From: a virus
Taxonomy: Duplodnaviria; Caudoviricetes
Strand: one strand, 5' to 3'
Virus record (IMG/VR): IMGVR_UViG_3300033463_000011
Coordinates: 64,001-128,000 of that record
Length of the DNA stretch: 64,000 nt
Shown: piece by piece, positions 1 through 64,000 of the stretch
Layout of the letters: every line of letters starts with the position of its first letter
Numbering within the stretch: the stretch's first letter is position 1
The notes under the pieces: model-generated
The model's input: only the letters and a program-made list of their open reading frames with translations
What the model was told of the DNA's origin: nothing
Database searches by the model: none
Translations under genes and position numbers: made by a program

Positions 1-315
1 GAGTATAAACCTAAAGAAATCAGATCATTTTCAGATCGAGCACATACTTCAGGTAAATTATATTCTATCTTAGGATTCATTGAGCTGCGCAGAAGCGATT
101 ACGGATATGTTTGGGTCAACCTTAATACAGATAAAGCATATTCTCGATTTAATTCGCAAAAGCGTAATATTAAGCAATTTCTCAAAGATGATACTATTGA
201 TTTATCTAAAACAGAAGTGCAGATAATGGTTGAGCATGGATTTGTGCAGGTATTTGATTCAGGAACAATTACATGGCAGATGATACTAGATAATAGAAAG
301 GAGGATATTGCATGA
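1..315 (+). CDS. 3' end of a putative free-standing homing endonuclease-like protein (partial)
   Basis: Frame 1 is open from the window edge: EYKPKEIRSFSDRAHTSGKLYSILGF...GFVQVFDSGTITW...*. This resembles the C-terminus of Hef-like phage endonucleases. Its TGA overlaps the PolA ATG (ATGA). Confidence 0.55.
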   Translation, partial: EYKPKEIRSFSDRAHTSGKLYSILGFIELRRSDYGYVWVNLNTDKAYSRFNSQKRNIKQFLKDDTIDLSKTEVQIMVEHGFVQVFDSGTITWQMILDNRKEDIA

Positions 316-1607
316 CAAAGTATCAAATTCCAATAATAACGTCTCCTTATGTAATGATGTCGTCAGACTATTCGCAACAGGAGCCAAAACTCACTGCTTA
401 TTGTAGTTCTGACCCTAACATGATTGATGCTTTCCAACATAATAAAGATATCTATTCTACTATTGCGTCGCTTGCATTTCATAAATCATATGAAGATTGT
501 CTTGAATTCTTTGTAGATGAAAATGGAAATAAAACAGATGAAGTAAACAGGGAGGGTAAAGAGCGAAGAGGAAGTGCTAAGAGCATTGTATTAGGAATTC
601 TTTACGGGCGTTCTACAAAAACTATCGGCGATCAGTTGTTTGGGGGAAATAAGCAAATGACCGATGATGAAAAAACTGCAGAAGCTCAAAAAGTTTATGA
701 TGCAGTTCTTAATGCGTTTCCTAATCTTAGGGCGTTTATGATTAAAGCTCAAGGAGATGCTCGCAAACAAGGATATGTAGAAACCATACTTGGAAGACGT
801 AGGCATATTCCTGATATGCAATTACCTCCTTTTGAATTTAAAGCAGGAAAAGGTTATGTTAATCCCGATATTGATCCATTAGATCCATCTACCCTCCAGA
901 ATAAGAATGAGATTCCAGAAAGAATCGTTAAACAACTTGAGAAAGAATTTGCTAATTATAAGTATTTTGGTCAAATAGTCAAAGCAACTAAGAGACTTGA
1001 AGCAGAACATATAAGAGTTATTAATAATTCTAGAAAAATTACTGACGCTTCAAGGAAAACAGTAAATAGCATAATCCAGGGAAGTGCAGCAGACTTAACT
1101 AAGATGGCTATGCTTAAGATATTTGATAACCCAGAATGGAGTCAGTTAGGTGCAAGAGTACTGCTTCCTGTACACGACGAAATCATTGCTGAAGTACCTA
1201 TAAGAAATTCAGAAAGAGCTGCAGAAATTTTAGGTGCAATGATGAGTGAAGCAGGCAATTTCTTGCCGTTTTCTATCAGCTGCGATGTAGATGTAACACA
1301 TAAATGGTATGGATTAAGCTATCCTTGTCAATATGACAGGCCTTCTAGGATTGATGCTACTGAGCAATTAACCGAATCAGAAATCAAATGGATACAGTAT
1401 CATTTATTTGAATGTGAATATACTTTGCCTGTATACAAGGACAAAGACGGAAAGAAACCTATAGGTGATGCAGCATTAGGAGTAAACGGTATATGGTCAG
1501 AAGAAGCACAAGCTGCTTTAGATAATTATTTACAAAAATATAATGTTGCTAATGATAATTTTGTAGATAATATCTATCATAGAGTTAATGGAGACATAGT
1601 AAAATAA
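312..1607 (+). CDS. polA: Family A DNA polymerase, C-terminal part only (split gene)
   Basis: Motif A DYSQQEP, motif B RGSAKSIVLGILYG, motif C VHDE and NSIIQGSAAD are present. The ORF starts just before motif A with its own RBS (GGAGG). Confidence 0.92.
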   Translation: MTKYQIPIITSPYVMMSSDYSQQEPKLTAYCSSDPNMIDAFQHNKDIYSTIASLAFHKSYEDCLEFFVDENGNKTDEVNREGKERRGSAKSIVLGILYGRSTKTIGDQLFGGNKQMTDDEKTAEAQKVYDAVLNAFPNLRAFMIKAQGDARKQGYVETILGRRRHIPDMQLPPFEFKAGKGYVNPDIDPLDPSTLQNKNEIPERIVKQLEKEFANYKYFGQIVKATKRLEAEHIRVINNSRKITDASRKTVNSIIQGSAADLTKMAMLKIFDNPEWSQLGARVLLPVHDEIIAEVPIRNSERAAEILGAMMSEAGNFLPFSISCDVDVTHKWYGLSYPCQYDRPSRIDATEQLTESEIKWIQYHLFECEYTLPVYKDKDGKKPIGDAALGVNGIWSEEAQAALDNYLQKYNVANDNFVDNIYHRVNGDIVK

Positions 1608-1632
1608 AAACACATAAAGGAGAAATCAAAAC

Positions 1633-2739
1633 ATGAAATTTACTGTATCAACCAAGCCATTACAGAACGCAGTTGATTTAGGAATTATTAAAGAGAATAT
1701 TTCCAAATTCAATCAGAAGAGCTGTCTTGCTCAGATAACAGCAACAAGAGAAGAGCTTAGAATCAACATTGAGGCTCCGTCAATTTATACAGAAATTGTG
1801 CTTAAAGGTTCAGGAGATTCCGATACTACAGAAACAATATTTGTAGATTGCGCATTGCTCAGACAGCTCATTGATTCATTTGATAAGGATATCACATCAA
1901 TTGATTTCGTAGATGGAGGTATCGTATTACATTCTGGGTCAAGTAAATTTACTTTGCCTAAGTTGTTAGATGCAAACAACCTTTCACTTAATAGACCTGC
2001 AGCTATTACTGACGGCAATCCTATTGAATTAAAGTCTAGTGATTGGAAGTTTGTTAAGGAACATCAGATGTTCGCAATTTCAATTTGGATGATTCACCCG
2101 GTATATACTAAAGTTTGGATTGGCGATGACGGCAAAGTAATTATTGGCGATATTGATAATGCTATTTTTACATTATCTAATAAGTCTAATTTAGGTTCTA
2201 CATGTCTGCTTAATCCTACAATTATTAACTTATTCACTAACCTTCCCGAAGGTTCGAAGATTCAGAAAAATGATAATAGTTATATTCTCAAAGTAGACAC
2301 TGATGGATATACACTTACTTCTCAGTTTGTTCCAGAGTATGAATCAGATGAAGGTGTAGGAAGTTATAATTCAGATGCTATTCTTGGCACATTAAAGTAT
2401 CCTGAAAATTATATTACCGTAGATGTAGCTCCTATTAATAAGTTCTTAGGTCAAGCAGATATTGTTGCAACTGCACAAGATACTTCTACATTCTTCAAGT
2501 TTGAGCATGGAGTATTAATTCTTAATAGAGGTTCCGGTGATTTTAAAGTTAACGTAGATGTTTCTGGAAATCTCGAAGGATATTCAGGCGATTTTAAGTC
2601 AACATTCTTTAAGTCAATATTCTCAAGTATTGATGGCGATAAGATTAAGATTGGTCCTGTGTATAATGAAGGCGAGTTATCTGGTAGCTTGTTCTGGACG
2701 GATAATATTTCAATTGTACTTGCATTCCAAGAGGAGTAA
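1633..2739 (+). CDS. DNA sliding clamp (DnaN/beta-clamp-like)
   Basis: 368 aa with an MKFTVS...LQNAV N-terminus like DnaN; lies between PolA and the clamp-loader genes. Confidence 0.65.
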   Translation: MKFTVSTKPLQNAVDLGIIKENISKFNQKSCLAQITATREELRINIEAPSIYTEIVLKGSGDSDTTETIFVDCALLRQLIDSFDKDITSIDFVDGGIVLHSGSSKFTLPKLLDANNLSLNRPAAITDGNPIELKSSDWKFVKEHQMFAISIWMIHPVYTKVWIGDDGKVIIGDIDNAIFTLSNKSNLGSTCLLNPTIINLFTNLPEGSKIQKNDNSYILKVDTDGYTLTSQFVPEYESDEGVGSYNSDAILGTLKYPENYITVDVAPINKFLGQADIVATAQDTSTFFKFEHGVLILNRGSGDFKVNVDVSGNLEGYSGDFKSTFFKSIFSSIDGDKIKIGPVYNEGELSGSLFWTDNISIVLAFQEE

Positions 2740-2742
2740 CAT

Positions 2743-3513
2743 ATGGCATTTAAATCTATTGACGAAGTAAGGCTCGCTAGATTTAATTCTGCATTAAGTA
2801 GTGATTTTCTAGATTACTATGAAACTTCTTTAGACAATTTTATTCGTCAAGCTGAGGCAACTCCTCCATCTAAAACATTTGCTCCATCATCAATACGATG
2901 TAAACGAGTAAGCTGGTTTAGGTTAAGAGGAGTTGACCCTGAAGTTGAAACTAAAGTTGATAGATCTTTGAGATTTACTGCCGATGTAGGAACAGCGTGT
3001 CATCATATCATACAATCTACATTGATTGGAAGTTTAGGGAATGATTGGGTTGATGTAAAAGAATACCTTTCTAATCTCAACCCTCCGTACAAGTATTCTT
3101 GCGAACAGCTTGGATTTGAAACAAGGATAGAGATACAAGACCCTCCAATCAAGTTCGCTCCAGATGGAATCATTAATTTTCAAGGAGAAACCCGATTGTT
3201 GGAAATTAAAACATCTGATAAAATAAGTTTCGACAAACTTTCAGATCCAAAATCACATCATATTGACCAAGTAAAATGTTATTGCACTTTACTTAACTTA
3301 CATAGCGCTTTGATGATTTACCAAGATAGGCAGTATGGTGATATGAAGTGTTACGAAGTAAAAGTAACAGATAATGACATGAAAGAAATGTGGAAAATGT
3401 TTAGCGAAGTGCAAGATTACGTGAGTAAGAATATAGCTCCACCTAAACCTGAAAATCAAAGATATTGTACACCTAGTTATTGCAGATACTATAACAGATG
3501 TAAAGAATGGTAG
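2743..3513 (+). CDS. Cas4/RecB-like PD-(D/E)XK exonuclease
   Basis: PSSIRC, GTACH, PDG...EIKT and QVKCY motifs plus a C-terminal Cys cluster (CTPSYCRYYNRC). Confidence 0.8.
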   Translation: MAFKSIDEVRLARFNSALSSDFLDYYETSLDNFIRQAEATPPSKTFAPSSIRCKRVSWFRLRGVDPEVETKVDRSLRFTADVGTACHHIIQSTLIGSLGNDWVDVKEYLSNLNPPYKYSCEQLGFETRIEIQDPPIKFAPDGIINFQGETRLLEIKTSDKISFDKLSDPKSHHIDQVKCYCTLLNLHSALMIYQDRQYGDMKCYEVKVTDNDMKEMWKMFSEVQDYVSKNIAPPKPENQRYCTPSYCRYYNRCKEW

Positions 3514-3558
3514 AATCGTTATAGTAAATGTATTTTATGGTATTAGGAGATATATGTA

Positions 3559-4578
3559 ATGGCTTCATTAGCAACAAAATATAGACCTAAAGATTTTTCC
3601 TCAGTAGTTGAGCAAACTCTAGTTGTTGATTTGATTCAAAAGATGTGTTCATCTGAAAAATTGTCTAACAGATGTTTTCTTCTTATAGGTCCGGCGGGGT
3701 GTGGAAAGACGTCTTTGAGCCGGTTGGTTGCTCAAGAACTCAATGAGGGTAAAGGAGAACCTATAGAAGTAGATGCAGCTTCACATGGAAGTACTGAAGA
3801 AATTCGCCTATTGATGTCACAAGCTGCGCAGTATCCTATAGGAATGAAATATAAAGTATTCATAATTGATGAGGTTCATTCTGTTAGTTCTCAAGGTTTC
3901 CAAGTTATGTTGAAAACACTTGAAGAGCAGCCTGCACGTGCAGTTTTTCTTCTGTGTACTACAAATCCGGAAAAGATTCCTGCAACAATATTGTCAAGAG
4001 TACAAACTTTTAGACTTTCAAAGATAAGTACAGAAGGAATTCAGAATAGACTTAAATATGTAATTGAGCAGGAAAACAAAGAGGGTCAGGAAATTACTTA
4101 TAATGAAGATGCCTTAAACTATATTGCTAGATTATCTAATGGTGGAATGAGAGATAGTTTAACTAATCTCGATAGATGTTTAGCGTTTAGTAAAGATGTA
4201 ACAATGGAAAATGTTACTGAAGCGTTAGACCTACCAGATTATGATACTTATTTTTCTCTATTAAATTATCTTGTTAAAAAAGATAACGAACAGGTAACTA
4301 AGACTATAGATGAGGTGTATAACTGCGGTACAAACTTTGTTAAGTGGTTTGAAGGATTTCATTCGTTCTTGTGTAATATTGTAAAGTACATCTATATGAA
4401 AGACATCGGCATGACAATGATACCTTCACAGTATGCAGATAAATTATCAAATTATACAGAAGCACATGCAGTAATTTGTTTGAAACTTTCAACAGTATTA
4501 TTGCAGCTTAATAAAGATTTAAAAACAACTCAATACCAAGTAGAAACAGCATTAACATATTTACTTTCGAAGAAGTGA
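3559..4578 (+). CDS. dnaX: Clamp loader gamma/tau-like subunit
   Basis: LATKYRP, Walker A GPAGCGKT, IIDEVH, LKTLEE, TILSR and GGMRD motifs. Confidence 0.9.
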   Translation: MASLATKYRPKDFSSVVEQTLVVDLIQKMCSSEKLSNRCFLLIGPAGCGKTSLSRLVAQELNEGKGEPIEVDAASHGSTEEIRLLMSQAAQYPIGMKYKVFIIDEVHSVSSQGFQVMLKTLEEQPARAVFLLCTTNPEKIPATILSRVQTFRLSKISTEGIQNRLKYVIEQENKEGQEITYNEDALNYIARLSNGGMRDSLTNLDRCLAFSKDVTMENVTEALDLPDYDTYFSLLNYLVKKDNEQVTKTIDEVYNCGTNFVKWFEGFHSFLCNIVKYIYMKDIGMTMIPSQYADKLSNYTEAHAVICLKLSTVLLQLNKDLKTTQYQVETALTYLLSKK

Positions 4579-4587
4579 GGATGTATT

Positions 4588-5118
4588 ATGGGAACAATAG
4601 CAAATGCTTTATCTTCATTGCAGGAAGATTTCAATGCTGCCGATAAGGTAGTAGACGATATTTATAATAATTATTTTGCAAAATATTTTCAGCGTGAAGT
4701 TGAAATGCAAGAAAAATTTAGAGATATAAATGTATCAATAACTGATAAAGAGTTAGAGTGGATTATTACTTCGCTCCCGCTAGATTTATTTGCAGCTTCT
4801 GATGCATTATCTCAATTTAAGCAGCATAATGAGATTGTTAAACTTACAATCAAACAGCGCAAAAGCAAAGGAGTAGAATCGCAGGAAATTGATGAAGAAT
4901 ACAAACTAATGCAAATTGTATATACTTCAGTAATTGATAAAGTTGAGCATCAAATTTCTTTTTCAAAAGAGTTAATTATGGGTGCTAAAAAAGTATGGGA
5001 TGCTCGCAAGCGTTCCGAACAACCTCCTATTAATGAAGTTAATATTCCAGAACTCCCTGAATATAAGCCGATTGTAAAACAAACAGGAGTGTATGTTAAA
5101 GGAGTAGACAATGTCTAA
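4588..5118 (+). CDS. Hypothetical helical protein (possible UvsY-like recombination mediator)
   Basis: ORF with RBS, close upstream of RecA. The function is a positional guess only. Confidence 0.4.
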   Translation: MGTIANALSSLQEDFNAADKVVDDIYNNYFAKYFQREVEMQEKFRDINVSITDKELEWIITSLPLDLFAASDALSQFKQHNEIVKLTIKQRKSKGVESQEIDEEYKLMQIVYTSVIDKVEHQISFSKELIMGAKKVWDARKRSEQPPINEVNIPELPEYKPIVKQTGVYVKGVDNV

Positions 5119-5284
5119 AGTAAAATTCATCTACACTAAGAACAGAACATATCGATGTTCAGTATGCGGTTGGGAGTATAAAGAATTACCTCCAGAAGAT
5201 AATAATTCTGAAAGTAATGGTTGTCCCAATTGCTGGTTGATAGAAAATACGAAAGGACGTAGACAGAATGCCAACATTCAGTGA
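5111..5284 (+). CDS. Small rubredoxin-like / Zn-ribbon protein (57 aa, not in ORF track)
   Basis: MSKVKFIYTKNRTYRCSVCGWEY...GCPNCW; GGAG upstream; overlaps both neighbours. Confidence 0.55.
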   Translation: MSKVKFIYTKNRTYRCSVCGWEYKELPPEDNNSESNGCPNCWLIENTKGRRQNANIQ

Positions 5285-6446
5285 AATAATCAAAAAGTGC
5301 GAAAAAGATTGGGCATGTCCTGAATTGATGGAGAGTGTTAATAAGGTTGGTGGAAGGAAAATTCCGTTTTCATCGCCTACACTTAATTGGGCAACTTATG
5401 GAGGCATTCCTAGAGCTGCAATAACAGAATTTTACGGAATACCTTCTGGCGGAAAATCAACCACCGCAATTGATATATGTAAAAACGCATTAGATATATT
5501 CATTCAAGAATATAATGATGAAGTTCTTGCTCTTGAAGAGAAAATAGCAAGCGGTAAAAAAGAATATAAAACAGCATTGTCAGATCTAAAGGATAGAGGA
5601 CCTAAAAAAGTTCTGTATTTAGACCTTGAGCATGCGTTTGATAGAAAATGGGCAGCAACCTTAGGCATCACTAATAAAGCTATTGAAGTAATGCAACCGC
5701 CGAATGTTGCAGCTGAACCTATATTGCAAGCAGTTCAAGGTCTTATAGAATCTGGTGAATTAGGGCTACTTGTATTAGATTCAATTCCTTCCCTTGTAAC
5801 TCAATCAGAACTTGAAAAGAAATTTGGAGAGCGTACTGTAGCATCTCTTGCAGGTTTGTTAACTATATTTCTTAGAAAAGTAACTCAGCTATTATCTAGA
5901 TATGATTGCACAATATTACTCATCAATCAGATTCGTGACAACATGGAAAATCCTTATGTAGATAATACACCGGGAGGAGAAGCAGTTAAATTTTACTCAT
6001 CTTTGATACTTTCATTCAAGCTAGGCAATCCTGTTGATTTCTTAGGTAATGAGCTTCCTCAAAAAGCAGAAAATCCTGCAGGTTATAAGATTGTTGTTAA
6101 GGTAGTTAAGCAGAAGTCAGCTCCGTTTGATAGAAAGTTAGGTGAATATTTCTTAATGGCTCAATCCGGTTTGAGGGTTGATTTTGAATTTGCAGAGTTA
6201 GCAATTAAACGATACGAAATAATTCGCAAAGGTGGAGCTTGGTTTACTGTTTGCGATCCCGAAACTAAAGAGCCACTTGAAAATGAAGATGGCGTAATCG
6301 TTAAATTAAATGGACAAGCAAAAGTATACGACTATCTTCAGAATAATCCTGAGTATTATGAAAAGTTGTGTAATTTTATTGTTGCTGATATAAATAAAAA
6401 CGGAGTTGAGGTAGAGGATAATATTCCTGATATAGTAGATGACTAA
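5268..6446 (+). CDS. recA: RecA/UvsX recombinase
   Basis: GGIPR, Walker A GIPSGGKST, LDLEHA, VLDSI, INQIRD and PGGEAVKFYSS motifs. Confidence 0.95.
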   Translation: MPTFSEIIKKCEKDWACPELMESVNKVGGRKIPFSSPTLNWATYGGIPRAAITEFYGIPSGGKSTTAIDICKNALDIFIQEYNDEVLALEEKIASGKKEYKTALSDLKDRGPKKVLYLDLEHAFDRKWAATLGITNKAIEVMQPPNVAAEPILQAVQGLIESGELGLLVLDSIPSLVTQSELEKKFGERTVASLAGLLTIFLRKVTQLLSRYDCTILLINQIRDNMENPYVDNTPGGEAVKFYSSLILSFKLGNPVDFLGNELPQKAENPAGYKIVVKVVKQKSAPFDRKLGEYFLMAQSGLRVDFEFAELAIKRYEIIRKGGAWFTVCDPETKEPLENEDGVIVKLNGQAKVYDYLQNNPEYYEKLCNFIVADINKNGVEVEDNIPDIVDD

Positions 6447-6948
6447 TAAGGAAGCATCAGCAAAACAAGAGAAAATGGTAGCCGATTTTATGGGTTGGGA
6501 TGTCGTTTCTGGAAGCGGCGCCCGCCCTTTTGCTCCTGGTGATGTTAAAAATGACCATTATTTAGTCGAATGCAAAACACATATAGACGAGAAAAATAAC
6601 ATTGTTTTCTATAAAAAGCATTGGATTAAAATTTTAACTGAGTCGCAATCAACCCATAAATATCCTGCATTAATTGTAGATAATGGTACACAAAAATCCC
6701 AAAATACTTGGGTGATGATTTCTTGGAGAGTGTTACCTACTAATACTAATATCATTGCTGGAGTAATTAACACATCTAAAAAAGACACTACATTTACATT
6801 TAATCACAATAATACATATTCGTTATATAAGTCGAATTATAAATCTGGACGCATAAATTGTATCTCAACTTGGTTTGATAATTATGAAGTTGCGATAATG
6901 TTATTAGAAGAATTCAGAAATTATTATCATCAGGAGTTTGAATCATGA
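6439..6948 (+). CDS. Holliday junction resolvase-like PD-(D/E)XK nuclease
   Basis: QE...SGA...GDV...LVECK motif pattern. Confidence 0.7.
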   Translation: MTNKEASAKQEKMVADFMGWDVVSGSGARPFAPGDVKNDHYLVECKTHIDEKNNIVFYKKHWIKILTESQSTHKYPALIVDNGTQKSQNTWVMISWRVLPTNTNIIAGVINTSKKDTTFTFNHNNTYSLYKSNYKSGRINCISTWFDNYEVAIMLLEEFRNYYHQEFES

Positions 6949-7202
6949 AAAAGTCAATTGCATTACTTTTAATCCTTACAGCATTTCTTACTTTAACTAG
7001 TTGCAACTATAACGTAGTCGATTTGACATATTCTTTTGATTATGGCTATATCAGATTACCTAATGGTGAGCTTATTGAAGGTGAGGTATCTGCTTGGAGA
7101 GATTACGAAGATGGCGATCAGCTTCAAGTTACAATAAATGACAACACTTATCTAGTACATTCGAATAACTGTGTTTTAGTTAAGTACGGAGATCAATACT
7201 GA
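6945..7202 (+). CDS. Lipoprotein
   Basis: MKK, a hydrophobic stretch and lipobox LTSC. Confidence 0.75.
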   Translation: MKKSIALLLILTAFLTLTSCNYNVVDLTYSFDYGYIRLPNGELIEGEVSAWRDYEDGDQLQVTINDNTYLVHSNNCVLVKYGDQY

Positions 7203-8113
7203 TGTTAACTATTCAAGAGCTGGGTCTTAGTATAATGTCAGATTCACCTAAGAATTTTTATATCTTAGGTGGAACAGAATTTGGAATCAAAGAGAAATAT
7301 ATCGACATTCTTGCTTCAAAGATAGGAACTAAAATAGAGCATTCTAATCTTTTAGAATTACTTCCTTCAATGGAAAAGAAACAAATGATTCCTGTACCTC
7401 CGTCACTATATGTTATCAGATATGATAAAACATTCTTAAGCAAACTTAATCCAGAATTAGTTCAAAGAATACATAAATGCAAAATCAATGGATGTATTGT
7501 GCTGTTATATGAATCTGATTCTGATATAAACAAGTGCGATAAGTTTTTTCCAGATAACACTTCAACTATAATGCACATTGACAGTAAGTTTATCATCAAA
7601 TATCTTAAATCAGATTTTCCAGAACTCAAACCGGAATATTATACAATAGCTGCAAATGTTGCTTCTGATTATTATCAAGCAAAGAATATTTGCAGATGTT
7701 TGTATTCAATACAAGATAGATATACGTTAACAGAGAGCCAAATAAAATACATATTTGGATTAGACACTTCCTATTCTGACAATGATGTAATGTTAGCTGT
7801 TGCAAATAGAGATTTTGGATCGTTAGTGTATATATCGGAACATTACGACGGTGAAATACAAAACATTCTCTACACAATGTTAAGAACAATGATTGAGCTA
7901 GATAAATGCTTAGATAATAAGTATTCAGATTCAATAGTTAAAAAAGCAGCAAAATTATGGACAAGATATGATGTATACTTTTTCTTTAATCATGTGTATA
8001 ATGCAGTTAAGCAACTCAGATTAGGGTATTCTAATGATCCTTCCTTATATATTGTGTACTTAGCAGCATTGCTTAGGTTTAAACAAATTCCAGATACGAG
8101 GGCATTTCAGTGA
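7202..8113 (+). CDS. Clamp loader delta (HolA)-like subunit
   Basis: NFYILGGTEFGIKEKYI resembles the HolA N-terminus (YLLxGxE); ~300 aa; genomic context fits. Confidence 0.55.
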   Translation: MLTIQELGLSIMSDSPKNFYILGGTEFGIKEKYIDILASKIGTKIEHSNLLELLPSMEKKQMIPVPPSLYVIRYDKTFLSKLNPELVQRIHKCKINGCIVLLYESDSDINKCDKFFPDNTSTIMHIDSKFIIKYLKSDFPELKPEYYTIAANVASDYYQAKNICRCLYSIQDRYTLTESQIKYIFGLDTSYSDNDVMLAVANRDFGSLVYISEHYDGEIQNILYTMLRTMIELDKCLDNKYSDSIVKKAAKLWTRYDVYFFFNHVYNAVKQLRLGYSNDPSLYIVYLAALLRFKQIPDTRAFQ

Positions 8114-8283
8114 GCATCTTAATCGAATGTGATAGCTGTAAGCATCAAGTTTACGTAGATAGTAACACAATTGATAGTTATGTTGAAATTGCCGCATCTT
8201 GCGAGCATAGAATTAAAACATATCATCTGTGTCGCGATTGTTATGAATCAAAGTTTTTGAAAGAGATCTTTGGCGAGGATTAA
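8110..8283 (+). CDS. Small Zn-finger protein (57 aa, GTG start, not in ORF track)
   Basis: CDSC...HLCRDC; fills the gap between the delta and delta' genes with a GTGA overlap. Confidence 0.6.
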   Translation: MSILIECDSCKHQVYVDSNTIDSYVEIAASCEHRIKTYHLCRDCYESKFLKEIFGED

Positions 8284-8285
8284 AT

Positions 8286-9065
8286 ATGGATTTTCAATGT
8301 CATTCACAAGCTATAAAGAATCTTCGTCAGATATGTGACGCTAATCGGCATACAATAATTGTAACAGGTGCATCTGGTTCAGGAAAAACGTTTTTAGTTA
8401 AACAATGGGCAACTATGCTCAATATTTCTGATGTAGCTGTTGTTAACCCTTCAGTCAATGAATTAAAAACAATAATTGATACTCTTTTAGATAATCATGC
8501 ACCTGCAGTTATGTGTATTGAAAATTTAGATGAAGGTGTAACACAGGCTGCATACCCTCTATTAAAATTCTTAGAAGAGTGTCCGGATTATCTGTATGTT
8601 GCAGTAACTTGTACCAACATAAGAAATATTCCTGAAACTATTGTTAGCAGATGTATTGTTGTTGATGTAGCAATGCCAACAGCTAAAGATTTGTCTGATT
8701 TTGCATTATCAATTAATTCAGAAAATTATTATCTTGTTAAAGATAAACTAATTTGGAAATGTGCAAAAACTTTCACAGATGTTAAAAATATCTTATCTCT
8801 TGATTCAAACAAATTAGCTTATTTTGAATCGTTATCTAATATAACAGAATTTAATGAAAATGTTAGCAGTATTGCATGGAAATTGCAACATTATCCAGAC
8901 AATTCGGAATCTCCAATAATATTAGTAGTCAGATATCTTATGCAAATTGTTAAACCTAATCAAGTAAGTTCATGTATTGAATGTTTAAATGACTTAAATT
9001 ACAATAGGTTATCTAAAAACGCTATAATAAGTAAATTAATATTCGATTTAAAATATACCGAGTAA
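8286..9065 (+). CDS. Clamp loader delta' (HolB)-like AAA+ subunit
   Basis: GASGSGKT, LLKFLEE and TIVSRC motifs. Confidence 0.75.
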   Translation: MDFQCHSQAIKNLRQICDANRHTIIVTGASGSGKTFLVKQWATMLNISDVAVVNPSVNELKTIIDTLLDNHAPAVMCIENLDEGVTQAAYPLLKFLEECPDYLYVAVTCTNIRNIPETIVSRCIVVDVAMPTAKDLSDFALSINSENYYLVKDKLIWKCAKTFTDVKNILSLDSNKLAYFESLSNITEFNENVSSIAWKLQHYPDNSESPIILVVRYLMQIVKPNQVSSCIECLNDLNYNRLSKNAIISKLIFDLKYTE

Positions 9066-9075
9066 GGAGAATTGT

Positions 9076-9273
9076 ATGAATGAATACGAATACAAAGTTG
9101 TCGTTGATAACAAAGTTTATGCAAGGGAAATGGATCTGCAAACTGCACTAACTTTAACAGAAGCTTTGTTTAACAAATGGCATGGAGAGACAAATCTTGC
9201 AATAACTATTGAAAGAGAAGACTTTAGTGTTAGGGTGTCAGAAGATAAGGTTAGATTAGAAGTAACAAAATAA
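9076..9273 (+). CDS. Hypothetical protein
   Basis: ORF with AGGAG RBS. Confidence 0.6.
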   Translation: MNEYEYKVVVDNKVYAREMDLQTALTLTEALFNKWHGETNLAITIEREDFSVRVSEDKVRLEVTK

Positions 9274-9283
9274 GGAGAGTATA

Positions 9284-10276
9284 ATGGAAAAATATGTATT
9301 CAGCGGGTCAATAAGACCTTTTGTCCATGATAAGTTGATGTCGCTACCTGATTTTGAACCTCTTGATGTTCTTGTAACTCAGCTTGATAGGCGTGAAATT
9401 GAAACTGTAATCAAGTATAAGCAAGATGGATTTTGCAGATGGTTATTCATTGATTCAGGTGCATTTAGTATACACACAGGTAATGCCCATTTTCCCGATA
9501 AATCAATTAAAGAGCCTACATTCAGACAGTGGGAAGATAATTATATTGATTATCTTAATAGCATTGATGAATATATTGATGTCTGCGCTCAACTTGATAC
9601 TATTCCTGGTAAGTTCCAGCAGCCTAAGAAACCTGAGGACTATGTAGAATCTGCCCAAAAATCTTGGGATAATTATCTTTATATGCGTAGTAAACTTAAG
9701 TCTCCTCAAAAGGTAATGCCAGTATTTCACTACGGAGAAGATCTTAGTGCATTAAAGAATATGTTAGAGTGGCGTGCAGAAGATGGAAGTAAACTAGATT
9801 ATATCGGGATATCTCCTGCTAATGATGCTTCGCAAGATGAAAAAGATACATACATTGCGCAATGCAATGATATAATTGCAAAATCAAGTAATCCTAATGT
9901 AAAAACACATTTATATGGAATGACATCATTACAGTCGCTTGCAAAGAATAAGTGTTATTCGGCAGATAGCGTAAGCCATAGATTGCAAGCTGCATATAAT
10001 CATCTTCTTTCGCCTACATTCGGAACAATTTCAGTATCTACTAGAATACGTAAGAAGAACGGTAAGTCGAATGCTTCGTTTGATTATTTTGCAAATGAAC
10101 ACGACATGAATACACTTAAGGAAGAATTAGCTAAGTGTCAATTGACCTTTGAAGAGGTTCAAGATAGTTCTGATGCAAGGACTGTTTTTAACATCTGGGG
10201 AATTCAACAAATGATAAAGGGCAAGTATAGATATAACGAAGATAAGAAGGTTAAGAAGGCTAAGAAGTTGTTCTAA
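9284..10276 (+). CDS. TGT-fold transglycosylase, DpdA-like (7-deazaguanine DNA modification)
   Basis: FIDSGAFS, QLDTIPG, PVFHYGE, HLYG and SADS motifs of the TGT family. Confidence 0.75.
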   Translation: MEKYVFSGSIRPFVHDKLMSLPDFEPLDVLVTQLDRREIETVIKYKQDGFCRWLFIDSGAFSIHTGNAHFPDKSIKEPTFRQWEDNYIDYLNSIDEYIDVCAQLDTIPGKFQQPKKPEDYVESAQKSWDNYLYMRSKLKSPQKVMPVFHYGEDLSALKNMLEWRAEDGSKLDYIGISPANDASQDEKDTYIAQCNDIIAKSSNPNVKTHLYGMTSLQSLAKNKCYSADSVSHRLQAAYNHLLSPTFGTISVSTRIRKKNGKSNASFDYFANEHDMNTLKEELAKCQLTFEEVQDSSDARTVFNIWGIQQMIKGKYRYNEDKKVKKAKKLF

Positions 10277-10316
10277 CCTTTAATAGAAGTATATATTATG
10301 TAAAGGGGTATATACT

Positions 10317-10715
10317 TTGAAAAATTGCTTCACTATAACAATTCAATCTTCAAAGATGGATGACTTAGCTCTTCATACAGAAGTATTTAATTCCAAAGAA
10401 GTACCTGACGTGATTTGTGTAAAATTGCCTGATAGTATGCCACGAGATATGGATCTATCAGGTATTTATGATTTAACAAATAACAAAGAATTAGAATTTT
10501 CGGATTATGTATCTAGAGATGAACACAGACCTTGGATTGATATATCTACTGCATTATTAGATGTGCTTTCAGGGCAACATATATACAAGTTAACATTCTC
10601 TAAAGAAGCTTGCAAGTTAACTGCAACTTGTTGGTTTAGCTACATAATTCAAGATACTTTTGTTAATAAGCCTTATGTATACATGAAGCGAGAAGAAGAG
10701 GAATTAGATACATGA
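10317..10715 (+). CDS. Hypothetical protein
   Basis: ORF with a TTG start after an AACCTT motif. Confidence 0.55.
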   Translation: MKNCFTITIQSSKMDDLALHTEVFNSKEVPDVICVKLPDSMPRDMDLSGIYDLTNNKELEFSDYVSRDEHRPWIDISTALLDVLSGQHIYKLTFSKEACKLTATCWFSYIIQDTFVNKPYVYMKREEEELDT

Positions 10716-11194
10716 AGCTATATATAAAAGCAAGTTTAAATTCTGAATTATATGAAATTAGCGTAGCAGGAATTAACGGAGGAAGTGAAACTGAACTTCA
10801 AGCTAAGTTACAAAAACTTTTAACTCGTGTCCCTGATGGAAGGTACGTATTAGATTTAGGACCTAAAGGCTATAACACAGGTTATTTAAAAGTTGATAAA
10901 GATAACTTTAAGTGGTTATATAATGGGGAATCTTATCCAGTTACTAATTATTGGGAGATCAAAGACCATTACATAGTTCTTCCCGAAGGATTTATGATTA
11001 GTGATAGAATTGATCACGAAGATGATAATGTAATTGTTTATGAAATATACGGAAGCGATTCTGTGATATATAGCGGTATAGAAGATTATGAACCAATGAA
11101 AGATGACGATTGGCGTTACTGCAAAGAATTAGGTATTTATTATCTTATAGATTATCAAAAAAGAGCAATATATGTTAAATGGAAGGTGATTTGA
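10712..11194 (+). CDS. Leader-bearing protein (MKLYIKAS)
   Basis: Shared N-terminal leader. Confidence 0.65.
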   Translation: MKLYIKASLNSELYEISVAGINGGSETELQAKLQKLLTRVPDGRYVLDLGPKGYNTGYLKVDKDNFKWLYNGESYPVTNYWEIKDHYIVLPEGFMISDRIDHEDDNVIVYEIYGSDSVIYSGIEDYEPMKDDDWRYCKELGIYYLIDYQKRAIYVKWKVI

Positions 11195-11196
11195 TT

Positions 11197-11961
11197 ATGA
11201 GGTTAAGCAGAATCTATACATCAAAAATGTATTTAACTAATCCTCGTAGGGATAGGATTCATGCAGCTATTAATAGCCCTGAGAATGTAGAATTAGTTCA
11301 GCAATTTGCAGATTATTTAGATGATGATTCTAAAGAAATATTAAAGCAGGCTATTAAAGAGCAAGCGGAGGCTAAACAGGCAGAAGATGTAAAATCAGAA
11401 CCTAAGGAATCTGGTGAAGGCGGTACGTCTGAAGAAAACTTCCCTGATGCAGAACATAATGTATTTTCCCCTTCTTATAGCGGAGGATCTTCGTTTGATA
11501 TTCCTGACGAGGGCGGAGACGTTGATGAGGGTGTTGACATATTTGATGTTCCTGAAGAAGGCTCAGAATCTGCTGAACCTGAACCTGAGGCTGAAGTTGC
11601 TGACATAGAAGAGTCTACTGAAGTTTCTGGAAAAGTAATTACTGCAGATACTTCAATCGAAGAGATAATAGTTGACATTGTAAGTGAGTCAAATGTAATT
11701 AAAGGAACACTTAATAGCATCAAAGATACTGCAGGAGTTATTAGAATTGCTGTTGATGACAATGAGCTTTGGATTTATTATAAAGACGAAGTTAACATCG
11801 GCGATATAATGGTAAATGTAATTGAAACGCTCAATGGCGCTAACTATACATACCTTACATTTAGCAGATTAGCAAGGTCTAATAATGCGATTGTATTTGA
11901 TATTAATTTTAACTTACAAGAACCTGTAAAATCTATCAATGAGGTATCGGAGGAAACTTGA
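11197..11961 (+). CDS. Acidic protein, possible head core/scaffold-like
   Basis: Long acidic linker with internal IHAA and VITAD sites resembling the leader core. The start at 11197 is inferred. Confidence 0.5.
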   Translation: MRLSRIYTSKMYLTNPRRDRIHAAINSPENVELVQQFADYLDDDSKEILKQAIKEQAEAKQAEDVKSEPKESGEGGTSEENFPDAEHNVFSPSYSGGSSFDIPDEGGDVDEGVDIFDVPEEGSESAEPEPEAEVADIEESTEVSGKVITADTSIEEIIVDIVSESNVIKGTLNSIKDTAGVIRIAVDDNELWIYYKDEVNIGDIMVNVIETLNGANYTYLTFSRLARSNNAIVFDINFNLQEPVKSINEVSEET

Positions 11962-11962
11962 T

Positions 11963-12184
11963 ATGTCAAATGATTATGATCCAACATTTGATGCTTTTCA
12001 AGATGAATTGAATCATGCGGTCTATGGAGCAATAAGCAGCGTATTATATAAATATGTAGGATATTTTGAAATGCGTCCCGAAAGACTTGAGGCATTACTT
12101 ATATCTTCAGTAGATACTGCTTTAGAAAATTGGGTTTATAGATATATTGAAAGTGAAAATTATTTAGAATTACTTGGAGAGTAA
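11963..12184 (+). CDS. Hypothetical protein
   Basis: GGAGG RBS before ATG 11963. Confidence 0.55.
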   Translation: MSNDYDPTFDAFQDELNHAVYGAISSVLYKYVGYFEMRPERLEALLISSVDTALENWVYRYIESENYLELLGE

Positions 12185-13378
12185 ATGAATATACTTGCTG
12201 CTGATTTAATCAGATACAATGCAAATAATAGGGGAACATACACTGGCGATTGTACTGCCCGTGCTATTTCTCTTGCGTTTAATATGGATTATCATAAAGC
12301 AAGAAAATTATTGAATGATTCTGCGAGAGAAAATTGGAGACTTAATTGGCAGTATAATTCTACTAACAATGTCAAGAAAGTAATTGAAAAACTCGGCGGC
12401 GGAAAAGCAGCAATATTGGTTGGTAGAGAATACACAGTTAATAGTTTTGCAGATTCACATAATCAAGGTACATATATTCTTCATTGTAATGATAATGGTA
12501 AAGAAGGCGGACCTGGAGGTCATTTAGTTACCATAATTGACGGTAAAGTATATGACAGTTGGGATTCTAGAAATTGTTATGTATTAACTTATCATAGAAT
12601 TGATTCGGGAATTCGCGGAGAAGATATAACTGATGTAGGCGAGTATCTTGCTCAATTCTTTAAATCAATGACTTCTCAAGGCCTAATTTCTTATGCCAAT
12701 AATGTATTTGATACAGTAGTTGACAAAAATAAAAAGTTAAAGAAACTCTCAGATGAGTATGGTGTAGATATAAGTCTATCTTTATCAGTAAGAAAAGCAG
12801 TATTCAAAGACTACGTGTTCAAATTTGTATATTCTGTTAGCGTAGATATTCCTTCCTATAACATATACAACAGTTCATATAGCAGTAAATTTGGAATTAC
12901 ATTTTCACCTACAATGACACCTGATCAAGTAGAGCCTTCATTCAATGCAAGATTTTATACAAAGATCTATGATTTTGTTAATTCAATCGTTAAGAAAATT
13001 GAAGATACTTGTGATGGGTATAGATTAATTGAACAGAATCGCGAAGGTATTACTATTCCTGATAGATTAAGATATCAATATGATAGATGGGACAGTGCAA
13101 CTGAGAAAAGCTTTAATGCATTACCTTATTGGGTAAGAAGATTAACTAAATGGTTTAGTAGGCGTAGTCCTTTTGAAGGTGGAGATTATGATAGCGTTGA
13201 ATTAACTATCTACACTCCGCCATTTGATACTAAATATGGACAAGCTACAGAAAATACAGTAGATCCAGATACACGGTACTTTCATGCGTACAATATGAAT
13301 GATTTAATGCGAGGATTGCAACATTATAGAGTTACTGGAGATTACGATGAAGCATATTTAATCGCAGGTGATTATTAA
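12185..13378 (+). CDS. Protein with an N-terminal papain-like (Cys-His-Asp) domain
   Basis: GDCTARAIS...GHLVTIIDGKVYDSWDS; starts MNILAA, a leader variant. Confidence 0.5.
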   Translation: MNILAADLIRYNANNRGTYTGDCTARAISLAFNMDYHKARKLLNDSARENWRLNWQYNSTNNVKKVIEKLGGGKAAILVGREYTVNSFADSHNQGTYILHCNDNGKEGGPGGHLVTIIDGKVYDSWDSRNCYVLTYHRIDSGIRGEDITDVGEYLAQFFKSMTSQGLISYANNVFDTVVDKNKKLKKLSDEYGVDISLSLSVRKAVFKDYVFKFVYSVSVDIPSYNIYNSSYSSKFGITFSPTMTPDQVEPSFNARFYTKIYDFVNSIVKKIEDTCDGYRLIEQNREGITIPDRLRYQYDRWDSATEKSFNALPYWVRRLTKWFSRRSPFEGGDYDSVELTIYTPPFDTKYGQATENTVDPDTRYFHAYNMNDLMRGLQHYRVTGDYDEAYLIAGDY

Positions 13379-13788
13379 TGAAATTGTATATTCGAGCATC
13401 GTTATCTAAAGAAGAACAGTTTCAAATTATCAATGAAACTAATCCTGCTCCTGAAGAGATGTATACTTGGATAAGGTCGGTAGATGATATACAAACTTTT
13501 CAAGAAGCTTTTGAAAATAATCGGGATGGCTATTCGGAAGGATTTACTGAGGACTATACCACAGAAGATATGTTAGCTGCTATACGCACTGGTAAGATAA
13601 CTGTATACAGCTCATATCCAATAGAGAACGGAAAATTTGTAACGCCTTCATATATGGAAGCAAAAAGCTACGGAGGCAGTTATGGAGTATATACAGCAAC
13701 TGTTGATTTAGATGATATTGCTTGGATAGATGTAGATCAAGGGCAGGTTGCAACAAATAAGAAGATAAATTACAAAAAGATAAAGTAA
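13378..13788 (+). CDS. Leader-bearing protein (MKLYIRAS), possible ART-like fold
   Basis: Leader plus ITVYSSYP...FVTPS...AKSY...DIAWID. Confidence 0.5.
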   Translation: MKLYIRASLSKEEQFQIINETNPAPEEMYTWIRSVDDIQTFQEAFENNRDGYSEGFTEDYTTEDMLAAIRTGKITVYSSYPIENGKFVTPSYMEAKSYGGSYGVYTATVDLDDIAWIDVDQGQVATNKKINYKKIK

Positions 13789-13833
13789 CCTTATATCTAT
13801 TTGTATAAAAATTCATAAAGGAGATATTATATC

Positions 13834-14295
13834 ATGAAGAGATATATCCGTTCCGCTAATAAAATTTCTAACAAGATTACTCAGAAGATTGCTGATAAGA
13901 AATTCAACGAGAACGAAATCTTAGTAAGAGCTCTTGCAGGTGAGCATAAGGGTGAACCTATGATGTATGTATTCTTCAACATCATGCTTGATCCTAATGT
14001 TCAGATTGAAAATCCTAATCAGCTTGAAGGTAACCACACAATTTTCTACAATGGTAAGAATATTGGTTGGATTAATTTTGAGAGAGGTATGGGTTGGATT
14101 GACGATAGAGCTTATGATAAGATTCAGAAAGTTGATCCTGCTGTATTAGATCAGCTCATTGCTCAGTGGTTTGCTCAATTCGGTCTCGGTGCTGGCGCTG
14201 ATTATGCTCCTGCAGACGAATCATTAAGAATTGATGATGGCAGAACAACATACGGCCCTGACTTCTTTGATGACGATCAGAGTTATTGGTCATAA
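13834..14295 (+). CDS. Leader-bearing protein (MKRYIRSA)
   Basis: Leader, AGGAG RBS and an upstream AACCTT motif. Confidence 0.65.
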   Translation: MKRYIRSANKISNKITQKIADKKFNENEILVRALAGEHKGEPMMYVFFNIMLDPNVQIENPNQLEGNHTIFYNGKNIGWINFERGMGWIDDRAYDKIQKVDPAVLDQLIAQWFAQFGLGAGADYAPADESLRIDDGRTTYGPDFFDDDQSYWS

Positions 14296-14301
14296 TATAT
14301 T

Positions 14302-14613
14302 ATGATAGATTTGCCTGTAGCAGAAGAATTAGATTTTCAATATTTACTGCAACTTCTTCCTCCTCTGGAAGATACACCAGAATTTGCAAATCTTCCTGAG
14401 TTGTTTAGCATAATTGGTGCAAAATCGCTGATTAGTCTATGCAAATATGCAGGCGGAGAAACAATAACAATACCTACACTTGAGCAGTTATGCAACGATA
14501 TAGAAGCTCTTCAATGGTATTATGATGTATATATAGCAAAAAGAAAATCTTTCGGAGAAATTCCTGCAAATTTATATCCATTAGTTAGCAAAATAAAAGA
14601 AGTGTATAAATAA
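14302..14613 (+). CDS. Mor-like transcription activator
   Basis: ELFSIIG...LCKYAGGETITIP resembles the Mor-family IG...L...GG..IYIP pattern. Confidence 0.45.
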   Translation: MIDLPVAEELDFQYLLQLLPPLEDTPEFANLPELFSIIGAKSLISLCKYAGGETITIPTLEQLCNDIEALQWYYDVYIAKRKSFGEIPANLYPLVSKIKEVYK

Positions 14614-14627
14614 GGAGAAATTAAGAA

Positions 14628-14975
14628 ATGAAGATTTATATTAGGTCTGCAAGAAAAGTTGATGAATCCTATGAAGACATTGAGTGCACAGATTACAGCA
14701 AGTTCAGTGTTGTATTCATGCTCATGCAAAAGTATTCAGATGGAATGTACTGCTTAGGCAAGTTCTACGCAGATAACTTATGGGCAGCTAAAGAAGCCCT
14801 CCAAGAAGCCCTCAAAAAACATCCTAACCTCGCCGATGCTAATCTCTATGTATCTAAGTACAATTCATATTTTGATACTGAAGAGAATAGAAAAGATCCA
14901 GACGGTGTAGAAGTTGACGTAGCCGATTCATTAGAAGATCTCATCGAAGAATTTGATTACGAATACGCAGAGTAA
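14628..14975 (+). CDS. Leader-bearing protein (MKIYIRSA)
   Basis: Leader and RBS. Confidence 0.65.
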   Translation: MKIYIRSARKVDESYEDIECTDYSKFSVVFMLMQKYSDGMYCLGKFYADNLWAAKEALQEALKKHPNLADANLYVSKYNSYFDTEENRKDPDGVEVDVADSLEDLIEEFDYEYAE

Positions 14976-15045
14976 ATAATAAATAACTTAAATTAGTGCG
15001 ACAATCAGATTTCTGGTTGTCCATTAATTTAGTAGAGGTGATAAT

Positions 15046-16002
15046 ATGAAAAGAAAGTATATCCAATCCGCAGAATCTGATTATGTTCGTGTAGGAAACA
15101 TGATGTTTCCTAAAGATGCAAGTGAATACGGTTATGAAAGTGCAGAACAGATAAGTGAGAAAACTAAAAGAAAGTATCAAGCCGAACTAGATGCAAAAGC
15201 TGCAGAAGAAAAACGCATTGCAGATATCGCAAGAGGTAGATTAAATTATCAGATGACAGTTTCTCAAGTGGATCCATCACTTTCTGTAGATGATCAATTA
15301 GCTGCAATGTTTGATAATTGCGTACCTTACGAAGGCAAGTGCGATAACATTGGTGCAGAATTAATTCGTGCTATCAACAGACTTGGATATCGTTGGAGTA
15401 ACGACGGAGATAGATTCTATGAAGGTTACGGATTAGAAACATGTGGAGGAGATGCTGCTTTCATTATTGACTTCACTGAAGGTTCGGATATTCCAGAATG
15501 GATGTATGATATGGTTGAACGAGGTGCAGAGCCTGACGACTTATATGATGAGCATCTTAAGGTGTTAGAGGAAAAAGTGCTTGATTACGTAAGAAATAAC
15601 CCGCAGTTGTTTGGTCAAGATACTCCAGATTCTCGTGAATATTCATCAGATACACTTGATGAGATAAAAGAAATGTCACCTAAATATGAATTCGAACCTG
15701 ATGTATATGAATTGTGGGATTTTGTATCAAGAGAAAAAATTGACGACAGTGACATTAAGGATTGGCTTGATTCCTTAGCTGAATATGACTTTGGCGGAGA
15801 AGTACGACAGTGGGCTAGAGATGGGTTCATAGTTGAAGATCTTGATAAAGAACAGCTTCAAGAGTGGGAAAGCAGATATTCTAAAGCACTTGAATACCAC
15901 CTCGAAGAACTTCGTGGGGAATTTCCCGAAGACGAGGATGAAGACGAAGACGAAGAGTACGAGGATGATGAGTACGAAGACGAAGAGGATAGCGATTTCT
16001 AA
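15046..16002 (+). CDS. Leader-bearing acidic protein (MKRKYIQSA)
   Basis: Leader; poly-D/E C-terminal tail. Confidence 0.65.
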   Translation: MKRKYIQSAESDYVRVGNMMFPKDASEYGYESAEQISEKTKRKYQAELDAKAAEEKRIADIARGRLNYQMTVSQVDPSLSVDDQLAAMFDNCVPYEGKCDNIGAELIRAINRLGYRWSNDGDRFYEGYGLETCGGDAAFIIDFTEGSDIPEWMYDMVERGAEPDDLYDEHLKVLEEKVLDYVRNNPQLFGQDTPDSREYSSDTLDEIKEMSPKYEFEPDVYELWDFVSREKIDDSDIKDWLDSLAEYDFGGEVRQWARDGFIVEDLDKEQLQEWESRYSKALEYHLEELRGEFPEDEDEDEDEEYEDDEYEDEEDSDF

Positions 16003-16007
16003 TTGAT

Positions 16008-16193
16008 ATGCTTGAAACAGTCAAAAAGTACATCCAAGAACTTCCTGACATAGATTTCAATACTTATTATCAAAACTACGTATTATCTGTACAAGATGAG
16101 AATATTGGTATAGAATCTAAACAATTCAACACCTTTAATGATATTAATAAATTAATCGCTAAAATTCAAAGAGAGCTAGGTAACATATCGTGA
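16008..16193 (+). CDS. Hypothetical protein
   Basis: ORF within the operon. Confidence 0.5.
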   Translation: MLETVKKYIQELPDIDFNTYYQNYVLSVQDENIGIESKQFNTFNDINKLIAKIQRELGNIS

Positions 16194-16663
16194 AACAAGA
16201 AGAAATAGTAATTACTTCTAGTGATATTCAATCTGCATATACAAGATTCTACACGTATATGATGAAATATCTATGGGACATAAATACTACAATGGATTTA
16301 GCAAAATTAGAGATTGCTATCTATAAGAGATTTCCAGATCAAGATGAGATGAAAGAATGTCTTTATAGATTAGAAAAAGACATAGATGATACTTATCGTG
16401 ATGAGGATGATCCAAACAGCAAAGATTTCAAAAAGAAGTTTGAGGTATTAAAGGATTACATCGAAAAGTATAATACTCCGGGATTTGATATTTATAGAGT
16501 TGAACCCGAACTTGATTTAGATGAGATAAAGGGTGAAAGCGAAGAAGCTCACGATGACGAAAATATATTTGACGAAGAAAATATTGGTGAGCTTGAAGTA
16601 AAAGAAGAACCCGAAAAACAAACGAAAAAGAAAATTAAAATAGGAAAAATAGTTCGTAAATAA
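16190..16663 (+). CDS. Hypothetical protein
   Basis: ORF; starts MKQEEIVITSS, a possible leader variant. Confidence 0.55.
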   Translation: MKQEEIVITSSDIQSAYTRFYTYMMKYLWDINTTMDLAKLEIAIYKRFPDQDEMKECLYRLEKDIDDTYRDEDDPNSKDFKKKFEVLKDYIEKYNTPGFDIYRVEPELDLDEIKGESEEAHDDENIFDEENIGELEVKEEPEKQTKKKIKIGKIVRK

Positions 16664-16692
16664 GCAGTCGAAGCTAAGAAAGGATTACATGC

Positions 16693-16902
16693 ATGGAACA
16701 AATACTTAAACAGTTCGGACTGGATCAGTTCTGGAATGAAGAAGAGGGTATGATAATCATTATGGATGATGATATTGATATGTCAGATCCTTTTCAGTTC
16801 TCTAAGATTAGACGTTTCTTGTTAAACAACGAGAACTGGGTGCTTGGGCATGATCTTTGGGGTACAGATGATGGTTATTGGTATCTTATGCCGATTCGTT
16901 AA
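16693..16902 (+). CDS. Hypothetical protein
   Basis: ORF with AAGGA RBS. Confidence 0.55.
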   Translation: MEQILKQFGLDQFWNEEEGMIIIMDDDIDMSDPFQFSKIRRFLLNNENWVLGHDLWGTDDGYWYLMPIR

Positions 16903-17024
16903 AATTATAATATTTGGGCAAGCACATGGTTGTCTATCAGTCAAAGGTTAAGATCAAATAGGTCTTAACCTTAATTAATTATGAAATAACATCTAAAATT
17001 TATGATTTTAGGAGAATAGGAAAA

Positions 17025-17627
17025 ATGGTTATTATAGCCGCAGAAGCACTTGATTGGGGCAAGTTAGTAGTAGATTTCTTTGTCGCCTTACTTGCATTTT
17101 TCGCATGTACTGGATTCTGGGAATTGCGTAAAACAAAATTTTTAGCAAAACGAGAAGATAAAAAGGAAGAAAAAGATTACGATAGTAAGCTTGAGCATAT
17201 GTCGGAGCAAATGACCGGGATATCAGATCAGGTAACATCTTTATCAGATAAATTCGACTTTATGGCAGAAGATATGCAGGAGTTGAAAAAAGATATCATT
17301 CTTCTGCAGCAAGCTAATGAGGAAACTGTAAAGTATCGAGAATTAAGAGATGCTCAAGATAGAAAATCATTAAAGGCACAAGAAGCCGTAATTGAATCCC
17401 TTAAAGGGTTACTTCGAGATCGTTTACTAGAAGTATACAAGCAATGTATCGCTAAAGGTTATTACACCAAAGAGGAAAGAGAAACATACGGCGAGTTGTT
17501 TACCTGCTATGAAAGCGAGCCGTTTGACGGAAATGGTGTAATGCATCAACTGAGGCCTATTGTTCAAGCACTTCCTTGGACAGCCGAAGATGCAGGCAAA
17601 TTAAACGACACAGATAGCGATGATTGA
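17025..17627 (+). CDS. Membrane-anchored coiled-coil protein (holin-like)
   Basis: N-terminal transmembrane segment (FFVALLAFFACTGFW), a coiled coil, and a C-terminal Y...GNG...L...V..LP pattern. Confidence 0.5.
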   Translation: MVIIAAEALDWGKLVVDFFVALLAFFACTGFWELRKTKFLAKREDKKEEKDYDSKLEHMSEQMTGISDQVTSLSDKFDFMAEDMQELKKDIILLQQANEETVKYRELRDAQDRKSLKAQEAVIESLKGLLRDRLLEVYKQCIAKGYYTKEERETYGELFTCYESEPFDGNGVMHQLRPIVQALPWTAEDAGKLNDTDSDD

Positions 17628-17670
17628 ATCGTTATGATAAAATAACACTCATTCTTATTGAGAGAGCGAT

Positions 17671-17943
17671 ATGAAAATCTATTCACACAGCAAAATCAGT
17701 CAAAAGACAATAGATTACAAACTCAAATATGTAAACAATGTAATCGCAAAAGTTAGAAGAGGTTCTGCTTCAATGGAAGAGCTTAATCAAGCTTGCGAGA
17801 TGATACATTGGTTATGGAAATGGAAGGTCATAGACAGAGAAGAATCAGGTAAGTTAGCTGATATGATTTCTGACGCTATGGAAGGCAAATATCCCGAAGA
17901 TGATTGGGAAGATGGAAATAATTATTTCAAAGGAGAAGAATAA
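17671..17943 (+). CDS. Leader-bearing protein (MKIYSHS)
   Basis: Leader variant; upstream GAATCGTTAT. Confidence 0.6.
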   Translation: MKIYSHSKISQKTIDYKLKYVNNVIAKVRRGSASMEELNQACEMIHWLWKWKVIDREESGKLADMISDAMEGKYPEDDWEDGNNYFKGEE

Positions 17944-18165
17944 ATGGAAATTGTAACAATATCCGCAGAATTATGGGGCTATACTGGTTCAGAAGTATTT
18001 TATATCATGTCTGATAAAAGGGATATGAATAAAAATAAGAAAAAGTTAGTAGATACTCTTTATGGCTTAGCATTAGCTCGTAATTATCCTACAACAAAAG
18101 AAGATATTGAAGCTACTGTTGAGTATGATATGGATATTCAGTTAGGTGAAGTTTATAAGCAGTAA
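17944..18165 (+). CDS. Hypothetical protein
   Basis: ORF with AGGAG RBS. Confidence 0.55.
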   Translation: MEIVTISAELWGYTGSEVFYIMSDKRDMNKNKKKLVDTLYGLALARNYPTTKEDIEATVEYDMDIQLGEVYKQ

Positions 18166-18183
18166 CTATTTCAAAGGAGATAA

Positions 18184-18633
18184 ATGAAGTTATATGTAAG
18201 GACAGCTGAATCAGAAAAGTCTACTCCCGAAGGAAATGTAGGCATCTGGTGGTATTGCAACGGCAACGTTGTAGGGGAATTCTGTCCTGTGGCTGAAGGG
18301 GTGGAAGATAGAGGCTACATCCAATTCAGTAAGACAAAGAATCATATAACAGAATGGGAAACAACAATCAAAGAGCAGCTTCCTGAAGCTATTGATTTAA
18401 TTTCAAAAGGATATAGGTCAATAGAAAGAGGTCGTGTAGTTTATGATATTCGTTCTCAAGTATATGAAATCATATGTAGTCAAGCAATTGCTGCTGATAA
18501 AGATGCTATAGACCTTATTGCTAAAGAATTTAGTATTTCAGATTTGAGATATGATGTAATACCGAGTTCTCATTATTATGTTCCTACATATACAGGAAAT
18601 CCTGCATTAGATAATTTTGATTTTGGAGATTAA
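18184..18633 (+). CDS. Leader-bearing protein (MKLYVRTA)
   Basis: Leader and RBS. Confidence 0.65.
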   Translation: MKLYVRTAESEKSTPEGNVGIWWYCNGNVVGEFCPVAEGVEDRGYIQFSKTKNHITEWETTIKEQLPEAIDLISKGYRSIERGRVVYDIRSQVYEIICSQAIAADKDAIDLIAKEFSISDLRYDVIPSSHYYVPTYTGNPALDNFDFGD

Positions 18634-18658
18634 ATAGATGAAAATAGGAGGAGAATAA

Positions 18659-19012
18659 ATGGATTTATATAATCAATTTATAAAATATTATGAAAGAGCA
18701 TTAGACAGAGGTCAAGACGATAAGACTGCTGCTGTTGAAAATATTTACAACGCTTATGGTCTCGATGAATCTTCTGGAGACATGTATGAGTGCTTTATGT
18801 TACTTCCAGAAGATGCACAGATGGAAGTTATCAATATATTACTTCCTGAATTAGAGCCGGGTGATATTGGATATGCAAAAGAGATGTATAAATATGCATT
18901 AACTTTAGGTAATGAGTTAGGCTATGGAGAGGAACCTAAGTATCCTTACTACGCAGGTATAGTTGATTTCTACGAAGCCCTCAAAGCAGAAGGAATTGAT
19001 TTAGGATTTTAA
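18659..19012 (+). CDS. Hypothetical protein
   Basis: ORF with GGAGGAG RBS. Confidence 0.6.
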   Translation: MDLYNQFIKYYERALDRGQDDKTAAVENIYNAYGLDESSGDMYECFMLLPEDAQMEVINILLPELEPGDIGYAKEMYKYALTLGNELGYGEEPKYPYYAGIVDFYEALKAEGIDLGF

Positions 19013-19030
19013 TTTGAGAGAAGTACATAT

Positions 19031-19075
19031 ATGAAGATTTATATCAAATCTACGTCAGATTTACATGAGAAATAA
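19031..19075 (+). pseudogene. Leader-only mini-ORF MKIYIKSTSDLHEK*
   Basis: Intergenic 14-codon ORF consisting essentially of the shared leader. Confidence 0.55.
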
Positions 19076-19119
19076 ATAACACAGAGAATAGCAGTTTAAT
19101 TTCTAGGAGGAATACATAA

Positions 19120-19305
19120 ATGCAGATTAAGAAAACAAAAAAGTCAGAAGTAACAGCTTCAAAGAAATCATCCGATAATGATAAAGCATTATCTCATATT
19201 AAAGCTGCAATCGACATTCTTGCTACACGCAATGACGAAGTATCCAAAGACAGTATCGCTAATCTTGGTGTAGTAATGTTCGATTTAATGGGCAGTGAAG
19301 AGTAA
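19120..19305 (+). CDS. Small protein with a basic N-terminus and a VTAS site
   Basis: GGAGG RBS; MQIKKTKKSEVTASKK. Confidence 0.6.
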   Translation: MQIKKTKKSEVTASKKSSDNDKALSHIKAAIDILATRNDEVSKDSIANLGVVMFDLMGSEE

Positions 19306-19424
19306 TTACAAACAGACAATTCATTTAGGTTTTATAACTATTAAGGTAAGAGCAATCCTACCTTTTTTAGTTTAACCTTATATACAATTATCAAATAATT
19401 CAAGAAATAAAGGTACAATTTAAT

Positions 19425-20048
19425 ATGATAGATGAACACGAACTCAATACCTTTGGGGCGGGCAATTCTCAGGATACAATTAGTACCTCAGATGATTTAG
19501 TAAATCCCCTTTTAAGAGAACAACAAGCACAGGCAGCTCAAATGCGAGATGCCCTTTTAACATGTAAGAAAAACGACATAACTTCTGCAAAAGTAGCGTT
19601 ACAAAACATTGCAGTATTACAAGTATACCATCAGGTCGCAAGAATAATAAGATATACAGAAGTAATGGATAGGCTTGAGGATAAGTTATACGCTTCTATA
19701 GATGCAAATCTTGCACAGATGGATGATTTTGATCCAGCTACAATGATGATGCTAACTAAAGTACAAGCCGATTTAATGAAGTCAATGGTTATGTCGCAAG
19801 ATTTACTCAAACCCTATTTAGACATAGATTTAGATGCAATAGCACCTCCTCGAGATGTAAATGAAGAAACATCATTTGGTGCTGCAATATTGCCTAAAGA
19901 ATCTCGAAATGCAATTAGAAACGGCGCACAGGCATTATTGACTGAATTACGCAAGACTGAAACCAAACAACCTGAAGCTGAACCTGCTGAAAACCGTTCA
20001 ACAAGTGAGGAACAAGATGTCAGACCTGATACAGCCGATACGCAGTGA
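19425..20048 (+). CDS. Probable terminase small subunit
   Basis: Helical 207-aa ORF overlapping the large terminase; call is positional. Confidence 0.45.
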   Translation: MIDEHELNTFGAGNSQDTISTSDDLVNPLLREQQAQAAQMRDALLTCKKNDITSAKVALQNIAVLQVYHQVARIIRYTEVMDRLEDKLYASIDANLAQMDDFDPATMMMLTKVQADLMKSMVMSQDLLKPYLDIDLDAIAPPRDVNEETSFGAAILPKESRNAIRNGAQALLTELRKTETKQPEAEPAENRSTSEEQDVRPDTADTQ

Positions 20049-20967
20049 TTCTTTAGATTACGAAGATATCATATCTCGTATTAAAGCTATATACAATAGC
20101 TCCAGTCCGGTTGAGCAGAATTATTTCTTAAAAATCCTTGAAGAACTTGGAGATAAAGGTTATTCAGAAACTCTTGAGCAAGTCTACTTAGTAGATTTCA
20201 AAGAGGTTCCTGTAAGTATTGATAGATTTTTATGCGATCCTGAATACTTAGGTGAAACTAACGATTGTGGTAATCAAATATATCCAGGTTGGTGGAAAGT
20301 ATATAGTAGTGTATTCGATGCTCAGAATGATATTTATGAAGTAATCTTATCCGGAGCTACAAGAATCGGTAAAACATCAACAGCAGTTTCAATGATGTGT
20401 TATATGACATATCTATTGATGTGTTATAGAAATCCTCAAAGATATTTCGGATTAAAGGAAGTTTCCAGAGCAACAATTGGATTTGCTAACTTGACCAAAG
20501 AACTTGCAACTTCAGTTGCTTATCGAGAGTATCACGATACACTGATACAATCTCCTTGGTTTATGAAGCATGGTACAAAGAATAGTAGTGCAACTAAACC
20601 AATATTCATTCCCGAAGGAAATCAGATAGAAATCGTAGCCGCATCAGATGCTGCACACTTGCTCGGCATGCAGTTGTGGGCTTGTTTGGTTGGTGATACA
20701 AAGATAACCACCGATAAGGGAATATTCCCTATATCTGAATTAGATGGTAAATCAGTTAATGTATTGCAATACGATTACGATGCGAAGAAATATTGTTATG
20801 CAAATGCTGATGTTGTAAAAACGAAATATGTTAGCGATACTATAAAAATTACTTTAGAAGACGGTACAGTCTTTGAAGGAACACCTGATCATAAAGTAAT
20901 GCTTGCAGATGGTACATATAAGAGATTAGACGAATTGACTGAGAATGATGAGGTATTTTCATTATGA
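20017..20967 (+). CDS. terL: Terminase large subunit N-part fused to split-intein N half (IntN 20683-20964)
   Basis: Walker A-like GATRIGKT, then ...GMQLWA|CLVGDTKI...FEGTPDHKV (intein blocks A and B), then a stop. Confidence 0.9.
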   Translation: MSDLIQPIRSDSLDYEDIISRIKAIYNSSSPVEQNYFLKILEELGDKGYSETLEQVYLVDFKEVPVSIDRFLCDPEYLGETNDCGNQIYPGWWKVYSSVFDAQNDIYEVILSGATRIGKTSTAVSMMCYMTYLLMCYRNPQRYFGLKEVSRATIGFANLTKELATSVAYREYHDTLIQSPWFMKHGTKNSSATKPIFIPEGNQIEIVAASDAAHLLGMQLWACLVGDTKITTDKGIFPISELDGKSVNVLQYDYDAKKYCYANADVVKTKYVSDTIKITLEDGTVFEGTPDHKVMLADGTYKRLDELTENDEVFSL

Positions 20968-21023
20968 ATGATTATTACAAGGATAGAAAATACTTTGTAT
21001 ATCGACATGTTGCGCCTAATTAA
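20964..21023 (+). pseudogene. GIY-YIG homing endonuclease stub (MNDYYKDRKYFVYRHVAPN*)
   Basis: Resembles the Y-x-V-Y-x-H-x-x-P-N start of GIY-YIG nucleases; ATGA-coupled to IntN. Confidence 0.55.
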
Positions 21024-21038
21024 TTCGGAGGTCTATTA

Positions 21039-22526
21039 ATGAAAGTTGCTAAAATAGAACATATTCATTATGATGACTCAATACCTGTATATGACGTTGT
21101 CAATGCAGGAGACTTACATAATTTTGTAATACACACTGAGGATAGTGATGTTATTGCTCATAACTGTCTCATGGATGAGGTAAACTTCGCACGTGCCGGT
21201 ATAAAAGATATTACTATATCTAAAGGCCAGATGAAGAAAATGTACGATACAGCTAATGCACGTATTACAGGTACATTTAAGCTTGAAGGTAGAATATATG
21301 GTAAAATGTTCACCTGCTCATCTAAGAGTAGTGATAATGATTATCTTTCTGACCACATAGAAAAGCAGATAGATGCAGGCAATACGCATATGTATCTCTT
21401 TGATGAACCTCAGTGGAAAGTATTACCTGCATACAGATTTGGTAAAGAGAAGTTCTATATTACTATCGGTGATAGATATAAGAGAGGTTTCGTTGTCCCT
21501 GATGAAAATTCTGATGAAGAACATTTACAGGAATATAGAAATGAAGGCTATGAGGTCCTGGAAGTTCCTGCGGATTATAAACCTAACTTCAAAGCCGATT
21601 ATGATATCGCTTTAAGAGATATAGCCGGTAGGTCAGTAGTAGGTTCAATGGGTTTCATTACTCAGGAAATGATTACTCCTAATGTAAGCACTACTAGAGT
21701 AAATCCTTTCTTTGAGGATTACTATGAAATCGGCGTAAGAGATAATGATACAATAGAACGTCATTTTCATCTAGAAGTGGTTCCTGCTTACCTCAAGCAA
21801 TTACCTATGTATATTCACATCGACTTCGCTGAAAAGTCAGACCATATTGGCATTTCAGGAGTAGTAACTGATGGTAATAAGACAATATTAGATATTGAAA
21901 CAAATAAGAAGATAATGATGCCATTCTTTAGACAGATGTTCCAAGTAGCTATCGGTGCTCCTAGAGGAGATAAAATGTCATTCCAGAAAGTAATCAACTT
22001 CATACTGTGGTTGAGGCGAAGTGGATTTAATATTGGATTAGTTACTACCGACCAATATCAATCTTCTTATGTAAGAGAGACTTTAGATCAGCAAGGTTTT
22101 GAGACAGATAAGATTTCAGTAGATAGAACAATTGACCCATATATCTCACTTAGAAACTTGCTTCAAGATCAGAGAATCGAATTAGTTAAGTGCGATCTGC
22201 AAGAAATTGAGATGATTAACTTAGAGAGAAATGGAGATAGAATCGACCACAAACCTCAAAGTAATGCAGGAGCAGGTAGCGCTCTACCATGTTTAGCTAA
22301 TGGATACAATAGCAAAGGTATTGGTAAGGACTGTGCAGACGCTCTTTGTGGTGCTTGTTCTACAGCTATCGCCCATCTTGATTTAGTACGGCCTCCTGCA
22401 AAGAATGTTATTAATGCAATAGCATCAGTGAATACAGGAAAGGGTACTGGAATGTTTCCCAATAGATATGGGACAGGAACACGTCAACCACTACCTGGTT
22501 TTGGTAGTCAATATAGAAGATTTTAA
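21039..22526 (+). CDS. terL: Split-intein C half (42 aa, 21039-21164) fused to terminase large subunit C-part
   Basis: MKVAKIE...VYDVV...HNFVI...IAHN|CLMDEVNF; nuclease acidic motifs HIDFA, TDQYQS and KDCADA; GGAGG RBS. Confidence 0.9.
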   Translation: MKVAKIEHIHYDDSIPVYDVVNAGDLHNFVIHTEDSDVIAHNCLMDEVNFARAGIKDITISKGQMKKMYDTANARITGTFKLEGRIYGKMFTCSSKSSDNDYLSDHIEKQIDAGNTHMYLFDEPQWKVLPAYRFGKEKFYITIGDRYKRGFVVPDENSDEEHLQEYRNEGYEVLEVPADYKPNFKADYDIALRDIAGRSVVGSMGFITQEMITPNVSTTRVNPFFEDYYEIGVRDNDTIERHFHLEVVPAYLKQLPMYIHIDFAEKSDHIGISGVVTDGNKTILDIETNKKIMMPFFRQMFQVAIGAPRGDKMSFQKVINFILWLRRSGFNIGLVTTDQYQSSYVRETLDQQGFETDKISVDRTIDPYISLRNLLQDQRIELVKCDLQEIEMINLERNGDRIDHKPQSNAGAGSALPCLANGYNSKGIGKDCADALCGACSTAIAHLDLVRPPAKNVINAIASVNTGKGTGMFPNRYGTGTRQPLPGFGSQYRRF

Positions 22527-22544
22527 TTAAAGGAGGAACACAAA

Positions 22545-24107
22545 ATGCTGTTCACAAAAACCGTTTGTAGTGCCGGTTCGTTAGTATATATCGTACCGAC
22601 CGGACTGCTTGTAACACTCCGCTACGATGCCCATGGAATACTTTACAAAGTGTATCAAGGTATCAATGTATTAGAGGAACTTCCTGAAGATTTCCTCAAA
22701 ACAATTGTACGAATGGGGTTAGTTCCTAATTCTATCAAGCTTCACGGAGGTACAACAGATATTTCTGGTGTATTCTATTCTAATACTATTAAATCCAAGG
22801 AAGGTCTTCTTCCTGATTGCGAATTTAATAGACTTGTAGAAGACATCAAATCTGGCACACCTGGATATAGATTCTATGTAGGTAATGTAGAAAGTGGAGC
22901 AATGCAAATAACTCCATCATCCATGCAAGCTTGGACAAAGATGGTAGGATTTGAATCGTTACCTTGTTGGGCAGTTCCAATTAATGCAACTGAAGAAACA
23001 CTTAGATCATATATAACAGATAACACATATATTCCTTTTGAATATCCTTTGCTTTCAGGATTCTTTATATTTGAAGGTCAGAATAAGGCAAAGTATTATG
23101 ATTTGCATTTAAAAACAGCTACAATATCAGAGAAACCCGAAAGATTTACTGATCATGACGGTTATATCAAATACGGTTTAGCTTATGGTAATAATGAGTC
23201 TATCAGCATTGATTATCCCGATGCTGTTAAATTCAATATTCAAAAAGGATCTCAAGTTGTTTTTGATGGAGATAAAATTATCTGGAGCGACACTAAATCT
23301 TTAGAAGATAAGTTACCTACAAGAACTGTATGCACATATTGCAACAAGATTCTTGATGTACCTTCTAATGGCCCAATGACTTGTTCTGATGATTTTTGTA
23401 TCTCTAAGTTATATCCTAGAATCCAGAGATTCTGTAAAATACTTGGTTTAGAAGAATTAACTATAGAAGAATTTGATAAAGCAATTACTAAACAGCAGAT
23501 TCAGATACTTCCTGATCTATTGTTGCTTCCAAAGTATTCTGATATTAAGATTAAGAATCATCTGTCCGAAGTACTTCTTGCAAGCATAAATGGCGATGTA
23601 GGAATGAATAGAGAATGGCTGGTTAAGTTCTGCAATAAATGTAACAATTCTTATAAGACTGTTAAATATTATTTTGAAGGTCCTAGAAGAATTGCAACTG
23701 AATTAGATATGCAATTGCCTCCGAGATTTGGTAATTGGTTAGCAGAACCTCGCAATCTTATTGAGTTAGATACAATAATGAACTCAGAACAAATTGAATT
23801 GCTTGAAGCAAATCGAATTGTTAAGTTTGACGGAATGCCTCTTCTTAGAAATAAGAAACTAATGATAACAGGAACATTTATGCATGGGTCTACCGAAGAT
23901 ATAGTTGCCATATTACAAAGCTACTCTGCAGAGGTTGTAACTCAATTTGATAAAAAGGTTCAATGCGTCATTGTTGGAGACATCAAAGAAAACATTGATG
24001 GGCTTGCTATTCAAGCTGCAAGAGAATTAGATCTTCCAATGTTTACAGAGAGTGAATTCTTTGCAAGATACCAGATAGACGAAGACCTTGAGAAATTCTT
24101 GAAGTAA
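22545..24107 (+). CDS. NAD-dependent DNA ligase homologue, apparently inactive, with C-terminal BRCT
   Basis: LigA-like layout with Zn finger CTYC...C...C and BRCT (ITGTF), but KxDG is replaced by VPTG. Confidence 0.65.
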   Translation: MLFTKTVCSAGSLVYIVPTGLLVTLRYDAHGILYKVYQGINVLEELPEDFLKTIVRMGLVPNSIKLHGGTTDISGVFYSNTIKSKEGLLPDCEFNRLVEDIKSGTPGYRFYVGNVESGAMQITPSSMQAWTKMVGFESLPCWAVPINATEETLRSYITDNTYIPFEYPLLSGFFIFEGQNKAKYYDLHLKTATISEKPERFTDHDGYIKYGLAYGNNESISIDYPDAVKFNIQKGSQVVFDGDKIIWSDTKSLEDKLPTRTVCTYCNKILDVPSNGPMTCSDDFCISKLYPRIQRFCKILGLEELTIEEFDKAITKQQIQILPDLLLLPKYSDIKIKNHLSEVLLASINGDVGMNREWLVKFCNKCNNSYKTVKYYFEGPRRIATELDMQLPPRFGNWLAEPRNLIELDTIMNSEQIELLEANRIVKFDGMPLLRNKKLMITGTFMHGSTEDIVAILQSYSAEVVTQFDKKVQCVIVGDIKENIDGLAIQAARELDLPMFTESEFFARYQIDEDLEKFLK

Positions 24108-24143
24108 CCTTGTATGTATTTATAAAGTTGGAGGATTCTCAGA

Positions 24144-25673
24144 ATGCCTAGATGGTTAGATAAATTATTTGGACCCCGAAAGCTTAACCTTCCTTCTCGT
24201 TTGAGAAGTACTGTTTGCGTAGGCGGTACATTTTACAAGATATCCGATCTTCGCGGAGATTCAGATATTGAAGATATTAGGACACAGATAACAGTAATGA
24301 GAGCACTTGCAAGAGACTCTCAAATCAGCACTGCTTTATCTTATTATGCAACAGATGCTACTACGCCAAATACTGCAGGCGACGTTATTTGGGCAACTGC
24401 AATAGATGAAAATCATCAGCAAGTGGCTGATATTATAAATACTTGCTTCAAAAGATGGCGAGTAAACGATTACGCAAGAGACCATATTCTTGAGTTAGCT
24501 ACAATTGGTCAGCTATATATGCCAACAACGGAAATGTATAGAGTACCTGGAGCTCATCAGAATAGAAACCTTGTATCTTTAGACGATAATACACTTCCTA
24601 ACATGGAATATGACATTATTCCGTCATATATGATACCGCCTGAGGATATTATTCACTTGTGGTATCAAGGACAACCTCAAGGTTACCTTTATCAAGAAAC
24701 TGCAAATGCTAATACTTCGTCGTTCTCCGGTGAACAGATAATCAGCTATCCTGAATCTTCTGTAATTCATTTTTCATTAGGCGGATTACTTGGAAACTAT
24801 AGCATTACAGGCACAGATAATCAAGGTAATGCTGTAAGTTATGATATTCAATTTGCAGAACCTATATTATCACAAGCAGTTCAGCCTACACAAACATTAA
24901 GTCTTTTAGAGGACGCTATGTTACTTTCTTCGTTAACTCGTACAGTAAGATTCATCAACGTAGATTGCGGTACAACCACTGAGGAAGATGAAATAAGACA
25001 AAATCTGCAAATAATTAAAGACATGATTGAGCAGCAATTAGCGCTTAATACAGCTACAGGTAATGCAGAAAGTTTTGTAAATCCTCAGAGCCCTAATAAC
25101 TTAATCTATCTTGCTAAAGTAAATGGCCAAGATGCTGTATCTATTACAGACCTTAACATGGGTGAGCCTACAGAAAGTGAGAATAAACTTCTTGATTATT
25201 ATCAAGATAAGAAGTTATCTGTATTGGGCGTTCCTAAAGAAGCAATGAATTTTTCCTCTGCTGAAGGTTTAGGCGGTGCAGGTGCTGTAATGTCACAAAG
25301 ATCTGCATTATATGCTAATCACTTGCTTCGAATTGAAACAGCTTATAAAAATGGTTGGCGAGATGCGCTTAACAAATACTTCGAATCAAGAAATATGAGC
25401 GGATTTAAGGATAAGTATATTCTTAATATGTCTCCTATTATCACAAACATGGATCAAGTACAATTTGAGAAGCGTGATGCGTCTATTCAGCAGGCAGCTT
25501 CACTTATTGATTTGCTTAAGAACTTAGGCGTAGAGGAAAATGATGCTTATAAGAAAGCATTAACTGAAATATTGACACAAGCATTCCCTCAAACCGGTGC
25601 ATCAGTTATGAAATGGGATATCAATGTTGAATCCGGCGGAGAAGAGGGCGAAGGCGGAATGGGAGGATTTTAA
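24144..25673 (+). CDS. Portal protein
   Basis: 509 aa with DSQISTALSYYATDA, LLEDAMLLSSLTR and YYQDKKLSVLGVPK, a T4 gp20-like pattern; lies downstream of the terminase. Confidence 0.75.
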   Translation: MPRWLDKLFGPRKLNLPSRLRSTVCVGGTFYKISDLRGDSDIEDIRTQITVMRALARDSQISTALSYYATDATTPNTAGDVIWATAIDENHQQVADIINTCFKRWRVNDYARDHILELATIGQLYMPTTEMYRVPGAHQNRNLVSLDDNTLPNMEYDIIPSYMIPPEDIIHLWYQGQPQGYLYQETANANTSSFSGEQIISYPESSVIHFSLGGLLGNYSITGTDNQGNAVSYDIQFAEPILSQAVQPTQTLSLLEDAMLLSSLTRTVRFINVDCGTTTEEDEIRQNLQIIKDMIEQQLALNTATGNAESFVNPQSPNNLIYLAKVNGQDAVSITDLNMGEPTESENKLLDYYQDKKLSVLGVPKEAMNFSSAEGLGGAGAVMSQRSALYANHLLRIETAYKNGWRDALNKYFESRNMSGFKDKYILNMSPIITNMDQVQFEKRDASIQQAASLIDLLKNLGVEENDAYKKALTEILTQAFPQTGASVMKWDINVESGGEEGEGGMGGF

Positions 25674-25921
25674 ATGAAAGCATACAAATCTTACAAATTT
25701 AGAATCTACCCTGATTTTGATCAAAAAACTAAATTAAATAAAACTTTTGGATGTGTCAGATTTATATATAACAAAATGCTTGAAGATAAGAAGGATTATC
25801 TATGTTAACTATTTAAACTTATATTGAACCGTAGGAACTACGGAGATAGCTCGTTGATACTTAAAACAGTAGTTTTATTGAGCGAGAATCTAATTCTAAT
25901 GTAATTTAGAAAGGAGTTCAC
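25674..25921 (+). mobile_element. Internally deleted IS605/TnpB mini-element (44-aa TnpB N-terminal stub plus right-end omegaRNA region)
   Basis: MKAYKSYKFRIYP...KTFGCVRFIYNKML (25674-25808), then ACCGTAGGAACTACGG.GATAGC, a hairpin and a GTTCAC end. Confidence 0.75.
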
Positions 25922-25924
25922 ACC

Positions 25925-26278
25925 GTGAGATCTTCAAAAGAACTAACTGACATATTTTTCAAAAACTTAAAAGATTATAACTCAACTAATTTCAAAACTC
26001 TTGAAAAGGCAGACCTGTCTAAATATAATGCTGTAACTCATAAAGCGTTTAGTTCAGTACTCACTCGTTATTTCATATTCATAGAAAAGAACCCAGAAAT
26101 AACTGATGAAGAAAACAAAGTATTATACTTTAAGCTTAAGTTAGACATGATTGGAACTTATTTTAGTCAGTATCCTGAAAGTGATACCAATTATTTAAGA
26201 GGATTTCAATTAGAGTTGCGAGATTGGATAAAAGAACACAAAGAATATCTAGAAGACACTGAGAGGGCTACTGCATGA
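25925..26278 (+). CDS. Hypothetical protein (head region)
   Basis: GTG start; its AAGGAG lies inside the mini-element end. Confidence 0.6.
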   Translation: MRSSKELTDIFFKNLKDYNSTNFKTLEKADLSKYNAVTHKAFSSVLTRYFIFIEKNPEITDEENKVLYFKLKLDMIGTYFSQYPESDTNYLRGFQLELRDWIKEHKEYLEDTERATA

Positions 26279-26910
26279 ATGCTCCATTACGTTACAACAT
26301 ATCCAATTGGCTTCAGTTATCTGAATGTAAATCAAACAATTCGACCGATTTATATATTACAGTTAGGCAAATAATAGATGACGGTAGTCATAGATTAAGT
26401 GGTACATCTATATTAGTTCAGCATACTCAATATGGCACACTTTTTGCTTGCTTAGTAAATTCTAAAGGAAGTTTATTAACTCCTGACCCTGAATCTGGAA
26501 TAATTAAAGAATTTAGTACAGATGAAATCCTTGCAGAGTTAAACAAGTTTGGATTTGATGTAACCTTTGAAATTAATCAACATCTTAGCGGAGAACAAAT
26601 TTCTTATCTTATCACATTATCTGGTCTTAATTATGATAAGATAAGAAAACTCCCTGTATTTGAATACGATACAATGGGCAATAAATTATTTTCTGAATAC
26701 ATTGTTGCATTTAACGTAGAACATTGTCCTGATTGGATTGATGTAGATTATGTTTGCCGCAAATCGGATTTCTTAGAAAAGTTAAACGACGGAGTAGCAT
26801 CTAACCTAACATATATGAGTCAAACACAATTATTTGATTGGACTTGGCTTACTTATGTAGCAAACATTGATGACATTATTGAAGATAACGGATATGGAGA
26901 AGACGAGTAA
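26275..26910 (+). CDS. Hypothetical virion protein
   Basis: Coupled ORF in the portal operon. Confidence 0.5.
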   Translation: MNAPLRYNISNWLQLSECKSNNSTDLYITVRQIIDDGSHRLSGTSILVQHTQYGTLFACLVNSKGSLLTPDPESGIIKEFSTDEILAELNKFGFDVTFEINQHLSGEQISYLITLSGLNYDKIRKLPVFEYDTMGNKLFSEYIVAFNVEHCPDWIDVDYVCRKSDFLEKLNDGVASNLTYMSQTQLFDWTWLTYVANIDDIIEDNGYGEDE

Positions 26911-27455
26911 TGGCTCAACACTTAATAGGTCCAGATATAAAGTTGATGCGAAAGCGCTACGATGACGCACTTTCTATGCAAGGAGTTCCTTGTACTTATC
27001 AGTTTCCTAATCTTGCAAAAGCAAACGAGCAAGGTGAACCAGAAATTGATTCTTATTCAGAACCTATGGACACATATATCTTCTTTGAAGGTAACGTAAA
27101 AGCAACAACATTTAAGAGATACGGGTGGGTTGTAGATAACTCTAAAGAACTTCCATTTTTAATCCACTGTAGCTGGAACTTACCTAAAGTACAAAAAGAC
27201 AGTATTTTTACAATGTCAGGATTATATTCTGAACTAACCGAAAGAAAATTCAGAGTTACTGAGATTACTTATGACATGGTTGCAGCGGATCATCTCGTTT
27301 GCCAAGTAGTTCCGATAGCAAATGGGCAGCCTATCGTTGGAAGAACAAGAAAAGAAATTTCACAAACCTTTAATTCTTCTAGCCACTTTCTTAAAAAAGA
27401 CTCTGATTATCGTGGTGATACATATAGCGGAACTTACCATCCAGGAGATAAGTAA
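26910..27455 (+). CDS. Putative head closure/neck protein
   Basis: Position and size; beta-rich with KFRVTEI. Confidence 0.45.
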   Translation: MAQHLIGPDIKLMRKRYDDALSMQGVPCTYQFPNLAKANEQGEPEIDSYSEPMDTYIFFEGNVKATTFKRYGWVVDNSKELPFLIHCSWNLPKVQKDSIFTMSGLYSELTERKFRVTEITYDMVAADHLVCQVVPIANGQPIVGRTRKEISQTFNSSSHFLKKDSDYRGDTYSGTYHPGDK

Positions 27456-28090
27456 TGATTTATCTTTATGACCGAGCAATTGCAGATGATTTACAAAAAT
27501 CAATAAATTCTGAAAACGCAGAACCTAATGTGTTTATAGCAGATGCTGAAACATACGCTGGAGTATTTGCTCAAGTAAAAGAAGATACAATAACATATCC
27601 TATAATTTTGCTTGCAAGAGATCCGGATATGCCAGTAATAACTGATTTATGCAATTTTACTCGGTCACATTTCGGAGTACCTGCAGCTTTTGACAATAAA
27701 ACAAATACAATATACAACGAGCGGGCATTACCTGTAGATATTCGATATACATTAAGAATAATATCTACAAATGTAGCGGATTCAGATGAGTTAGCCCGGG
27801 AATTATTCTATAAATACTTATCGATGTATTATTTAACAATACAGCTTCCATATGAATCTGATAGAAAAATAAGATTTGGAATTGAAGTTGATAAAGATTA
27901 TGGAATAAAAAGAGAGTCAGGTAGTTTTGAATACCTCAAAAGTGGAGCGCTATATCAATCAACACTGCATCTTAACACGCAAGGTTGCGTATCGTTAACT
28001 TACACAGGACGTCATGTTCAAAGAATCGTTTATAATACAAAAGATATTCAAATAGAAAGTCCCGCAGGACCTGATGATAAGAAAGGGTAA
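27455..28090 (+). CDS. Putative tail terminator/neck protein
   Basis: YPIILLAR...PVDIRYTLRI...DELARE, a gp15/tail-completion-like pattern. Confidence 0.5.
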   Translation: MIYLYDRAIADDLQKSINSENAEPNVFIADAETYAGVFAQVKEDTITYPIILLARDPDMPVITDLCNFTRSHFGVPAAFDNKTNTIYNERALPVDIRYTLRIISTNVADSDELARELFYKYLSMYYLTIQLPYESDRKIRFGIEVDKDYGIKRESGSFEYLKSGALYQSTLHLNTQGCVSLTYTGRHVQRIVYNTKDIQIESPAGPDDKKG

Positions 28091-28095
28091 GAAAT

Positions 28096-28449
28096 ATGAA
28101 AAAGACTGGTAGAAAACTTCCTTCAAACATTACAGCAGCTTCTAAGCCTAATGTGAAACTCAGAGTTGAATTTGAAACTTATGAACGCTTCGGCTCTGGA
28201 CAAATACGTAAAGCTACAGTTTCGGGAAACACATTATTAGATGCTCTTAAGAAAATGGTAGATAACATGCAGTTATATCTAGAATCTGATATGATAGAAG
28301 AAGAGAATATGACAGCAGAACAAGTTATTGAGGATATCGCAGGCTCTAATGGAGATGGTTGCGATTTTATCTTCTTATTAAAAAACCTTACAACTGGAGA
28401 AGTTTATATTGAAGAAGATTATTCTGAAGAAGATGAAGATTGGGACTAA
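28096..28449 (+). CDS. Protein with a basic N-terminus and an ITAAS site
   Basis: MKKTGRKLPSNITAASK; acidic C-terminus. Confidence 0.55.
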   Translation: MKKTGRKLPSNITAASKPNVKLRVEFETYERFGSGQIRKATVSGNTLLDALKKMVDNMQLYLESDMIEEENMTAEQVIEDIAGSNGDGCDFIFLLKNLTTGEVYIEEDYSEEDEDWD

Positions 28450-29286
28450 TCACTTCTTATAAGAATAAACAACTTTCTCAGTAAAATAAAACGGCACATA
28501 GTTATCAATTTCAGATTGAGATATGTGCCATTTATTATGTTCACCATTCCACCATATTTTCTTTTTACTAGTTTTATTAATAATTTTAAGTCCCCACACA
28601 GGATAAGCATCAGTGTTAAACGAATTATCTAAACTATCTTTAATCACTATTTCTGGAATTTCAAACATTTCATTTAGATAGCGCAAAAGCATAAATGTAC
28701 CATGATTAATTTTATAGCCTCGTCGAGTAACATTTGAAATAATTTGATTTCCTTTTAGAACATAGCATTGACAGATAGTTTCTTTGTCAACCCAAGCCAT
28801 TCGCAACAATGAATTATCATATATAGGGCTGTGCCCGTTTTCTTTTAAGAATCTATTAATTTCTTTCTGGCTAACTTTATAATGTAATTCAAGTTCATTG
28901 GTTTCAAAAATAACTTGAGGATACAACTTCTCTAAAATTAAAATAATATTATCATAATAATTAATACGAATATAATTATAATTCATATTTATAACAGGGT
29001 AGTATTCAAAATCCAATAACAGATCTTTATCCGGAATATACAACCTGTATAAGTGCCCATCAATTCTTTCATTCCAACTGTAGTCAATATTGCGAGAAGA
29101 CAGCCATTGAGTAGCTTGATTAACTTTTTGTTCAACTAATTCCTCAAATTGTTTATAAACTTCGGAGCTTTTATTCGGCCGGCAAATATTAACATACTCC
29201 TCGCATTGACGAATATTTTCTACACCAAATTTATCATATATTGTTTGCTTCGCTTTATTGTTTAACATTGTACCTATATTTTTCAA
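28450..29286 (-). CDS. Degenerate homing endonuclease-like protein
   Basis: The only long credible minus-strand gene. KFGVENI motif and LYIPDKDLLLDFE (a degenerate Vsr/PD-(D/E)XK-like motif); divergent from the tail-tube gene. Confidence 0.45.
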   Translation of the reverse strand: MKNIGTMLNNKAKQTIYDKFGVENIRQCEEYVNICRPNKSSEVYKQFEELVEQKVNQATQWLSSRNIDYSWNERIDGHLYRLYIPDKDLLLDFEYYPVINMNYNYIRINYYDNIILILEKLYPQVIFETNELELHYKVSQKEINRFLKENGHSPIYDNSLLRMAWVDKETICQCYVLKGNQIISNVTRRGYKINHGTFMLLRYLNEMFEIPEIVIKDSLDNSFNTDAYPVWGLKIINKTSKKKIWWNGEHNKWHISQSEIDNYVPFYFTEKVVYSYKK

Positions 29287-38322: not shown

Positions 38323-39240
38323 ATGAAGCAGTATATAAAAACAAGTAAACGATCTGATTTAATCAACGAGAAGAACCAGTGGCGTATGAAATATGACGCC
38401 AGAAGAGTTTTGTATGAATCTCAAACAAAACAATTTAATGACGCTGCAGATGCTTGGGAAGATCGTGTAATTAGAAAAGTATACAACCGATTTTCAGAAT
38501 ACTTTGAGAATATGCCCGGAGTTGAAATATACGTAGATGGCGGATATGATTATGATTCTTTATTTTCCAGAATAATCATTTCAAGATCTTCTTATCAAGG
38601 AGAATCTGGAGTTAACTGGGATTATGATGTATGTATTCATCCTACTAAAGATACAAAAACAATATGTTCTTGGAGTAACGGAAGGGCTAGAACTAGTGCT
38701 GGACATGATGTTCAAGCTGTATTAAACGAATTAGCTTATTCTACTCAGTTATTAAAAGAATTTGCTAATTTAGATTGGAAGCAATTTTTATACGAAGAAT
38801 TACTTTCAATGCCTAAGAAACGCCAATTCATTTCTGTATCTGATCCAGACTATGATCCAGAATATCAAGATCCGGGATATGACAATATGATACTTTATTC
38901 TGAAGTTGATCAAATTATCGGCAAAGACCTGTGGATGTTAACTAATACAGATAGATACTCTAGTGATTACGTTTGGGTAAAAATACTTTCTATAAATAAC
39001 GGAAAGTATAAATTTTACGCAGTTGCTGATCATGCGAATGCAAGTGTAATTTCATTAACTAATATACGTGATACTATAGTAACAAACAACTTAGGATTAG
39101 GCTCAACTACGGAATCCGACTTTAAGAGTCATTATGTTCCGGAACAACCGCTTAACATAGTAACAACAAGCGAATTAATAGAACATTATGAAAATAAGAT
39201 TGAATCTCGGATAGATCAGTTACGTGTACACGAGGAATAA
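38323..39240 (+). CDS. Leader-bearing protein with a C-terminal GKDxW domain
   Basis: MKQYIKTS; IIGKDLW...PLNIVTTSE. Confidence 0.65.
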   Translation: MKQYIKTSKRSDLINEKNQWRMKYDARRVLYESQTKQFNDAADAWEDRVIRKVYNRFSEYFENMPGVEIYVDGGYDYDSLFSRIIISRSSYQGESGVNWDYDVCIHPTKDTKTICSWSNGRARTSAGHDVQAVLNELAYSTQLLKEFANLDWKQFLYEELLSMPKKRQFISVSDPDYDPEYQDPGYDNMILYSEVDQIIGKDLWMLTNTDRYSSDYVWVKILSINNGKYKFYAVADHANASVISLTNIRDTIVTNNLGLGSTTESDFKSHYVPEQPLNIVTTSELIEHYENKIESRIDQLRVHEE

Positions 39241-39248
39241 ATTATAAT

Positions 39249-40100
39249 ATGTATATAAAATTTAGTAAAAAATTAGATTTAATACGAGAAAGAGATCAAT
39301 TCAAGCGCAATTTTGAAGCAAGGCAAGTGCTGTATGATTCTCAAATTAAAAACTACCGAGATGCAGAAGACCTTTGGGAAAGTATCATTGAATCTGAGAT
39401 AGAAAATGAATTTAAAGAATATATAAAAAATTTACCTTATTTGCGTATTTTTGTTAGAGCAATAGGCACCCAAGGTAATAGCATGAAAATAACAATTATA
39501 TATAATAATGAAGCTGATTCTAATTCCCCTAAGTGGAGATATGATGTAGATTTAGCTGCAAATGAAGATGACGAGGGCGTCCACATAGTTACGTCTACTC
39601 CTGCTATGTACTGGGATAGAATAAATTTTGCACAAATTGATATGGCGGAAATCTTACTAAATTCTGCAAAGTTAATCAGAGCTTTTGCAGATTTTGATTG
39701 GCAACGTTTAGTTGATTCCGCACTTGAAACAATTCCTAAGAAGAAAAATTACGTAGGAATAACTGAACCTAAATATGATATAGATTATCAAGATCCGGGA
39801 TATAACAGAAAGATACTTGAAGCACAGATAGAAGAAATCGTTGGAACTGATAACTGGTTAGTTGTAGATAATTACGGAGCTAAAAAATATATCAAAGTAA
39901 TTGATAACATTGGAGATTTTATACAATACAAATGTATATATCCTAACCTTTTAAATACAAGGGAACTAAATGAAGAATTAGAATCTGAACCTAATGCGGA
40001 TTTGAAAGATGATTTCTTTGAAATGTTTAAATTGCTTGAACCGTTAGAGATTATACCAGAAGATGATTTAAGAGATATTGCGAGTAGCTACGACGGGTGA
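39249..40100 (+). CDS. Paralog of 38323 with a degenerate GKDxW domain
   Basis: Shares AR.VLY.SQ and YQDPGY; IVGTDNW...PLEII. Confidence 0.65.
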   Translation: MYIKFSKKLDLIRERDQFKRNFEARQVLYDSQIKNYRDAEDLWESIIESEIENEFKEYIKNLPYLRIFVRAIGTQGNSMKITIIYNNEADSNSPKWRYDVDLAANEDDEGVHIVTSTPAMYWDRINFAQIDMAEILLNSAKLIRAFADFDWQRLVDSALETIPKKKNYVGITEPKYDIDYQDPGYNRKILEAQIEEIVGTDNWLVVDNYGAKKYIKVIDNIGDFIQYKCIYPNLLNTRELNEELESEPNADLKDDFFEMFKLLEPLEIIPEDDLRDIASSYDG

Positions 40101-40399
40101 ATCATATGAATGAATCTTTTTTAACTTATTTTACTAAGAAAACTACAGAAGAATTAAATTCTGTAGTTTTTGAATTGTATGAAACATTATCTAATGAGAT
40201 AAGCGATTTCAACAAATTGAGATACACTATTGTTAAGTTGCTTGTAGATAAGTTTGATTCGAGTAACCTTATATTTAATTATAATATTTGTGTTTCAGAC
40301 AAGTTGGAGAAATCAATCAAACAAACATTAAAATACGCGATTGATACTGAAATGCTTATAATTCATATTTACAGAATATTAGAAGAATGTAAAGGATAA
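40097..40399 (+). CDS. Hypothetical protein
   Basis: ORF. Confidence 0.45.
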   Translation: MNHMNESFLTYFTKKTTEELNSVVFELYETLSNEISDFNKLRYTIVKLLVDKFDSSNLIFNYNICVSDKLEKSIKQTLKYAIDTEMLIIHIYRILEECKG

Positions 40400-40405
40400 T
40401 TAGCT

Positions 40406-42088
40406 ATGAAGGTTTACATCAGTGCAGCAAAAACAATTCAGCAACTCAAAGAACAAGACGCTCCAGATATGGATGAGTCGATCTTTGAAGAGTTAGTTAG
40501 ATTAGATCCTACATCAAAATATGATGAAGGAAAAGGAGGTAAATATACTCCTTGGGTCATTCGTCAATATAAGAAAGGTAATATTGACCTTGATGCAGAA
40601 GGCGAAGATAGTGTTGTAAACAGCTTAGTAGATTCTCTTGGATTATTTACTAAAGATTTCAAACATTTTAGCAAGAGAGATATCAATCAGTATAAAACAG
40701 TTCAAGAATTCTTAGACGAATCTAGACGAGTAGGTAATAGAGAATTAACTCCTAAGGAACTCGAAAAGCTTCATGGCAAACAGGCTCATCTTGCAGGTGA
40801 TAACGACAAGCAGTGTCTTGTAGAAGACGGCGATTGGCAGGTTTGGACACCCAAGACTTATGCAGGTTCAATTGCACTTGCAAGAATGGGTGGAGGTAAA
40901 CAAGCTGAATGGTGTACTGCTTGGACAAGAAGCGATAGCTACTATAGAAGTTACACAGCTAGAGGTCCACTTTACATTTTTATTAATAAGAATAACACTG
41001 GTGAAAAGTATCAGTCACATTTCGGAAACGATGGTAGAATTTCTTGGTTCTACGATATAGACGATCATGAGCGTGGCCAGCAAGCATTTACAGAGTTCTG
41101 TGCTAAGCATCCTAAGATCCAGCAATTCTTTAAACTTGAAAATAAAGATGGAATTCAAACAATGGCAGGTAATGTTATTGGCTATGATCCAAATGCTACT
41201 AAGATTGTTATTCCTGAAGGAGGTAGTCTGCTTTCAGGTAAGAGATTACCTTCTAGCCTCGAAACAGTAGTACTTCCTGATACAATGACATCATTACCTA
41301 GCTCAGTATTTGCAGGATTAGCTTCACTAGTAAATGTTCGTTTGCCTAAATCATTAACAGAAATTCCTTCGGATACATTTAAAAATTGCACTTCATTATC
41401 TCATATTGATATTCCCGATTCTGTTACAGTATATGGCAGTAATGCGTTTTCGGGGTGCACAAGTTTAAAGACAATTAATCACAGTAACAGCTTACAAGAA
41501 GTTAAAGACTATTGTTTCAAAGACTGCACGAGTCTTGAAGATGACTTACCTAATACAGTAACAAAGTTAGGTAAAGACGTATTCGCAGGTGCTGATTTAG
41601 CCGAATTTACAATGCCTGAAAGCTTAATGGAGATTAGCCCTAGTTCATTCGCAGGATGTAATATAAAGCAATTTAACATCAACAATGTCAAGACAATCAA
41701 AGCAAACGCATTTAAAGAATCTGGAGTTAATTCAATTGATTTGCGTAATGTAAATCACATTGGAAGTAATGCCTTCAGAGGATGTAACAAACTCACTACA
41801 TTTGATTTTAACCCTGAAGGAGTATCCATTGGTCCTTATGCTTTTGCAGATAGCAAAGCAAAACCTTCAAAGCCTATAACACTTTATCCTTCTACTACAA
41901 TTGATATTGGTACATTCGATAATTGTCCCAATATGACGATTCAGTGGGAAAAAGATGATGAACCTTATCCGTTCTTCAATATAGGATTACTTATTTGCGA
42001 TGAAAAGAAGTGCCCTGAATTAGTACGAGAGAATAAGGGAACAGTTAGGATACAAACAACTCAAGGTAATGAATATCCTGTAACATAA
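40406..42088 (+). CDS. Leader-bearing protein with a WCTA domain and BspA/TpLRR leucine-rich repeats
   Basis: MKVYISAA; WCTAW...GPLYIF; repeats such as LPKSLTEIPSDTFKNCTSL. Confidence 0.8.
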   Translation: MKVYISAAKTIQQLKEQDAPDMDESIFEELVRLDPTSKYDEGKGGKYTPWVIRQYKKGNIDLDAEGEDSVVNSLVDSLGLFTKDFKHFSKRDINQYKTVQEFLDESRRVGNRELTPKELEKLHGKQAHLAGDNDKQCLVEDGDWQVWTPKTYAGSIALARMGGGKQAEWCTAWTRSDSYYRSYTARGPLYIFINKNNTGEKYQSHFGNDGRISWFYDIDDHERGQQAFTEFCAKHPKIQQFFKLENKDGIQTMAGNVIGYDPNATKIVIPEGGSLLSGKRLPSSLETVVLPDTMTSLPSSVFAGLASLVNVRLPKSLTEIPSDTFKNCTSLSHIDIPDSVTVYGSNAFSGCTSLKTINHSNSLQEVKDYCFKDCTSLEDDLPNTVTKLGKDVFAGADLAEFTMPESLMEISPSSFAGCNIKQFNINNVKTIKANAFKESGVNSIDLRNVNHIGSNAFRGCNKLTTFDFNPEGVSIGPYAFADSKAKPSKPITLYPSTTIDIGTFDNCPNMTIQWEKDDEPYPFFNIGLLICDEKKCPELVRENKGTVRIQTTQGNEYPVT

Positions 42089-42106
42089 ATTTTTGGAGGA
42101 AACTAG

Positions 42107-43387
42107 ATGAAAGTTTATATACGTGCAGCTCTTACAGTTAAGCAGCTTGAAACTCAAAATGGCGTAGGTTTAACAAAGCCTGTTCTTAAGCAAATCATTG
42201 AAATTGATCCTACATCAAACTACGACGAGGGAAAAGGCGGAAAATATTGTCCTTGGCTTATTAAGCAGCATAAGCTTGGCAATCTTACTCCTGACGATTA
42301 TACAAATGTCAAAGATGCTTTAGAGCTGTTCTCTAAAGACTTCAGACATTATCCTAATTCTGATATAAATCAGTATAAGACAGTAGAGCAATTCTTGTCT
42401 GATACTAACGCAGTAGCTAATAGAGAACTCACTGACAGAGAAAAAGAGAAGTTGCATGGTAAGCAAGCACATCAGGCTGGAGACGACGATAAGGAATTTC
42501 TTGTTGCAGATGGTGATTGGGAAGTTTGGACCCCTAAAACCTACACAGGTTCAATTGCTTTAGCAAGAATGGGCGGTGGAGGTCAGGCCGACTGGTGCAC
42601 AGCATGGACACGTAGTGATAATTATTATAAAAGCTACACTGCTAGGGGGCCTTTGTATATTTTCTTAAACAAGGGTAATACAGGAGAAAAGTATCAGCTT
42701 CATTTCCAGTCAGATTCTTGGTATGACGCAAGAGATAGATCTCTTGGAATGGATGCATTTTACGATTTTATCGCAAAATATCCTAAGTTCAAAGAATTCT
42801 TCAAGGTTAAATCAGAGGGTGGCGTACTTTCTAGGGCAGGTTCTATTATCAAGTATGATCCTGAAGCAACAGTTATCGATGTTCCTGCAGGGATGGAAAA
42901 GCTTCCTAACTTTAAATTCCCCGATAAATGTAAAGTAGTAAATCTTCCTGATTCTATTACTGAAATACCTCCTAAATGCTTTGAAAATTGCAAAGTAGAA
43001 ACTGTTACATTTAATAACGTAACTGCTATAAAAGCAGGAGCATTCAGAGGTTCAAGCATCAAGAACATTGACCTTTCTGGTGTAACACATATCGGAAGTA
43101 GTGCATTTAGAGATTGTAAGAAACTGCAATCAATAGATCTTAATCCAGAAGTAGTAATTAATTCATATTCCTTTGCAGGAGATCCAATTGGTGGCACTGT
43201 TGTAGTTGCTCCTACAATGAAACTTTCTATGAGTTCTTTCGAAGATTGTGCTAACCTCACAATAGTTTGGGAGAAGGAAGATGAACCTTACAGCTTCTAT
43301 GGAATTAAAGAATTAGTATTAGATCCTAAAGCTTGTCCAGAGTTATTTGAAATGAATAACGGAGAAGTACCTATTAGAAAGGTATAA
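42107..43387 (+). CDS. Tandem paralog with a WCTA domain and fewer TpLRR repeats
   Basis: MKVYIRAA; DPTS.YDEGKGGKY and WTPKTY.GSIALARMG shared with 40406. Confidence 0.8.
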   Translation: MKVYIRAALTVKQLETQNGVGLTKPVLKQIIEIDPTSNYDEGKGGKYCPWLIKQHKLGNLTPDDYTNVKDALELFSKDFRHYPNSDINQYKTVEQFLSDTNAVANRELTDREKEKLHGKQAHQAGDDDKEFLVADGDWEVWTPKTYTGSIALARMGGGGQADWCTAWTRSDNYYKSYTARGPLYIFLNKGNTGEKYQLHFQSDSWYDARDRSLGMDAFYDFIAKYPKFKEFFKVKSEGGVLSRAGSIIKYDPEATVIDVPAGMEKLPNFKFPDKCKVVNLPDSITEIPPKCFENCKVETVTFNNVTAIKAGAFRGSSIKNIDLSGVTHIGSSAFRDCKKLQSIDLNPEVVINSYSFAGDPIGGTVVVAPTMKLSMSSFEDCANLTIVWEKEDEPYSFYGIKELVLDPKACPELFEMNNGEVPIRKV

Positions 43388-43391
43388 CATA

Positions 43392-43571
43392 ATGCGAATA
43401 GATAACGATTTACCTAATGCTGAATTTGCAGAAGTTGACGACATAATTGATGAAGCTCGGCATAAATTTAATGAAGACTCTCAAATAACTAGATTCATAT
43501 TTGAACAGCTTTCAAATTTAGGTTATCTGCCCGAAGATATAGTTGAAATCTTATCATATGCAGGATATTAA
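43392..43571 (+). CDS. Hypothetical protein (59 aa, not in ORF track)
   Basis: MRIDNDLPNAEFAE...YAGY* fills the intergenic gap. Confidence 0.5.
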   Translation: MRIDNDLPNAEFAEVDDIIDEARHKFNEDSQITRFIFEQLSNLGYLPEDIVEILSYAGY

Positions 43572-43578
43572 TACGGTT

Positions 43579-43899
43579 ATGCGAAATTATAAAAATACTC
43601 TAGACAAATTTGTTGGGCAAGACGTTTGGGTTAAGGTCTACGAAGTAATTAAATATGGAGTAGGTCGAGGTTCAAATGAATATACAATCGAAAGCTGGAT
43701 AAGAATAGTAGAAGCTACAAAAGATATGTATATTGTTAATATATTGAATGATAGAAGAGTAACTCATTCTGGCTTTTATTCTTGCAATGAAGCTGAAAAA
43801 GAAAAGGTATTATCAACTTCGTTTGGGTTTCCTAAATCATATTTTACATTATTTGAACCGCTTGACTGCCTTACTACAGAAGAAATACTGGGAGATTAA
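43579..43899 (+). CDS. GKDxW-family protein (leader not evident)
   Basis: LDKFVGQDVWVKV...WIRIV...PLDCLTTEE. Confidence 0.7.
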   Translation: MRNYKNTLDKFVGQDVWVKVYEVIKYGVGRGSNEYTIESWIRIVEATKDMYIVNILNDRRVTHSGFYSCNEAEKEKVLSTSFGFPKSYFTLFEPLDCLTTEEILGD

Positions 43900-43901
43900 T
43901 C

Positions 43902-44678
43902 ATGAAAATTGAATCTTCAAAATTTAATTTATTCGGAAAAAACAAAGATAACTTTCAAAGAGAAATCAAACAAGCTATCGGAAAGAATATCTGGGTCAAG
44001 GTTGAGTTATTTAAAAATTCTCCTTTAGTTAATATGATGAATGTTAGCAGCATGTTTGGAATACACGGAACATGTTGGGTAAGACTACTAGCAGTTGTAG
44101 ATAACTTTTATATTTGCAATATATGCAAGGCAAGCGAATCTGAAGAAGGCACTGTTGAAGTAACTAAAGAAGAGATAAAGAAAATCCTCACAACTAAATG
44201 TAAAATTAGCGTAGGTACAGTAAGTTTAGTTACTCCTGTTGAAATGTTAACTACTGACGAATTGTTTAATGTTGTTGAGAATCATTCACAACCAGAAGTT
44301 AACGATGCCAATGAGGATGAGTACATTGAAGAAATTGCAGATGATGATGTCCACAACAATTGGCCTAATCGACAATTTTGGGAGAATTGCGAGGACATAG
44401 ATGAGATATGGAACGATTATCTCAATGTGCCTGAAAATATCATAAATCAGGAACTGCAAATATTTCCAGAACCTTCAGTTCAAGGAGGTATGGGCGGAAT
44501 GTTTATTTATGATGAATCTGGCGAACACAGATTTTCAAATATATACGTAGATTATCAAGAATGGTGTGAAGCAGAATTAGAAATGGCAGCAGATTCTACT
44601 TCAGCAGAAGAATACGCAGATAGATATAGAGACTACGTTCTTGAATTAATGGATAACGCAGAAGTTGAAGAAGAGTAA
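43902..44678 (+). CDS. GKDxW domain fused to an acidic C-terminal domain
   Basis: MKIESS; IGKNIWVKV...PVEMLTTDE, then an acidic domain. Confidence 0.7.
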   Translation: MKIESSKFNLFGKNKDNFQREIKQAIGKNIWVKVELFKNSPLVNMMNVSSMFGIHGTCWVRLLAVVDNFYICNICKASESEEGTVEVTKEEIKKILTTKCKISVGTVSLVTPVEMLTTDELFNVVENHSQPEVNDANEDEYIEEIADDDVHNNWPNRQFWENCEDIDEIWNDYLNVPENIINQELQIFPEPSVQGGMGGMFIYDESGEHRFSNIYVDYQEWCEAELEMAADSTSAEEYADRYRDYVLELMDNAEVEEE

Positions 44679-44928
44679 ATGAAAATATACGCATCTAACA
44701 GAAATAACAACATACTTGAACGCATCATAGGAAAAGATGTCTGGATTTTGGTAGATATTCTAGAAGCTGAAACATGGGCAGAAAAGTTTTACAAAAGATA
44801 CTTTATTCAAATAGATGGGAAAGATTCTGAATTTTACAGCCCAGATTACAATCACTCGTGTCAGGAAAGATGATATAAAAGTAATTGAACCAATTGAAAT
44901 ATATACAACTGACGAATTATTTAACTAA
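44679..44928 (+). pseudogene. Frameshifted, internally shortened GKDxW-family gene
   Basis: MKIYAS...IIGKDVW lies in one frame; the family C-terminus VIEPIEIYTTDELFN* lies in another. Confidence 0.7.
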
Positions 44929-44988
44929 TTTTTCTCAATTATAATCTACATAGAGTTCAGTCGTAATTAGATGGAGTTTTATATTTAT

Positions 44989-45396
44989 ATGGATTTTGAT
45001 ACAAATAATCATTCAGTATTCAAATTGCATTATCATCTTATTATGTGTGTGAAATATCGTAATAAGGTTATCACAGATGATATATCTATGCGACTAAGAA
45101 GTATTTTTGAATATATTGCACCAAACTACAATATTGTGTTAGAAGAATGGAACCATGATGTAGATCATGTGCATATACTTTTTAGGGGAGCCCCAAATAC
45201 CGAAATAAGCAAATTCATAAATGCATATAAATCTGCAAGTAGTCGGCTTATCAAGAAAGAATTTCCCCAGATCCGCAAATCCCTTTGGAAAGAAATGTTT
45301 TGGTCACAAAGTTTCTGTCTCATATCAACTGGGGGTGCAACTGTAGATACAATTAAAAAATATATACAATCCCAAGGAAAGAAAGATGGCAAATAA
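44989..45396 (+). CDS. tnpA: IS200-type Y1 transposase
   Basis: YHLIMCVKYR, HUH motif DHVH and catalytic Tyr in KKYIQSQ. Confidence 0.92.
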   Translation: MDFDTNNHSVFKLHYHLIMCVKYRNKVITDDISMRLRSIFEYIAPNYNIVLEEWNHDVDHVHILFRGAPNTEISKFINAYKSASSRLIKKEFPQIRKSLWKEMFWSQSFCLISTGGATVDTIKKYIQSQGKKDGK

Positions 45397-46519
45397 GGCG
45401 ATCAAGTACAGATTATATCCTACCGCAGAACAGGCGGTTATGTTTTCTAAAACTTTCGGTTGTTGTCGTAAGGTCTATAATCTGATGCTTGAAGATAAGA
45501 TTGCATCCTATCAAAATAGTAAGACATTCGGTAAGCAAACCCCTGCTATGTATAAAACTGCTTATCCGTTTCTTAAAGAAGTTGATAGTTTGTCCCTTGC
45601 CAATGTTCAATTAAATCTTCAAGGTGCTATGCGAAACTGCTTTGACAAGAAACGCAAAAAGAAGAATGGTTTTCCTAAATTCAAGTCTGCAAAGCATAGT
45701 CGCAAATCTTATACCACCAATAATCAAAATGGTACTGTTGCAATAATCGACAATAGGTATATTAAACTTCCTAAAATCGGCGAAGTCAAAGCAGTAATTC
45801 ACAAAGATCCGGAACTTGATTGGGTAATTAAGTCTGCTACTATATCACAGGATAGCGATGGAAAGTTTTATGTCTCTGTTCTGTTTGAATTTGACAAAGT
45901 AATTGAGCAAATTCCTGTATCAGATAATGCGATTGGTTTAGACTATGCTTCAGATGGATTATATGTTGATGATAAAGGAAACGTAGGTTCTAACCATAAA
46001 TTCTATAGAGAAAGTCACAAGAAACTTGTGAAAGAGCAGAGAAGGTTATCCAGAAAAGTGGGTTCTAAAAAGAATTCCGCTAAATCTCATAACTATCAAA
46101 AACAGCTTCTTAAAGTAAATAAGATACATAAGCATATCACAAATCAGCGTTTAGACGATCTTCACAAGAAGTCTACTGCGATAGCCAAACAGTATGATGT
46201 CGTTTGTGTTGAAAGCCTGAATATGCAGTCTATGTCAAATAGAGGTTTTGGTAACGGAAAAGCCACTATGGACAATGGATATGGTATGTTCCTCACTATG
46301 CTCGAATACAAACTTGCGGATAGAGGAAAATATTTTGTCAAAGTTGATAAGTGGTTTCCGAGTAGTCAGTTATGCCATTGTTGTGGAACAATCCATAAAG
46401 AGATGAAAAATTTGACTATCCGAACTTTGCAATGTGATTGTGGTATGACAATCAGTCGTGACCAAAATGCGGCTATCAACATCAGAAACGAGGGATTGCG
46501 GATTCTAAGCTCTGCATAA
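45386..46519 (+). CDS. tnpB: TnpB RNA-guided nuclease
   Basis: KYRLYP...FGC helix-turn-helix; RuvC GLD, VESL and RDQNAAINI; Zn finger. Confidence 0.93.
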   Translation: MANKAIKYRLYPTAEQAVMFSKTFGCCRKVYNLMLEDKIASYQNSKTFGKQTPAMYKTAYPFLKEVDSLSLANVQLNLQGAMRNCFDKKRKKKNGFPKFKSAKHSRKSYTTNNQNGTVAIIDNRYIKLPKIGEVKAVIHKDPELDWVIKSATISQDSDGKFYVSVLFEFDKVIEQIPVSDNAIGLDYASDGLYVDDKGNVGSNHKFYRESHKKLVKEQRRLSRKVGSKKNSAKSHNYQKQLLKVNKIHKHITNQRLDDLHKKSTAIAKQYDVVCVESLNMQSMSNRGFGNGKATMDNGYGMFLTMLEYKLADRGKYFVKVDKWFPSSQLCHCCGTIHKEMKNLTIRTLQCDCGMTISRDQNAAINIRNEGLRILSSA

Positions 46520-46678
46520 CTCAAAATATGGTAGGGATGGAGTAGCCCGAACCCAACGCCTGTGGACATTGTGTAAGACGCAGATTATAGCTTTTTATAA
46601 TATGTGCAGTAGTGGTTGAAGCAGGAAGCTCCGACTTCTATAAGTCGGAGTAGTTCACCGTAGTAATATAACCTTATA
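46520..46678 (+). ncRNA. Putative TnpB omegaRNA (scaffold to 46658, guide from 46659)
   Basis: Structured region between the tnpB stop and the GTTCAC end; the 5' boundary is unknown. Confidence 0.55.
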
Positions 46679-46679
46679 T
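46670..46679 (+). promoter_or_regulatory. (A)ACCTT-NN-AT motif, putative late promoter (representative)
   Basis: Also at 10275, 13787, 16967, 19374, 24106, 29321, 34711, 37386, 40265, 49248, 57592, 57689, 57978 and 62532. Confidence 0.65.
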
Positions 46680-46699
46680 TTATGTAGAGGTATTATAAT

Positions 46700-46930
46700 A
46701 TGATAAAATATAAAAACATCTCCGGTCAGACCTTGACTTTTTACAATGTTACATTCAACCCGAATGACATTAAGGAAGTTCCTGGATATATTAATCACTT
46801 AAAAATGATTAGAGTAAAAGATTCAGAAATTCCTAAGCCCAAAGCAACTTTAGAAGTTGTTGAGGAAAAACAAAAAGTCGAAGCACCGGCTAAAAGAACT
46901 TACACAAAAAGAAAAATTAAGCAATCATAA
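46700..46930 (+). CDS. Small virion-operon protein
   Basis: ORF before the sheath gene; upstream AACCTTATAT. Confidence 0.55.
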   Translation: MIKYKNISGQTLTFYNVTFNPNDIKEVPGYINHLKMIRVKDSEIPKPKATLEVVEEKQKVEAPAKRTYTKRKIKQS

Positions 46931-46947
46931 TTAGGAGGAGTCAATAA

Positions 46948-49182
46948 ATGGCTAAGATAACAATTAATCCGATTTCCAACAATTATTCGATTAATGTTAC
47001 AAATTCTAGTTACTGCACAGTAGCACTTCCTATCACTGCTTGTTGGGGACCTGCATTTGAGGATCCAACTACAACCAACACGCCTGAGGATATTGCATTA
47101 GAAAATACTGTCTGGACTAGATTTAATTCAACACAGACCGGATTACAATCATTTGTATCTACATACAGAGGTCCGTCTTCCAACTACAGAAGAGCAAAGG
47201 ATTATTCATATTATGTAGCTCTTTCACTTATTTCTAATGGATATGATGTACTTGTTTGCAGACTCTGTCCCGGTACAAATGCAGGCGGTGAGTTTGTAGA
47301 AGCTTCTTCCTATCAGTATAACGTATTAACTTCTGCGCCGGATGATTGGGCAACTAATTACGCTAATTACTATACAAAGAGCGGCGATGATTACGTTGCA
47401 GTTCAAGGTGTAGTTCAAGATAAGTATGTACACGTTTCAGGTGCAGAAGCTCCTACATTTGCTGCAAATACTTATTATAAGCTCGAAGATAATGAGTACG
47501 TTCTCTTAGAAGAAGCTCCGGATGATTGGGCTACTAATTGGGCTAATTATTATCAGAAAGATGGAACAGAGACAGTTGCTCCTGCATTCACAGCAAATAC
47601 TTATTATGAAAAAGTAGATATTGGCGGAGATAAACTTACAATCAAAGCAAAGTATCCTGGTACATTTGGTAACAACATCATTGTTACAATTAAGAAGATT
47701 GTGTCCTTAGGAGCTACTTATTGGAATGCAATTGTATATGCAGTAGATGCTTCTAACATAAGAACATCTCTTGAGAATCTCACATTTGTATTTGACGTAG
47801 ATAATTCTACAGACAGAATCCTTCACATTAGCGAGGTTGAGTCTAATTATATCACATTTGTTGGATATAACGGACTTAATGAAGACAGTGAGCTTGTAGG
47901 TGATTCTGCTTATGGAACATCTGTTCCTACAATCAGGCTTGCAGGTGGTGCCGATGTAGCTGCACAGAATGATGAGGATGTTGTAACAGATATTATCACA
48001 GCAGCTCAAGATTATGCTAAAACAAGATATCTTTTAGTAGCGTCTCAGCAAGAGATTGATGAAGATCATGTTTCATATATCAATTCATTTGATGCACTTA
48101 AAGTACCTACAACTGATAAGAATTTAGCTTATGCGCTTAGATTCAGAGAGTGGACATTTACTTACGCTACAAAGGTATTTGATCTCTTGAAGGATAAGTT
48201 AACCTATAATCCTAATAGAATTATTTCTCCTTGGGATGATCAGAACTTCTACGAATTTGGAGAAACAGAACCTAAGCAAAGATTTGGTCTTCTTTCTCCT
48301 ATGCATGTAAAGTTGATGGAAGTAGCTTACAATAGTAGATGTGCTACAGCACTTCTTGATATTCCGAAGAGTTTAGCAAGAGACGGTGTTTGGATTGACG
48401 ATCCTTCTTCTGATAAGGAAGGTTACGTACAGAAGCTTTGCAGATATCAGCCCGAAGAATCTTCTCAGCAAACAGGATTATTCACTTCATCTTCTGCATT
48501 ATTTGCTCCTTGGGGTCAATATACATACGTAGGAACATCAAGACAAGCTCCTGCAACACCTTCGTTCCTCGCACTTATGATTACAAGAGCAATGATTCTT
48601 AATCAAGCTAACCAGTATGAATGGGCTCTTCCTACAATCAGAAAGACAAATTTCAAGCTAGGTAAGTTAGATTATACAATTCCTGAGGACTTACTCGATA
48701 AATGGCAGTCCAGAGAAGGTTGCAGAGTAAATGTCATTATGAACCTTCCTGAAGTTGGTGCAAGCATTTGGGGTAACTCAACATTATTTGAAGTACCTCC
48801 GGCAACATATCAAGCACTTGCTAACCTTTCTACAAGATACATCTTCAACGCAATTCAGGATGTAGTTTATAGAGTAGGTATCGGCATCACATATCAGTAT
48901 AGCAACTCCAATGCTTATGACAGATTCTACGCAGGAGTTACACCTATTCTTGATACAATGTCTAACCTTGGTGCTCTTGTAAAAGGTGCAGATGTTCCTG
49001 GTAGAACTGATCTTGACGATCCTGGCTATTATGTAACAATGGCAGCTGATATCAACGGACTTGATTCAGTAAATGCTAACTCAGTAATCGGTCAGATCAT
49101 TATTAGAACAGCAGGTGTAATCGAAGACATCACAATCGACTTGATTGCTCTTCCTCAGTCTGCTTCATTAACAGCCACCTAA
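46948..49182 (+). CDS. Tail sheath protein
   Basis: WGP, AKYPGTFGNNI, LAGG, IWGNSTL, LSTR and IEDITIDL: a contractile sheath pattern. Confidence 0.85.
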   Translation: MAKITINPISNNYSINVTNSSYCTVALPITACWGPAFEDPTTTNTPEDIALENTVWTRFNSTQTGLQSFVSTYRGPSSNYRRAKDYSYYVALSLISNGYDVLVCRLCPGTNAGGEFVEASSYQYNVLTSAPDDWATNYANYYTKSGDDYVAVQGVVQDKYVHVSGAEAPTFAANTYYKLEDNEYVLLEEAPDDWATNWANYYQKDGTETVAPAFTANTYYEKVDIGGDKLTIKAKYPGTFGNNIIVTIKKIVSLGATYWNAIVYAVDASNIRTSLENLTFVFDVDNSTDRILHISEVESNYITFVGYNGLNEDSELVGDSAYGTSVPTIRLAGGADVAAQNDEDVVTDIITAAQDYAKTRYLLVASQQEIDEDHVSYINSFDALKVPTTDKNLAYALRFREWTFTYATKVFDLLKDKLTYNPNRIISPWDDQNFYEFGETEPKQRFGLLSPMHVKLMEVAYNSRCATALLDIPKSLARDGVWIDDPSSDKEGYVQKLCRYQPEESSQQTGLFTSSSALFAPWGQYTYVGTSRQAPATPSFLALMITRAMILNQANQYEWALPTIRKTNFKLGKLDYTIPEDLLDKWQSREGCRVNVIMNLPEVGASIWGNSTLFEVPPATYQALANLSTRYIFNAIQDVVYRVGIGITYQYSNSNAYDRFYAGVTPILDTMSNLGALVKGADVPGRTDLDDPGYYVTMAADINGLDSVNANSVIGQIIIRTAGVIEDITIDLIALPQSASLTAT
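47332..47607 (+). repeat. Internal duplicated module in the sheath (APDDWATN.ANYY and AP.F.ANTYY, two copies each)
   Basis: Repeats visible in both DNA and protein. Confidence 0.85.
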
Positions 49183-49210
49183 TTCCTCATTTTAGGTATC
49201 CATACTACAG

Positions 49211-49238
49211 GGCAGGTAGCTTCGGCTATCTGCCTTTT
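49211..49238 (+). terminator. Rho-independent terminator with a cUUCGg loop
   Basis: GGCAGGTAGC-TTCG-GCTATCTGCC-TTTT. Confidence 0.85.
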
Positions 49239-49285
49239 GTATGTATACACCTTATATGTGTATATAAATTATCTTGGAGAAATTT

Positions 49286-49972
49286 ATGAAATTATATATT
49301 CAAGCAGCTATCGCAAAATATGAAAAGCCCTGTACTATATATTACGGAGACGGAAATAGTTCTGCAAGTAGAGGAAACGAACCAGAACACATTAGTGAAC
49401 TTAGAGGATACGCCTGTAGCCCTGAAATGGCATTAGTAGCTGCACTTAATGCAGACATATTAGAAAATGGATTCACATCTAAAGATATATTAGATGCTAT
49501 ATTAGATGATGACGAATGGGATCAAGAATATTTTGAATTTGATGACCCTGAGGATTTTAGCGTTGAAGAAATTAATTCTAAAGGAATTGACTTCTGGATA
49601 TCAAAAATCTATGATATAGATCTTGGAGGAGGATATCCGTATCCCTATAAAGTAGAATTCAATAATCAAGTAATATTTCACGATAAAGTTACTGAAGAGA
49701 ACTTGCTTCCAGATGCTGTAAGAACTCCAGAACAAGAAACAGCTTGGTATCTAAGAAAAAGAGAAGAAAATTATCGACTTGGTCTTGCACATCATTCTGA
49801 TGATGCTGAAATACTTGATGATTTAGCAAATGATGGTTCTTTTGAGATTAAATCTTTAGTATGTGTTAATCCAAATGTTTCAAATAAAACTCTCCTAAAA
49901 TTATATTATAGCCAAAATTCAACTATAAGTTACATGGCAGGAAATAGATTAAAAGAACGCGGAGTTATTTGA
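49286..49972 (+). CDS. Leader-bearing protein (MKLYIQAA) with a C-terminal LRV/HEAT-like repeat
   Basis: Leader; LDDLAND...NPNVS...L.KL. Confidence 0.6.
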   Translation: MKLYIQAAIAKYEKPCTIYYGDGNSSASRGNEPEHISELRGYACSPEMALVAALNADILENGFTSKDILDAILDDDEWDQEYFEFDDPEDFSVEEINSKGIDFWISKIYDIDLGGGYPYPYKVEFNNQVIFHDKVTEENLLPDAVRTPEQETAWYLRKREENYRLGLAHHSDDAEILDDLANDGSFEIKSLVCVNPNVSNKTLLKLYYSQNSTISYMAGNRLKERGVI

Positions 49973-49973
49973 T

Positions 49974-50336
49974 ATGAAAATATATAGTCATACGCACAAA
50001 CCCAAGGTAAACAATGTTGACAGCATGCAGGAATATCTTAAAAACTTTATAGGCAAAGAGCTGTGGGTTAAGGTAGGTATTGACCAAGATTATAATCTAT
50101 TTTACATTAGGGTAATTAATATATCTGGAAGCACATTAACTTGTAATCAAATATCAGCTGTGTTGGTAGATGAATCTGAAGACTATCTTTCACTGCAAGA
50201 AGATATTGATAGGTTGGAATATATCAAAAGATATGATTTATATGACATAGAAGTACCTGAAGATGGTAAACTAGACGTATATTCGACAGATGAAATAATG
50301 GAAATATTAAAAAATAGCGGGACGAGGTATATGTAA
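49974..50336 (+). CDS. GKDxW-family protein with leader
   Basis: MKIYSH; FIGKELWVKV...VYSTDE. Confidence 0.75.
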   Translation: MKIYSHTHKPKVNNVDSMQEYLKNFIGKELWVKVGIDQDYNLFYIRVINISGSTLTCNQISAVLVDESEDYLSLQEDIDRLEYIKRYDLYDIEVPEDGKLDVYSTDEIMEILKNSGTRYM

Positions 50337-50665
50337 TGAAGATATATGCTAACAGCTACACTAAAGAAGATTTAGAATATTATATTGGAAAAGATATCTG
50401 GGTCAAATGTTATTGTGCAAGCGGACATTCATATTACATGAGAATATTGTCTAAAGGTACTTCAAAATATGGAACTCCAATAATTATATTTAATAAGATA
50501 AAAGCTTATATAGTGGAAAACTTTAGGCCAACAATGAAATTGTTATCTACTTTGTTAAATGAGCAGGATCGCGGTATGATAAATGATTATGAAGTTTGTG
50601 AACCTATAGAAACACTAACAACTGACGAAATCATAGATATATTTGAACGAAAGAACGAACAATGA
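50336..50665 (+). CDS. GKDxW-family protein with leader
   Basis: MKIYAN; IGKDIWVK...PIETLTTDE. Confidence 0.75.
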   Translation: MKIYANSYTKEDLEYYIGKDIWVKCYCASGHSYYMRILSKGTSKYGTPIIIFNKIKAYIVENFRPTMKLLSTLLNEQDRGMINDYEVCEPIETLTTDEIIDIFERKNEQ

Positions 50666-50982
50666 TTATATACGCGTCGTCACAATCAAACGAACTTGAT
50701 AGATTCGTGGGCAAAGATGTGTGGATTAAAGCACACGTACCTAAACCCGGACCTAAATATAATGATCTCTATATATGGATACGAATACTCAATTCTGAAT
50801 ATGATGACGAATTAAAACAGGAAGGATACCGAGTTAACATTTGCGTTGATATGCGACACGTTAATAGCGAAGTCTTTAATGAAATATTAGATTACTCAGA
50901 AGTATTCCCTAAATATTATTTTAACGTAGTTAAACCTTATGACGTATTAACAACTAACGAACTAAAGGAGTCGCTTTCATGA
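50662..50982 (+). CDS. GKDxW-family protein with leader
   Basis: MIIYAS; FVGKDVWIK...PYDVLTTNE. Confidence 0.75.
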   Translation: MIIYASSQSNELDRFVGKDVWIKAHVPKPGPKYNDLYIWIRILNSEYDDELKQEGYRVNICVDMRHVNSEVFNEILDYSEVFPKYYFNVVKPYDVLTTNELKESLS

Positions 50983-51323
50983 AAATCTACGCATCAAGAC
51001 AACGTAAAGTAGCTGATTTTGTTGGTACAGGCTTGTGGATTAAAGTAATGAATCCTGACAACAGTAATTATACTTCTTATATAAAGTTACTTAAAGAAGT
51101 AAAGAGTTTAGATGATTGCGAAGATTGGATTGGATACGAATTTCAATCAATTCCTGAATGGGAAATTAATAGTTGGATAAATGGTGAAGCAGTAATAAGC
51201 AAAAGAATGAAGCTCAAAAAAGACGTTGCCGATAAATCTTATTTCGACGGACTCGTTTACTTAAATGAATGCTTTACTGATGAAGAAATGATGGAGTTAA
51301 TAAGGAGTAATAAAGAGCAATGA
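50979..51323 (+). CDS. GKDxW-family protein with leader
   Basis: MKIYAS; FVGTGLWIKV...FTDEE. Confidence 0.7.
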   Translation: MKIYASRQRKVADFVGTGLWIKVMNPDNSNYTSYIKLLKEVKSLDDCEDWIGYEFQSIPEWEINSWINGEAVISKRMKLKKDVADKSYFDGLVYLNECFTDEEMMELIRSNKEQ

Positions 51324-51622
51324 AGATATATGCATCAACTTCAACTAACTTAGATAAATTCATTGGCAAAGATTTATGGGTGCTCGTTTTAAAACGCGGT
51401 GGAGGTAAATCTTGGGTTCGTATATTAAGAAAAGAACGTAATGAATATATAGTTAACGCTGTTCCTAGAAACTTTGCGGATTATAGTGGATTTAATGCAA
51501 GAGACGCTAATTTTTACAACCAACACGCAATTCGTTTCTTCACAAACGAATTAATTTTAGTTCAACCTGTAGAAATTTTGACAACAGAAGAAATGTTTGA
51601 AAACCATAAGGAGGATCTCTGA
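51320..51622 (+). CDS. GKDxW-family protein with leader
   Basis: MKIYAS; FIGKDLWV...PVEILTTEE. Confidence 0.75.
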   Translation: MKIYASTSTNLDKFIGKDLWVLVLKRGGGKSWVRILRKERNEYIVNAVPRNFADYSGFNARDANFYNQHAIRFFTNELILVQPVEILTTEEMFENHKEDL

Positions 51623-51933
51623 TGATTATATACGCAGCAAGACCAGTAATGAAAGAAAAGCCTGATGAAGATATATTTAAACAAGTAATCGGCAAAGATG
51701 TTTGGATTAAGGTAAGACCAAAGCATAGTCCGTCCGATACTTTATATGCCAAGATACTTCGTATTGATAATAATGGATGGTTCGAAACTAAAGCTATTGA
51801 TATAGATAGATTGAATTTTCTTAGAAATAATAGAGAAAAGATACCTACACGAGGGTATGGTCGTCATTTCTTAATTGTTTGCAGGCCTGTTGAAATAATA
51901 ACTGAAGACGAATTGTTTGAGACAGAGCAATGA
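51622..51933 (+). CDS. GKDxW-family protein with leader
   Basis: MIIYAA; IGKDVWIKV...PVEIITEDE. Confidence 0.75.
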   Translation: MIIYAARPVMKEKPDEDIFKQVIGKDVWIKVRPKHSPSDTLYAKILRIDNNGWFETKAIDIDRLNFLRNNREKIPTRGYGRHFLIVCRPVEIITEDELFETEQ

Positions 51934-52262
51934 AGATATACGCAAATAAAAATCGTTATTTAGATCTAGAATACTTCAAAGGAAAAGAACTTTGGGTTAA
52001 AGTATTTAATGTAGAAACGATATCATTTCAGTATGTTAGAATACTGTCTATTGGTGGCAATTATGCACAATATAACAGAATTAATTCAGATGCCATAGAC
52101 GGAAATGATTTAGTATTACGTGAACATTTTGATTGGGTAACTAGTATTCTAACAAAGAAATTTTTAACTAAAGCAGATATGTTGCTAATAGCAGAGCCTA
52201 TAGAATTACTAACAACGGATGAATTTGTTGATTTAGTAAAAGAAAAGCAGGTGTATCCATGA
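51930..52262 (+). CDS. GKDxW-family protein with leader
   Basis: MKIYAN; KGKELWVKV...PIELLTTDE. Confidence 0.75.
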   Translation: MKIYANKNRYLDLEYFKGKELWVKVFNVETISFQYVRILSIGGNYAQYNRINSDAIDGNDLVLREHFDWVTSILTKKFLTKADMLLIAEPIELLTTDEFVDLVKEKQVYP

Positions 52263-52594
52263 AGATATATTCATCAAAATATTCAAATCAATTTGATAAA
52301 TATGCAGGAAAAGATATCTGGGTTAAAGTTAGAAGCAATAATCACAGCAATTACTTTTATATCAAGGTACTATATACCGAAGGTGATAACGTAGTTTGTA
52401 ACTCTGCACTTTCAGATTACATAGAGTCTCCTATAAATGATGTGTCAATTAAATGGGAAGACCTAGTAAACTATTTAAGCACTCAGTATACTTTTTACAT
52501 TCCTGATTTAACAATAGTGCATCCTGTGCAAACATTCACATATGAGGAATTAATCGAAGAGATTTCAGCTAACTACACTATTGATTACACGTAA
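52259..52594 (+). CDS. GKDxW-family protein with leader
   Basis: MKIYSS; AGKDIWVKV...PVQTFTYEE. Confidence 0.75.
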   Translation: MKIYSSKYSNQFDKYAGKDIWVKVRSNNHSNYFYIKVLYTEGDNVVCNSALSDYIESPINDVSIKWEDLVNYLSTQYTFYIPDLTIVHPVQTFTYEELIEEISANYTIDYT

Positions 52595-52629
52595 CGCTGA
52601 ATCGTTATATATTGCGAGGAGGCTTAGTT

Positions 52630-53106
52630 ATGTTTGAAAAGAGGTTTAGTTCCCCAGAATCATTAAATTATTATATGTCGGATTTTGAATACAAAGAATT
52701 CGATAGATTAATGAGTCCCGTACAGGTATTTGAACAAGAAAGCGGATCTTGCCATGACCTAGCTATTTTTGAAAATTACGAGTTATCTATCATGGGGTTA
52801 GATACTGTAGCAAAATTTCTTATTGCAGTTGATGATATTGGGCAAGGGCAAGAAACCCATTCATTTGTATACTATTTTAATGATGATAAAGTATATTGGT
52901 TTGAAAATGCTTGGACAGATTTTAGCGGAATCAATGAATTTGATAGCGAAGAAGAATTACTTGCATTTGTAATCGGAGAATTTTCAGCAAGAAACTTAGG
53001 TATGACAATATATATTGCAGATTTAATACCTAGAGAACATAGAGTTGGTGAAACTTTAAATCAGTTTGTCGATATCTGCATGGAAACTGCAGAAGAAATA
53101 AAATAA
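52630..53106 (+). CDS. Transglutaminase/papain-like protein
   Basis: GSCHD...THSF...WFENAW, a putative Cys-His-Glu triad. Confidence 0.5.
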   Translation: MFEKRFSSPESLNYYMSDFEYKEFDRLMSPVQVFEQESGSCHDLAIFENYELSIMGLDTVAKFLIAVDDIGQGQETHSFVYYFNDDKVYWFENAWTDFSGINEFDSEEELLAFVIGEFSARNLGMTIYIADLIPREHRVGETLNQFVDICMETAEEIK

Positions 53107-53246
53107 AATTTATTAATAAGGCATTAATTTTAAAATAATTTCAGAAATTTTAAATGATTCTCTTTTAATTTTGTATCTTTTATCATATAATTATAATATC
53201 ATAATGGTTTCACATATCAATAGTCTATTAGACGGAGGACCTACAT
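53101..53246 (+). promoter_or_regulatory. AT-rich early-promoter-like module, copy 1
   Basis: AAATAAAATTTATTAATAA...TATAAT...CATATCAATA...GGAGGAC, shared with 57198-57329. Confidence 0.55.
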
Positions 53247-55403
53247 ATGTCACAGATCAAAGAATACAAAATCGAAGTTAAGTCCTGGATGACAAAGAAG
53301 TCAACTCCTGATTTTACTTTAATGAAGGATCTTAATAATGATATCCCGATGCCGTTGATGATTATGTACGGTGTCAAGATCGGAGAAACTGCTCGCAGAG
53401 TAAAGATGAAGCTTCACGGGGATATCAAGCAGCGCATTACCAAGAGATGTATGCACTGCGGTATAACAATCACTAATCCAATTTCTCAATATTTCGGAAT
53501 GGGTCCGGTATGCGGATCTCATAATTATATCAATCCCTTCGCTACTGAAGAGGATCTTAATAAGGCTATTGCAGCTTATAGAGAAAAACTCGTAAACACA
53601 ACTTGGGTAGGATATATTCCTAAATCTGCTATCGTTTCTATAGATGACGATCCGGATGTAGAAACAAAGCTCGCAGAGATGGAACTTGTTACTTGTGAAG
53701 AATCCGACAAGCCTGATAACAAGTATTCTACATATTCATATTCTCCTACAATTCACGCTAGAGTAGATAAGCCTATTCAGGGCACTGATGACTACTCAGT
53801 ATTTCTTACTTTTGATTACAACAAGAAAATAGTTGAAGCAGTCAAATCACTCAGAGTTCACATCTGGGATACAGAGAAGAAGCAGTGGGAGATAGAATAT
53901 AAAGAGTTTGAAGCTCTTAAGAAAGCACTTCCCAATTTTAAATTTGATACAACTAATGAAGATATTATCCCTGCTAAGGTAGAGATAAATGATTTGTCTT
54001 TATTCAAAACAACTCCGATGCATCATCAGATAGAGGGAATTGTATATGGCCTTAATCATAGCAGATTTCTTCTTGCAGATGACCAAGGATTGGGCAAGAC
54101 AAAAGAAGTTATCGACTTAGCTCTCATTCGCAAGAAGGCTCAGAATTTCAAGCACTGCCTTATCATCTGTTGCGTTAATTCTCTCAAGTGGAATTGGCTT
54201 GCAGAGATTGAGAAGCATTCATACGAAACAGGATATATCCTCGGAATGAGAACAATGAAGAGATCCGGTAAGCTTACAGTAGGCGGTAATCCAGAAAAGA
54301 TCGAAGATTTAGATAAGCTTCTTAACAGAGATCCCGAAATAGATTCCAATCTTTTTATCATCACTAATGTAGAGTCTTTACGCAACGCAACAATAGCAAG
54401 TAAGTTATCTGAGTTATGCGTTCAGAATATAATCAGCATGGTTGCTATCGATGAAATTCATCGTTGTCGTAATCTCCAGACTCAGCAAGGTCAGGGAATG
54501 CTTCAGCTTCAGCCCTCATTCAAAGTAGGTATGACAGGTACTCCTTTACTTAATACTCCCTTAGATCTCTTCGCAATTCTCAAGTGGTTGGGCTATCAGA
54601 GATACGGATTCTCTTCATTTAAGAATCACTTCTGTAATACTGATGCTTGGGGAAGCGTTATCGGCTATAAGAACATTGATCAGCTTAAAGGTCAGTTAGA
54701 TTCTATCATGCTCCGTAGAACAAAAGAAGAAGTTCTGGATCTTCCTGATAAGGTATACGTAAATGAATACGTAGAGCTCAGTGAAGAGCAGAAGAACCTC
54801 TACAACAAAGTACTTGTAGCTGCAGCTAATTCTTCTGAAACAGGAACAGATTGCATATTAGCAGCATACCTTAGACTTCGCCAGATTTCCGGAGGTATTG
54901 GACCTTATAGCTTCATCAAAAATAATGCTAAGCTCGACAGATTAGAGCAGCTGGTAGAAGAAGCAGTATATTCAGGTAACAAAGTAATTGTTTACAGCAA
55001 CTGGATAGAAGGTATAAAGCCCGCAGTTGAAAGGCTTCAGAAATATAATCCTGTAGTTATAACAGGCGAAATCAACGAATTAGATCGCCAGCCCATCGTA
55101 AATAAATTCCAGAATGACCCATCAGTTAAAATTATCTGCTGCACAACAAAAGCTGCAGGCGTAGGTATCACATTAACAGCCGCTAACGAAGTTATCTTCT
55201 TAGATGAGCCTTGGACTGACGGTGATAAGGAACAGGCTTGCGATAGAGCACACAGAATCGGAACATCTTCAACAGTAACAATCCATACAATTATTGGGCA
55301 TGATACTTATGACGAAGAAGTTCACGCAATTGTAAAGGGCAAGAAGAAGATGTCAGATACAATCGTTAATAAAAAGGATCTTGAAAAGCTCAAAATAGCA
55401 TAA
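53247..55403 (+). CDS. SNF2-family helicase with N-terminal Zn finger and HARP-like domain
   Basis: DDQGLGKT, DEIH, TGTP, LRRTK and QACDRAHRIG motifs; CMHCG...GPVC; FDYN...WD...W. Confidence 0.9.
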   Translation: MSQIKEYKIEVKSWMTKKSTPDFTLMKDLNNDIPMPLMIMYGVKIGETARRVKMKLHGDIKQRITKRCMHCGITITNPISQYFGMGPVCGSHNYINPFATEEDLNKAIAAYREKLVNTTWVGYIPKSAIVSIDDDPDVETKLAEMELVTCEESDKPDNKYSTYSYSPTIHARVDKPIQGTDDYSVFLTFDYNKKIVEAVKSLRVHIWDTEKKQWEIEYKEFEALKKALPNFKFDTTNEDIIPAKVEINDLSLFKTTPMHHQIEGIVYGLNHSRFLLADDQGLGKTKEVIDLALIRKKAQNFKHCLIICCVNSLKWNWLAEIEKHSYETGYILGMRTMKRSGKLTVGGNPEKIEDLDKLLNRDPEIDSNLFIITNVESLRNATIASKLSELCVQNIISMVAIDEIHRCRNLQTQQGQGMLQLQPSFKVGMTGTPLLNTPLDLFAILKWLGYQRYGFSSFKNHFCNTDAWGSVIGYKNIDQLKGQLDSIMLRRTKEEVLDLPDKVYVNEYVELSEEQKNLYNKVLVAAANSSETGTDCILAAYLRLRQISGGIGPYSFIKNNAKLDRLEQLVEEAVYSGNKVIVYSNWIEGIKPAVERLQKYNPVVITGEINELDRQPIVNKFQNDPSVKIICCTTKAAGVGITLTAANEVIFLDEPWTDGDKEQACDRAHRIGTSSTVTIHTIIGHDTYDEEVHAIVKGKKKMSDTIVNKKDLEKLKIA

Positions 55404-55417
55404 AGGAGGTATCATAT

Positions 55418-55816
55418 ATGGTCGGCAAAATAGTTAAGATGTGGAAATATCCTCCGGGAATTGGATTTATTCAAGGGGACGACGGTGTTGAGTACTATCT
55501 GCATTGGAAGAATTGTACTAAACACACTAAAACTTTCAAAGAAGGCAATTTTGTAGAATTCGATATAGGTGAAGTTAAAGAATCTACTCGACCTTATGCT
55601 CTAAACATACGTAAGATAGGGCACGGAGTAAATCATCCATTTGCAAGAGATATTCAAGTTATCGGAGATAACATATTGAAATTCATTCCAGATGACTGCG
55701 AAAGTAAACAATATATGCTCCGCAATATAGATGCAATTTACAAATACTTTTGTAATGTTAAGGATTGCGATCAGTATTCAAATCCTAAAGAGTATTTCAG
55801 AAACCTTGATAATTAA
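55418..55816 (+). CDS. Cold-shock (OB) domain protein
   Basis: GKIVK...GFI...YYLHW...VEFDI...ALNIR. Confidence 0.7.
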   Translation: MVGKIVKMWKYPPGIGFIQGDDGVEYYLHWKNCTKHTKTFKEGNFVEFDIGEVKESTRPYALNIRKIGHGVNHPFARDIQVIGDNILKFIPDDCESKQYMLRNIDAIYKYFCNVKDCDQYSNPKEYFRNLDN

Positions 55817-55867
55817 ATCAGAATCGTTATAAACTTTGTATCAATAATTCTAATAGGAGGCTATCAT

Positions 55868-56446
55868 ATGAATGGCGTTATCAATTATAGCAAATTAGTT
55901 AATCCAGCTCCTTCTTGGTCTTTTCATCTTGATAATAATGGAGACCAGTCCGATGTAATAATCCTTTTAAGATCTGAGGATGATATCCGAGCTAGATACG
56001 AAGGAGATAGTTCAAACAATGAAAATATGAAAATCATTATCCCATTATATGACGTAGTAAACGATCAAGTTATCTTCTGGACACGAAGTAAATTTGTATG
56101 TCATCAGCTTGCTAATATATTCAAATGTTACAAAGATCCAACACAATTTGTTTTCAGAATAACAAGATATGGGGAAAGATTATTAACTACTTATAACATA
56201 GAAGCAATTGCTAATAACACAGTTAAATCTTATGAAGATATTTATGATGCATGGGTTGATAAAGTACCTAGTATTTATCAAGGAATTTTAGTTAGTCCTT
56301 ATGGTGAAGACTTAGAAGATATTTCTGAGATTGAAATAGATGAGCATAAACTTACACCGCTTACTTGTAAATGCTGTGGTGGATCTATAGATAAGCAACA
56401 TATGACGTGCAAATTTTGCGGAACACATTATATTCTACCAAAATAA
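55868..56446 (+). CDS. SSB-like fragment with a C-terminal Zn ribbon
   Basis: F.L.NNGD...FRITRYG...Y pattern; CKCCG...CKFCG. Confidence 0.4.
   Translation: MNGVINYSKLVNPAPSWSFHLDNNGDQSDVIILLRSEDDIRARYEGDSSNNENMKIIIPLYDVVNDQVIFWTRSKFVCHQLANIFKCYKDPTQFVFRITRYGERLLTTYNIEAIANNTVKSYEDIYDAWVDKVPSIYQGILVSPYGEDLEDISEIEIDEHKLTPLTCKCCGGSIDKQHMTCKFCGTHYILPK

Positions 56447-64000: not shown

Follow-up and report, generated by a model that had tools for sequence, protein, structure and literature searches.

Why do dozens of proteins with unrelated bodies, encoded by a single phage, start with almost the same few residues? The question is raised by a 64,000-nucleotide stretch (the window; positions 64,001 to 128,000 of IMG/VR record IMGVR_UViG_3300033463_000011) from the genome of an uncultured phage of 200,233 bp with ~295 genes. 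A first-pass annotation listed about 28 genes of the window as sharing one N-terminal leader and proposed that it targets proteins to the capsid and is removed by a maturation protease. All of the starts listed there were found at the same coordinates, and 27 of the genes hold up as ORFs (64-560 aa; 15 with a long and 12 with a short leader), whereas the one at 19031 is a remnant. The long form reads MK-x-Y-[IV]-x-[AS]↓[AS] and the short form MKIY[ACSG]↓[SA] (↓ marks the putative cleavage site), giving a tag of 5-7 residues. For the window, the long class was defined as MK-x-Y-[IV]-x-[AST]-[AS], with MKRKYIQSA (15046) and MYIKFS (39249) counted in, and the short class as MKIY[ACS], two of its 12 members reading MIIYA. 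The leader genes of the window, and three genes discussed with them, are as follows:

10712..11194, +, long leader MKLYIKA↓S, 160 aa; no Pfam family
13378..13788, +, long leader MKLYIRA↓S, 136 aa
13834..14295, +, long leader MKRYIRS↓A, 153 aa, 45 nt downstream of an ACCTT-type promoter-like motif; leader-bearing homologue in the relative G002
14628..14975, +, long leader MKIYIRS↓A, 115 aa
15046..16002, +, long leader MKRKYIQS↓A, 318 aa, strongly acidic C-terminal tail
17671..17943, +, short leader MKIYS↓H, 90 aa; GAATCGTTAT motif 43 nt upstream
18184..18633, +, long leader MKLYVRT↓A, 149 aa; leader-bearing G002 homologue, 75% identical
19031..19075, +, mini-ORF of 14 codons, perfect leader MKIYIKST followed by a stop; leader-gene remnant
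32556..32897, +, long leader MKIYIKS↓S, 113 aa; weak Zn-ribbon match
33950..34705, +, short leader MKIYA↓S, GTG start, 251 aa
35079..36074, +, long leader MKVYIKS↓A, 331 aa, coiled-coil-like; orthologues aligned
36083..36454, +, short leader MKIYC↓S, GKDxW family, 123 aa
36981..37397, +, long leader MKVYVRS↓STCTQD.., GKDxW family
37428..37823, +, long leader MKRYIRA↓S, 131 aa
38323..39240, +, long leader MKQYIKT↓S, 305 aa; falls in the GKDxW blastp cluster
39249..40100, +, truncated leader MYIKF↓S, 283 aa; falls in the GKDxW blastp cluster
40406..42088, +, long leader MKVYISA↓A, BspA-type LRR (Pfam), 560 aa
42107..43387, +, long leader MKVYIRA↓A, BspA-type LRR (Pfam), 426 aa; leader-bearing G002 homologue, 52% identical
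44679..44873, +, short leader MKIYA↓S, 64 aa, truncated GKDxW member
49286..49972, +, long leader MKLYIQA↓A, 228 aa, first of the following array; ACCTT-type motif upstream
49974..52594, +, eight short-leader GKDxW beta-barrel paralogues in tandem, 100-120 aa each (starts at 49974, 50336, 50662, 50979, 51320, 51622, 51930 and 52259)
28096..28449, +, possible extra substrate, 117 aa, basic N-terminus, I-T-A↓A at residues 12-15 (MKKTGRKLPSNITAAS); adjoins head-tail genes
24144..25673, +, portal protein, no leader; phrog_213, E 1.5e-11
46948..49182, +, probable tail sheath, no leader; phrog_279, weak

In the whole genome, 62 genes (21%) carry the leader, 38 in the short and 24 in the long form, and these ~60 proteins make up 17.6% of the coding capacity. 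Of the 282 plus-strand N-termini, 57 fit the strict pattern M[KR]xY[IVACSG], as against only 1 of 1012 internal Met residues, confirming the suspected enrichment over background; residue 4 is Tyr in 72 of the 282 starts (background 5.6%). The remaining 220 plus-strand genes, the capsid gene included, lack the leader, and its reported absence from structural and replication genes held for the portal, sheath, helicase, clamp and other replication genes checked. Genes for the tail, baseplate and head lie in between the leader genes. An ACCTT-type motif, which also precedes the portal, protease, sheath and baseplate genes, heads the units holding 53 of the 62 leader genes, and the GAATCGTTATA element, otherwise found before replication genes, precedes eight, these promoter-like classes being only loosely defined.

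By blastp, the bodies of the 62 carriers group into 33 families, the leader heading at least 20 unrelated larger proteins besides ~40 small GKDxW beta-barrel paralogues. Of the bodies named in the first-pass annotation, the LRR domains were recovered by Pfam and GKDxW is a real family; the Zn ribbon amounts to a match below the cut-off (E 0.0013), and the 'ART-like' body found no Pfam support. The GKDxW gene at 36981 has a long leader, yet its mature start aligns with those of the short-leader paralogues (MKIYA↓STSTNLD..). A fold model of the paralogue at 51320-51619 has a mean pLDDT of 87.5, with residues 1-5 below 50, indicating that the leader is conserved yet unstructured. Leader proteins are acidic (median pI 4.7-5.2), whereas the T4 internal proteins (IPs) are basic. 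Sites of the leader type were not significantly depleted within the leader-protein bodies (long, 1 vs 4.2, P ~0.08; short, 2 vs 2.4). The two LRR proteins and the small beta-barrel family are the only recognisable bodies; since the others carry no recognisable function, the term 'effectors' is applied by analogy with T4 IPI and Alt.

A candidate for the enzyme acting on the leader is encoded at 154308-155801 of the genome (L007:308-1801), where a gp21-like protease is fused to a coiled-coil scaffold. The AF2 model of the protease domain (pLDDT 81) had T4 gp21 as its best PDB match in Foldseek (5jbl, E 5e-6, probability 1.0, TM 0.59/0.65, rmsd 2.8 Å), followed by herpesvirus proteases (probability 0.9-1.0, TM 0.4-0.5). 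A profile search also returned 5jbl (E 2.9e-5), and the head maturation protease family phrog_207 was matched with E 8e-19; the Pfam family PF03420 (Peptidase S77) scored 22.7 bits (E 7.5e-5), under its cut-off of 27. All 14 homologues compared share residues H70 and S125, which align with T4 His85 and Ser140, both of which are Ala in the 5jbl chain. On the evidence of the model, the protease is an enzyme of the T4 gp21/assemblin fold.

The protease-scaffold protein contains eight [IV]xA[SA] sites, whereas 0.9 are expected from its own composition (~8-fold enrichment), and all 15 close relatives examined (L010-L024) have 4-8 such sites vs ~1 expected. No enrichment was observed in the rest of the proteome (55 vs 53.3), and [LI]xE[small] sites are absent from the scaffold of this phage (3.2 expected). 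One putative site, Q-V-A-A↓S at residues 165-169, lies at the protease-scaffold junction, and a second, S-V-T-A↓S, ~50 residues before the C-terminus. Applied to T4 gp22 as a positive control, the same count gave 16 [LI]xE sites vs 5.7 expected, in agreement with the cleavage specificity known for T4. The major capsid protein, a match to the Pfam family Gp23 (E 1.5e-17), has at about residue 84, ahead of its conserved start, a conserved site that reads [IV]-[TM]-A↓A-T-N-T-S-N-I; further [IV]xA[SA] sites occur in the propeptide and 0-2 in the mature part. The leader-type site that had been anticipated in scaffold, protease and capsid protein is therefore present, in the latter at the maturation position. 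The sequences point to a common P1 of Ala or Ser in leaders, scaffold and capsid protein, the cutting consensus itself being deduced from them. Cys occupies P1 in 12 short leaders and in none of the sites of the scaffold or the capsid protein. Tyr never occurs at P4 or P2 of any internal site in this phage, so Tyr4 is specific to the leader.

Comparison with relatives indicated that leader and site vary together. In the distant relative G004, a genome of 272 kb whose capsid protein is 30% identical to that of this phage, and in the cultured Streptococcus phage vB_SagM-GXN1, the protease-scaffold protein has no [IV]xA[SA] site, and [LI]xE[small] sites are enriched instead (13 vs 3.6 and 15 vs 3.9 expected, respectively). 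The homologous capsid column of G004 reads L-L-E↓A-T-N-S-Q-N-I, and its protease-scaffold junction V-V-E↓S vs V-A-A↓S in this phage. The leader is MKL-x-I-N-E in ~18 genes of G004 and MRL[IV][KR]L[TN]E in 6-9 genes of vB_SagM-GXN1; the long-leader DNA pattern occurs 19, 8, 19 and 4 times in G000-G003 and is absent from G004. The 23 orthologues of the protein encoded at 15046 are split between ...Y-[IV]-x-[AS] (12 sequences) and ...[LIV]-x-E (11 sequences); both types occupy identical alignment columns and directly precede a conserved AESDY. LRR proteins likewise bear the leader of their own lineage, the G004 homologues starting with MKL[TL]INE. In 93 full-length orthologues of the 35079 protein, Y4 is found in 92, and [IV]5 and [SA]7 in all, the leader being retained down to 42% identity; distant homologues of 232-246 aa lack it. 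Relatives have, in addition, a longer type of leader, which reads MKR-x-FTKYPSNY[IV]-x-A↓[SA]. From these alignments, leader type and site type are seen to switch together between lineages. Because all Ala-type genomes form one clade, the co-switch represents a single evolutionary change that is visible in several classes of site, rather than many independent changes.

The closest known counterpart is the capsid-targeting sequence (CTS) of T4, whose residues 4 and 7 are important for targeting, and residues 8 and 10 for processing (PMC9026906). Foreign proteins that bear this sequence, GFP among them, are loaded into the T4 head (PMC3012670, PMC9958956). In both systems a short N-terminal propeptide stands on unrelated, fast-evolving proteins (IPII/IPIII, IPI and Alt in T4), starts with MK-x-Y/F (IPII and IPIII read MKTYQEFIAE↓A) and ends in a protease consensus found also in the gp23-type capsid protein and the scaffold, and a gp21-fold protease and a Gp23 capsid protein are encoded in the same genome. 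The CTS, however, has 10 residues rather than 5-7 and a P1 Glu ([LI]-x-E) rather than Ala/Ser (Cys, Gly), so that the system described here is a variant and not a plain member; it also differs in its protease-scaffold fusion and in having ~62 genes with the putative tag vs a handful of tagged genes in T4. In the giant phages phiKZ, 201phi2-1 and SPN3US, a diverged gp21 homologue similarly trims many head proteins, including paralogue families, at a short motif, and the propeptides often contain several sites, the proteins being packaged and then ejected (PMC9026906, PMC10052503). There, instead of a single portable tag of 5-7 residues, the propeptides are long and differ from one another; the phages belong to another lineage with other hosts, and their proteases all cut after Glu (PMC9026906).

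With herpesvirus assemblin the phage enzyme shares its position N-terminal to the scaffold in a single polypeptide, putative sites at the junction and near the C-terminus (like the R and M sites), and a P1 Ala with P1' Ser/Thr. The leader Y-[IV]-[KRQ]-A↓S resembles the R site of pseudorabies virus, YLQA-T, and the internal sites resemble its M site, VQA-S (PMC4498786). Nevertheless, the closest structure is that of T4 gp21, and no herpesvirus is known to tag cargo proteins N-terminally with the site. The likeness to assemblin lies in fold, putative site preference and scaffold fusion, and we do not class the protease as a member of the assemblin (S21) family. The assemblin-like specificity is most simply explained by convergence after one Glu-to-Ala switch within the gp21 family.

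The computational checks suggested in the first-pass annotation all favoured its interpretation, which is thereby supported in part. Taken together, the sequence comparisons make it probable that the shared N-terminus is a compact, T4-CTS-like propeptide for capsid targeting and cleavage, and that the P1 preference of the protease has changed in this clade from Glu (T4 type) to Ala/Ser. M-K-x-Y, fixed relative to the N-terminus, would likely bring the protein into the assembling scaffold core, and the overlapping second part, [IV]-x-[A/S, also C/G]↓[S/A], would be where the phage's own head-maturation protease cuts. Some 60 proteins would be co-assembled into the prohead and would lose 5, 7 or ~15 residues at the stage when the protease cuts up the scaffold and processes the gp23-like capsid protein; the trimmed proteins would then remain inside the head alongside the DNA and would probably be delivered to the host during infection. 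Several observations count against this proposal: every targeting sequence tested is longer than 5 residues, eight leader genes follow the replication-type element, leader proteins are acidic, Cys occurs at P1, the bodies are not significantly depleted of sites, the Pfam S77 score of the protease stays under its cut-off, and the co-switch counts as one event.

The leader might instead be a propeptide that the gp21-like protease, or this enzyme in a released form, merely clips outside the capsid, as a means of activation or timing late in infection, its carriers not being packaged. All of the site evidence indeed concerns cleavage and not location, and both the replication-type motif before eight leader genes and the acidity of proteins that are not DNA-friendly would suit such a role. 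We nevertheless consider it unlikely, because T4 gp21 is active only in the completed prohead (PMC9958956), the protease is here covalently joined to the scaffold, leader genes lie among tail, baseplate and head genes, and the leader-specific Tyr4, at the position of a T4 targeting determinant, argues for a function beyond cleavage. That the N-terminus is an uncleaved anchor, docking exchangeable proteins (especially the ~40 GKDxW paralogues) on the exterior of the tail or baseplate like an adaptor of receptor-binding proteins, is suggested by the position of the largest leader-gene arrays, within baseplate and tail-fibre blocks, and by the hypervariability of the GKDxW family behind a conserved N-terminal region. 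It becomes very unlikely given that this leader also stands on at least 20 unrelated larger proteins and is disordered in the fold model, that it agrees with the sites in scaffold and capsid protein, and that lineages whose sites are of the Glu type have an [LI]-x-E leader in its place.

Recognition by a factor other than the head protease, for degradation, compartment targeting or secretion, or by a host N-terminal protease, would be a remote prospect. Prp, the ribosomal L27 protease used by staphylococcal phage 80alpha, cuts its substrates at F↓A-S. The leader's Y↓A-S resembles this cut, and the link between protease and leader is drawn here at the sequence level; however, the leader has no hydrophobic signal segment, Y-I-K-A↓S of the long class does not fit an aromatic P1, and a host factor would explain neither the match to the phage's scaffold and capsid sites nor the lineage-wise switch to [LI]-x-E. 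Scarcely plausible, finally, is a translation-start or mRNA signal, or a relic of duplication, with no role for the peptide. MK starts and A/T-rich early codons are frequent in low-GC genomes, and Ile3 is encoded by ATA in 34 of the 38 short leaders, as expected of recent paralogues. Yet synonymous codons vary at all other positions (TAT/TAC, AAA/AAG, all GCN and, for Ser, both TCN and AGY), and the bodies are unrelated, so the motif is conserved as protein rather than DNA, as the first-pass annotation had supposed. As a DNA pattern, the leader occurs on the coding strand (long 19 times, short 33 times) and neither on the opposite strand nor in reversed-pattern controls. The codon variation, the 33 body families and the recurrence of the same tripeptide rule inside the scaffold largely refute this explanation, to which the absence of the leader from 220 other plus-strand genes and the rarity of its exact subset MKRYIKS[AS] (only 14 stretches in 2.9 million IMG/VR contigs) are also opposed.

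Extending the preferred reading, a cleaved capsid-targeting propeptide, to the wider group is more tentative. It is possible, though we would not yet favor it, that a widespread clade of uncultured phages of 125-250 kb has re-tuned a gp21-type protease to a herpesvirus-like Ala↓Ser specificity and, by means of a tag of 5-7 residues (MK-x-Y plus the site), fills the capsid with dozens of proteins that are exchanged rapidly and amount to about one-fifth of its genes, for injection. If true, protein delivery would here reach a scale for which no phage precedent has been described, and the leader would constitute a minimal portable packaging tag.

The window spans bases 64001-128000 of a 200,233-bp IMG/VR virus record (~35% G+C, almost all genes on one strand), and ~295 genes were called over the whole genome. 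The first-pass annotation had listed genes in the window that begin with a common N-terminal leader, and all of these starts were present at their window coordinates. The start at 19031 does carry the leader, but on a 14-codon mini-ORF (window 19031-19075, MKIYIKSTSDLHEK-stop), a perfect long leader without a body, which is probably what remains of a cargo gene after deletion. The leaders in the window fall into a long and a short class.

Leader ORFs in the window (n=27, 64-560 aa)
15 ORFs, long class: MK-x-Y-[IV]-[KRQ]-[AST]-[AS]; variants MKRKYIQSA and MYIKFS
12 ORFs, short class: MKIY[ACS][SNAH]; MIIYA in two, GTG start in one

Genome-wide, 62 genes carry a leader (38 short and 24 long), and they account for 17.6% of the coded residues. 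The pattern M[KR]xY[IVACSG] was found at 57 of 282 N-termini, compared with 1 of 1012 internal methionines, so that the expected enrichment over background was borne out; of the 282 starts, 72 have Tyr as residue 4, where the background frequency is 5.6%. The DNA patterns of the long and short leaders occurred 19 and 33 times, respectively, on the coding strand, with zero occurrences on the opposite strand and zero in reversed-pattern controls. Synonymous codons are mixed in the leaders (AAA about as often as AAG for Lys, both TAT and TAC for Tyr, all four GCN codons for Ala, TCN as well as AGY for Ser), indicating that the motif is kept as protein and not as DNA. Across the 2.9 million IMG/VR contigs, the exact subset MKRYIKS[AS] turned up in no more than 14 stretches, most of which belong to large contigs.

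After removal of the first 10 residues, the 62 carriers separated into 33 blastp families, comprising a large family of small β-barrel paralogues (GKDxW, ~100-125 aa), two LRR proteins and ~20 unrelated singletons; the spread of the leader is thus not paralogy alone. Pfam searches of 30 leader-bearing or neighbouring proteins matched LRR_5 in two, a Zn ribbon weakly and PRTase marginally, and nothing beyond these. The LRR bodies proposed at first reading were thereby confirmed and the Zn ribbon was recovered weakly, whereas the suggested 'ART-like' body found no support among these 30 proteins. The model of a short-class protein (34 paralogues) was confident (pLDDT 87.5), with a small β-barrel of generic SH3/Sm-like type from near residue 11; its best match in the PDB was not better than E 0.1. 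Residues 1-5 had pLDDT below 50, yet M1, K2, I3 and Y4 are each conserved at 90% or more. Since the leader is disordered in a confident model and its residues are nevertheless conserved, the modelling points to a linear motif. The leader proteins are acidic, so their pI does not support a role as DNA-binding internal proteins. Their bodies are not significantly depleted of internal sites.

The head module lies outside the window, and two of its genes are relevant here.

Head genes (L007 is a stretch of the same genome)
L007:308-1801 (genome 154308-155801), head maturation protease, 497 aa: phrog_207 E 8e-19, Pfam Peptidase_S77 weak
L007:1836-3275, capsid protein: Pfam Gp23, E 1.5e-17

The protease occupies the first ~165 residues of its gene product and the remainder is coiled coil, a protease-scaffold fusion. 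When the protease domain was modelled with AlphaFold (pLDDT 81), the model matched T4 gp21 best (5jbl, E 5e-6, TM 0.65), followed by herpesvirus proteases, and a profile of 14 homologues also identified 5jbl (E 2.9e-5). H70 and S125 are invariant in the family and align to T4 His85 and Ser140. A complex prediction pairing residues 18-165 of the protease with a short-leader substrate scored 0.01, which weighs neither for nor against binding. The structural region had zero megablast matches among cultured phages, and the closest cultured capsid proteins are only 27-29% identical at the protein level. Four paralogous HNH/homing-endonuclease-like genes (600-690 aa) were also seen in the genome (window 30403-32475, L007:3478-5364, L007:5509-7317 and genome 62495-64315), two of them immediately 3' of the major capsid gene.

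If the leader is a cleavage site, similar sites could be expected in the head proteins, and they were found in both. The protease-scaffold contains eight [IV]-x-A-[SA] sites (for example R-I-K-A-S and T-I-K-A-S), compared with 0.9 in shuffles of its own composition; none of 2000 shuffles reached eight, and the remaining proteome showed no enrichment (55 vs 53.3). All 15 relatives found via the capsid protein (56-85% identity) have 4-8 sites in this protein vs ~1, including conserved ones where protease and scaffold join and ~50 residues before the C-terminus. In the capsid protein, a conserved [IV]-[TM]-A/A-T-N-T-S-N-I (the slash marks the predicted cut) stands immediately before the conserved body, with more sites in the ~84-residue N-terminal part and 0-2 elsewhere. 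As a positive control, the shuffle test recovered the known specificity of T4 (gp22, 16 vs 5.7; gp21, 7 vs 2.5). Cys as P1 was seen in leaders only.

The site type differs between lineages, jointly in scaffold, capsid and leaders. In G004, a distantly related genome of 272 kb whose capsid is 30% identical, the homologous protease-scaffold has zero [IV]xA[SA] sites and 13 [LI]-x-E-[small] sites vs 3.6 expected; in vB_SagM-GXN1, a cultured Streptococcus phage (27% identical), the numbers are likewise zero and 15 vs 3.9. The homologous capsid column in G004 reads L-L-E/A-T-N-S-Q-N-I, and the protease-scaffold junction is V-V-E/S there and V-A-A/S in the present phage. The leaders follow: MKL-x-I-N-E, ending in a Glu-type site, stands on ~18 genes of G004, and MRL[IV][KR]L[TN]E on 6-9 genes of GXN1. 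The long-leader DNA pattern occurs 19, 8, 19 and 4 times in the four Ala-type clade genomes and 0 times in G004. Because the Ala-type genomes all form one clade, the switch from Glu to Ala is a single event. For vB_SagM-GXN1, LIS04 and HSE3, the literature was searched for proteomics and yielded genome announcements only. G002, an Ala-type genome of 244 genes, carries 24 long-type leaders and 11 of a longer form, MK[RK]-x-FT-x-P-x-x-Y-[IV]-K-A-[SA]. Small-gene clusters with a second leader, MK[RK]-x-FTKYPSNY[IV]-x-A-[SA], adjoin the head genes in G002 and the close relatives L010-L020 (for example L012:1142-1899 and L018:15707-17291); the present genome has the longer leader on one gene (genome 152119-153237, MKRRFTKYPSNYVGAAS).

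Some bodies occur behind either type of leader. Among orthologues of window 15046-16002, searched in a set of 5.8 billion proteins, 12 begin with ...Y-[IV]-x-[AS] and 11 with ...[LIV]-x-E. Since both leader sets occupy identical ungapped columns immediately before the conserved A-E-S-D-Y-[IV]-[KR]-[IV]-G-N, the alignment puts the boundary exactly at the predicted P1/P1' bond, with P1 at leader residue 7. The 318-aa protein has ~25 consecutive Asp/Glu residues at its C-terminal end, resembling the acidic tails that gp67 and gp68 have in the T4 core; as its conservation extends to Glu-type lineages, it may belong to the core scaffold and not to the effectors. For window 35079-36074, the 93 full-length orthologues, down to 42% identity, retain Y4 (92/93), [IV]5 (93/93) and [SA]7 (93/93), and farther homologues of 232-246 aa begin directly at the body. 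BspA-type LRR proteins start with MKVYI[SR]A in this phage and MKL[TL]INE in G004, and once cut, a long-leader GKDxW member (MKVYVRS/STCTQD) would start like the mature forms of its short-leader paralogues (MKIYA/STSTNLD).

Leader genes are interspersed among tail-fibre, baseplate and head genes, with zero in the early small-gene blocks and the replication block. Units headed by the motif ACCTT[AT]n contain 53 of the 62, and eight lie behind GAATCGTTATA, the motif of replication genes; both classes are loosely defined, the ACCTT pattern gave at least one evident false unit, and the grouping is suggestive. ACCTT[AT]n precedes the portal, protease, sheath and baseplate genes as well as several leader genes, at a distance of 30-55 nt. 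GAATCGTTAT(A) occurs genome-wide ~30-60 nt ahead of about 30 genes, most of which have replication, nucleotide or queuosine functions (for example window 3515, 17628, 32484, 33505, 35033, 52601 and 55823); the two look like promoter classes belonging to a transcription system of the phage itself. Of 35 tagged genes in G002, only 6 are matched by a homologue in the present genome, compared with 91 of 209 other genes, and all six partners are tagged. This fast turnover fits arms-race cargo. Mobile elements were also seen in the window. A complete IS200/IS605-type element (44989-46519), with TnpA (Pfam Y1_Tnp, E 7e-43) and TnpB (OrfB_IS605, HTH and Cas12f1-like TNB domains), lies between a leader-gene block and the sheath gene, and a 44-aa TnpB N-terminal remnant (25674-25808, MKAYKSYKFRIYPD...) lies 3' of the portal gene. 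A 316-aa ORF (20017-20964) matches an intein splicing domain weakly (E 3e-6, below cut-off). It lies just upstream of two large unassigned ORFs (21039-22526 and 22545-24107), which precede the portal, and may mark an intein-interrupted packaging gene.

The leader system appears to work similarly to the T4 capsid targeting sequence (CTS) and gp21 (PMC3012670, PMC9958956), and cleavage, encapsidation and injection of the leader proteins are putative. T4 IPII and IPIII begin, in the T4 genome, with MKTYQEFIAE/A, and residues 4 and 7 of the CTS mainly govern targeting and residues 8 and 10 processing (PMC9026906). Tyr at residue 4 corresponds to P4 where the leader is long and to P2 where it is short; no internal scaffold or capsid site has Tyr at P4/P2. 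Because Tyr4 is fixed in leaders and absent from internal sites, and given CTS residue 4, MK-x-Y is a candidate targeting part, and [IV]-x-small/[SA] would be the processing part. Capture of the tag by the scaffold core is mechanistically plausible, since the protease is fused to the scaffold. A second parallel is the processing of propeptides in phiKZ-type phages, whose protease cuts after Glu, as that of T4 does (PMC9026906). In contrast to both systems, the present one has P1 Ala/Ser, a tag of 5-7 residues, a protease-scaffold fusion and ~21% of genes tagged. Both the putative Y-[IV]-[KRQ]-A/S and the positions of the sites, one between protease and scaffold and one close to the C-terminus, recall the R and M sites of herpesviruses, which in pseudorabies virus are YLQA-T and VQA-S (PMC4498786). 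We read this likeness as convergence within a shared fold, not membership.

Other explanations of the leader were weighed. A start-codon context effect and simple paralogy are both largely excluded, since codons are mixed, bodies fall into 33 families and the sites recur inside the scaffold. Three further readings compete with targeting to the head and are less probable than it: cleavage without packaging, the likeliest of them but still improbable, and an external anchor or another N-terminal signal, both with low odds. Cleavage by a host Prp/L27-type protease does not fit the long leaders.

If leader-directed packaging holds, a motif of 5-7 residues alone would mark the packaged, injected proteome of a whole clade of large uncultured phages (represented by at least 93 distinct orthologue clusters, with contigs of 180-207 kb behind many of them), providing a natural packaging tag, shorter than the T4 CTS, for bringing foreign proteins into capsids. 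About 20% of the clade's unannotated genes would become a defined class of candidate anti-defence and host-takeover proteins. The lineage of gp21 and assemblin would then contain a clean P1 switch from Glu to Ala, seen jointly in capsid, scaffold and cargo, that bears on the relationship between phages and herpesviruses.

Follow-up and report, generated by a model that had tools for sequence, protein, structure and literature searches.

The window, the 64,000-nucleotide stretch analysed here (positions 64,001 to 128,000 of virus record IMGVR_UViG_3300033463_000011, Caudoviricetes), very probably carries a canonically split class 1 intein of fractured-gene origin in the sole large terminase of its phage, and protein trans-splicing is proposed to join the two terminase halves. 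Only a single large terminase was found in the 200,233-bp record, for which the CheckV completeness estimate is 100%. The initial annotation had described a 94-aa IntN at the end of the first of two genes spanning 20017-22526, a 71-nt gap, and a second gene with its own ribosome-binding site that opens with a 42-aa IntC directly followed by Cys; this layout was confirmed at exactly these positions (Table 1). The ATG assigned to gene 1 is backed by relatives of 313-319 aa that share this start, whereas a mechanical ORF call begins at the in-frame GTG 20005. Genes 1 and 2 do not share a frame, and the stretch separating IntN from IntC has several stops each in frames 0 and 1 and one in the IntC frame (TAA, 21021-21023), so that one sequencing error would not suffice to join the two genes. 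No terminator-like site was found in the 71-nt gap.

Table 1. Features of the split large terminase locus, in window coordinates.
Feature	Position	Strand	Details
Gene 1: terminase N-part and IntN	20017-20967	+	ATG 20017, GAGGAA upstream
N-extein of large terminase	20017-20682	+	222 aa, ending ...GMQLWA
Walker A motif	20353-20376	+	GATRIGKT, in N-extein
IntN with stop	20683-20967	+	94 aa plus TGA; CLVGDTKI (block A) to ...ENDEVFSL
IntN coding part	20683-20964	+	without stop
IntN Cys1	20683-20685	+	block A
IntN block B	from 20881	+	TPDH, intein residues 67-70
IntN stop	20965-20967	+	TGA
GIY-YIG homing-endonuclease stub	20964-21023	+	19 codons (MNDYYKDRKYFVYRHVAPN) plus stop
Gap between gene 1 and gene 2	20968-21038		exactly 71 nt
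Shine-Dalgarno sequence	21027-21031	+	GGAGG, 7 nt before ATG 21039
Gene 2: IntC and terminase C-part	21039-22526	+	ATG 21039
IntC	21039-21164	+	42 aa, MKVAKIEH...VYDVV...HNF...VIAHN; block F PVYDV...HNF, block G ...AHN
C-extein of large terminase	21165-22526	+	453 aa plus stop; Cys+1, then LMDE
CLMDE	21165-21179	+	Cys+1 and Walker B Asp-Glu
CSSKSS motif	21315-21332	+	conserved, in C-extein

Several lines of evidence point to a large terminase as the interrupted protein. PHROG 17415 (terminase large subunit) matches gene 1 residues 122-188, the C-extein matched the annotated large terminases of 216 phages in a tblastn search, beginning at residue 1-2, and a T4-like portal gene lies two genes downstream. 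The GATRIGKT, (A)CLMDE and SSK motifs are invariant in the relatives. No terminase family of Pfam or NCBIfam was matched, and no solved terminase was found by sequence when the PDB was searched by phmmer with the intein-free relative P0005 or with a 17-sequence profile. The hhalign comparison with T4 gp17 gave a sole match, the Walker B region, in which ACLMDEVNF is paired with MIYIDECAF (weak, E-value 0.11). Judged by its motifs, the junction would fall in the strand of the Walker B motif (hhhhDE), with three residues separating it from Asp-Glu; the earlier proposal that splicing restores this motif is in keeping with the pattern of ACLMDE. The spliced junction that had been predicted, GMQLWA-CLMDEVNF, occurs exactly in many intein-free alleles, P0005 (89% identity) among them; of the 120 closest relatives, 74 have an intein-free terminase, about 667-690 aa long.

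By sequence, the element is a genuine split class 1 intein with the canonical break, and the likeness goes well past anything that chance would produce. Residues 1-89 of IntN align with the Npu DnaE IntN (4lx3, 4qfq; E-value 6e-6), the best match by sequence among solved structures, and the Pfam family Intein_splicing matches gene 1 residues 242-317 (E-value 3e-6, below the gathering score); the IntC alone, which is too short, gave no meaningful match to PDB sequences. In an alignment of 52 IntN homologues (A1), C1, G66 and H70 never vary and T67 and P68 hardly do (T67 is conserved in at least 90%), and Cys1 is also invariant in 15 contiguous (cis) alleles. The 31 split homologues of IntC (A2) all start with M(K/R), end in HN and continue with Cys, and their P16, V17, D19, V20, H27, N28, F29, H41 and N42 are invariant. 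The catalytic residues stay invariant in the split alleles while overall identity drops to about 45-50%. The window element thus has the Cys1, Thr-x-x-His, block F Asp and HNF, His-Asn end and Cys+1 that define class 1, and the alignment with Npu DnaE IntN together with these retained residues bears out the initial annotation of a split intein in the large terminase.

The HINT fold was examined on a cis relative (P0016:223-361), which is 77% and 73% identical to the window IntN and IntC, respectively, and served as a proxy. Modelled from a 15-row alignment, it is predicted with a pLDDT of 96, and Foldseek places it closest to inteins and BIL domains, which account for all of its top matches (TM 0.7-0.84), Npu DnaB, Npu DnaE, Ssp DnaB, NrdJ-1 and gp41-1 among them. 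Its identity to the nearest solved inteins is 18-30%, the one finding that bears on the suggestion in the initial annotation of a possible new orthogonal intein pair. IntN and IntC of the window are predicted to associate, with a docking score of 0.81 against 0.01 for the best of three controls, contact agreement of at least 99% between runs and a partner pLDDT of at least 87. Of 80 solved complexes, 58 attain the docking mark, as do 2 of 110 mismatched pairs, and a pass may reflect likeness to, or recall of, solved split-intein complexes, so it is read as likeness and not as binding. IntN and IntC each have an acidic net charge (-7 and -6), and complementary-looking charge is confined to the acidic tail of IntN and the Lys/His head of IntC.

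We propose that the two terminase genes are probably co-transcribed and translated separately, and that the 94-aa IntN and the 42-aa IntC then dock to form one HINT domain. This domain would be excised by means of Cys1, the TxxH block, the block F Asp, the terminal His-Asn and Cys+1, and ligation of ...GMQLWA to CLMDEVNF... would complete the active-site strand of the ATPase. From the sequence we infer trans-splicing of the terminase halves, on which DNA packaging should depend.

The split intein is common in related phages, as judged from their sequences. The two-gene layout recurs in independent assemblies, which supplied more than 100 N-fragments and 31 C-fragments, and in about 60 clusters of relatives the IntN stop lies at the identical residue; some split alleles have an HNH domain fused to IntN. 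Fifteen relatives carry a contiguous mini-intein of 138-147 aa at the identical site, and the break point of the window maps to the 3-11-residue linker of these cis alleles and to the end of Npu DnaE IntN. Between split alleles, pN is 0.15-0.30 for IntN and 0.03-0.18 for IntC, much as for the exteins (0.11-0.20), whereas pS (0.5-0.8) is for the most part close to saturation, which leaves the dN/dS of 0.03-0.25 a rough value; these figures indicate purifying selection on both intein halves. A megablast search of GenBank phages with positions 19000-26000 gave no match. Two cultured Bacillus phages, vB_BceM-HSE3 (MF418016) and SP-15 (KT624200), have the canonical split at the same site in a two-gene layout. 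The halves of HSE3 are 40% (IntN) and 32% (IntC) identical to those of the window. The exteins of both phages differ from the window's (only about 32% identical) and, unlike in the window, their intein halves are separated by other genes (90 aa and 230 aa); in SP-15, moreover, block F reads YNNF rather than HNF, and the P-loop contains an additional intein. GenBank labels these alleles only as "intein splicing region protein", "hypothetical protein" and "putative terminase large subunit", and the published work on SP-15 and LIS04 makes no mention of an intein or a terminase.

The gap between the two genes points to how the split came about. The ATG of a short reading frame overlaps the IntN stop (ATGA), and this frame corresponds to the first 19 residues of a 364-aa gene that stands between the IntN and IntC genes in three relatives (L009, L010 and L012) and encodes a GIY-YIG domain (E-value 6e-4) and NUMOD3. 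In the relatives with an intact endonuclease, a homologous AGGAG/GGAGG lies inside the 3' end of the endonuclease gene. A stub within the 71-nt gap of the window and the intact gene in three relatives together argue for a "fractured gene" locus after endonuclease loss; that only the 19-codon stub is left between the halves fits this stage. A mini-intein at the terminase site would have been broken when a free-standing GIY-YIG endonuclease gene entered its linker, along the "fractured gene" route of intein splitting described by Dassa et al. (2009, PMC2677866), and the endonuclease would later have been deleted down to the stub in the window genome. With its endonuclease cut to a stub, the window copy would no longer be self-mobile.

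An error of assembly or sequencing in an intein that is truly contiguous might produce such a locus, and the linker of the cis allele L003 does differ from the window solely by a 62-nt indel. The additional 62 nt, however, share homology with the 5' end of a genuine endonuclease gene that relatives carry at this place, the two genes are in different frames with at least one stop per frame between IntN and IntC, and the split falls at one and the same residue in more than 100 independent assemblies as well as in isolate genomes. With the two-gene layout recurring in more than 100 relatives and in HSE3 and SP-15, we give an artefact practically no credence. It is also quite improbable that the terminase gene is broken in a defective or decaying phage and the intein halves are relics. 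The endonuclease between them has indeed decayed to a stub and the record is a metagenome assembly, but both ORFs are intact and have good ribosome-binding sites, the intein halves are under apparent purifying selection, the layout has been retained over deep divergence and in plaque-forming Bacillus phages, and the record is estimated to be complete.

The halves could also bind each other without splicing, the terminase then being a non-covalent two-chain enzyme that the intein halves keep together, and on this point the predicted docking is silent, since it does not speak to chemistry. Yet the residues for all four splicing steps are kept and are invariant over more than 100 split alleles. 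If it stayed unspliced, the 136-aa HINT domain would moreover interrupt the Walker B strand three residues before Asp-Glu, where the intein-free alleles show the need for a continuous strand. We consider a non-covalent enzyme unlikely, if somewhat less so than a decaying gene, and trans-splicing of the two halves the much better reading.

The relationship between split and contiguous alleles suggests a further step. In a tree of IntN, which has only 94 columns and many unresolved forks, the intein of the window falls in a 66-sequence clade with 90% local support; 61 of its members are split, and five cis alleles (P0003/P0004, P0016, P0020 and P0024) stand at four separate places among them. 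Taking the 62-nt endonuclease stub out of the window gives the cis allele L003, in which what were once the ribosome-binding site and start codon are still in frame (GGAAGTCTATTAATG, translated G-S-L-L-M); the linkers of P0020 and P0016 were read as protein only. These sequences would fit an origin of several contiguous mini-inteins by re-fusion of split halves after endonuclease loss, which would make intein splitting reversible in nature; we regard the case for and against such re-fusion as evenly balanced. This path is absent from the 2009 gene-breaking model (PMC2677866). On the extein tree the intein state is almost random (38 changes, against 39 when shuffled), so the element would move or be lost very often in the phage population.

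Split inteins in terminases are already known, and the initial annotation overrated the novelty of this one. A terminase locus from GOS Lake Gatun was published in 2009 (PMC2677866), AceL-TerL, GOS-TerL and the consensus Cat-TerL have been reviewed (PMC11766414), a cis intein in a terminase Walker B motif has been described (TerL1-e, PMC5050341), and the HSE3 and SP-15 alleles are in GenBank. The Lake Gatun locus, AceL-TerL, GOS-TerL and Cat-TerL share with the intein of the window the large terminase of big myovirus-like phages, a natural split, class 1 and Cys+1. They are split atypically, after block A (IntN 25-37 aa, IntC 104-122 aa), whereas the intein of the window is split canonically, at the usual endonuclease-insertion loop. 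Membership in this atypical group is ruled out by the lengths of its halves, 94 and 42 aa. TerL1-e likewise interrupts Walker B, in its case that of the large terminase gp2 of mycobacteriophage Gaia, and splices in a reporter (Kelley et al. 2016, PMC5050341); compared by description, it differs in being contiguous, in having an endonuclease domain and in belonging to another terminase family (terminase_1). A search of the full-text literature, of incomplete coverage, turned up no account of a Walker B terminase intein with the canonical split.

Among the closest parallels are gp41-1 to gp41-8, NrdJ-1 and IMPDH-1, split inteins of the fractured-gene kind from phage metagenomes (PMC2677866). These are of phage origin and break canonically, with an IntN of 88-105 aa and an IntC of 33-54 aa. 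Their loci have a free-standing GIY-YIG gene between the halves, as do L009, L010 and L012; in both sets the endonuclease gene and the downstream start overlap, and the former provides the Met and ribosome-binding site of the latter. The window resembles their step III, in which the endonuclease has been lost, as does their locus gp41-7. Host protein and insertion site are different, gp41-1 and NrdJ-1 are 22-24% identical to a cis relative (structure alignment), a 19-codon endonuclease stub survives in the window, and empty, cis, split and HNH-fused split alleles coexist in its phage group. Npu and Ssp DnaE have the same break point and fold as the window element, with an identity of only about 18-20% (structure alignment). 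They are cyanobacterial, interrupt DnaE and have their halves at distant loci, and these halves have opposite, globally complementary net charges, in contrast to the two acidic halves of the window.

Protein engineers could draw on more than 100 natural variants within this family of canonical Cys1/Cys+1 split inteins, which are 18-30% identical to the commonly used ones and come with matched natural cis and split versions and with alleles in culturable Bacillus phages. One group of phages of about 200 kb presents every stage of the 2009 gene-breaking scheme at one site: empty, cis mini-intein, split with an intact GIY-YIG gene, split with an HNH-fused IntN, split with a stub (the window), and cis alleles that look re-fused. 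Having all these stages at a single site makes the gene-breaking model testable by comparative genomics. If trans-splicing is true, an essential, single-copy packaging ATPase is made only after two proteins meet and splice, and protein splicing would then be a step of virion assembly in these phages.

The large terminase is encoded here by two separate genes rather than one continuous frame, since the genes lie in different frames and each frame holds at least one stop from the end of IntN to the start of IntC. The coordinates and lengths that the initial annotation gave for the genes, IntN and IntC proved exact on rechecking the sequence, and the ribosome-binding site (RBS) it ascribed to gene 2 is present as GGAGG; no terminator-like site was found in the gap. 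IntN starts with CLVGDTKI, holds TPDH and terminates in ENDEVFSL, and in gene 2 a Cys directly follows IntC, leading into the remaining terminase (CLMDEVNF...).

Features of the split terminase locus and of related loci
Feature	Position	Strand	Details
207-aa ORF	19425-20048		overlaps terminase start by 32 nt
Gene 1, terminase N-part and IntN	ATG 20017, stop 20965-20967	+	N-part 222 residues, IntN 94 residues
Walker A GATRIGKT	20353-20376	+	within terminase N-part of gene 1
SPWF site	~20557		empty, after ...QSPWF
19-codon ORF (MNDYYKDRKYFVYRHVAPN)	20964-21023		ATG overlaps IntN stop
Gap between genes 1 and 2			71 nt; GGAGG seven bases 5' of gene 2 start
Gene 2, IntC and terminase C-part	21039-22526	+	first 42 residues MKVAKIEH...PVYDV...HNF...VIAHN
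520-aa protein	22545-24107		between terminase and portal
LIS04 interruption (L001, OQ999172)	802-1982		annotated as separate genes
SP-15 terminase pieces (L015, KT624200)	~150-330 and 570-1493		extra intein end
HSE3 172-aa ORF (L002, MF418016)	380-898		annotated 'dCTP deaminase'
Intein_splicing matches	G000:C1:183577-184344 (outside the window) / L007:988-3699		49-51 bits, above cut-off

By tblastn, the C-part matches genes annotated as large terminase in 216 GenBank phages from its first residue onward, the N-part matches PHROG 17415 (terminase large subunit), and a T4-type portal is encoded two genes downstream. No second terminase copy was found in the whole 200,233-bp virus record, which is estimated to be complete. 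Because a search for sequence links to solved terminases yielded none, and the sole hhalign match to T4 gp17 is weak (E 0.11; it pairs ...GMQLWACLMDEVNFA with ...GNSFAMIYIDECAFI, the gp17 Walker B region), the proposed Walker B assignment depends mainly on an invariant hhhhDE pattern about 105 residues past Walker A in the relatives. At its C terminus the 520-aa protein carries a BRCT domain, it weakly matches phage NAD-dependent DNA ligases, and relatives keep a 504-533-aa protein in its place. The 207-aa ORF, for which no family match was found, could be the small terminase subunit, because an ORF of 201-223 aa is kept at the same position in relatives.

The strongest support for intein identity is that from the relatives. 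Of the 120 closest terminases, 74 have no insert, and many of these read exactly GMQLWA-CLMDEVNF, the spliced product that the initial annotation had predicted; 13 carry a contiguous 138-147-aa mini-intein (cis allele) at the same site (15 over both searches), and 31 are C-fragments with IntC at the start. The search with gene 1 retrieved more than 100 N-fragments, and about 60 clusters of N-fragments stop at the exact IntN end residue of the window. Alignments of the halves, where overall identity drops to 45-50%, show no variation at Cys1, at the block B His, at the block F Asp and HNF, or at the terminal His-Asn; at least 90% of aligned IntN sequences retain the Thr of block B, and every aligned IntC has a Cys right after it. 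Npu DnaE IntN aligns with residues 1-89 of IntN (E 6e-6), and the Pfam Intein_splicing match to IntN is below threshold. A cis allele with 77% and 73% identity to the window halves was predicted to fold with pLDDT 96, and its PDB matches are only inteins and their kin, including Npu DnaB, Npu DnaE, Ssp DnaB, NrdJ-1 and gp41-1 (TM 0.7-0.84, 18-30% identity). The observation is confirmed, and its interpretation as a split intein is supported by the empty and cis alleles, the invariant splicing residues and the HINT-like matches of the cis relative; trans-splicing itself and orthogonality are putative.

The split is genuine and has been maintained. The isolate genomes of the Bacillus phages vB_BceM-HSE3 and SP-15 share this two-gene arrangement at the identical site; in HSE3 the N-part runs up to ...KDVF with CLTGSTKI next, ...VVVHN precedes CAMLDEIEF in the C-part, and a 90-aa ORF separates the two parts, with identities to the window of 40% and 32% for the halves and about 32% for the exteins (the terminase portions). 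Among five split alleles, pN is 0.15-0.30 for IntN and 0.03-0.18 for IntC, much like the exteins (0.11-0.20), and synonymous differences for the most part approach saturation (pS 0.5-0.8), which indicates purifying selection on both halves. The predicted IntN-IntC complex scored 0.81 versus 0.01 for the best of three controls, passing a mark that 58 of 80 solved complexes and 2 of 110 mismatched pairs also attained, with contacts agreeing to at least 99% across runs and partner pLDDT of at least 87. Because split-intein complexes have already been solved, the modelled pass shows likeness rather than binding.

The gap is not a random spacer: it carries the 19-codon ORF. In three relatives (L009, L010 and L012) a 364-aa gene with a GIY-YIG domain and NUMOD3 likewise starts in an ATGA overlap, with MxDY(Y/F)...YFVYRHVAPNGKMY(I/V)GIT..., and runs over the first 14 nt of the IntC gene, its 3' end thereby supplying the IntC RBS and Met. 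This is the fractured-gene layout that Dassa et al. 2009 put forward, predicted overlap included, and the window would represent step III of their model, with the endonuclease lost and a stub remaining. A different, shorter stub is found in L011, and in the L005 lineage IntN continues in frame into an HNH/NUMOD4 domain, at whose stop the IntC gene begins.

On the C-extein tree the empty, cis and split states are scattered essentially at random (38 changes versus 39.2 with shuffled labels), and near-identical exteins differ in state (P0019 split versus P0077 empty; P0004 cis versus P0009 empty). The states are clustered on the IntN tree, with 11 changes versus 25 when shuffled (94 columns only, many forks unresolved); the window falls in a 66-sequence clade (90% local support) of 61 split and five cis alleles, the latter at four separate places. 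The cis allele L003 differs from the window by lacking 62 nt, which correspond to the stub, and retains in frame GGAAGTCTATTAATG, the former RBS and start; L016 has a similar arrangement. The most economical reading, on trees that are unrooted and poorly resolved, is that the element is often gained or lost and that several cis alleles may be re-fused split inteins.

The intein occurs in two registers one residue apart, ...QLWA-intein-CLMDE in the window and ...QLW-intein-C(L/C)xxDE in relatives (P0002, P0003, P0004, P0020, P0030, P0034 and P0036-P0043, set against window positions 20680-20685 and 21165); both yield exteins of equal length, and they resemble the neighbouring TerL1-a/TerL1-b sites of mycobacteriophages. 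A second site in the N-extein, right after SPWF, is occupied in P0174, P0181, P0192 and P0233 by a related IntN that is followed by a fused HNH/NUMOD4 domain; these four group together on the IntN tree. A further interruption lies in the N-fragment gene of Listeria phage LIS04, where the N-extein ORF ends with ...SHGLG and gives way to a 314-aa endonuclease gene; about 200 nt later the frame picks up at ...RDIF, followed by CLTGDSKI, an arrangement suggestive of an intron that carries a homing endonuclease. The SP-15 terminase is in at least three pieces, with the extra intein end (...VYDM...HNF...FVHN, then C) directly 5' of the P-loop GGIGLGKS, and a gene annotated as Holliday junction resolvase between the P-loop and Walker B parts. 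The HSE3 'dCTP deaminase' holds a candidate mini-intein (C-L-E-A-N-T-E... near the start, ...YAHN then C near the end).

Terminase split inteins as such have been described before. One, reported by Dassa et al. 2009 (PMC2677866), is broken at an unusual place and has an IntC of 122 aa; AceL-TerL, GOS-TerL and the consensus Cat-TerL have been characterised as tools (PMC11766414); and TerL1-e, a cis intein in the terminase Walker B motif (Gaia gp2), splices in a reporter (PMC5050341). The present family differs in being broken canonically, into 94 and 42 aa, in its site three residues before the putative Walker B Asp, with the sister register one residue upstream, and in the whole series of evolutionary stages within one phage group. 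Full-text searches turned up no paper describing a canonically split Walker B terminase intein family, and the terminase split intein goes unmentioned in the genome papers on SP-15 and LIS04. The finding is of moderate value, chiefly for the study of how inteins evolve and as a supply of new canonical split inteins.

Follow-up and report, generated by a model that had tools for sequence, protein, structure and literature searches.

[quoted passage not shown] The T4 CTS reads MKTYQEFIAE, and the T4 internal proteins are described as highly basic (PMC8442874). For IPI*, injection and an anti-restriction function are proven (PMC3012670, PMC8442874). Heads of giant phages can also contain families of related proteins: that of SPN3US packs 20 paralogs of Paralog family B, and that of phiKZ packs 2 (PMC5694885). 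The function of SPN3US Paralog B is unknown; its members are candidate ejection proteins whose number varies strongly among relatives (PMC5694885). They are 275-500 aa long, and most are uncleaved (PMC10052503).

The array described here lies in the 200,233-bp genome of an uncultured phage, within a window (the whole stretch of DNA that was analysed) of 64,000 nucleotides. The reading that we favour, drawn from sequence comparison and held with somewhat less than even confidence, is that the array belongs to a family of cargo proteins loaded via a short T4-CTS-like tag, trimmed, and injected as varied binders of host factors. The tag would work like the T4 CTS, bringing each protein into the assembling prohead, where a T4-type (S77-like) head protease would cut at [ILV]-x-[A/C/S], behind the small residue. 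Once trimmed, the proteins, small beta-barrels, would remain in the capsid and enter the host cell along with the DNA, and their variable loops would bind different host factors, most plausibly defence proteins.

Several features recall T4. As in the internal proteins of T4 and other T-even phages (IPI, IPII, IPIII and the polymorphic ip loci), a short N-terminal tag stands on otherwise unrelated proteins. The tag and the T4 CTS have an M-K-x-Y start in common, and the tag, like the CTS, would end at a head-protease-type site. There is a Gp23-family capsid protein together with an S77-like protease plus scaffold, and the genes for the presumed cargo are, as in the T-even phages, highly variable between relatives. 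The tag, however, has 5-8 residues rather than 10, and with 5 residues the propeptide would be only half as long as the T4 CTS. Cleavage would come after a small residue ([ILV]-x-A, before S), whereas in T4 it comes after Glu. About 60 proteins are tagged, compared with a handful in T4, and two thirds of them represent one hyper-expanded fold; packaging some 60 different proteins would make for a very large cargo. Family members are acidic (median pI 4.86, with six of the eight array copies acidic), in contrast to the highly basic internal proteins of T4. Finally, when one family member and the sheath protein were searched by tblastn, none of 50,697 phage genomes on deposit, T4 included, gave a homolog, and packaging in the present phage is presumed.

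The SPN3US and phiKZ families provide a second comparison. In both cases a giant phage whose head protease is related to that of T4 has a large, mostly tandem paralog family, and copy number differs strongly among relatives. Members here measure about 105 aa and all carry a putative cleavable tag, whereas those of SPN3US are 275-500 aa and mostly uncleaved. Homology to SPN3US Paralog B was considered and rejected, with an hhalign probability of 0.3% and hmmsearch --max scores of about 0.

All eight ORFs that a first-pass annotation had described as coupled genes of one family are present between 49974 and 52594 on the plus strand; coordinates, overlaps and matches to a family HMM agree with that description. 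Copy 1 (49974..50336, 120 aa) has the leader MKIYSH and matches the HMM at E 3e-21; copy 2 (50336..50665, 109 aa), MKIYAN and E 3e-28; copy 3 (50662..50982, 106 aa), MIIYAS and E 4e-27; and copy 4 (50979..51323, 114 aa), MKIYAS and E 3e-17. Copy 5 (51320..51622, 100 aa) also has MKIYAS, with E 2e-30, and is followed by copy 6 (51622..51933, 103 aa; MIIYAA, E 5e-19), copy 7 (51930..52262, 110 aa; MKIYAN, E 2e-26) and copy 8 (52259..52594, 111 aa; MKIYSS, E 9e-30). Starts and stops of neighbouring ORFs overlap by ATGA or by 1 nt, and on this arrangement the eight genes are translationally coupled.

An intrinsic terminator with a 12-bp stem (6 GC pairs) and a T-rich tail is predicted 3' of the tail sheath gene (49209..49236, plus strand) and sets the array unit apart from that gene. 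Inspection of the ORF and its start site indicates that the first gene of the unit (49286..49972, plus strand) bears a leader (MKLYIQAA...) and is not a member of the barrel family. Its true start is likely the ATG at 49286, which has GGAG 7 nt upstream, rather than the TTG at 49274 given in the ORF list. The array and this one other tagged gene appear to form their own transcription unit, 49286-52594. A candidate phage promoter motif, GAATCGTTATA, at 52599..52609 (plus strand) would open the next unit, which contains a 164-aa ORF at 52612. The same motif precedes some tagged genes as well as replication genes, so late expression of the tagged genes is only presumed. The search for a T4-late-type promoter (TATAAATA) 5' of the array assigned no promoter class: TATAAAT shows no strand bias, with 73 occurrences on the plus and 63 on the minus strand. 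Scores in a scan for sigma-70 promoters barely exceed those of shuffled controls.

The family HMM, which was built from 39 paralogs, finds 15 domains across the window, precisely the number first proposed, at E 1e-12 to 1e-30; the eight array copies score E 1e-17 to 1e-30. The window contains only about one third of the copies: there are 42 in the 200-kb genome, including 25 at genome positions 136.5-148.4 kb and 2 at 48.5 kb, and together they occupy 13.3 kb. Copies in the window outside the array are also on the plus strand. They comprise a single-domain copy with leader MKIYCS at 36083..36454 (start also given as 36071; E 6e-25), a copy with a C-terminal extension and leader MKVYVRS at 36981..37397 (E 1e-22), and a copy with the weak leader MKSYHM at 43543..43899 (E 2e-27). 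In three fused forms the barrel is joined to other sequence. That at 38323..39240 has the leader MKQYIKTS at its N-terminus, then a helical/beta N-region, then the barrel (aa 193-295); its paralog at 39249..40100, also matched by the family HMM, has the barrel at aa 191-281; and that at 43902..44678 (E 1e-25) begins with the barrel (aa 1-131), followed by an acidic C-terminal extension.

The remaining copy, at 44679..44928, had been called broken; inspection of its frames together with the family HMM identifies it as a pseudogene with a frameshift and an internal deletion. The N part spans 44679-44873, and the C part, ending in IKVIEPIEIYTTDELFN, runs in frame 2 to 44925, with the stop codon at 44926-44928. 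The pseudogene lies directly upstream of an IS200/IS605 tnpA-tnpB pair (44971-46519). Insertion of this element is not supported as the cause of the damage: frameshift and deletion belong to the copy itself, whose C-terminal fragment stops short of the transposase gene, on its upstream side.

Paralogs are 18-37% identical, with no pair above about 37%, and the nearest relatives of the eight array copies mostly lie outside the eight. This degree of divergence supports the earlier suggestion that the expansion is old and diversified. The shared anchors on which the family was first recognised are retained: conservation is at least 90% for the G and W of GKDxW, for the P of PxE and for the E of TTxE. 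Conserved residues include K19, D20, E92, T95 and E98. Copy 4 is the most divergent of the eight, with GTGLW and without the P of PxE. Recent tandem duplication, or expansion driven by DNA repeats, was rejected, since repeats are confined to coding motifs (66-80% identity) and the array escapes Tandem Repeats Finder.

The first-pass annotation did not recognise the family, and databases bear this out: Pfam, PHROGs, the PDB and deposited phages are all without a match. Scans of Pfam and PHROGs with ten copies and with all 39 paralogs returned nothing meaningful, and the best hit of a sequence-profile search of the PDB is LSm5 at a non-significant E of 0.8-0.95. Searches for related loci also found nothing, whether the query was the alignment, a homolog with two domains or either of two array members. 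The family profile nevertheless matches 1,053 clusters in metagenomes. The family is a gap in current annotation, and a sizeable one even if its members are unpackaged, with more than 1,000 clusters absent from Pfam and PHROGs and about 7% of this genome.

An AlphaFold2 model of array copy 2 (pLDDT 90.5, pTM 0.81) predicts a small five-stranded beta-barrel, with strands at residues 22-27, 32-42, 48-56, 77-81 and 85-87. Variability is concentrated in the loops and a helical insert, lengths varying too, and forms three indel-rich regions. On this model the family domain is confidently a small beta-barrel, Sm/WYL/SH3-like in its resemblances, with a conserved core and variable loops. The first-pass annotation had envisaged a small beta-rich scaffold, possibly SH3/KOW-like, with a hypervariable surface; the predicted barrel, its SH3-like structural neighbours and the placement of variability and indels fit the SH3-like barrel and the variability of that proposal. 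Structurally, the model comes closest to WYL, Sm/Hfq, Tudor/chromo and designed SH3-like barrels. Structure comparison gives Z 5.9 for CapW and 5.1 for BrxR (the WYL sensor domains of defence regulators), 5.0 for a designed SH3 barrel and 3.6-4 for Tudor/chromo domains, with DriD and Hfq/LSm also among the neighbours, scores below the level at which the tool excludes generic resemblance from a common arrangement. The best match of Foldseek against the PDB has an E of 0.1. In a fold search with the fused form at 38323, the N-terminal region matches generic helical hairpins alone (Z below 7).

The resemblance to WYL and Sm-like barrels (CapW 7tb6, BrxR 7t8k, DriD 8tp8 and Hfq) consists of an N-terminal helix and a bent barrel of five strands, the third and fourth of which are separated by a variable insert; 60-75 residues align at 2.6-4 Å with Z 5.9-4.0, in the range of generic resemblance. 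It raises the question of whether the proteins, packaged or not, are Sm/WYL-like ligand or nucleic-acid binders that soak up small signalling molecules, ssDNA or RNA as sponges or decoys. Such a role would suit the nearest structural neighbours and the LSm5 hit, as well as the WYL-named clusters found by an Atlas structure search at TM 0.53-0.54, although these TM values too are in the generic range and the Z scores are within reach of a common arrangement. None of the 39 paralogs, however, matches the WYL (PF13280) or LSM Pfam models at E 0.1 or better. Unlike WYL domains, the family proteins stand alone, leader-tagged and without an HTH partner, and unlike either group they end in an additional C-terminal helix that bears the conserved P-x-E...T-T-x-E motif. 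They are acidic, unlike general nucleic-acid binders, and forty-two divergent sets of loops suit many targets better than a single class of ligand. We consider the sponge or decoy role improbable.

The family leader reads M-K-I-Y-[A/C/S]-[S/N/A] and is 5-6 residues long; a short variable linker follows, and then the barrel. It lies outside the fold, because residues 1-10 of the model average a pLDDT of 48, and the model of the fused form at 38323 agrees. The leader is a separate N-terminal module common to the barrel family and to unrelated proteins. About 65 forward ORFs begin with it, and about 20 of these encode unrelated non-family proteins, including LRR_5 proteins; in the non-family proteins position 3 can be I, V, L, R or Q, but Y and I-[KR]-[AS]-[SA] are kept. 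In two-domain proteins the tag is found at the protein N-terminus only, the second domain beginning at profile position 10-12. Among external homologs, 126 of 162 start with MKIY. Orthologs at 47-57% identity retain the tag, and untagged proteins are without it in every relative.

The capsid protein belongs to the Gp23 family (PF07068, E 1.5e-17), and its gene adjoins that of a protease-scaffold fusion (PHROG 207, E 8e-19; genome positions 154308-155801, with the protease domain in roughly the first 200 aa) whose protease scores 22.7 bits against Pfam S77, under the curated cut-off of 27 bits. The leader terminates in [ILV]-x-A-S. Across the proteome this motif occurs 0.11 times per 100 aa, whereas the protease-scaffold protein contains eight (0 of 20,000 shuffles), an enrichment of about 15-fold, and its orthologs at 75, 73 and 39% identity hold 7, 7 and 8 (0 of 3,000 shuffles). 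The T4-style motif [LI]xE is not enriched in these orthologs. In 15 proteins [ILV]xAS begins within the first six residues. The leader matches what is a putative cleavage site of the phage's head protease, a specificity that we infer from these motifs, and this match is the strongest clue to mechanism. In twelve copies the putative P1 position is occupied by Cys.

The codons of the leader bear on how it is selected. Lys is encoded by AAA or AAG and Tyr by TAT or TAC, each about half and half, and Ser and Arg come from several codon boxes; since the residues are kept through synonymous and cross-box codons, the leader is selected at the protein level. Codon 3, in contrast, is ATA in 28 of 30 copies compared with 37% genome-wide (P 2e-10), and hence the start is constrained at the RNA level too, as a translation or regulatory signal would require. 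Conceivably, then, these are unpackaged cytoplasmic accessory or host-takeover proteins, and the start that they share, AUG AAR AUA UAY, serves translation initiation or regulation, for instance as an operator for a T4 RegA-like translational repressor or as an A/U-rich stretch free of structure. Such a signal, too, would confine the tag to true N-termini, and it would be compatible with a tag that is disordered in structure models, with GAATCGTTATA upstream of both some tagged genes and replication genes, and with an acidic pI, which is typical of phage early proteins. It does not predict that the Lys, Tyr, Ser, Ala and Arg positions are kept despite codon changes, that outside the family position 3 varies and the later residues stay, or that the last residues of the tag form the motif in which the scaffold proteins of the clade are enriched. 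Moreover, the highly expressed structural genes (capsid, sheath, protease) begin MA..., not MKIY. We judge this explanation unlikely.

The family profile gives 44 matches in this genome compared with 3, 2, 1 and 1 in related records, the 3 being a lower bound since that record (G001), labelled '100% complete', is without the capsid and protease genes. The first-pass annotation had set its proposal against a known housekeeping domain with constant copy number; no such domain emerged, and the comparison across related phages that it suggested yields 1-3 copies versus 42. In relatives with a median protein identity of 63%, the array slots are empty, both at the array site between the sheath and SNF2 helicase genes and at the baseplate junctions. 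By this comparison of gene order, the slot is variable and the array a block specific to its lineage. Arrays of 19-23 family domains are present on other related contigs, with no ortholog above 42% identity. Logan/ENA contigs encode orthologs at 88-96% identity (P0046, P0061, P0052 and P0077). Orthologous pairs from other metagenome arrays are identical or one substitution apart (2 nonsynonymous, 0 synonymous), which gives no power for dN/dS.

This volatility also bears on whether the proteins, if packaged or virion-associated, have a structural role, as head filling, inner-body-like material, DNA-packing spacers or baseplate accessory subunits. Location is suggestive, with 25 copies between baseplate genes and the array of eight after the sheath gene; a match between tag and protease motif would be expected here as well, and the heads of SPN3US and phiKZ hold large paralog families of unknown role (PMC5694885). 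A structural component should nevertheless have constant copies and orthologs, whereas the relatives have few copies and empty slots, the repertoires of related arrays share no close ortholog, and one copy is already a pseudogene. A structural role seems distinctly unlikely.

Under the favoured reading of injected cargo, a wider picture can be drawn, which we offer tentatively and regard as somewhat unlikely in all its parts together. In this uncultured jumbo-phage clade, a minimal 5-residue tag and a T4-family protease switched to small-residue cleavage would load dozens of proteins; most of the cargo would be one barrel scaffold in at least 40 versions per genome, injected as a fast-turnover 'binder library' that would meet host defences ahead of all phage gene expression. 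If the reading of injected cargo holds, no other known set of phage proteins delivered by the capsid would come near this one in size, and the family would be a natural case of one compact scaffold diversified into a repertoire. It would offer a rich source of bacterial defence inhibitors of about 100 aa each, easily screened, and a 5-residue tag that could load foreign proteins into capsids, as the T4 CTS already does. It would also mean that head-protease specificity and the entire substrate set can change together.

The contents of the variable slots allow one further explanation, that the genes are selfish or neutral cassettes spreading among slots by recombination without consistent benefit to the phage. 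In relatives the slots are occupied by small accessory genes of other kinds and by a large ORF resembling a transposase, the 164-aa neighbour ORF at 52612 has a different location in one relative, and the IS200/IS605 element adjoins the broken copy. We regard such spread as highly improbable: DNA-level repeats are absent beyond the coding motifs, core, tag and translational coupling are conserved despite 18-37% identity, and the family takes up about 7% of the genome, with 41 of its 42 copies intact and dense arrays recurring in other phages.

The genes of this family encode small-barrel proteins of about 105 residues that are anchored by GKDxW and PxE..TTxE motifs. Eight of them form a tandem array on the plus strand at 49974-52594, exactly where the first-pass annotation had placed them. 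Its count of 15 copies in the window, with their positions, is likewise borne out by a profile HMM built from 39 paralogs, which matches exactly 15 domains (E 1e-12 to 1e-30). Within the array, neighboring genes meet in four-base ATGA overlaps or one-base overlaps, and a Shine-Dalgarno-like GGAG/GAGG lies 8-13 nt upstream of each. In a first alignment of the 14 copies claimed to be intact, the G and W of GKDxW are invariant, and the P and E on the C-terminal side nearly so. One copy, at 44679, is a pseudogene, with the N-terminal 57 profile positions in one frame, the C-terminal ...IKVIEPIEIYTTDELFN in the next, and part of the middle deleted. Directly after it lies an intact IS200/IS605 tnpA-tnpB pair (44971-46519), whose TnpA matches Y1_Tnp (E 8e-43) and whose TnpB matches OrfB_IS605 and carries a Cas12f-like TNB domain.

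A strong predicted terminator (49209-49236) follows the sheath gene and is itself followed by GGAG and the ATG at 49286, which opens a 229-aa protein bearing the N-terminal leader discussed below (MKLYIQAA); the eight coupled genes come directly behind. Immediately past the array, ahead of the next ORF, is GAATCGTTATA (52599-52609). The plus strand has 36 copies of this sequence versus 5 on the minus strand, usually 40-60 nt ahead of gene starts, those of replication genes and the clamp-loader gene among them, and the region just before genes is enriched for it about 10-fold. Other sites are at 3513-3523, 17626-17636, 32482-32492, 33503-33513, 35031-35041, and 55821-55831, with about 20 more genome-wide, making it a candidate phage-specific promoter. 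Given the terminator before it and the GAATCGTTATA copy after it, the array looks like its own transcription unit. The 164-aa ORF that follows (52612-53106) has a 54%-identical ortholog elsewhere in a relative (L006, 5627-6121), which suggests that it travels alone, as a one-gene cassette with a promoter motif of its own.

The AlphaFold2 model, computed from the paralog alignment, is confident (pLDDT 90.5, pTM 0.81) and predicts a short helix, then a small barrel of five strands with two helices inserted between the third and fourth, and lastly a C-terminal helix. Its structural neighbors are the WYL domains of CapW (Z 5.9), BrxR (Z 5.1), and DriD (Z 4.7), a designed SH3 barrel (Z 5.0), and Hfq/LSm, Tudor, and chromo domains (Z 3.5-4.5). 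Foldseek returns weak Sm matches (E ~0.1), and the ESM Atlas returns WYL-named clusters and Rof (TM 0.49-0.54) and Sm-ATX (TM 0.44). Such neighbors bear on one rival explanation, that the proteins are Sm- or WYL-like ligand sponges. The fold class first guessed from the sequence, a small Sm/SH3-like barrel, is supported by these scores, which do not support membership in any of the neighboring families and imply no function. Conservation is greatest in the leader (mean entropy 1.1 bits, 4-6 residues), in α1-β1 (LDxFxGKDxWVKV; 1.7 bits, fixed at 13 residues), and in β2 ([WY]I[KR]IL; 1.9 bits, fixed at 5 residues), followed by the stretch from β5 to the start of the C-terminal helix (PxE..TTxE; 2.1 bits, 15-30 residues). 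The β2-β3 hairpin (3.0 bits, 6-16 residues), the helical insert (3.3 bits, 15-40 residues), and the β1-β2 loop (3.6 bits, 7-24 residues) vary most.

Pfam, PHROGs, and a sequence-profile search of the PDB give the proteins no family assignment, and none of 50,697 deposited phage genomes yields a tblastn match. An exhaustive profile search of 1.84 billion representatives yields 1,053 cluster representatives at E <= 0.001 and 512 at E <= 1e-10; those matched metagenomic clusters that could be checked have neither names nor Pfam domains. Orthologs 88-96% identical are seen among protein sequences. Within the 200,233-bp genome itself, an IMG/VR virus record of which the window covers bases 64001-128000, there are about 44 profile matches, counted as 42 copies. 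The window has 15 of them, another 25 lie between baseplate genes at genome 136.5-148.4 kb, and the other 2 are at 48.5 kb. By themselves, the 39 aligned copies take up 13.3 kb, about 7% of the genome. The highest pairwise identity among paralogs is about 37%, and the eight array members are mostly nearer to copies in the distant array than to adjacent ones. At the DNA level, repetition is confined to the coding motifs, which are 66-80% identical and drift at third positions, and the array goes undetected by Tandem Repeats Finder. This divergence, together with the confinement of DNA repeats to coding motifs, indicates that the copies are old and are kept together by selection on the protein.

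In five related contigs whose sheath proteins are 71-82% identical, the gap from the sheath to the SNF2-helicase gene is 0.6-2.9 kb, versus 4.1 kb here, and is occupied by other small ORFs, none of which belongs to the family. Whole-record profile matches number 3, 2, 1, 1, and 0 in five related records versus 44 here. In the related record IMGVR_UViG_3300028914_000060 (G001; 175,559 bp, with a median protein identity of 63%), the baseplate genes flanking the 25 copies here are directly adjacent. Dense arrays do occur in other metagenome contigs: one packs 21 domains into 8.4 kb, another 19 into 7 kb, and a third 23 into about 9 kb, the third beside an ortholog of a tail or baseplate gene of this genome. 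Single- and double-domain genes are intermixed in these arrays, and their domains are at most 42% identical to any copy here. The empty slots, the few copies in relatives, and the low identity across arrays thus show copy number and repertoire turning over much more quickly than the structural genes around them. In one relative (L004), the sheath-helicase slot holds a large, 411-aa ORF that may be TnpB-like.

The leader is a module separate from the barrel. About 65 forward ORFs genome-wide start with M-[KR]-x-Y, of which about 20 are unrelated to the family, two BspA-type LRR proteins among them. The family form is M-K-I-Y-[A/C/S]-[S/N/A] and the non-family form M-K-x-Y-I-[K/R]-[A/S]-[S/A]; common to both is [ILV]-x-[small]-[S/A]. 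The first 5-10 residues are disordered in the predicted models. MKIY starts 126 of 162 external homologs, and two-domain homologs carry the tag solely at the protein N-terminus, their second domain starting at profile position 10-12; the fused forms at 38323, 39249, and 43902 behave in the same way. The tag persists in orthologs, 47-57% identical, of tagged non-family proteins, and untagged proteins lack it in every relative compared. G001 has at least 18 tagged proteins and few family matches, so the tag system is independent of the family expansion. Its family and tag counts are lower bounds because the head module is missing from the record: the major capsid protein and head protease have no tblastn match there despite a label of 100% complete. 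For this clade, then, the estimate of completeness misleads.

Leader codons AAA/AAG and TAT/TAC are used about equally, and Ser and Arg are drawn from different codon boxes, a pattern of conservation at the amino-acid level. The only signal upstream of the tagged genes is a purine-rich ribosome-binding one of generic kind. Codon 3 (Ile) stands apart: 28 of the 30 family copies use ATA there (P 2e-10), versus 37% of Ile codons genome-wide, as in the AUG AAR AUA UAY starts at 49974, 50336, and 51320. This bias shows an RNA-level constraint on the start region of family genes besides the protein-level one. It bears on the rival explanation that the proteins stay in the cytoplasm and that their shared start is a signal for translation.

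The major capsid protein belongs to the Gp23 family (E 1.5e-17). Adjoining its gene is that of a 497-aa protein (genome 154308-155801) with a head-maturation protease N-domain, matching PHROG 207 (E 8e-19) and scoring 22.7 bits against Pfam S77, under the 27-bit cut-off, and a coiled-coil C-region. The proteome, 59,525 residues in all, has 66 occurrences of [ILV]-x-A-S; 8 of the 66 lie in this protease-scaffold, a number reached in 0 of 20,000 shuffles, and in 15 proteins the motif begins within the first six residues. Protease-scaffold orthologs at 75%, 73%, and 39% identity have 7, 7, and 8 motifs (0 of 3,000 shuffles) with differing middle residues, while the control motif, T4-style [LI]-x-E, is not enriched in them (p 0.6-0.75). 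The N-terminal 90 residues of the capsid protein contain ITAA, INAG, ITSA, and VMAA. In T4, the protease consensus is the cut site in scaffold and internal proteins, and the internal-protein tag, MKTYQEFIAE, is removed once (PMC8442874). On the simplest interpretation, [ILV]-x-A|S would be the protease site of this clade, and the leader would combine targeting and cleavage in one tag.

T4-like capsid targeting of diversified cargo is the best-supported model, although a tentative one. The closest known system is the T-even internal proteins, which are diverse, differ from phage to phage, have the CTS alone in common, and include one proven injected anti-restriction protein (PMC3012670). The SPN3US head packs 20 paralogs of one family, with 2 to 20 among relatives (PMC5694885), indicating that a giant phage is able to pack many paralogs into its head; a test for homology between the two families was negative. 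Packaged paralogs could also have a structural or filling role, a further rival, and as another rival the genes could be selfish cassettes. Counted against capsid targeting are the acidity of the family, the shortness of the tag, the RNA-level role suggested by the ATA bias, and ambiguous timing.

The two tagged LRR_5 proteins (40406-42088 and 42107-43387) have in common a conserved domain of about 250 aa at the N-terminus, with the motif GDWE.WTP...GPLYIF.NK..GEKYQ.H and no Pfam family; a third, untagged head-region protein (L003, 2619-3737) has this domain too. Large paralogs with many Cys-rich zinc-ribbon-like repeats lie at 30403-32475 and, on L003, at 7978-9864 and 10009-11817; two of them have a C-terminal domain in common. 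The large terminase (20005-22526) is apparently split over two ORFs separated by about 70 nt that include a stop codon. An intein-like N-part (...CLVGDTKITTDKG...) closes the first ORF, and the second starts with a C-part ending ...VIAHNC, which could reflect a split or interrupted intein.
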